26,067 nucleotides of DNA from Helicobacteraceae bacterium (GCA_003250175.1 QKHD01000365.1:1-26067); one strand, 5' to 3'. Shown: positions 1-26,067, numbered from the stretch's first letter. Translations and numbers: made by a program. The notes: generated by a model from the sequence alone, not told the origin.

Positions 1-639
1 CATGCCCTTTTTGCCGGCGTGGCGTTTGCCGTATTCGACGATCAGCCCGTGGAACCGGGCGTAGACGGTGACAAGATCGCCGTAACCCTCCCAGCCCAAG
101 ACCTCTTCCAGGTTAGCGTCGATCCCTTCTTGCAGCCAGTTTTGCACCTCGTCGTAATGTTCAAAGGTGTAGCCGAAGGCTTCCAAAAGGCGGACGGTGT
201 AGTTGTCCACTACCATCGCCTCGCGTCCGAGCATGTAGCAGAGAATCGAATCCGCACTCTCCGGACCGATCCCCTTTTGCCGCAGCAGCCAGTCGCGACT
301 GACGTTTTCCATGAAGCTCTCCAGCGAACCGAAATCCTCCAAAATATTGCGGCAAAGAAGGATCAGGCGTTGGGCTTTCTGATTATACAGTCCGCTGGGC
401 ACGATGGCGCTGGCCAGACGCCACTGTTCGGCGGCAAGGAGTTCATTAAGGCCCAGCATACCGAGCCGCTCCATGTGGCCGATGGACTCCTGCACCTTCT
501 CCCAGCGGCTCTGCTGGGTCAGCACCACTTCGACCAAAATCCGAAAGGGGTCGTCATCGGGCCACCAGCGGGGGTGGGTGCTCCAATCAAAAAGCTTAAG
601 TTTTTCCAGGGCGGAGAGCAGGGCGAAGCTGTCGTTCAT
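1..639 (-). CDS. 3-methyladenine DNA glycosylase, HhH-GPD superfamily (MagIII-like); 3' end runs off the window
   Basis: Manual translation from ATG at 639 (ATGA overlap with the ymdB stop): MNDSFALLSALEKLKLFDWSTHPRWWPDDDPFRILVEVVLTQQSRWEKV...SGLYNQKAQRL...LLRQKGIGPESADSILCY..MVVDNYTVR. Contains WWP, the HhH motif (KGIGPESAD) and VVD. Open to position 1; absent from the ORF track. Confidence 0.85.
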   Translation of the reverse strand, partial: MNDSFALLSALEKLKLFDWSTHPRWWPDDDPFRILVEVVLTQQSRWEKVQESIGHMERLGMLGLNELLAAEQWRLASAIVPSGLYNQKAQRLILLCRNILEDFGSLESFMENVSRDWLLRQKGIGPESADSILCYMLGREAMVVDNYTVRLLEAFGYTFEHYDEVQNWLQEGIDANLEEVLGWEGYGDLVTVYARFHGLIVEYGKRHAGKKGM

Positions 640-1445
640 AGGCGATAAGCCTGCAGGGTGGTCTGGGCAGGCTCCTTGTCATAGGCTTTGATTTTAAAGG
701 CGTCGGTGCAGACTCCGCTGTCAAGATCGGCGACAATGGCCTGAAAAATGGTGCGGCAGGTTTTGGGAATGTCGAAGCTCTTTTTAATGCCCGTGGTAAA
801 ACGGTAGAGGGGCGCGTTTTTCTCCACCCCGATCACCCCGTCAAAGCAGCCCGTCAGCCCCACGTCGGTGACGTAGCCCGTGCCCTGGTGAATAAGCAGG
901 TCGTCGGTGCCCACGTGGGTGTGGGTTCCGGCAATGAGGCTGACCTGACCCGCCAACAGGTGGAGCATGCCGTTTTTCTCGCTGGTCGTTTCGGCGTGGA
1001 AGTCGATGAAGATGTTGGTGATGCCCTCATTCCGGAGGCGTTCGACCTCGGCCTTGGCCATGTTGAAGGGGTTTTCCACCATGCCCATGGAGTAGTGCCC
1101 CAGCAGGTTGATGACGGCAAGCTTTTCGCCCTGGGCTTCCAGCACCAACGTGCCCCGGCCGGGGAGTCCTTGGGGGAAGTTGAGGGGGCGGAGAATGGGG
1201 TAGCGGTCAAAGAGGGCGGTGATCTCTTTTTTATCCCAGGAGTGGTTGCCGCCGGTAAAGCAGTCGATACCACACGCCGCCAGCTCCTGGGTCGATTTGG
1301 CCGTCATGCCGAACCCGTGGGAGAGGTTTTCGCCGTTGACGATCACCAGGTCAATCCCCAGGTCGGCACGGAGGCGGGGCAGGTGGTATTTGAGCGCCTC
1401 ACGGCCCGGTCGTCCCACCACGTCGCCCACAAAAAGAATACGCAC
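636..1445 (-). CDS. ymdB: YmdB/TIGR00282-family metallophosphoesterase
   Basis: Motifs GDVVG, NGEN, TGGNH, DFHAETTSEK, GTHTHV, DVGLTG. GTG start with a GGGGG SD-like run. Confidence 0.9.
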   Translation of the reverse strand: MRILFVGDVVGRPGREALKYHLPRLRADLGIDLVIVNGENLSHGFGMTAKSTQELAACGIDCFTGGNHSWDKKEITALFDRYPILRPLNFPQGLPGRGTLVLEAQGEKLAVINLLGHYSMGMVENPFNMAKAEVERLRNEGITNIFIDFHAETTSEKNGMLHLLAGQVSLIAGTHTHVGTDDLLIHQGTGYVTDVGLTGCFDGVIGVEKNAPLYRFTTGIKKSFDIPKTCRTIFQAIVADLDSGVCTDAFKIKAYDKEPAQTTLQAYRL

Positions 1446-1468
1446 GCCGGCCCCCTTGTTTTTGCGTA

Positions 1469-1477
1469 ATTATAGCA
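1469..1477 (-). promoter_or_regulatory. Extended -10 promoter (TGCTATAAT) for ymdB-magIII
   Basis: Plus-strand ATTATAGCA reads TGCTATAAT on minus, a perfect TGnTATAAT about 24 nt upstream of the GTG. Confidence 0.7.
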
Positions 1478-1489
1478 CGGGGGACTAAA

Positions 1490-3040
1490 TCACTTTGCCT
1501 CGGCCGTCAATCTGCGCTGCCAGACGGAATGCAGGGCGTTGGCGGCCAGGCGTCTGGCGGTGAAATAGGCCAGAGCCGAAAAGCACAATCCAAAAAGCGC
1601 AGCGGCAAGATCAACCCCCAAGGCCGCGGCGGAACGGGGCGCCCAAAGCAGCTCCGGAAAGAGCGGAGCCAAAAGCGACTGCATCGGAACGGCAAAGCAG
1701 GCGAGCGCGATCAGCCCCAGCAGATCCACCGCCGCGTTCCCCGCCCCACGGTAAAAGCTCCAGGCGACGGCGGCGAGGAAGAGGGTGTAGTAGAGGGGAA
1801 AGTACCAATCCGTCACGCCCGACCCGCTCAGCCACTTGGTTGCGGCTAGAGCCACGGCGACACCCAGCACGCTGCCCAGCGTGACCCCGATGCTCAGTGA
1901 TGCCAAAGCGGCAACGTGGCGGTTGGGGGATTTTTTCTGTCGGGAGATGATCCAGAGCAGGTTGCCGCTGTAAAAGAGCACGGCACCCGCCAGACCCAAA
2001 ACGAAGTAGACCCAGCGGATCAGGTCACCCCCGAAGCTGCCGAAGTGCAGGGCAAAAAAGGTCCCCACCGTGGCGCCCCAGCCGCTTTCGCTTCCCGGAA
2101 GCATCTGCGCGTCCAGAACCGCTCCGGAGTAGGGGTCGATGATGGCAAACCCCTCCATGGCGCCACGCACCATGTAGCGAGGGTCGGTTCCGCCCATCCG
2201 GAGCATGGGGCGCTGACCGTCCAGTCCGCGGTAGAGCATGCGGGTGGGGGTAAACTCCGGAGCAAGCGCACGGACGTTTTCCAGTACGGTGGTCATGGAG
2301 GCCAGGGGCTTGGGCTGCGGCGGGGCAGCCGGGCGCGACTTGGCCTGGGGCGCTCGCTCGGGCATCACCACCTTGCCGAGAGCATCATAAAAAAGATCGT
2401 GAAAGGCAAAGACAATCACCGTCAAGGCGATGACAAAGTGAAAGGGGATCGACCCCAGACCCAGCAGAACGTGCACATCGAGCCAGCGGCGTTTTTCCCT
2501 TTTTTCGATCCGGAGGGCAAAGAGGTCGCGCCACCAGTTTTTCAGGATAATCACCACGCCGGAGACGAGGGCCAGAAAATAGAGCATGGAGGCGACCCCC
2601 ATGACATAGACCCCCAGATGGTCGTGGCCGTTTTCAAAACTTCCGGGGATTCCGGCGGTTTGGTGGAGCAGGTCGATCAGCTCCGCCAAACGGCTGGGCT
2701 CGGCCTGTGTGACCGCGATGGAGCCGTCCGGAGCGTAATCGGCGCGGAATGTTCCGTGGTCCCAGACCAGGGGGGCGACGGCGTTTTCCGTGGTGCGGAA
2801 ATCGACATTCAGCCCCTTGGCCGCATCGGGATAATGGGTAACGACGTGGGCGATGAGACGGTCCATATCCTGCAGGGAGAGGGGGGCGCTCTGGGGGGCC
2901 GGGGGTGTGGCCCAGCGGTCGATGGCGTCCTTAAACATGGTGAGGCTTCCGGCGTAAAAACCGATAAAGAGCACCAGTCCGGAGAGGATGCCCACCCAGG
3001 TGTGAAGGGTCAGGTAGCTGTACAGGGTTTGTGGTTTCAT
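1490..3040 (-). CDS. PepSY-associated TM helix protein (FoxB/PiuB-like iron-regulated membrane protein)
   Basis: 516 aa. LHTWVG at the N-terminus, His-bearing TM segments (LHQTAG, WLDVHVLLG, ALHFGSFGG), periplasmic DPYSG PepSY-like segment, many TM helices. Confidence 0.85.
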   Translation of the reverse strand: MKPQTLYSYLTLHTWVGILSGLVLFIGFYAGSLTMFKDAIDRWATPPAPQSAPLSLQDMDRLIAHVVTHYPDAAKGLNVDFRTTENAVAPLVWDHGTFRADYAPDGSIAVTQAEPSRLAELIDLLHQTAGIPGSFENGHDHLGVYVMGVASMLYFLALVSGVVIILKNWWRDLFALRIEKREKRRWLDVHVLLGLGSIPFHFVIALTVIVFAFHDLFYDALGKVVMPERAPQAKSRPAAPPQPKPLASMTTVLENVRALAPEFTPTRMLYRGLDGQRPMLRMGGTDPRYMVRGAMEGFAIIDPYSGAVLDAQMLPGSESGWGATVGTFFALHFGSFGGDLIRWVYFVLGLAGAVLFYSGNLLWIISRQKKSPNRHVAALASLSIGVTLGSVLGVAVALAATKWLSGSGVTDWYFPLYYTLFLAAVAWSFYRGAGNAAVDLLGLIALACFAVPMQSLLAPLFPELLWAPRSAAALGVDLAAALFGLCFSALAYFTARRLAANALHSVWQRRLTAEAK

Positions 3041-3049
3041 GAGGTCTCC

Positions 3050-3334
3050 TTAACCGACAACGCGGGTGAGCGTCAGCATGGCCAAGAGCACCAGGCTGGC
3101 GGGAAGATAGAGCTTGAGGGCTTTTGGGACACTCTCAAACACATAGACCGCCGACCAGATGGAGAGCCACAAGGGGGCGATCAGCCACATCACCAGCTGA
3201 ATCTTCACCGGGGCATCCGGAGCCTCCGGCGTCAGCCAGGCAAAGATACCGCTGAGAAAGAGTGCCATGGCAAAGCCCAGCACGATGCCGACAGCGCTCA
3301 GCCCCATCCAGGTGGCAAAGGATTTATTCGTCAT
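3050..3334 (-). CDS. Small 3-TM membrane protein of the type found beside PepSY-TM genes
   Basis: 94 aa, hydrophobic. Overlaps the upstream gene; an AGGAG SD for the PepSY gene follows it. Confidence 0.65.
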   Translation of the reverse strand: MTNKSFATWMGLSAVGIVLGFAMALFLSGIFAWLTPEAPDAPVKIQLVMWLIAPLWLSIWSAVYVFESVPKALKLYLPASLVLLAMLTLTRVVG

Positions 3335-3593
3335 GGCTGCCTCCCGCTTGGCGCCACAGCCCCAAAAAAGGAAGCAGCATGAAAAAAAACATGAGCAGGG
3401 TCAGGGTGATAAAAAAAGCACTTTTCGGGGTATAAAAGCTGCTCCAGGCCCAAAGGGAGAGGGCCGCAAGCACGAGGGAAACCCAGCGGGCGGGGTGGGC
3501 GGACAGCGGGGCGCTGAGCCACCGCTGTTTCGGAAAGCTGAGGTAGAAAAAAATCGCCGATCCCAGCGTGGAAAAAAAGGCAAATACAAGCAC
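3324..3593 (-). CDS. Small 3-TM membrane protein (DUF3325-like)
   Basis: 89 aa, hydrophobic, with YLSFPKQRWL. GTG start 5 nt after AAGGAG. First gene of the operon. Confidence 0.65.
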   Translation of the reverse strand: MLVFAFFSTLGSAIFFYLSFPKQRWLSAPLSAHPARWVSLVLAALSLWAWSSFYTPKSAFFITLTLLMFFFMLLPFLGLWRQAGGSHDE

Positions 3594-3594
3594 A

Positions 3595-3634
3595 TAGACT
3601 CCTTAATTAAATAGGAATAAAAAGGGGGAGTCTA
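3595..3634 (-). promoter_or_regulatory. 5' leader inverted repeat that can sequester the SD of the PepSY operon
   Basis: TAGACTCC (3595-3602) and GGAGTCTA (3627-3634) form a perfect 8-bp inverted repeat. On the minus-strand mRNA one arm includes GGAG of the SD. Confidence 0.5.
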
Positions 3635-3643
3635 ACATATAAT

Positions 3644-3662
3644 AATTTTGATAATCATTATA
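3644..3662. promoter_or_regulatory. Fur box overlapping a minus-strand -10 (TATAAT at 3657-3662)
   Basis: AATTTTGATAATCATTATA matches 15/19 of GATAATGATAATCATTATC, with 12 contiguous matches. Lies upstream of an iron-regulated-type operon. Confidence 0.8.
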
Positions 3663-3774
3663 GATATTGAAGCAGATTGTGGAAAAAATCTTTCTGCAAG
3701 AGGGTTTAAACCCCTTCCCAATTAATCTTTTGTGTGTAATAATGCATAGTGTTACACCATTAAAGGAGCACAAT

Positions 3775-4308
3775 ATGAACACAAGTATTGTTAGCAGAAG
3801 AATCGAACTGACAGATCCCATCCGGGAGTATATTGAATCTGCCATGTCCCAACTCGACAAATATAATCTGGACATCATCGCCATCAAAGCGATCATTTCC
3901 GATGCCAAAAAGGAAAAGAAAGAAGCTTTTGAAATTGAATTCACTATTCAGCTCGCGGGCCGTGATACGGTTGTAATCAAACAGGTCGACAAAGACCTCT
4001 ACGCCGCTATCGACATCGCCATCGAACGGGCTAAAAAAGTCCTTCGCCGCTATAAGGAGAAGGTCAATAACAAAATCCACAGTCATACCAACGAAAAGAC
4101 TCCGGACAACGACATTCCCCAGCTTTATAGCGACGTCGAAGACGGCGAAATCGTGCCCAGCGCCCTGGACATCGACAAGCCCGTTGATGTCGAAGAGGCC
4201 CTGGAATTTATTAAAAAGGGCAACATGATGTTTGTCGTTTTTGACGACATGGACGGCAAACGCCGAACCCTCTACCGCCGTAAAGACGGCCGGTTCGGTC
4301 TCTATTAA
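3775..4308 (+). CDS. hpf: Ribosome hibernation promoting factor, long form (HPF/RaiA with S30EA C-terminal domain)
   Basis: Start moved to ATG 3775 (AAAGGAG SD). MNTSIVSRRIELTDPIREYI...DKDLYAAIDIAIERAKKVLRRYKEK; C-terminal KPVDVEEA...FVVF...LYRRKDGRFGLY. Confidence 0.9.
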   Translation: MNTSIVSRRIELTDPIREYIESAMSQLDKYNLDIIAIKAIISDAKKEKKEAFEIEFTIQLAGRDTVVIKQVDKDLYAAIDIAIERAKKVLRRYKEKVNNKIHSHTNEKTPDNDIPQLYSDVEDGEIVPSALDIDKPVDVEEALEFIKKGNMMFVVFDDMDGKRRTLYRRKDGRFGLY

Positions 4309-4316
4309 TCCCTTCT

Positions 4317-4336
4317 TCCGCGCCTTCGGGTGCGGA
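4317..4336 (+). other. Stable C(UUCG)G hairpin between hpf and the DUF523 gene
   Basis: TCCGCGCC-TTCG-GGTGCGGA: 8-bp stem with one G-U pair and a UUCG tetraloop. No U-tract follows, so not a classical terminator. Confidence 0.6.
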
Positions 4337-4344
4337 GCCTTCCC

Positions 4345-4812
4345 ATGCATCAACCCCCACTTCTTATCAGCGCCTGCCTCCTTGGTGACAAGGTCAAATA
4401 TGACGGCGGCGACAATCGTCTCAGCATTGCCGATCTGAAACAGCTCTCTACCGTTGCGACCCTTTTTCCCGTATGTCCGGAGGTTTCCGGAGGGCTTGGT
4501 ACGCCCCGAATACCTGCGGAAATGCGGGACGGCCGGGTGATGAATGCGCAGGGCGAAGAGGTGACCGCCGCCTTTGAATCCGGAGCCGAAGCGGCCCTGG
4601 ATGTGGTGAAAGAGCACGGCATCAAGGCGGCACTCTTAAAGGAACGCAGCCCTTCGTGCGGGGTGCATGAAATCTACGACGGGAGCTTCAGCAAGAGCAA
4701 AATCGTGGGAAAAGGGGTGGCGGCTCTGGCCTTGGAAAGGGCAGGCGTACGGCTTTTTAATGAAAATGAAATCCCCGAATGTATAGAGTATCTACAACAA
4801 ATCAAGGAGTAA
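4345..4812 (+). CDS. DUF523 family protein (2-thiouracil desulfurase TudS-like, [4Fe-4S])
   Basis: Three Cys motifs ISACLLG, PVCPEV..GL.TPR.P.E and LKERSPSCG. Start set at ATG 4345, with GGAG 7 nt upstream. Confidence 0.85.
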   Translation: MHQPPLLISACLLGDKVKYDGGDNRLSIADLKQLSTVATLFPVCPEVSGGLGTPRIPAEMRDGRVMNAQGEEVTAAFESGAEAALDVVKEHGIKAALLKERSPSCGVHEIYDGSFSKSKIVGKGVAALALERAGVRLFNENEIPECIEYLQQIKE

Positions 4813-4815
4813 ATC

Positions 4816-5016
4816 ATGATCAAGTTTCTTATTCTCGTTATTATCGTTGCGGTGGGCGCCGCTTACTATATGGGCTTTTTTACCATGGACGACAGCCCCA
4901 AGGACATGATGGAAAAAGTCCAGAGCGCCGCATCGGAAAAACTGGACGGTATCGCGGACGACGCCAAGGAAAAACTCTCCGAGAAAATTGACGAAGCCAA
5001 AGAAGCGGTCAAGTAA
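4816..5016 (+). CDS. Small membrane-anchored protein with a charged amphipathic tail
   Basis: 66 aa. N-terminal hydrophobic helix, then K/E/D/A-rich helices. AAGGAG SD; tightly packed in the operon. Confidence 0.75.
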   Translation: MIKFLILVIIVAVGAAYYMGFFTMDDSPKDMMEKVQSAASEKLDGIADDAKEKLSEKIDEAKEAVK

Positions 5017-5019
5017 GCG

Positions 5020-5715
5020 GTGGCGACGGTTCTTATTACCGGCGGCAACCGCGGCATCGGCCTGGAGGTCACCCGCCGTTTCGTAGCAAGGGGCGATCAG
5101 GTGGTCGTCGTGGCGCGAAACTTCGAAGGGTTTGCCTTGGCCGAACACCCGCAGGTGCGCTGCATCACGGCTGACCTGAGCGAAATCGACCGGCTTCCGG
5201 AGCTTATGGCCGCCATCGGCGCGGTGGACGTGCTGATCAACAACGCGGGCGTGATGTTTTCCATTCCTCCGGAGGCCTATACGGAGGAGAAAAAATCCCA
5301 GATGCTGCGCCTCAACCTCGAAGCCCCCGTGGCGCTGATGCAGTTGGCCATCGAAGGGATGAAAGCCAAGGGCGGCCGGATCGTCAACAACGCCTCTATC
5401 GCCGGACAGATCGGCCACCCCGATATCTGGTACGGCATGACCAAGGCGGCGCTCATTAACGCGACCAAGAGCTTTGCCAAGCTCTATGGCAAGAATGGCA
5501 TCATTATCAACGCCGTCGCCCCCAGCCCCGTGGAGACGGACATGCTCGAAGTCATTCCCAAGGCGCGGCGCGACGCCTTTTTGCAGACGGTCATCTCCGG
5601 ACGTTTCGCCAGGGCTGACGAAGTAGCCGACGCCATCTTCTGGCTGGCGACGGACGCTCCGGAATATATCAACGGTTCTACCATCGACCTGAACGATGGC
5701 TCGTTTCCCCGATAA
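5020..5715 (+). CDS. Classical short-chain dehydrogenase/reductase
   Basis: TGGNRGIG, NNAG, catalytic S (NASIAG) and YxxxK (YGMTK), NAVAPSPVETDM. Confidence 0.9.
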   Translation: MATVLITGGNRGIGLEVTRRFVARGDQVVVVARNFEGFALAEHPQVRCITADLSEIDRLPELMAAIGAVDVLINNAGVMFSIPPEAYTEEKKSQMLRLNLEAPVALMQLAIEGMKAKGGRIVNNASIAGQIGHPDIWYGMTKAALINATKSFAKLYGKNGIIINAVAPSPVETDMLEVIPKARRDAFLQTVISGRFARADEVADAIFWLATDAPEYINGSTIDLNDGSFPR

Positions 5716-5716
5716 G

Positions 5717-6328
5717 ATGGCGACGATCATTCTTATGCGGCACGGCCGTGTCAAACTGACCATGCCGGAGCGTATTGCTTCGGCGGAGTTTCCCAAATGG
5801 GTCAAGGCCTATGATCATGCGGGTGTCTTTCCGGAGGCTCCGGAGGCGAGCCACCGGGCGCTTTTGGAGTCAGCCGGCGTGGTGTGCAGCGGGCTGACTC
5901 GCTCGGTGGTCTCCGCCCAGGTGTGCGGGATTACACCCCTGGGGCGTGAGAGCATCTTTAACGAAGCGAAAATCCCCTGGAAACGGATTCCGCTGGTTCG
6001 CCTGCGGCCCAAGACCTGGACGGGGCTCTTTCGGTTTTTCTGGTTTCTGGGCTTTCAAAATCACGCCGAATCCCTGACCCACGCCCGCCACCGCGCCAAG
6101 GTGGGGAGTGCCTATCTGGACAAACTGGCCAAGGAGAAGGGCAGCGTCACCCTGATCGGTCACGGCGTCATGAACCGTCTGCTTGCCTGGGAGCTTCGGC
6201 GCCTGGGATGGAAAGAGGTGCAAAAGCCGGGCCCCGAACACTGGGCTTATGGCGTTTACGAATACAAAGGAAAAAATAATGGGAAAACAATACCGCTACC
6301 TGAAAGAGATGGACCAGGCGTTCATTAA
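5717..6328 (+). CDS. Histidine phosphatase family protein
   Basis: MATIILMRHG (RHG motif) and LIGHG second His. Start set at ATG 5717. The 3' 50 nt overlap the next gene. Confidence 0.8.
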   Translation: MATIILMRHGRVKLTMPERIASAEFPKWVKAYDHAGVFPEAPEASHRALLESAGVVCSGLTRSVVSAQVCGITPLGRESIFNEAKIPWKRIPLVRLRPKTWTGLFRFFWFLGFQNHAESLTHARHRAKVGSAYLDKLAKEKGSVTLIGHGVMNRLLAWELRRLGWKEVQKPGPEHWAYGVYEYKGKNNGKTIPLPERDGPGVH

Positions 6329-6818
6329 AGAACAAAAACTCTTCTACATGGCCAGCTGCAGCGGCCAGGAGGTCAACCTCTCGCCCAAGGGCTACGACTC
6401 GATCCGGGTGATCGACCGCGAAACTCTGGTCTACATGGACTATCCCGGCAGCGGCAACCGCACCGCCCGCGACATTGCCGCCGGGGGCGACGTGACCGTG
6501 GTCTTTAACGCCTTCGAGGGCAAGCCAAAAATTCTGCGACTCTTTTGCAAAGGCGAGCTGATCAATCCGGAGCATCCGGAGTTTGGTACATTGGCCGCCG
6601 CCTTTAACGTGCCGCTGGTCTCCCTTCGGCGCCTCATTCGCCTGCATATTTACGCGGTGGAGTCGAGCTGCGGGATGTCGGTTCCCCGGATGCGTTACGA
6701 AGAAGACCGTAACGAGCTCAGGGACTGGGCCGTGAAAAAAGGAACAGACGGCTCTATCCACGAATACAACCGAGACCATGCGACCCCTCCGGATTTACAT
6801 CATCTAAAGGAAGAGTGA
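6279..6818 (+). CDS. Pyridoxamine 5'-phosphate oxidase-like FMN-binding protein
   Basis: FYMASC...VNLSPKG.D.IRV...YMDYPGSGN.TA...VFNAFEGKPKILRLFCKG and SSCGMSVP. ATG 6279 with AAAGGA SD. Confidence 0.85.
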   Translation: MGKQYRYLKEMDQAFIKEQKLFYMASCSGQEVNLSPKGYDSIRVIDRETLVYMDYPGSGNRTARDIAAGGDVTVVFNAFEGKPKILRLFCKGELINPEHPEFGTLAAAFNVPLVSLRRLIRLHIYAVESSCGMSVPRMRYEEDRNELRDWAVKKGTDGSIHEYNRDHATPPDLHHLKEE

Positions 6819-7591
6819 TGACTTTGAAGATGTATCAGGTCGATGCCTTTGCGTCGACCCCTTTTACAGGAAATCCCGCTGCCGTCGTTCCGCTGCAAAA
6901 CTGGCTGCCTGATGCACTGATGCAGCAGATCGCCCTGGAAAACAATCTGAGCGAAACGGCATTTTTCGTCCCTGAGGGTTCCGGATACCATATCCGCTGG
7001 TTCACCCCGACGGCGGAGGTCAAACTCTGCGGCCACGCGACGCTGGCTACGGCCTTTGTGATTGCCTCCTTTGTCTCTCCCGGTGCGAGCCGTATGGTGT
7101 TTGACTCCCTCAGCGGCGAGCTGCGGGTCGAGCGGGAGGGCGAACGCTACTATCTCGATTTTCCCGCGCAACCGCCGGTTCGCTGTGACGATCCGGAGGC
7201 GGTACGGCTTTTTGGCCCGGATGCGGAGGTTTACGGTGGCGATGATTACCTGCTGGTGCTTTCTTGCGAAGCGGATGTCATCCACTACATTCCGGATATG
7301 GCGGCGCTCAAAACGATGACAAAACGGGGCCTGATTATTACCGCCCCGGGAAAAACCAAGGATTTTGTCTGTAGATTTTTCGCTCCCGCTATCGGAATCG
7401 ATGAAGACCCGGTGACGGGTTCGGCCTTTACTCGGCTGATTCCCTATTGGAACAAACGTCTGGGGAAAACAACCATGCAGGCCAGACAGGTCTCAACCCG
7501 CGGCGGTGACGTGGCGTGCGAGATAAGAGGCGAACGCGTCCGGATCGGGGGCGAGGCGGTACTTTATTTAACAGGCAGCATAAATGTCTAA
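6818..7591 (+). CDS. PhzF-family isomerase/epimerase
   Basis: YQVDAF...GNPAAV, NLSETAF, IRWFTP..EV.LCGHATLA, RFFAP..GI.EDPVTGSA. Alternative start GTG 6815. Confidence 0.9.
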   Translation: MTLKMYQVDAFASTPFTGNPAAVVPLQNWLPDALMQQIALENNLSETAFFVPEGSGYHIRWFTPTAEVKLCGHATLATAFVIASFVSPGASRMVFDSLSGELRVEREGERYYLDFPAQPPVRCDDPEAVRLFGPDAEVYGGDDYLLVLSCEADVIHYIPDMAALKTMTKRGLIITAPGKTKDFVCRFFAPAIGIDEDPVTGSAFTRLIPYWNKRLGKTTMQARQVSTRGGDVACEIRGERVRIGGEAVLYLTGSINV

Positions 7592-7835
7592 GTTGCTGGT
7601 GTTTTTTTTCTTGCTGTTGAATTTCGTATGGGCCGCTCAAAGTGAGCTAAATGAAAAACGTGACTGTATCACGATTCTTAAAGAGATCGAAGCACTTGAA
7701 AAAGAAAAACGGGCCGATACGATCAACCGAATCGGCCATTTTGTCTTTGGCAGTATTCTTTATACCAGTGACAAGGAGTTAGAGGAGCAGCTCAAACTCT
7801 TAAGATTGGAACTACAGGGCTGTGAATCCCGGTAG
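7584..7835 (+). CDS. Hypothetical secreted small protein (Sec signal, two Cys)
   Basis: 83 aa. Signal peptide ending VWA, Cys28 and Cys80, two coiled-coil-like helices. Lower GC than neighbours. Confidence 0.6.
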   Translation: MSKLLVFFFLLLNFVWAAQSELNEKRDCITILKEIEALEKEKRADTINRIGHFVFGSILYTSDKELEEQLKLLRLELQGCESR

Positions 7836-9053
7836 TCATACCGGTTTGGTAAAGATAATCGCCCCGTTGGTGCCGCCGAATCCGTAGTTGGTGCTCATGA
7901 CGGTATTGAGCGGCTGTTTTCTTGCCACATTGGGGACGGTGTCCAGGTCGCACGCTTCATCCGGGGTGACCTGATTCAACGTTGGCGGCATGATACCGTG
8001 GTGCAGGGCCAGAACGGAAATAGCCGCCTCCATCGCCCCCGCCGCACCCAGGCAGTGGCCGATGGCCCCCTTGGTGGAGCTGACGGGTGGGACGGCTTCT
8101 CCGAAGACCGTCTTAAACGCCATGGTTTCGTAGAGGTCGTTGTAGGGCGTGCTGGTGCCGTGGGCGTTGACGTAATCAATGGGAATTCCTCCGGCCATAC
8201 GAAGGGCCGCCTTCATGGCCCGCACCGCCCCTTCGCCCCCTTCGGCGGGGGTGGTGATGTGGCTGGCGTCCGCACTCTCCCCGAATCCCGCGATCTCGGC
8301 ATAGATCGTGGCACCCCGTGCCAGGGCGTGCTCTTTTTCCTCCAGGATCAAGGCCGCCGCTCCTTCGCCCATGACGAAGCCGTCGCGCTCCTTGTCAAAG
8401 GGACGGGAGGCGGTTTTTGGGTCGTCATTTCGTGTCGAGAGGGTCTTCATAACGCTAAAGCCGCGGATACCGAGCGGGCAGATACAGCTCTCCGCCCCCA
8501 GGGCGATCATCACATCGGCCCCGTCCGTCATGATCGTCTTGGCCGCTTCGGTGATGGCGTGGAGCCCGGCGGTGCAGGCGGTGGTGCTGGAGAGGTTGGG
8601 GCCCTTGAGGCCGTGGTAAATGGAGACGTAGCCGCTGAGCATGTTGGTCAGCGAAGAGGGGATGAAAAAGGGGCTGATCCCTTTAGCTCCCCGTTCGGAA
8701 TTTTTCACCGCGTTGGCGTCGATGACCTCCAGGCCGCCGATGCCCGTGGCACCGCTGACGCCGAAGCGCTCCTTGTCCATCTCCCCAAAGGCCGCATCTT
8801 CCAGCGCTTCCTTCGCTGCATGCAGACCCAGCTGGATAAAACGCCCCGCCTTTTTAATCTCCTTTTTGTCCATGACGCTCTCCGGATCGAAGCCCTTGAC
8901 TTCTGCTGCGATCTGCACGCTATCTCCGGAGGCGTCATAACTTTGGATCATATCGACCCCGCAGATGCCCTGGCATAGAGCCTCGAAGGCCTCCGGAGCG
9001 GAGTGGCCTACGGCATTGATCATGCCGATGCCCGTAATTACTACCTGTCTCAT
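7836..9053 (-). CDS. fabF: 3-oxoacyl-ACP synthase II, stand-alone copy
   Basis: RQVVITGIG, catalytic Cys (TACTAG), His (NAHGTST), His (KGAIGHCLGAAG), SRPFDKERDGFVMGEG. AAAGGA SD. Confidence 0.9.
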   Translation of the reverse strand: MRQVVITGIGMINAVGHSAPEAFEALCQGICGVDMIQSYDASGDSVQIAAEVKGFDPESVMDKKEIKKAGRFIQLGLHAAKEALEDAAFGEMDKERFGVSGATGIGGLEVIDANAVKNSERGAKGISPFFIPSSLTNMLSGYVSIYHGLKGPNLSSTTACTAGLHAITEAAKTIMTDGADVMIALGAESCICPLGIRGFSVMKTLSTRNDDPKTASRPFDKERDGFVMGEGAAALILEEKEHALARGATIYAEIAGFGESADASHITTPAEGGEGAVRAMKAALRMAGGIPIDYVNAHGTSTPYNDLYETMAFKTVFGEAVPPVSSTKGAIGHCLGAAGAMEAAISVLALHHGIMPPTLNQVTPDEACDLDTVPNVARKQPLNTVMSTNYGFGGTNGAIIFTKPV

Positions 9054-9070
9054 ATGCTATCCTTTATTAG

Positions 9071-9086
9071 TAGACCAGTCGGTTTA
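9071..9086. promoter_or_regulatory. TetR-type operator 2 (TAGACCAGTCGGTTTA)
   Basis: One mismatch from the TAGACC-N4-GGTCTA palindrome, a few nt upstream of the fabF SD. Confidence 0.7.
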
Positions 9087-9116
9087 GTGAAAGACTACGA
9101 TAATTTTGCTTAAGTC

Positions 9117-9132
9117 TAGACCAATCGGTCTA
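9117..9132. promoter_or_regulatory. TetR-type operator 1 (TAGACCAATCGGTCTA)
   Basis: Perfect TAGACC-N4-GGTCTA palindrome, the form described for the NemR box. Abuts the TetR stop codon. Confidence 0.75.
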
Positions 9133-9133
9133 A

Positions 9134-9706
9134 CTACTTTTGGAAGCTGGCGAGGTAGCGGTCGAGGTGAGGTTTGAGGCTGAGGAAATCCTCTTTGGAG
9201 CTGAGGGTTGGCGGGATGGCCAGATAGCTCCAGATGGTGAGGAAGAGAAATCTCCCCACCCCCTCCGGATTGTCGGTGCGGAGTTCGCCCTTTTCGTCGG
9301 CCCGGCGGACGGCGGCGGTGACTTTTTCGATTAAGGATTCGTAGGTATCGCTGAGGAGTTTGGAAAAATCCTCATCCAGCGGGGCCATCTCCTGGATGAG
9401 CTTATTGAGCGGGCAGCCATAGGTAATGAGGCGCTCGGAGGATGCTATGATATCGATGGCATGATGTAGAGACGTTTGCAGCGGTTGGTCTGATTCCAAA
9501 GAGCTGAACAGCTCCAGCATCCCCGGAGCGATGCGCTCTTCGATGACCGCCAGGGCCAGCTCTTTTTTGGATTTAAAGTGGTGATAGAGCGAGCCTTTGG
9601 GCACCCCGGCTTCGGCCAGAATTTTGGAAAGCCCCGCACCCTGAAACCCGTAGGTGTAGATCTCCTTGGCGGCGGAAGCGAGCAGTTTTTCCCGTGAGGT
9701 GGCCAT
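9134..9706 (-). CDS. TetR/AcrR-family regulator (NemR/LmrA-like)
   Basis: HTH: GFQGAGLSKILAEAGVPKGSLYHHFKSKKEL. Single Cys in YGCPL. AGGAG SD. Confidence 0.9.
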   Translation of the reverse strand: MATSREKLLASAAKEIYTYGFQGAGLSKILAEAGVPKGSLYHHFKSKKELALAVIEERIAPGMLELFSSLESDQPLQTSLHHAIDIIASSERLITYGCPLNKLIQEMAPLDEDFSKLLSDTYESLIEKVTAAVRRADEKGELRTDNPEGVGRFLFLTIWSYLAIPPTLSSKEDFLSLKPHLDRYLASFQK

Positions 9707-9729
9707 GTGACTCCTAGTAATCTTTGGGG

Positions 9730-10122
9730 CTATTGTAGTCTATCGGCGGTTAGAATGCACCGGACTTCGTCCAAACTTTTGCACAGCCTGACGTTAAACA
9801 GCTTATTTAATGCTTCGGCCTGCGCCCGGATCTCATCTTGCAACGGACTATCCGGAGCGATAATAAAAAAGAGGTTTTTGCAGTGGGTGGAAAGCGTCTC
9901 CGGAATGAAGGTCTCCAAGAGCCATTGCGTATCTTCCGGTGTGCTTTCAAACCCGTTGGTCGTGTCGGTAATCCAGTTTTTGCAGCAGGTTTCTTTGAGG
10001 AGCTTCAGGCCGTGGCGCAGAGGATCGCGGTAGTCGTCGCCTTGGCAGAAAGCTTTCCAGGTGCAGAGGACGGCATCCAGTTCTTTGTGAAATTCAACAT
10101 GGCAATATGGACTGGTAAACAT
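9730..10122 (-). CDS. Hypothetical 130-aa Cys-rich protein, possibly SpoIIAA/STAS-SEC14-like
   Basis: Start moved to ATG 10122 (AAAGGA SD), which removes the overlap with recG. Pattern TWKAF...GL.LL...WITDT..FE..PED.QWL. 8 Cys. Fold call is tentative. Confidence 0.65.
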   Translation of the reverse strand: MFTSPYCHVEFHKELDAVLCTWKAFCQGDDYRDPLRHGLKLLKETCCKNWITDTTNGFESTPEDTQWLLETFIPETLSTHCKNLFFIIAPDSPLQDEIRAQAEALNKLFNVRLCKSLDEVRCILTADRLQ

Positions 10123-10132
10123 TTGGGTTCCT

Positions 10133-11959
10133 TTAGTATCCGGATAGAAGCCTCTTCGCCTCCTCCAAAATCTCCCCATCCTCTCGCATATCAAAATACT
10201 CAAAATGTTCTCCGCTTTGGGCGATGCCGTCGATCAGGTCTCCGGATTTTCTGAATTTGAGGTCCAGTTCCGCGACCTCGAAGCCGTTGGTCGTTTTCAT
10301 GAACTCGTTGAGCCGTTCGCTATTTTGTAGGTTGGTATATAAGTAGCAGTAGCCCTTGAGGCCCGTCCGGCTAACCCGGCCTTTGAGCTGGTGGAGGGTG
10401 GCGAGGCCCAGGCGTTCCGCTCCGGAGATGACGACGGTGGTGAGGCGCGGCAGGCTGATGCCGACCTCGACGACGGTGGTGGCCAGCAGGATGTTGCCCT
10501 TTTCTCTAAACTCCACCAGTACCTTTTCCTTGTCTTTGTCCTTGCCGTGAGTAGAGTAGACCCCTTCAAAATTTTTCTCCCAGAAGCTTCTGGCTTCGTC
10601 GATGCTCTGGTACTCGATATTTTCGCTGGCCTCCACCAGCGGGTAGATGACCAGCACCTGATGATTTTGGGCGATCTCGCTCCGGATGTGATCCAGCAGG
10701 GCTTTAAAGTCGGGCTTGCCGATGACGGCGGTGTCGATCGTCTTGGTAAAGGGAATCTGCCGGATAAAGGTGACGTCGATGAGCGTGCTCTCCACCATCG
10801 CCTGGGTGCGTGGGATGGGCGTGGCGGAAAACTGGAAGATGTGGGGGAGGGCCTTGTTGCCCTCCTGGCGGGTCATGAGGGAAAGCTCGTGGCGCTGCTT
10901 GGTGCCGAAGCGGTGCTGTTCGTCGATCATCACCACCGCCACCTCCGGAAGCTCCGTGTGCAGCAGGGCGTGGGTGCCGATGATGAGATCAGACGCCGCC
11001 AGTTCCTCTTTTTTGAGGTTGGATTTCTGGGTGTGGAGGGCAATGCGCATGGTCTCCGGTAGGTGCTTGTTAGCCTCTTCGAAGAGCTGGTTGGCGAGGA
11101 TGGTGGTGGGGGCCATGATGATCGCCTTGTTGGGGTGGGCCATGTAGGCCGCGGCCAGCATCACCATCGTCTTGCCGCAGCCCACGTCGCCGATGATGAT
11201 ACGGCGCCCCTGCTTGGTGCTTTGCATGTCGGTCTGGAGCTGGCGGATGGCGTGCTGCTGGTCGTCCGTGAGGGTGAAGGGGAGGTTTTGGATAAACCCC
11301 TCCGGATCTCGCGCCTCGGAAAAACGGGCGGGGTGCTCGCTCTTTTTCCCCTTCATCCGTTTGAGGTAGCGGTAGATCTCCGTAAACTTCACCGCACGCA
11401 GCGCCTCCGGAGCGAGGGCGCCGTTTTTCCGGAGGCGGTCCAGGTTCTCTTCCGTGGGGTTGTGCAGGTCAAAAAGGGTCTGGGCGTAGCGGGCGGGGAG
11501 GCCTTCGGCGGCCAGCGCCTCCGGAGTGAGGTAGCGCTGCATCAGCGCCACGACGCTGCGGTTTTGCAGCGGGGTTTTATACGACGGCACGATGCCGCCG
11601 ACCTGGGTGATGATCTTGGGCTGGACGATCTGAATCTGGGCACCAAACAGGCTGATCTTGCCCCGCAGAAAGTAGCGGCCGTTTTGGGCAAACATGCTGC
11701 GGTGAAAGCGCTTGGGGTTGAAAAAAACAGCGGTCAGAATGTCATCGGTGTTGTGGGCGTGGAGGGTGACCTTGAGCTGCTTGGGGGTAAAGGCGATCTG
11801 GGTGACGGTGGCGTCGACGGTGTTTTCCTCATGCATCCGGAGGTGGTCTAGCAGGCGGTTGTCGTCGTAGTGGTGGGGCAGAATCAGGGCCAGCCCCAGA
11901 AGGTCGCCCACGTGGAGTTTGGCGAGCTTCTCCCTCTCTTTGGGGTCGTCGGTGAACAT
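10133..11959 (-). CDS. recG: ATP-dependent DNA helicase RecG
   Basis: GDVGCGKT, MAPTTILANQ, DEQHRFG, SATPIPRT, ATTVVEVGI, LHQLKGRVSR, DLKFRKSGD. Confidence 0.95.
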   Translation of the reverse strand: MFTDDPKEREKLAKLHVGDLLGLALILPHHYDDNRLLDHLRMHEENTVDATVTQIAFTPKQLKVTLHAHNTDDILTAVFFNPKRFHRSMFAQNGRYFLRGKISLFGAQIQIVQPKIITQVGGIVPSYKTPLQNRSVVALMQRYLTPEALAAEGLPARYAQTLFDLHNPTEENLDRLRKNGALAPEALRAVKFTEIYRYLKRMKGKKSEHPARFSEARDPEGFIQNLPFTLTDDQQHAIRQLQTDMQSTKQGRRIIIGDVGCGKTMVMLAAAYMAHPNKAIIMAPTTILANQLFEEANKHLPETMRIALHTQKSNLKKEELAASDLIIGTHALLHTELPEVAVVMIDEQHRFGTKQRHELSLMTRQEGNKALPHIFQFSATPIPRTQAMVESTLIDVTFIRQIPFTKTIDTAVIGKPDFKALLDHIRSEIAQNHQVLVIYPLVEASENIEYQSIDEARSFWEKNFEGVYSTHGKDKDKEKVLVEFREKGNILLATTVVEVGISLPRLTTVVISGAERLGLATLHQLKGRVSRTGLKGYCYLYTNLQNSERLNEFMKTTNGFEVAELDLKFRKSGDLIDGIAQSGEHFEYFDMREDGEILEEAKRLLSGY

Positions 11960-11962
11960 GGC

Positions 11963-13567
11963 CTACTCGAAGATGGCGCGCATCTGGCGGATCGTATCGC
12001 CGCGGGCGCGGAGCGTCCGAAGCATGGCGGCGTCATCCACATGGGGGAAGAAGAGGGCGCGGATAAAGTCGGGGTCGAGAATTTTGGCCTCGTTTTTATC
12101 GATGATCAGCAACACCGGCAGAGCCAGGGCGGCGGCGGGGTCGGCCTCGTAAATCCAGTTTTCATATTGGGGCGGCATGCTCAGACCAAAGAGCAGGGTG
12201 CCGGTGTCGAGCTTGAGGTCAAAGACGATGCGCTGGCTGGCATTGCCCAGCAGTTTGGTGAGCAGCTCTTTAAAATTCCCCTTGGCCACGGTGATCATCT
12301 GCCCGTAAGCCGGCGTGATCGTGGCGAGGGTCTCTTTGGAAAGGGCGATTCCGGAGGCGGGCTGCATCCGGGGGAAGGCCCGCTTGAGACGCACCAGATA
12401 GTTGCCCGCGGTGCGGTGCAGGTAGGCGTCACGGCGCACGGCGCGCTGGTAGTATTCGGGGTTAAGGAAGGTCGCCTTTGAGGCGGCTTCGTCGATCATC
12501 ACCCGCAGCACGCCGGCAAAGGCGTGGTCGAGTTTTCCGGAGATGCGGATCATCAGATCGTCCGTATAGACCAGCACCTTCAGCCCTGCGTCTTCAGCGA
12601 TGTAGTAGTCGCCGATCACCCGCAGACCCTGGGCTTCAAGCCCGCGGCGTACGGTGCGTTCCGTGGCGTTTTCCAGGGTGAAAAAGGCGTTGATTTCGTC
12701 CTTTTTCAGTTTGGGCGCTGGGGTCGGGCGGCGCAGAGTATGGGGGCGCAGGGCGACGCGGCGGTCGGTTTCGATCCCTTCAAAAAGCGCTTCGAGCTTG
12801 GCGTCATACGGCCCCAGCACCGGAGTCAGGTCGGCATCCTCCACGGCGGCAAAGCCCAGGTGCAAGGGGGCGTTTTTCTTGGTGCGGTAGAGGTAGAGCG
12901 TCGTGGGGGCGAGGGGAGCGAGGTGCGGGTCCATGGCGTAGAGGGCCTGGAGTTTAGCGGGGTCGAGCAGGGTGTAGAGCGCGGCATGGGCGACCCCCTT
13001 GATCCGGACGGGGCGGTAGTCGGTCAGGATGATCCCGGCCTCTTGCAGGCGGACGCGAAGGGCGGCGTCGATGTCGTCCGGATCGGTGCCCTTGGGGAGG
13101 GTGATCGTGGTCTCCTTCAGGGTTTGGGCGGGGCCGAATTCGGGCAGGTTGTAGGGGTCGCCGGTGGCCTGCTCCAGATCATTCCGGAGGGTATCGGCGC
13201 GGTTGGTTCCCAGCCAGGCCCCGCCGTCGCCAAAGCCGATGGCGGCCAGGCAGGTGGGAAGAAGGGCGAGATTTTTCGGGTCGTCCGCCAGCAGCTTGGC
13301 ATGTTCTTCGGAAACGAATCGGCTTTCGAGATAGAGCTGTTTGGGGGCGTTGTGGCCTAGGAGCGGAGCGTAGTTGTGGGGCGTGCTGTGGGTGGATTGG
13401 GCAACCAATTGTTTGAGCTCCGGATCGCCAATCTGCGCGGCGATACCGTGGGAGCTGGCGGCCAGGGGGAGCTCCACCGACGGTGCGGCGGCCGAGGAAC
13501 AGGCGGTGAGAATCAGGGTCGCGCCGAAAAGCAGCGCCGCCCTTTGCCAGTCTGGTCGAGCTCCCAC
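11963..13567 (-). CDS. Hypothetical 534-aa lipoprotein with degenerate DUF302-like repeats
   Basis: Lipobox LTAC (Cys23). Repeated 'helix-DP-x(3-5)-L-x-P-hydrophobic strand' segments (LLADDPKNLALLPTC, LYAMDPHLAPLAPTTLYLY, IYEADPAAALALPVLLII). Domain call is from recall only. Confidence 0.6.
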   Translation of the reverse strand: MGARPDWQRAALLFGATLILTACSSAAAPSVELPLAASSHGIAAQIGDPELKQLVAQSTHSTPHNYAPLLGHNAPKQLYLESRFVSEEHAKLLADDPKNLALLPTCLAAIGFGDGGAWLGTNRADTLRNDLEQATGDPYNLPEFGPAQTLKETTITLPKGTDPDDIDAALRVRLQEAGIILTDYRPVRIKGVAHAALYTLLDPAKLQALYAMDPHLAPLAPTTLYLYRTKKNAPLHLGFAAVEDADLTPVLGPYDAKLEALFEGIETDRRVALRPHTLRRPTPAPKLKKDEINAFFTLENATERTVRRGLEAQGLRVIGDYYIAEDAGLKVLVYTDDLMIRISGKLDHAFAGVLRVMIDEAASKATFLNPEYYQRAVRRDAYLHRTAGNYLVRLKRAFPRMQPASGIALSKETLATITPAYGQMITVAKGNFKELLTKLLGNASQRIVFDLKLDTGTLLFGLSMPPQYENWIYEADPAAALALPVLLIIDKNEAKILDPDFIRALFFPHVDDAAMLRTLRARGDTIRQMRAIFE

Positions 13568-13576
13568 GGTTCAGGC

Positions 13577-14869
13577 CTACTTGGTCACGATGGAGAAGGT
13601 CAGGTTGGCGATCTCCGGATGGATCAGGATGTACTGGTTGAGTTCCTTCAGGGTCATGGCCTCGATCCGGATCAGGTCATCCTGGCTGTGGCCCGGTTTT
13701 TTACCTTCGTAAAACTCGTTGAAGGTGCGGCTCAGACGCTGGGAGAGGGTCTCGGTCCGGAGCGGTTCGCTGCCGAGGAGAAATTTCTTCGCACTATCGA
13801 GCTCTTTTTGGGTCGCCCCTTTTTTAATAAACTCGTTGATCACGTCCCGAACCACCTTGACTGCTTCGTCCTGGCTTTCGAGCTTGGTCTGCAGGTAGCC
13901 GCTGAAGTAGCTGTGGGAGACCGCCATGTTGATGCGGGCATAGGCGGAATAGGCCAGACCGCGTTTGACCCGCACCTCTTCCATCAGGCGGGAACCAAAG
14001 CCGCTGCTGCCCAGGATAAAGGCGGCCACTTTAGCCTTGAAGGCATCTTCGTCATTGGTCTTGGCCAGGAAGGGGGCGCCGAAATAGACATAGGCCTGTT
14101 CCGTGGCCGGTTTTTTGGTAATGAGGTCTTTGGACGGCGTAGCGTGGTAGAAAGGCACGTCGTGTTCGGTGCCCTTGTCCAGGTGTTTGAGGATCGCTGT
14201 GGCGATCTCTTTGGCCTTGGCTTCGCTCAGGTCGCCGCCGATGACGACGATGGCGTTGTCCAGATTGACGTAGCTTTTAAGAAACTGCTTCACATCGTCG
14301 GTGTTGATCTTGATGATGCTCTCCTCTTCGCCGCTGGTGGGGTCGGCGATGGGGGTTTTGGCAAAGATCGCTTTGTAGAGGTTGCGGGAGGCGATGTAGT
14401 CGTAGTCGGTCTCCTTGCGTTTGAGGGAGCCGAGCAGTTTGGTTTTTACCTTGCCCACGCTCTCGTCGGTCAGGTTGGGATCGTCCAGCAGGTTTTCCAG
14501 CAGGCTGACTCCTGCGTCGAACTCCTCTTTGAGGGAGTCCAGGCTTAAAACGAAGGTTTCGCGCCCGTGGGTGATGCGCAGGTCGATCGCCTTGGATTCG
14601 AGGGCTTCGGCGAAGGCGGTGGCGCCCATCTTTTTGGTTCCTTCGTTCATCACCATGGAGGCGATACGTGCCAGACCCGGCTTGTCGCCGTCCTGGATGG
14701 AGCCGGCGCCCTTGAAAACAACCTGCAACGAGATAATGGGAAGCTGCTTGCTCTCCTCGTAGATAAAGGGAACCTGGGTTCCTTTAACGGTCACCGTGTC
14801 GATGTGTGCGGCCATGAGTGTTCCTTGTAAGAGTGTCAAAAAGATCAAAAGTCTGGTGAAATAACGCAT
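13577..14869 (-). CDS. M16-family (pitrilysin-like) exported protein, probably non-catalytic
   Basis: Signal peptide, GLARIASMVMNEGT, GSSGFGSRLMEEVRVKRGLAYS. No HxxEH zinc motif. TAATG coupling to mqnC. Confidence 0.9.
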   Translation of the reverse strand: MRYFTRLLIFLTLLQGTLMAAHIDTVTVKGTQVPFIYEESKQLPIISLQVVFKGAGSIQDGDKPGLARIASMVMNEGTKKMGATAFAEALESKAIDLRITHGRETFVLSLDSLKEEFDAGVSLLENLLDDPNLTDESVGKVKTKLLGSLKRKETDYDYIASRNLYKAIFAKTPIADPTSGEEESIIKINTDDVKQFLKSYVNLDNAIVVIGGDLSEAKAKEIATAILKHLDKGTEHDVPFYHATPSKDLITKKPATEQAYVYFGAPFLAKTNDEDAFKAKVAAFILGSSGFGSRLMEEVRVKRGLAYSAYARINMAVSHSYFSGYLQTKLESQDEAVKVVRDVINEFIKKGATQKELDSAKKFLLGSEPLRTETLSQRLSRTFNEFYEGKKPGHSQDDLIRIEAMTLKELNQYILIHPEIANLTFSIVTK

Positions 14870-15921
14870 TAGTAAAACTCCAGATAGGTGTACGCGGTGT
14901 CGCGTTTGGCGGGTTTGTCGCCGACGGCGCGGATAAGGTGGATCATCTCGTCCTGCGCCATCTGGTTGGTGGCGCCTGCGGCGGCCACGACGTTTTCTTC
15001 CATCATGGTGCTGCCCAGGTCATTGGCGCCGAAGTGCAGGGCCATCTGACCGATGTAGCTGCCCTGGGTCACCCAGGAGCTCTGGATATTGGGGAAGTTA
15101 TCCAGATAGATCCGTGCCACGGCCAGCAGGCGCAGGTAGCGGTTGGAGCTCTGTTTCTCGATCTCCGGATGCTCCTTGATCAGCTGCGTGTTGGCGGACT
15201 GGAAGCTCCACATGATAAAGGCGCGGAAACCGCCGGTGATGTCCTGCAGCTCGCGGATGCGGCGCCAGTGTTCGATGATCTCTTCATCGGTCTCCGTCAT
15301 GCCGAACATCATGGTGGCGGTGGTTTTCATCCCCAGTTCGTGGGCGGTGCGGTGCACTTCGATCCAGCGTTCGTTGGTGATCTTGCGGGGGCTGACCTCT
15401 TCGCGTACCCGCTCGTTGAGAATCTCCGCACCCGCACCCGGAATGCTGAAAAGCCCCTTGGCGTGGAGGCGTTCGAGCACTTCGCGGATGGTGATTTTGG
15501 AGCGGTGGGCGATGTAGTCGATCTCGATGGCGGAGAAGCCGTGAATATCGATCTGGGGGAATTTCGTGTGGATATGCGCCACCAGATCCTCGTAGTATTC
15601 GATCCCCAGCTTGGGGTGAACCCCGCCTTGGAAGAGAATCTGGGTGCCGCCGATCTCGAGCAGCTCTTCGATCTTGCGGTCGATTTCGTCGTAGCTGAGG
15701 ATGTAGGCGTCCTCGTCCTTTTCATGCCGGTAGAAGGCGCAGAATTTGCAGTCTACCCAGCAGATATTCGTATAGTTGATGTTGCGGTCGACAACGAAGG
15801 AGGTGATGCGCTCCGGATGCAGGGCCTGTTTGACAGCCGTGGCGCGGATACCCAGTTCCTTCAGGTCGCCGTTTTGGATCAGGTCCAGTGCTTCCTGGTC
15901 GGTTATGCGTTGAATAATCAT
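14869..15921 (-). CDS. mqnC: Dehypoxanthine futalosine cyclase (radical SAM, menaquinone futalosine pathway)
   Basis: RNINYTNICWVDCKFCAFYR (CxxxCxxC), QILFQGG.HP, SIPGAGAEIL, GANDLGSTMMEENVV. Start set at ATG 15921 because the TTG at 15948 overlaps the -10 box. Confidence 0.92.
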   Translation of the reverse strand: MIIQRITDQEALDLIQNGDLKELGIRATAVKQALHPERITSFVVDRNINYTNICWVDCKFCAFYRHEKDEDAYILSYDEIDRKIEELLEIGGTQILFQGGVHPKLGIEYYEDLVAHIHTKFPQIDIHGFSAIEIDYIAHRSKITIREVLERLHAKGLFSIPGAGAEILNERVREEVSPRKITNERWIEVHRTAHELGMKTTATMMFGMTETDEEIIEHWRRIRELQDITGGFRAFIMWSFQSANTQLIKEHPEIEKQSSNRYLRLLAVARIYLDNFPNIQSSWVTQGSYIGQMALHFGANDLGSTMMEENVVAAAGATNQMAQDEMIHLIRAVGDKPAKRDTAYTYLEFY

Positions 15922-15947
15922 CCCAATATACTTTAATTTTTTGGGCA

Positions 15948-15953
15948 ATTATA
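15948..15953 (-). promoter_or_regulatory. -10 box (TATAAT) for the mqnC operon
   Basis: Plus-strand ATTATA reads TATAAT on minus, 27 nt upstream of the ATG. Confidence 0.55.
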
Positions 15954-16002
15954 CCGTCCTGAGGGCAAATTCTGCTTAATGGATTTTCGGGGCGGTAAAG
16001 CT

Positions 16003-16242
16003 TCAGACCGCTTTGAGTTCCTTGATACGTTGTACCAGATTGGAGACGGTTCGCACCGCGTCGCCGATCTTGGCTACCACACCTTCCACATCATCCGTTT
16101 TCAGCTGTTCTTTCAGCCGTCGGTACCGCAGCCCGTCACAAATCAGTTCGTATCGTTCCATATCGTTCTTCTTCATGTGGGAAATCGTATTCATCGATTT
16201 CAGGCCGAGGGTGTCCATGATTTCCTGGTGTGATATTTTCAT
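16003..16242 (-). CDS. Hypothetical 79-aa protein, N-terminal HTH-like plus C-terminal coiled coil
   Basis: MKISHQEIMDTLGLKSMNTISHMKKNDMERYELICDGL... with a GGGAG SD upstream of ATG 16242. Confidence 0.65.
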   Translation of the reverse strand: MKISHQEIMDTLGLKSMNTISHMKKNDMERYELICDGLRYRRLKEQLKTDDVEGVVAKIGDAVRTVSNLVQRIKELKAV

Positions 16243-16473
16243 ATTGCTTGCTCCCAATATTTTGATATTTAATGATCAAATACTAACAATCTTTTGATAA
16301 TAACTAGGTTAAATATGTAAATATATTGGTAATAATTTGGCGACAATATAAAAATTTTGTGAGTGGTGGGAAGTAATGTAACAGTTGAAGAAAGAGGAGG
16401 GCGCGTTGGAGATGAAAGCAGCCCTTTAAACAAGCGAAAATGAAGGGAAAGTTTTTTTTATGATTAAGGATTG

Positions 16474-16479
16474 TATAAT
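16474..16479 (+). promoter_or_regulatory. -10 box (TATAAT) for the cvpA-fur-lysS-glyA operon
   Basis: TATAAT 33 nt upstream of the ATG, with an upstream T-tract (16452-16459) typical of Campylobacterota sigma70 promoters. Confidence 0.6.
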
Positions 16480-16512
16480 CTAGCCACTATTTACTTGACG
16501 AAAGAAGTGTAT

Positions 16513-17160
16513 ATGGATATGAATTTACTGGATATCGTCGTCCTGGCCCTGGTGGCCCTTCTGGGGCTAAAGGGTCTGGTCCGCGGGCTCATCAAGGAGG
16601 TTTTCGGCCTGGTGAGTATCGTCGGCGGTGTCTTTTTCGCCTCCCGTTTTGCCGACGAACTGGGCGGGTATATCCATACGGTCTTTTTTCCCATTGAAAA
16701 CGACGGGGTCAAATCCCTGGTCGGATTCGTCATTCTTTTTGCCCTGATCTGGGCAGGGATTCAGCTGCTGGGGACGGTGCTGGCCAAGATGGTCAAGGTC
16801 TCCGGACTCGGCTTTTTGGACAAACTGGGCGGCATGGCCGTCGGCTCGGCCAAGATTTTTCTTGTTTTTTCCATTATCGCCTACGGCTTCGGCAGCGTCG
16901 CCTTTGTCAAGGAGATGGTGAAGGAAAAGATGAGCAACAGCTTTATGTTTCCGATCCTCTTTAACACCGGTTCTTACATCGTCAGCATTGACTCCCTGCG
17001 CCTGAAAGAGGCCAAGGATCAGGTCACACAGCAGACCGAAGCGGTGATTAACGGTGCGGTCAATGCCCAGATCGACAAGAGCATCAAGGAGCTGGCGGGT
17101 AACGCCACCCTTCCTGATGCCAACCTTTCCCAATCCATCAAAGGAGGCGGCGGTGAATAA
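16513..17160 (+). CDS. cvpA: CvpA / colicin V production family membrane protein
   Basis: LLDIVVLALV.LLGLKGLVRGLIKEVFGL...SGLGFLDKLGG..G.AK. Start at 16513 or 16519. Confidence 0.9.
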   Translation: MDMNLLDIVVLALVALLGLKGLVRGLIKEVFGLVSIVGGVFFASRFADELGGYIHTVFFPIENDGVKSLVGFVILFALIWAGIQLLGTVLAKMVKVSGLGFLDKLGGMAVGSAKIFLVFSIIAYGFGSVAFVKEMVKEKMSNSFMFPILFNTGSYIVSIDSLRLKEAKDQVTQQTEAVINGAVNAQIDKSIKELAGNATLPDANLSQSIKGGGGE

Positions 17161-17608
17161 GGCGGTTGATTACGAAACCTATCTGGACCAGTTCAAAGAG
17201 GTCCTCAGAAAAAACAACCTCAAATACACCAAGCAGCGCGAGACCATTCTCGACGCCATCTACCACTACGACACCCACTTCTCTCCGGAGAGCCTGCACA
17301 AGAAAATCCAGGAACTCAGCGAAGAGAAGATCGGGATCGCCACGGTCTACCGGACCCTCTCCCTGCTCGAACACGAAGGGATGGTCACCTCCATCTCCTT
17401 CGGCGTCAACGGCAAAAAGTACGAATTCGGGGAGAAAGAGCACCACGACCACATGATCTGCGACCAGTGCGGCACGATCATCGAGTTTCATGACGAGCAG
17501 ATCGAAAAGCTTCAGGAAAAAGTTGCCAAAAGCCACAACTTCAAAACCACCGACCACATCATGCAGATTCACGGAATCTGTGCCGAGTGCCAAGCGAAAG
17601 GGAAATAA
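17153..17608 (+). CDS. fur: Ferric uptake regulator
   Basis: GTG 17153 after [46 protein letters not shown]. cvpA-fur-lysS synteny. Confidence 0.92.
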
Positions 17609-17616
17609 TTTTTATA

Positions 17617-19140
17617 ATGTTCGACAATACCTACGTACAACAACGAATCGAAAAAGCAGAGCAGCTGCGCGAACTGGGGCTTAACCCCTACGACAACCGA
17701 AGCGAGCGGGACACCACCATCGCCCAGTACAACGAGACCTTCGCCTACGTGGCGGACCTGGACGAGAACAAGCGCGACGAGAGCAAGATCGCCTGTGTCA
17801 GCGGCCGGATCAAACTGCTGCGCCTCATGGGAAAAGCGGCCTTCGCCAAGATCGAAGACCAAAGCGGCAGCCTGCAGGTCTACTACAGCAAAGACGCCAT
17901 CGGCGAAGAGTGGTTTAACAACGTCAAGAAACTGGTGGAAGTGGGCGACATCATCGAGGTCAAGGGCTTCCCCTTCGTAACCAAAACCGGTGAACTCTCC
18001 CTGCACGTCCAGGAGCTCAAACTCCTGACCAAGTCCATTAAGCCGCTGCCGGAAAAATTCCACGGCCTGACCGATATCGAGCTGCGCTACCGCCAGCGCT
18101 ATCTGGATCTGATTATGAATCCGGAGGCCAAAGCGGTCTTCATGACCCGAAGCCGCGTGGTTACGCTGCTGCGCCGTTTCTTTGAAAGCAAAGGGTTTTT
18201 GGAAGTCGAAACCCCCATGCTGCACCCCATCGCGGGCGGTGCCAATGCACGCCCCTTCATTACCCACCACAACGCCCTGGATGTGGAACGCTACCTCCGG
18301 ATCGCTCCGGAACTCTACCTCAAGCGTCTGATCGTGGGCGGTTTTGAGGCGGTGTTCGAAATCAACCGGAGTTTCCGAAACGAGGGGATGGACCATACCC
18401 ACAACCCCGAGTTTACGATGGTGGAGTTCTACTGGGCGTATCGCACTTACAAGGACCTGATCAACATCACCCAGGAGATGTTTGACATGCTGGTTCGTGA
18501 GCTGAATCTGCCCACGGTACTGCCGTACGATGATATGGAGATCGATCTCTCCTCGCCCTTTGCGACCTACACCTATGATGAGGCGCTGGTAAAAGTGGGC
18601 GGTATCGACGAAGCGGTACTGAAGGATACCAACGCCATGAAAGCCCTGCTTAAAACCAAGGGGATCGAACTCAAAGGCGAGGTCAGCGCCGGCAAGCTCA
18701 AAGCCGAGCTCTTCGACGAATTCGTCGAAGCCAAGCTGATCAACCCGACCTTTGTCACCAAGTTCCCCGTGGAGATCTCTCCCCTGGCACGCCGAAGCGA
18801 CGAAGACCCCAGTCTGACGGACCGCTTCGAGCTGTTTATCGCCGGGAAAGAGTTTGCCAACGGCTTCAGCGAGCTGAACGACCCCATCGATCAGCACGGG
18901 CGTTTTGAGGATCAACTCAAGGCCAAGGCGGGCGGTGATGATGAGGCCCACGAGATGGATGAAGACTACATCAACGCCCTGAGCTACGGGATGGCTCCAA
19001 CAGCCGGACAGGGAATCGGGATCGACCGACTGGTGATGCTGCTGACCAATCAGCAGTCCATCCGCGACGTTCTGCTCTTCCCGGCCATGAAGCCCCTGCA
19101 CAACCAATCCAATGAAAACGAAAAGGAAAACGAGCAATGA
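17617..19140 (+). CDS. lysS: Lysyl-tRNA synthetase (class II)
   Basis: OB-fold ([16 protein letters not shown]), [34 protein letters not shown]. Start MFDN at 17617. Confidence 0.97.
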
Positions 19141-20384
19141 CCTACCTTCAACAAGAAGATAAAGCGGTTTTTGACATTATCGAAAAGGAGCTCGATCGCC
19201 AGCTTCACCACCTGGAGATGATCGCCAGCGAGAACTTCACCTTCCCGGCTGTAATGGAAGCCATGGGTTCCGTATTTACCAACAAATACGCCGAAGGGTA
19301 TCCGGCCAAACGTTACTACGGCGGCTGTGAATTTGCCGACCAGGTGGAGCAACTGGCCATCGACCGTCTCTGTGCGCTGTTTGACTGCAAATTTGCCAAC
19401 GTCCAGCCCCACTCCGGATCCAGCGCCAATGCGGCGGTCTATACTGCGCTGCTCAAACCCTACGACAAAATCCTGGGTATGGACCTCTCCAACGGCGGTC
19501 ACCTGACCCACGGTGCGAAGGTGAGCTTCTCCGGACAGAATTATGAAAGCTTCTCCTACGGTGTCGATGAAAACGGCCTGATCAACTACGATAAAGTAGC
19601 CGAGATCGCCAAGATCGTTCAGCCCAAAATCATCGTCTGCGGTGCCAGTGCATACTCCCGTACGATTGATTTCAAACGGTTCCGCGAAATCGCCGACAGC
19701 GTCGGTGCGATTCTGTTCGCCGACATCGCCCACATCGCCGGTCTGGTCGTGGCGGGTGAACACCCCAGCCCCTTCCCCTATGCGGATGTGGTCAGCAGCA
19801 CCACCCACAAGACCCTTCGCGGACCACGCGGCGGTATCATCATGACCAACAACGAAGAGATCGCCCAGAAGATTAACAAGTCCATCTTCCCCGGTATGCA
19901 GGGTGGCCCACTGGTGCACGTCATCGCCGGTAAAGCAGTCGGTTTCCACTACAACGCCCAGCCCGCATGGAAAGAGTACGCCAAGCAGGTCAAAGCCAAC
20001 ATTAAGGTTCTGGCAGACGTTCTGATTGCCCGCGGTTATGACATCGTCAGCGGCGGTACGGACAACCACTTGATTCTGGTCTCCTTCATCAACAAGCCCT
20101 TCTCCGGAAAAGACGCCGACCTGGCCCTGGGCAACGCCGGTATCACCGTGAACAAAAACACCGTTCCGGGCGAACACCGCAGTCCGTTTGTCACCAGCGG
20201 GATCCGAATCGGTTCTCCGGCGCTGACCGCGCGGGGTATGAAGGAAGCGGAGTTTAAGATAATTGGTGAAAAAATAGCCGATGTTCTCGACGATATCGAA
20301 AACACCGAGCTGCAAAAGAAGATTGCCGCCGAGCTCAAAGCCCTGGCCAGCAACTTCATCATGTACGAAAAATCGATTTATTAA
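19137..20384 (+). CDS. glyA: Serine hydroxymethyltransferase
   Basis: [50 protein letters not shown]. Confidence 0.97.
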
Positions 20385-20411
20385 GAAACAACCAAAGGGA
20401 CAGGATAAGGT

Positions 20412-20954
20412 ATGTACAACGTCGATATCAAGCTGATTAAAATGATCACCAGCCACTACTGGCAGCAGACCGATGCAACGGAACGCGTCAGTTTTAAGGG
20501 CAAGACGCTGTACAACAAGTTCGAGAAGGTGGACAAGATGCTCACCTCCTCGGTCATGAGCGACCATGCCGACGGCAAGATTACCGTCGCCCACTCGCTG
20601 ATCCGTCCCGGCGACAAGGTGGAGAATATCGTTTTTGACTACAACGGCCGTGATCCGGAGCGTTTTTACCACCGGGCGCAGCTGATGCTCCGCGAAGAGG
20701 GGTTTATCAACTTCACCGCCTACAATACCAAAACGCCCGGCCATCTGCATCTCTATGTCCATAAAGGGCATACAACCCTGCAGGAGGGTTATCAGATCGC
20801 CAAGCTGCTTTCGGCCAAGCTGCAGCAAAAGATGCCCACCATGCAGTGGCGCATGTTTCCCAATCCGGACCTGCCGCCGGAGTTTAATATCCTGGTGCTG
20901 CCCTATGAGGTGTACGCCAAGGAACGCGGGGCCAGCTGGTCCAAGCATATGTAG
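20412..20954 (+). CDS. DUF1882 family protein (Campylobacterota Cj0403/HP0184-like)
   Basis: [43 protein letters not shown], in the conserved position between glyA and the SPOR gene. Confidence 0.85.
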
Positions 20955-20980
20955 TCAATCAACCCAACAAAGGTCGAAAC

Positions 20981-21727
20981 ATGGAAGATAAGAACGAACT
21001 GAACGATATCCTGATCAAAAACGGTGAGAAGGGCGGCAACAACCTGAAAAACATCCTTCTCTTTGCCGCGGTGACCCTGCTGGTCTTTTTCATCGGCGTC
21101 CTCGCCTTTAAGATGCTCTCCCAGGAAGAGGCAAAGGAACGTGCCCAGGCCGTATTGCCCGAAGCACCCACCTCTGCGGTAGAGCAGACTTTTGAAAAAG
21201 AGCCCCTGAGTGCCACACCGGCGGATGAAGGGCTGAGTGCCTATAAGGAGATTCTAGAGAAAAACCGACGCAAAAATGCGGAAGCCGAAGCGCCTGCCGA
21301 AGCCCCTGCAGGTGAAGAGAACGTCGTCGCCGATACGGCCCTGCCGGAAGCGACCCCACCGACCCCACCTGTACCGGCGGTAGAAGCTCTGCCAGAACCG
21401 GAAGCTGCTCCGGAAATCAAGACCGAGCCCAAGCCTTCCGTTTTGGATGAGAGCAAAAAGGACAAACCGGCCCCCAAGCCCCAGGCGAAAAAAGAGAAGC
21501 ACTACTACATTCAGGTAGCGGCGCTGAGCCAGTTTGATCCGAACAAGAAATTCCTGGCCACCATTACGGACAACAAGTATCAGTACACCATTGTCAAGCG
21601 TACCGTCAACGGTCTGAGCTACAAGCGGGTCTATATCGGACCGTTCGCCAGCAGCAAAGAGGCCGAAGCGGAACTGCCCAAGGTGAAAGAAAAAATTACG
21701 CCCAAAGCCTTCGTGGTCAAGGATTAA
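20981..21727 (+). CDS. SPOR-domain cell-division protein (DedD/FtsN-like)
   Basis: Short cytoplasmic N-terminus, one TM, Pro/Glu/Ala-rich linker, C-terminal YYIQVAA...RVYIGPF.S..EA...L..VK...AFVV. Confidence 0.9.
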   Translation: MEDKNELNDILIKNGEKGGNNLKNILLFAAVTLLVFFIGVLAFKMLSQEEAKERAQAVLPEAPTSAVEQTFEKEPLSATPADEGLSAYKEILEKNRRKNAEAEAPAEAPAGEENVVADTALPEATPPTPPVPAVEALPEPEAAPEIKTEPKPSVLDESKKDKPAPKPQAKKEKHYYIQVAALSQFDPNKKFLATITDNKYQYTIVKRTVNGLSYKRVYIGPFASSKEAEAELPKVKEKITPKAFVVKD

Positions 21728-21734
21728 TATCTCG

Positions 21735-23153
21735 ATGATTCATCACAAAAAGATCTTTATCGATCAGTTCACGCCCATCGCCCAGTACCATAAACTCAAG
21801 CAGGCCTTTCCCCAGGAAACGGCCCTGCTCTTTGAAAGCGTGGTCAACAACGACCGGGGCAACTTCAGCTACATTGTCATCGGTGCGAGAGAAAAGCTCT
21901 GGCACCAGGACGGTGTGAGCTACCATCAGGATGAAAACGGCGTTGTTTCGACCGTCGACGCCAACCCCCTGCAGTTTCTCAAAACCTACTACCAACAGAT
22001 CGACCAGGAAGCCTACGACGACCTGGCAAAAAGTATCGAAGTGGGCTTCGTGGACGGTTTTATCGGCTACATCGGCTACGATATGGTCAAGGAGTTTGAA
22101 CCCTCCTTGAAACGCAGCATGGAAGGGCTCGATGACGCTGCCCATGTTCCCGATCTGGAGCTGATCCGGCCCAAGCTGATTGTGGCCTTTTCCCACAAGA
22201 CCTCGACCCTGACGCTCATCAGCTCCATGAAAGAGATGGAAGAGCGGTTTGACAGCATCGAAACGCTGCTCACCTCCAGCTACGACTTTCTGCCCCTCAA
22301 GGCGGCGGTCAAGCTGGGTGAAGGGCAGTTCAGTTTTGACAAAGAGCAGTTTTTCGACCTGATTGCCAAGTCCAAAGAGATGATCAAAAGCGGGGATGTC
22401 TTCCAGATTCTGATGTCCAACCGTTTCGTGCAGCCGGCCAAGGTAGACCGCCTCAGCTTTTACCGCGTTGTCCGGAGTAAAAATCCTTCGCCCTATCTTT
22501 TTTTGCTGGAGTTTGACGAGTTTGCCATTGCGGGGAGCTCTCCGGAGGTTATGGTTCAGCTCATCGACGGACGCATTCTGCTGCGACCCATCGCCGGAAC
22601 CCGCAAGCGGGGTAAAACTCCGGCGCAGGATAAGGCTATGGAAGAGGAGATGACCGCCGACGCCAAGGAGATCGCCGAGCACGTCATGCTGGTCGATCTT
22701 GGCCGCAACGACGTGGGCCGTGTCGCCAAACCGGGAACGGTCAAGGTGGATGAGATCATGCGGGTTGAACGCTACTCCCACGTTATGCACATGGTGAGCG
22801 ACGTGACTGCGACGATCGATGAGAAGTACGACATGTTCGACCTTTTCATGGCGACCTTCACCGCCGGGACCATGACCGGAGCGCCTAAAGTACGTGCCAT
22901 GGAGCTGATTGCCGAGTTGGAGCAGCTCAAGCGCGGCTTTTATAGCGGCTCCATCGTGCACTTTGGCTTCAATGGCAACATGGACAGCGCCATCACCATC
23001 CGCTCCGCTCTCATTCAGGAAGATCAGATCATCTTCCATGCCGGAGCCGGGGTGGTTGCCGACAGCAAGCCCGAGCTCGAGTTTATTGAAGTAAAAAACA
23101 AACTGGCCGCCAACATCGCTAGCTTTCAGGATCTTTTGGACATCGAGGACTAA
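21735..23153 (+). CDS. trpE: Anthranilate synthase component I
   Basis: NPSPYLF, SSPE, RPIAGT (TrpE-type; PabB has PIKGT), MLVDLGRND, HVMHMVS, TGAPK. No adjacent trpG. Confidence 0.85.
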   Translation: MIHHKKIFIDQFTPIAQYHKLKQAFPQETALLFESVVNNDRGNFSYIVIGAREKLWHQDGVSYHQDENGVVSTVDANPLQFLKTYYQQIDQEAYDDLAKSIEVGFVDGFIGYIGYDMVKEFEPSLKRSMEGLDDAAHVPDLELIRPKLIVAFSHKTSTLTLISSMKEMEERFDSIETLLTSSYDFLPLKAAVKLGEGQFSFDKEQFFDLIAKSKEMIKSGDVFQILMSNRFVQPAKVDRLSFYRVVRSKNPSPYLFLLEFDEFAIAGSSPEVMVQLIDGRILLRPIAGTRKRGKTPAQDKAMEEEMTADAKEIAEHVMLVDLGRNDVGRVAKPGTVKVDEIMRVERYSHVMHMVSDVTATIDEKYDMFDLFMATFTAGTMTGAPKVRAMELIAELEQLKRGFYSGSIVHFGFNGNMDSAITIRSALIQEDQIIFHAGAGVVADSKPELEFIEVKNKLAANIASFQDLLDIED

Positions 23154-23945
23154 ATGCGTCTATTCGCCATCTACGGAAATCCGGTCGCCCACTCCAAGTC
23201 GCCCCGTCTGCACAACGCCACCTTCTCCACCCTGGGGATGACGGATTGTGCCTACACCCGCTTTTTGCTGGCAGAGGGCAGCGGGCTGGTGGCCCATTTC
23301 CGTCAGATGGAGCTCTCCGGAGCCAATGTGACGGTTCCTTTCAAGGAAGAGGCCTTCATGCAGTGCGACGAAGTACGCGGTCTGGCCAAGGAGATCGGTG
23401 CCGTCAATACGTTGGTAAAAGAGGGCAATAAAGTCATCGGTTACAACACCGATTGCAGCGGCTTCATGGAATCAATCCGGGAGTTTGAAGGGGTGGAGAG
23501 CATCCTCATCCTGGGCGCGGGGGGAACGGCCCGCGCCGTCGCTCTGGCTCTCAAGGAAGCGGGCAAGTCGGTCTGCCTGATCAACCGCAGCGACAAACGC
23601 CTGGAATTTTTTAAAGCCCAGGGGTTTGAAACCGCCACCTGGGATCACTTCACTCCGAGGGCCTTCGACCTGGTGGTCAATACCACCAGCGCCGGGCTCA
23701 GCGACAACTCCCTTCCCGCTCCGGTCGACCTGCTTAATCAGCTTCTGCCCCAAGCCAAGTACGCCTACGACGTCATCTACGGGAAAGAGCCGCCCTTTTT
23801 GGAGATGGCCATGCGCTACGGGCTGATTATGAAAGACGGCAAAGACATGCTGGTCGCCCAGGCGGTCCACGCCTTCATGCACTTTACCGGTCTGGAAAAT
23901 CACGACCGTATTTTGAAGATTATGGAGAAAACAATCGAGTTATGA
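23154..23945 (+). CDS. aroE: Shikimate dehydrogenase
   Basis: GNPVAHSKSP, GANVTVPFKE, GAVNT, GYNTD, LGAGGTARA, VNTTSAG. Confidence 0.95.
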   Translation: MRLFAIYGNPVAHSKSPRLHNATFSTLGMTDCAYTRFLLAEGSGLVAHFRQMELSGANVTVPFKEEAFMQCDEVRGLAKEIGAVNTLVKEGNKVIGYNTDCSGFMESIREFEGVESILILGAGGTARAVALALKEAGKSVCLINRSDKRLEFFKAQGFETATWDHFTPRAFDLVVNTTSAGLSDNSLPAPVDLLNQLLPQAKYAYDVIYGKEPPFLEMAMRYGLIMKDGKDMLVAQAVHAFMHFTGLENHDRILKIMEKTIEL

Positions 23946-25099
23946 CAGAGATTTTAGACGAATACCGCTACCTATTTGCCCACCTGAACGAACAGATCAT
24001 CTGGGCCGAGTGGATCGGCGCGATCGTTTTTATTCTTTTCTTTATTCGATTCCGCAATTTGGTAACCCGCTGGGTTTTTGGTATTTTGGAGTTTATCGCC
24101 GGAAAGACCAAGACAAATCTGGATAATCGTATTCTTGCCAACAGCAAAGAGGCCATGGCCTACATGGTCGGTCTCTTCGGCTTTTACGGCGGGGTTTCCA
24201 TTCTAACCCTATCGACTTCGCAACAGGCGGTTGCCTCCCATCTCATTGCTACCCTCTTTTATGTCGGATTTGCCTGGTTCTTGTTTATTTTAGTGGACAT
24301 CTTCGCCATGGAGATCAGCCGCACCCTCTCCGGAAGCCGGAAAAAAGTTCGTGGGGAGATGGTCAACTTTATTATCAAGTTCCTCAAATCGATTGTTGTT
24401 TTAGCTCTTTTGATTGGGGTGCTGGACGAGTGGGAATACAATGTCTCCGCCATTATCGCCTCTTTGGGGATCGGTGGTTTGGCCTTCGCGTTGGCGGCCA
24501 AGGATACCATCGCCAACCTATTTGGCAGCATGATGATCCTCTGGGACAAGCCCTTCGAACACGGCAACTGGATCGATGCGGCGGGCACAGAAGGGACGGT
24601 CGTGGAGATCGGCCTGCGTTCGACCACGATCCGTACCTTTGCCAACGCCCTGGTGACGGTACCCAACTCCAAGCTGGCCAATGAGACCATTACCAATTGG
24701 TCCAAGCGGCGTATCGGCCGCCAGATCAAGATGCAGATCGGGGTGCGTTACGACTCCAAACCCAGTGACATTAAAAACGCCATCGAGGCAATTCGGAGCT
24801 ATCTGCTCCACCACGAAGGTATCTCCAAGGAGATTGATCTGGAAGACAACAACCCGCTTATCTCCCGCAACGACTACGAGGGCAACAAGGACACGCTCCT
24901 GGTGCATCTGGACAGTTTCGGGGAGAGCAGTATCAACATTCTGATCTATTGTTTCAGCGTGACGGTCAACTGGTTTGAATTCATGGTCCTCAAAGAGGAA
25001 GTCATGTACAAATTCATGGAGATTATCGCCGAAAACAATCTGGATTTCGCCTTCCCGTCCCAAACGATCTATCTGGAACAGCAAGCGCAGACAAAGTAA
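23942..25099 (+). CDS. mscS: Small-conductance mechanosensitive channel family protein
   Basis: ASLGIGGLAFALAAKDTIANLFG, KPF..G.WI, GTVVEIGLRSTTIRTF, VPNS.LAN..I.NWS, FAFPSQT. Confidence 0.92.
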   Translation: MTEILDEYRYLFAHLNEQIIWAEWIGAIVFILFFIRFRNLVTRWVFGILEFIAGKTKTNLDNRILANSKEAMAYMVGLFGFYGGVSILTLSTSQQAVASHLIATLFYVGFAWFLFILVDIFAMEISRTLSGSRKKVRGEMVNFIIKFLKSIVVLALLIGVLDEWEYNVSAIIASLGIGGLAFALAAKDTIANLFGSMMILWDKPFEHGNWIDAAGTEGTVVEIGLRSTTIRTFANALVTVPNSKLANETITNWSKRRIGRQIKMQIGVRYDSKPSDIKNAIEAIRSYLLHHEGISKEIDLEDNNPLISRNDYEGNKDTLLVHLDSFGESSINILIYCFSVTVNWFEFMVLKEEVMYKFMEIIAENNLDFAFPSQTIYLEQQAQTK

Positions 25100-25107
25100 G
25101 GAAACCT

Positions 25108-26067
25108 ATGCCGATTAAACGAGTACAAGAAGCGATCGAAGAGATCAAAAAAGGGAACATGGTCATCATGGTCGATGACGAAGACCGCGAAAACGAAGGG
25201 GATCTGGTCTATGCCGCAACCTTCACCACGCCGGAGAAGGTCAACTTCATGGCCACGGAGGCCAAGGGTCTGATCTGTGTCGCCCTGGAAAAAGAGGCGG
25301 CCAAACGGCTGGAACTCAACCCCATGGTGCCGCGTAACACCTCTTCATATGAGACCGCCTTTACCGTCTCCGTCGACGCGGCTACGGCGAGCACCGGGAT
25401 TTCCGCCTTTGAACGGGACATGACGATCCGCCTGCTGGCCGACCCCCAGAGCCGTCCGGAGGAGCTGGCGCGACCGGGGCATATTTTCCCCCTCATTGCC
25501 AAGGACGGAGGCGTTCTCAACCGGATCGGCCATACGGAAGGTTCCGTTGATCTGTGCAAGCTGGCCGGTCTGGCCGGCGTGGGCGTGATCTGCGAGATCA
25601 TGAAAGAAGACGGCACCATGGCGCGCCGGGATGATCTGGAAGTATTTGCCAAAAAACACAACATGAAGATTGTCCAGATCTCCGACCTGATCGAATACCG
25701 CATGCAGCGCGAATCGCTGATTAAAGAGACATCCAGAGAGACCATCAGCTTTTTCGGCAAGGATGTGGAGAAGGTGGTATACACCGACCATCTGGGCCGC
25801 CACCACACGCTGATGCTCTTTGGCACTCCCCAGGCCAAGGCCAATGTGAAGTTTCACAACGTCAGCAAGGACGTAGATTTCCTGCAAAACGATGAGCAGT
25901 TCAACGGGCTGCTGGGGGCGGTGGATTATCTGAAGGAAAAGGGCGGCGTGCCCCTGCGCGCTAACGTGACCGGCGGTATGGGACGTTGTGCGATGACGGG
26001 CCGCCTCGCGGTCCTGTTGGTGGCTGTCGCGTCCCTGTGGGCGTTCAGCCCCGGCGTGCGCGCGCAG
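25108..26067 (+). CDS. ribB: 3,4-dihydroxy-2-butanone-4-phosphate synthase with GTP cyclohydrolase II-like C-domain; native sequence appears to end near 25950
   Basis: Manual translation: MPIKRVQEAIEEIKKGNMVIMVDDEDRENEGDL...TAFTVSVDA..STGISA.ER...RPGHIFPL...GHTEGSVDL...CEIMKEDGTMARR. No stop in the window; not in the ORF track. Confidence 0.92.
   Translation, partial: MPIKRVQEAIEEIKKGNMVIMVDDEDRENEGDLVYAATFTTPEKVNFMATEAKGLICVALEKEAAKRLELNPMVPRNTSSYETAFTVSVDAATASTGISAFERDMTIRLLADPQSRPEELARPGHIFPLIAKDGGVLNRIGHTEGSVDLCKLAGLAGVGVICEIMKEDGTMARRDDLEVFAKKHNMKIVQISDLIEYRMQRESLIKETSRETISFFGKDVEKVVYTDHLGRHHTLMLFGTPQAKANVKFHNVSKDVDFLQNDEQFNGLLGAVDYLKEKGGVPLRANVTGGMGRCAMTGRLAVLLVAVASLWAFSPGVRAQ
25951..26067 (+). 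other. Foreign-looking high-GC segment encoding a Sec signal peptide (probable chimeric junction)
   Basis: 85/117 GC (73%) versus 83/150 (55%) in 25801-25950. In-frame ATG 25993 gives MTGRLAVLLVAVASLWAFSPGVRAQ. Confidence 0.65.

Follow-up and report, generated by a model that had tools for sequence, protein, structure and literature searches.

The hexamer TCCGGA is a highly iterated palindrome in a single species of hydrothermal-vent Campylobacterota

Highly iterated palindromes have so far been published only for cyanobacteria, and the closest known systems include the alternate HIPs of individual cyanobacteria, notably GGCGCC (Calothrix PCC 7103) and rCCGGy (Oscillatoria PCC 10802; Elhai 2015, PMC4390886). 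Like TCCGGA, each is a 6-bp GC-rich, Type II-like palindrome whose over-representation far exceeds that of any other hexamer, and each occurs sporadically, in a single species and not a clade; their abundance is ~500-2,500 copies per Mb, a range that includes the 2,328 per Mb found here, and rCCGGy shares the CCGG core. TCCGGA differs in belonging to Campylobacterota and in being another word, in that the 82%-complete assembly yielded no methyltransferase whereas the cyanobacterial words have a cognate one, and in that the G-meC rule of Elhai is inapplicable and searches of the group gave no MutL. HIP1 (GCGATCGC) is likewise a hyper-abundant palindrome, present intergenically and in every reading frame, that overrides codon preference (PMC5861425, PMC4390886); it is retained above background, as TCCGGA may be (37% of sister sites kept vs 21% for hexamers generally), and transformation or recombination is now a leading idea for its role (PMC13756078, 10.1101/2024.09.10.611283). 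However, HIP1 is an 8-mer found nearly phylum-wide at 15-300x enrichment, whereas TCCGGA, a 6-mer (weakly an 8-mer), shows 8x enrichment (27x for CTCCGGAG) and does so in one species. HIP1 has been shown to be methylated and periodically spaced (PMC5861425, PMC4390886), it raises transformation 7- to over 100-fold in a partly methylation-dependent manner (10.1101/2024.09.10.611283), and its abundance correlates with transformation-related genes (PMC13756078). A chromosome-organising role for HIP1 was proposed by Xu, Lawrence and Durand.

The uptake sequences USS (Pasteurellaceae) and DUS (Neisseriaceae) resemble TCCGGA in their density of ~1-2 per kb, their genic location in all frames, their flanks weaker than the core and their lineage specificity, and the genes of such systems occur here too: ComEA, ComEC, DprA and a type IV pilus-like apparatus are encoded. 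USS and DUS are 9-12 nt long, asymmetric and present as dialects in related species, whereas TCCGGA is a perfect palindrome of 6-8 bp whose sister species has no such word. In E. coli, Dcm/Vsr very-short-patch repair enriches CCWGG modestly and solely via T:G to C:G. It illustrates, as a likeness to TCCGGA, that a recognition palindrome can be enriched by site-directed repair; unlike it, the present case comes with no Vsr or m5C methyltransferase in the 82%-complete assembly and with T-variant precursors that are the rarest (25/628). To our knowledge RAATTY of Campylobacter jejuni acts through a methyltransferase, and we know of no report of its hyper-abundance. This word is from the same phylum, belongs like TCCGGA to the class of short palindromic 6-mers and serves self-recognition, C. 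jejuni taking up only RAATTY-methylated DNA (PMC10046745). The initial annotation knew of no description of such a word for Campylobacterota, and literature searches likewise gave none.

Abundance and specificity of TCCGGA

The window, the whole 26,067-nt stretch of DNA analysed, was listed exhaustively and contains exactly 70 TCCGGA between 260 and 25460 (~1 per 370 bp; no strand assigned), in housekeeping genes and spacers, the first at 260-265 and the last at 25455-25460. The copies start at 260, 1031, 1653, 2123, 2197, 2256, 2509, 2727, 2978, 3216, 4101, 4476, 4486, 4579, 5196, 5268, 5596, 5658, 5830, 5839, 6566, 6575, 6788, 6980, 7192, 7291, 7539, 8881, 8925, 8992, 9264, 9851, 9899, 10139, 10241, 10421, 10681, 10944, 11301, 11406, 11428, 11520, 11836, 12350, 12536, 13003, 13077, 13183, 13419, 13614, 13666, 13756, 15164, 15812, 16801, 17284, 18120, 18296, 18306, 19413, 19530, 20103, 20654, 20864, 21409, 22471, 22541, 23316, 24329 and 25455. 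The zero-order expectation is 7.8 and dinucleotide-preserving shuffles of the window gave 10.7 +/- 3.5 (maximum 23), an overall expectation of ~8-11, and 70 was reached in 0/100 shuffles. These values bear out the initial annotation, which had counted about 70 copies against about 8 expected and whose plus-strand counts for the neighbouring hexamers GCCGGA (15), ACCGGA (7) and CCCGGA (6) are exact. Genes carrying the word, assigned using Pfam, include a recG-like helicase, an M16 peptidase, an mqnC/cofH-like radical SAM gene, lysS, glyA, anthranilate synthase, MscS, fabF and others. The three in-frame TCC-GGA Ser-Gly pairs claimed for glyA (SHMT by Pfam; plus strand, 19413-20108) were found at 19413, 19530 and 20103. 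Both close doublets that had been singled out were also located as claimed, on the plus strand: AATCCGGAGCATCCGGAG at 6564-6581, whose sites are spaced 9 bp and read in the frame used most often (nnT-CCG-GAn), and CTCCGGATCGCTCCGGAA in lysS (Pfam) at 18295-18312, where the frames differ (nTC-CGG-A at 18296, nnT-CCG-GA at 18306). Further doublets lie at 4476-4491 (10 bp apart) and 5830-5844 (9 bp apart).

The genome is a 2.06-Mb MAG (2,058,182 bp in 417 contigs of mean ~5 kb; 82% complete, 4% estimated contamination) of an uncultured hydrothermal-vent Campylobacterota recorded solely in vent metagenomes. It contains 4,791 TCCGGA, or 2,328 per Mb (2.3 per kb, ~1 per 430 bases), which is the first-ranked of the 4,096 hexamers with an observed/expected ratio of 8.17 over base composition, far beyond 2-fold, so that the enrichment claimed from the window holds genome-wide. 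Coding DNA was assessed using a within-gene synonymous-codon shuffle in which protein sequence and codon usage were held constant; 4,458 copies were observed against 785 +/- 24 in the shuffle (5.7x, z = 156), hence codon usage does not reproduce the count, and the three reading frames, in all of which the site had been noted, are enriched 7.3x, 3.1x and 6.6x over the same shuffle. Between genes, 330 copies were found against 33 expected (10x). The other 15 NCCGGN words stay at a baseline of 0.7-1.2x in coding and intergenic DNA alike, with intergenic counts of 25-54. All six positions are sharply specified. The flanks favour CTCCGGAG, the top 8-mer (27x enriched), with C at 51-54% and G at 8-10% of position -1 in coding and intergenic half-sites equally, and conservation stops at +/-1. 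TCCGGA is a DNA-level word, weakly extended to CTCCGGAG, that overrides codon preference; top-ranked genome-wide and enriched in every frame and between genes, independently of coding, it justifies the initial description as a HIP1-like highly iterated palindrome. The equality of the flank rule in coding and intergenic half-sites argues for a putative protein footprint of ~8 bp. Density is 0.66-4.0 sites per kb in every contig of at least 5 kb; over the short range accessible in contigs of mean ~5 kb, well below the 10-90 kb scale of HIP quasi-periodicity, spacing is near-geometric, and 9 bp is the sole over-represented short spacing genome-wide (34 observed vs ~11 expected).

Accumulation of sites in one lineage

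The genome of a same-genus sister, which is syntenic with the studied genome, has 672 TCCGGA (O/E 0.98) and no hyper-abundant word of 8-12 nt, and the enrichment was absent from 18 family species, 400 phylum genomes and 5 nearer metagenome contigs. Comparison with relatives, as suggested initially, thus confines it to one species, in which ~4,200 extra sites have arisen: the enrichment is derived and recent, having accumulated in one species-level lineage after its split from the nearest sequenced relatives. Across 1,129 ortholog pairs (1.02 Mb), 99 of 2,243 sites (4%) are shared with the sister, and 99 of 266 sister sites (37%) are retained in the studied genome against 21% for hexamers generally, a comparison for which only one enriched genome exists. 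The one-step precursors in the sister (n=628) differ at all six positions with transversions predominating, and the T/A variants convertible by Vsr-type T:G-to-C:G repair (TCTGGA, TTCGGA and their complements) are the rarest, 25/628. One-mismatch variants, whose depletion had been proposed as a check, are drained relative to the sister (TCCCGA 0.42x, CCCGGA 0.53x), with TCTGGA/TCCAGA the only one-off variant without drainage. Because precursors span six positions and are mostly transversions, and one-off variants are drained, what is favoured is the outcome (the word) and not a mutation type. New copies formed in place by any word-completing substitution; regarding the initial question of synonymous creation, the majority are silent, with some altering the protein.

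Protein-compatible places hold TCCGGA in 42%, 25% and 65% of cases by frame, against 3-8% in the sister (42-65% vs 3-6% in the two fullest frames). Ser-Gly dipeptides are encoded TCC-GGA in 41.7% of cases genome-wide against 2.7% in the sister genome. The remark that sites employ disfavoured GGA codons was accurate, GGA being otherwise a minor Gly codon (14%) of which 24% fall within TCCGGA. Protein changes at the sites are slightly in excess, with amino acids differing in 48-59% of cases vs 39-50% background, and protein-compatible places for the word are 5-18% more numerous. Only the most highly expressed operons resist TCCGGA gain: those for ribosomal proteins and ATP synthase have the lowest site density, and the most conserved genes also have a reduced one, so the accumulating force has limited strength. 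Genes without a sister homologue carry as many TCCGGA as core genes, which fits any long-acting in-situ process.

Candidate agents of the accumulation

Searches of the 82%-complete assembly with PF00145, PF01555, PF02086 and PF02384 gave no gene, nor did a search for Vsr (PF03852), and a scan for (D/N/S)PP(Y/F/W) and PC..ENV motifs returned only housekeeping PPK, PrmC, RsmD and a small MTS-family methyltransferase. A weak MutS_I match was obtained; MutL_C had no match in 6/6 group genomes (G000, G001 and another four relatives, of which two are 99% complete). TCCGGA is a classic Type II recognition word (BspEI/AccIII/Kpn2I). A Type II restriction-modification target was nevertheless rejected, as the 82%-complete assembly gave no methyltransferase and the word is 8x enriched, not avoided. 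Vsr-type enrichment was likewise rejected (no PF03852 or PF00145 in that assembly, 25/628 precursors, TCTGGA/TCCAGA not drained), as was the G-meC ratchet of Elhai, MutL_C being missing in 6/6 genomes and neither TCCGGA nor CTCCGGAG containing a GC dinucleotide. The orphan TCCGGA methyltransferase with Vsr-type biased repair suggested initially therefore fared poorly, the search for solitary methyltransferases and vsr-like genes yielding none in this assembly, and a site-binding protein for uptake, recombination or chromosome organisation is a better candidate.

The explanation we favour, tentatively and at less than an even chance, invokes a protein of DNA uptake or recombination that reads TCCGGA, maybe via methylation, and drives its spread. 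Such a protein, with a Type II-like symmetric recognition surface of 6-8 bp, would read the word in natural transformation and/or homologous recombination, either directly or through the methyl mark of a methyltransferase encoded outside the 82%-complete assembly; TCCGGA-bearing DNA would be preferentially taken up or recombined, and alleles gaining a copy would spread in the population by molecular drive. The accumulation is observed in the orthologs, whereas we infer the reader protein, any methylation and a bias in uptake or recombination. The molecular-drive argument parallels those made for USS/DUS, for methylated RAATTY in C. jejuni and recently for cyanobacterial HIP1. Uptake machinery is encoded (a secretin, five prepilin-type genes of which four are clustered on contig C402, ComEA, ComEC and DprA), but the sister species, which lacks any hyper-abundant word, encodes an identical set of uptake and recombination genes; having the genes thus accounts for nothing, and a change of specificity must be assumed. 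Several points count against the uptake or recombination reading: with a palindrome of 6-8 bp, foreign DNA would be discriminated against just ~10-40x, the methyl-dependent version needs a methyltransferase of which none is in the assembly (82% complete), and all uptake sequences known to us so far are non-palindromic and 9-12 nt long. Identical sequence patterns are also predicted if selection maintains a chromosomal binding function. It is possible, though doubtful, that one species of Campylobacterota evolved, de novo, a palindrome for self-recognition in uptake or recombination, and that molecular drive, whether or not aided by methylation, carried this word across its genome. If so, the enriched species and its unenriched syntenic congener would be the first pair for dissecting the birth of a HIP/USS-type system, and the cyanobacterial HIP puzzle would be linked to transformation in an unrelated phylum. 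One species enriched beside closest sequenced relatives that are not provides a clean natural experiment on highly iterated palindromes.

Repair-based alternatives are weakened by the lack of Vsr in the assembly, of a Vsr-type spectrum and of MutL in 6/6 group genomes. We regard as unlikely a methylation-linked repair ratchet (the Elhai HIP model or a Vsr-like variant), in which an orphan methyltransferase would mark new sites, mismatch or short-patch repair would fix word-completing mutations and abundance would be a by-product. The Type II nature of TCCGGA (BspEI/AccIII/Kpn2I) and its six sharply specified positions speak for it. A cognate methyltransferase accompanies every cyanobacterial HIP studied (PMC4390886). 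Family members differ widely in their TCCGGA:ACCGGT ratio (0.19 to 8.2), with relative depletion (0.19-0.41) in G009, G002, G017 and G005, which suggests that enzymes reading TCCGGA circulate in the family; an assembly without any DNA methyltransferase is also unusual, and such genes may sit in the missing 18%. A second, weaker TCCGGA-rich clade was found, with two m5C methyltransferases absent from 5/6 non-enriched kin. However, no homologue of these was found in the studied genome, the m5C genes themselves contain no TCCGGA, and the sites of that clade are conserved no more than background (61-75% vs 64%). The ratchet is further opposed by an 82%-complete assembly with neither methyltransferase nor Vsr, by the missing MutL_C, which makes a MutS-MutL pathway unlikely, by the 25/628 Vsr-type transition variants with TCTGGA/TCCAGA undrained, and by the G-meC that the Elhai model requires, which neither TCCGGA nor CTCCGGAG can supply.

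A chromosomal function is quite unlikely in our estimate: the word would be bound by a chromosome-organising or nucleoid-associated protein of high abundance, with weak per-site selection keeping its density. Retention of sites (37% vs 21% background), their even, near-geometrically spaced spread over all contigs, the 8-bp flank preference identical in coding and intergenic DNA, the limit on density where codon selection is strongest and the conservation and periodicity reported for HIP1 (PMC5861425) favour it, against which stand ~4,200 extra sites in one species whose congeners, though alike in gene order, do without them, the lack of a candidate protein and a per-site selection that must work on thousands of sites simultaneously. 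A methylation-independent uptake signal, purely of the USS/DUS kind and recognised directly by a receptor such as a pilin or ComEA, shares the evidence of the favoured explanation and agrees with the failure to find a methyltransferase in an assembly that is 82% complete; between the congeners, whose proteins have a median identity of 68%, the minor pilins (49-56%) and ComEC (44%) belong to the more divergent ones. We consider it improbable, as fast pilin divergence is general, a short palindrome is unlike every known uptake sequence, and the sole known uptake rule in the phylum, that of C. jejuni, is methylation-dependent (PMC10046745). A trivial or artefactual origin (misassembly or misbinning, biased codons or dipeptides, or a dispersed word-carrying repeat) might be suspected in a fragmented MAG of 417 contigs with 4% estimated contamination, but its probability is negligible, and it is refuted by the synonymous shuffle (785 vs 4,458), the 10x intergenic enrichment, the absence of flank conservation past +/-1 and the presence of the word on all contigs. 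Independent Logan contigs of the source runs also match site-bearing stretches with 0 differences, and the changes respect protein coding.

TCCGGA in the window and across the genome

Exactly 70 copies of TCCGGA were counted in the window, against 10.7 ± 3.5 in dinucleotide-preserving shuffles (0 of 100 reached 70), and the side counts and examples of the initial annotation were likewise all correct. The metagenome-assembled genome to which the window belongs as contig C275 (G000; 2,058,182 bp, 417 contigs, GC 54.5%, 82% complete, 4% contamination) contains 4,791 sites, or 1 per 430 bp. With an observed/expected ratio (O/E) of 8.17 relative to base composition, TCCGGA ranks first among all hexamers, so that the genome-wide enrichment is not under about 2-fold; the ratio is still 1.63 under a maximal-order Markov model, which is this low because the embedded pentamers absorb the signal. 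Counted on both strands, TCCGGA occurs 9,582 times (4,791 sites counted twice) versus 848-1,641 for the 15 other NCCGGN words, and the 18 one-mismatch variants stand at 0.7-1.05x, with the exception of TCTGGA/TCCAGA at 1.64x. The signal is a property of the complete hexamer.

Synonymous codons were permuted inside each of the 2,214 genes called in G000 (92% of the genome), leaving proteins and per-gene codon usage unchanged. This shuffle, suggested in the initial annotation, yielded 785 ± 24 coding sites, far short of the 4,458 observed (5.7x, z = 156), and rules out codon or dipeptide bias. Enrichment was found in the frames TCC-GGA (1,442 sites, 7.3x), nTC-CGG-A (779 sites, 3.1x) and nnT-CCG-GA (2,237 sites, 6.6x). 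The word is built from minor codons, as in the case of GGA, which represents 14% of glycine codons and of which 24% lie inside a TCCGGA site. Intergenic DNA contains 330 sites versus 33 expected, with each other NCCGGN word occurring there 25-54 times.

At position -1, C is present in 51% and G in 10% of half-sites, with the complement at +6. Intergenic half-sites are biased alike (C 54%, G 8%, against a background of 23% each), so the preference acts on the DNA itself. Across the genome, CTCCGGAG, which has the favoured flanks, occurs in 1,183 copies and GTCCGGAC, with the disfavoured flanks, in 57, a 20-fold preference; such flanks suggest a footprint of ~8 bp. Flank conservation beyond +/-1 was not found and TCCGGA is therefore not a repeat element. 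Inter-site spacing is near geometric, with a slight surplus at 9 bp, and together these two properties rule out a dispersed repeat or MITE as the carrier.

All contigs of at least 5 kb carry the word, at 0.66-4.0 per kb. The poorest stretches are the organism's own operons, namely an ATP-synthase operon with parB (C204:1-9115) and a ribosomal-protein operon (C378:10001-19059), which are the sole stretches of 5 kb in which TCCGGA occurs no more than once and have a lower GC content of ~47%; a contamination or binning artefact is thereby ruled out. The most conserved genes are somewhat poorer in sites, with 1.78 per kb at a saturation of 0.39, compared with 2.4-2.6 per kb and 0.45-0.48 elsewhere. 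TCCGGA gives way in genes of the highest expression, in which the strongest codon selection is to be expected.

Relatives and the gain of sites

G000, a member of the Campylobacterota, was assembled from a hydrothermal-vent metagenome and its closest named GlyA is that of an "uncultured Nitratifractor sp." (81% amino-acid identity); related strains were found in a marine-sediment study. Mapping of the reads of four runs confirmed the presence of the organism, and among the few variants listed none falls inside a TCCGGA site. For comparison, nearly the whole genome of G001 was used, the only other species in the same GTDB genus; the 2.51 Mb of it covered by the hexamer statistics contains 672 TCCGGA (O/E 0.98, rank 1,707). 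A different "dialect" word in this congener was rejected, as no further word of 8-12 nt proved hyper-abundant there. The 387 G000 genes without a homologue in G001 are as filled with TCCGGA as core genes. Five metagenome contigs with LysS 83-85% identical to that of G000 contain 18 sites in 53 kb versus 14.5 expected, and the highest count of CTCCGGAG in 400 sampled genomes of the phylum is 81, versus 1,183 in G000. Using ACCGGT as a comparison word of equal composition, the TCCGGA:ACCGGT ratio is 8.2 in G000, 1.0 in G001 and 0.19-3.9 elsewhere in the 18-species family. The enrichment was found in no other relative, be it these five contigs, the rest of the 18-species family or the 400 phylum genomes. 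A 3-5x excess in distant metagenome contigs is not specific, the entire NCCGGN family being raised there. The enrichment in G000 is genuine, strong and specific to one species.

TCCGGA frequency is unusually labile within the family, which hints at TCCGGA-reading enzymes or restriction-modification systems circulating in it. In whole-genome counts, the word is 2.4-5x rarer than ACCGGT in four members (G002, G005, G009 and G017) and 2.5-3.9x commoner in two (G008 and G016). Other palindromes also deviate: GATATC is over-represented 4.45x in G001 and 2.3x in G000, and the CTAG palindromes ACTAGT, TCTAGA, GCTAGC and CCTAGG are all at 0.03-0.11x in both. Within the window, a 534-aa ORF on the minus strand (11966-13567), between a recG-like helicase and an M16 peptidase, has no Pfam match; its position is kept in relatives, where the counterpart has just a weak DUF302 match.

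The increase of ~4,200 extra copies in one species is young and isolated, and G001, which shares the gene order and whose orthologs are ~74% identical in nucleotides, is without them; the individual gains can therefore be followed at single-base level. A codon alignment of 1,129 G000-G001 ortholog pairs was used (1.02 Mb, 73.7% nucleotide identity), with gains polarised from the non-enriched state of all relatives rather than from an outgroup alignment. Only 99 of 2,243 aligned G000 sites (4.4%) are also TCCGGA in G001, and 37% of the 266 sites of G001 are kept in G000, versus 21% for hexamers in general. Among 628 one-step cases the G001 state differs at each of the six positions, most commonly as TCCCGA (117), CCCGGA (99) or TCCGGC (75). 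All types of substitution contributed to the gains. Compared with G001, G000 is drained of one-off variants such as TCCCGA/TCGGGA (0.42x), CCCGGA/TCCGGG (0.53x) and TCAGGA/TCCTGA (0.58x); TCTGGA/TCCAGA (1.15x) is an exception for which coding constraints can account.

Saturation of protein-compatible places is very high: 41.7% of Ser-Gly dipeptides are written TCC-GGA in G000 versus 2.7% in G001 orthologs, and 65% of x-Pro-Asp/Glu places are written nnT-CCG-GAn versus 6.1%. The accumulation also touches proteins, with amino acids differing between the two species at 48-59% of sites against a background of 39-50%, and with protein-compatible places 5-18% more numerous in G000.

Known iterated palindromes and candidate mechanisms

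For 30 years, highly iterated palindromes (HIPs) have been an unsolved problem. The literature searched describes them only in cyanobacteria, where the phylum-wide age of HIP1 obscures the way in which a word of this kind comes about. The published cases, HIP1 and a few alternate HIPs, reach 500-2,500 copies per Mb and every one has a cognate methyltransferase (PMC4390886). HIP1 shows conservation and periodicity (PMC5861425), its abundance correlates with genes related to transformation (PMC13756078), and it raises natural transformation, an effect that depends in part on methylation (10.1101/2024.09.10.611283). "HIP1-like", as the initial annotation put it, is the right description of TCCGGA in G000. 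Its closest match is with the alternate HIPs GGCGCC, rCCGGy and GCsGC, which are also sporadic and confined to single species (PMC4390886), although it differs from these by phylum and by word. The search found nothing relevant on TCCGGA over-representation or Nitratifractor methylation.

Unlike the cyanobacterial cases, no DNA methyltransferase of families PF00145 (m5C), PF01555 (N4/N6), PF02086 (D12) or PF02384 (N6) was detected in the 82%-complete G000, and neither was Vsr (PF03852); the same family searches were positive in control genomes. An amino-methyltransferase motif scan of all G000 ORFs identified just PPK, PrmC, RsmD, an HD protein and a small MTS enzyme. A complete lack of DNA methyltransferases is unusual for a bacterium, especially in Campylobacterota, and either the genes lie in the absent 18% or the lineage is truly without them. 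MutL_C was found in 0 of 6 genomes of the group (G000, G001, G002, G003, G018 and G019, two of them 99% complete), and a weak MutS_I match is present in G000 and G001 (ORF of 880-987 aa).

Any mechanism is constrained by the lack of a methyltransferase in the assembled 82%, by the lack of Vsr and, in the whole group, of a MutL_C match, by gains through all substitution types, by an 8-bp flank rule identical inside and outside genes, and by a drive that only genes of the highest expression resist. The combination proposed in the initial annotation, an orphan methyltransferase with Vsr-type repair, is not supported. Vsr-type repair was rejected because PF03852 is missing from the assembly, TCTGGA/TCCAGA is undrained and just 25 of the 628 one-step cases are the transition variants that a T:G repair of this type would convert (TCTGGA, TTCGGA, TCCAGA, TCCGAA). 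Both repair-based models are short of parts, because no methyltransferase, Vsr or MutL_C was found, and a word that has no GC falls outside Elhai's G-meC rule; a repair ratchet is considered unlikely. Selection for nucleoid function is given somewhat less credence than the ratchet.

The reading preferred here, held tentatively, is a word-directed drive via DNA uptake or recombination: a protein with a symmetric ~8-bp footprint would recognise TCCGGA, perhaps through a methyl mark set by an enzyme that would be encoded in the unassembled part of G000, and uptake or recombination would drive the spread of the word. Comparison of gene content with G001 brought out no candidate for such a reader protein. 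A secretin, a prepilin cluster, ComEA, ComEC and DprA are encoded in both G000 and G001. The prepilin-type genes of the syntenic cluster (C402 in G000; contig C3, 17-22 kb, in G001) are 49-56% identical between the two and ComEC (C197:4519-5772 in G000) 44%, compared with a protein median of 68% and 54-88% for their mostly more conserved neighbours; this divergence of pilin and ComEC beyond the median protein is suggestive only. Within the same phylum, DNA import by C. jejuni is limited to DNA methylated at RAATTY (PMC10046745). An uptake signal independent of methylation is viewed as improbable, more so than either the ratchet or nucleoid selection.

For practical purposes, TCCGGA is a near-perfect barcode for binning the DNA of this organism from vent metagenomes. 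The word is also the BspEI/Kpn2I site, so that its methylation could be tested simply, with a restriction digest or with long reads.

A second TCCGGA-rich clade

Scanning of species genomes for clustered sites gave mostly random matches in GC-rich genomes and led to G424, a 2.6-Mb metagenome-assembled genome from a sulfidic-cave data set deposited as "Leptospira biflexa" (contig DYOA01000029.1; loci L352 and L482). It contains 5,425 TCCGGA (2.1 per kb) at a GC content of ~0.43, and its nearest relative (DYLW01000030.1; L483), also a "Leptospira biflexa" sulfidic-cave assembly, is likewise enriched. This G424/G431 clade is unrelated to G000. Over 21.8 kb of G424, TCCGGA ranks first among hexamers (O/E 12.8), other CCGGA-containing words are raised too, the C/G flank preference is missing and CTCCGGAG makes up 4% of sites; the enrichment is less specific than in G000. 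Site conservation between the two species is 61-75%, not above the background of 64%.

Two m5C methyltransferases, one adjoining an Mrr/AspBHI-like nuclease, are common to both genomes and missing from 5 of 6 non-enriched kin, and their genes contain zero TCCGGA. The clade's solitary PF01555 methyltransferase was rejected as the cause: orthologues 61-72% identical occur in many non-enriched kin, and being clade-wide it is therefore uncorrelated with the enrichment. No homologues of these m5C or PF01555 enzymes were found in G000. The densest locus of the scan, with 77 TCCGGA in 8 kb of a Verrucomicrobiae chromosome (L399; OY970130.1), proved to be a long CRISPR array; its repeat, with a period of ~72, contains the palindrome CTCCGGAG, and the genome overall is just ~1.5x enriched.
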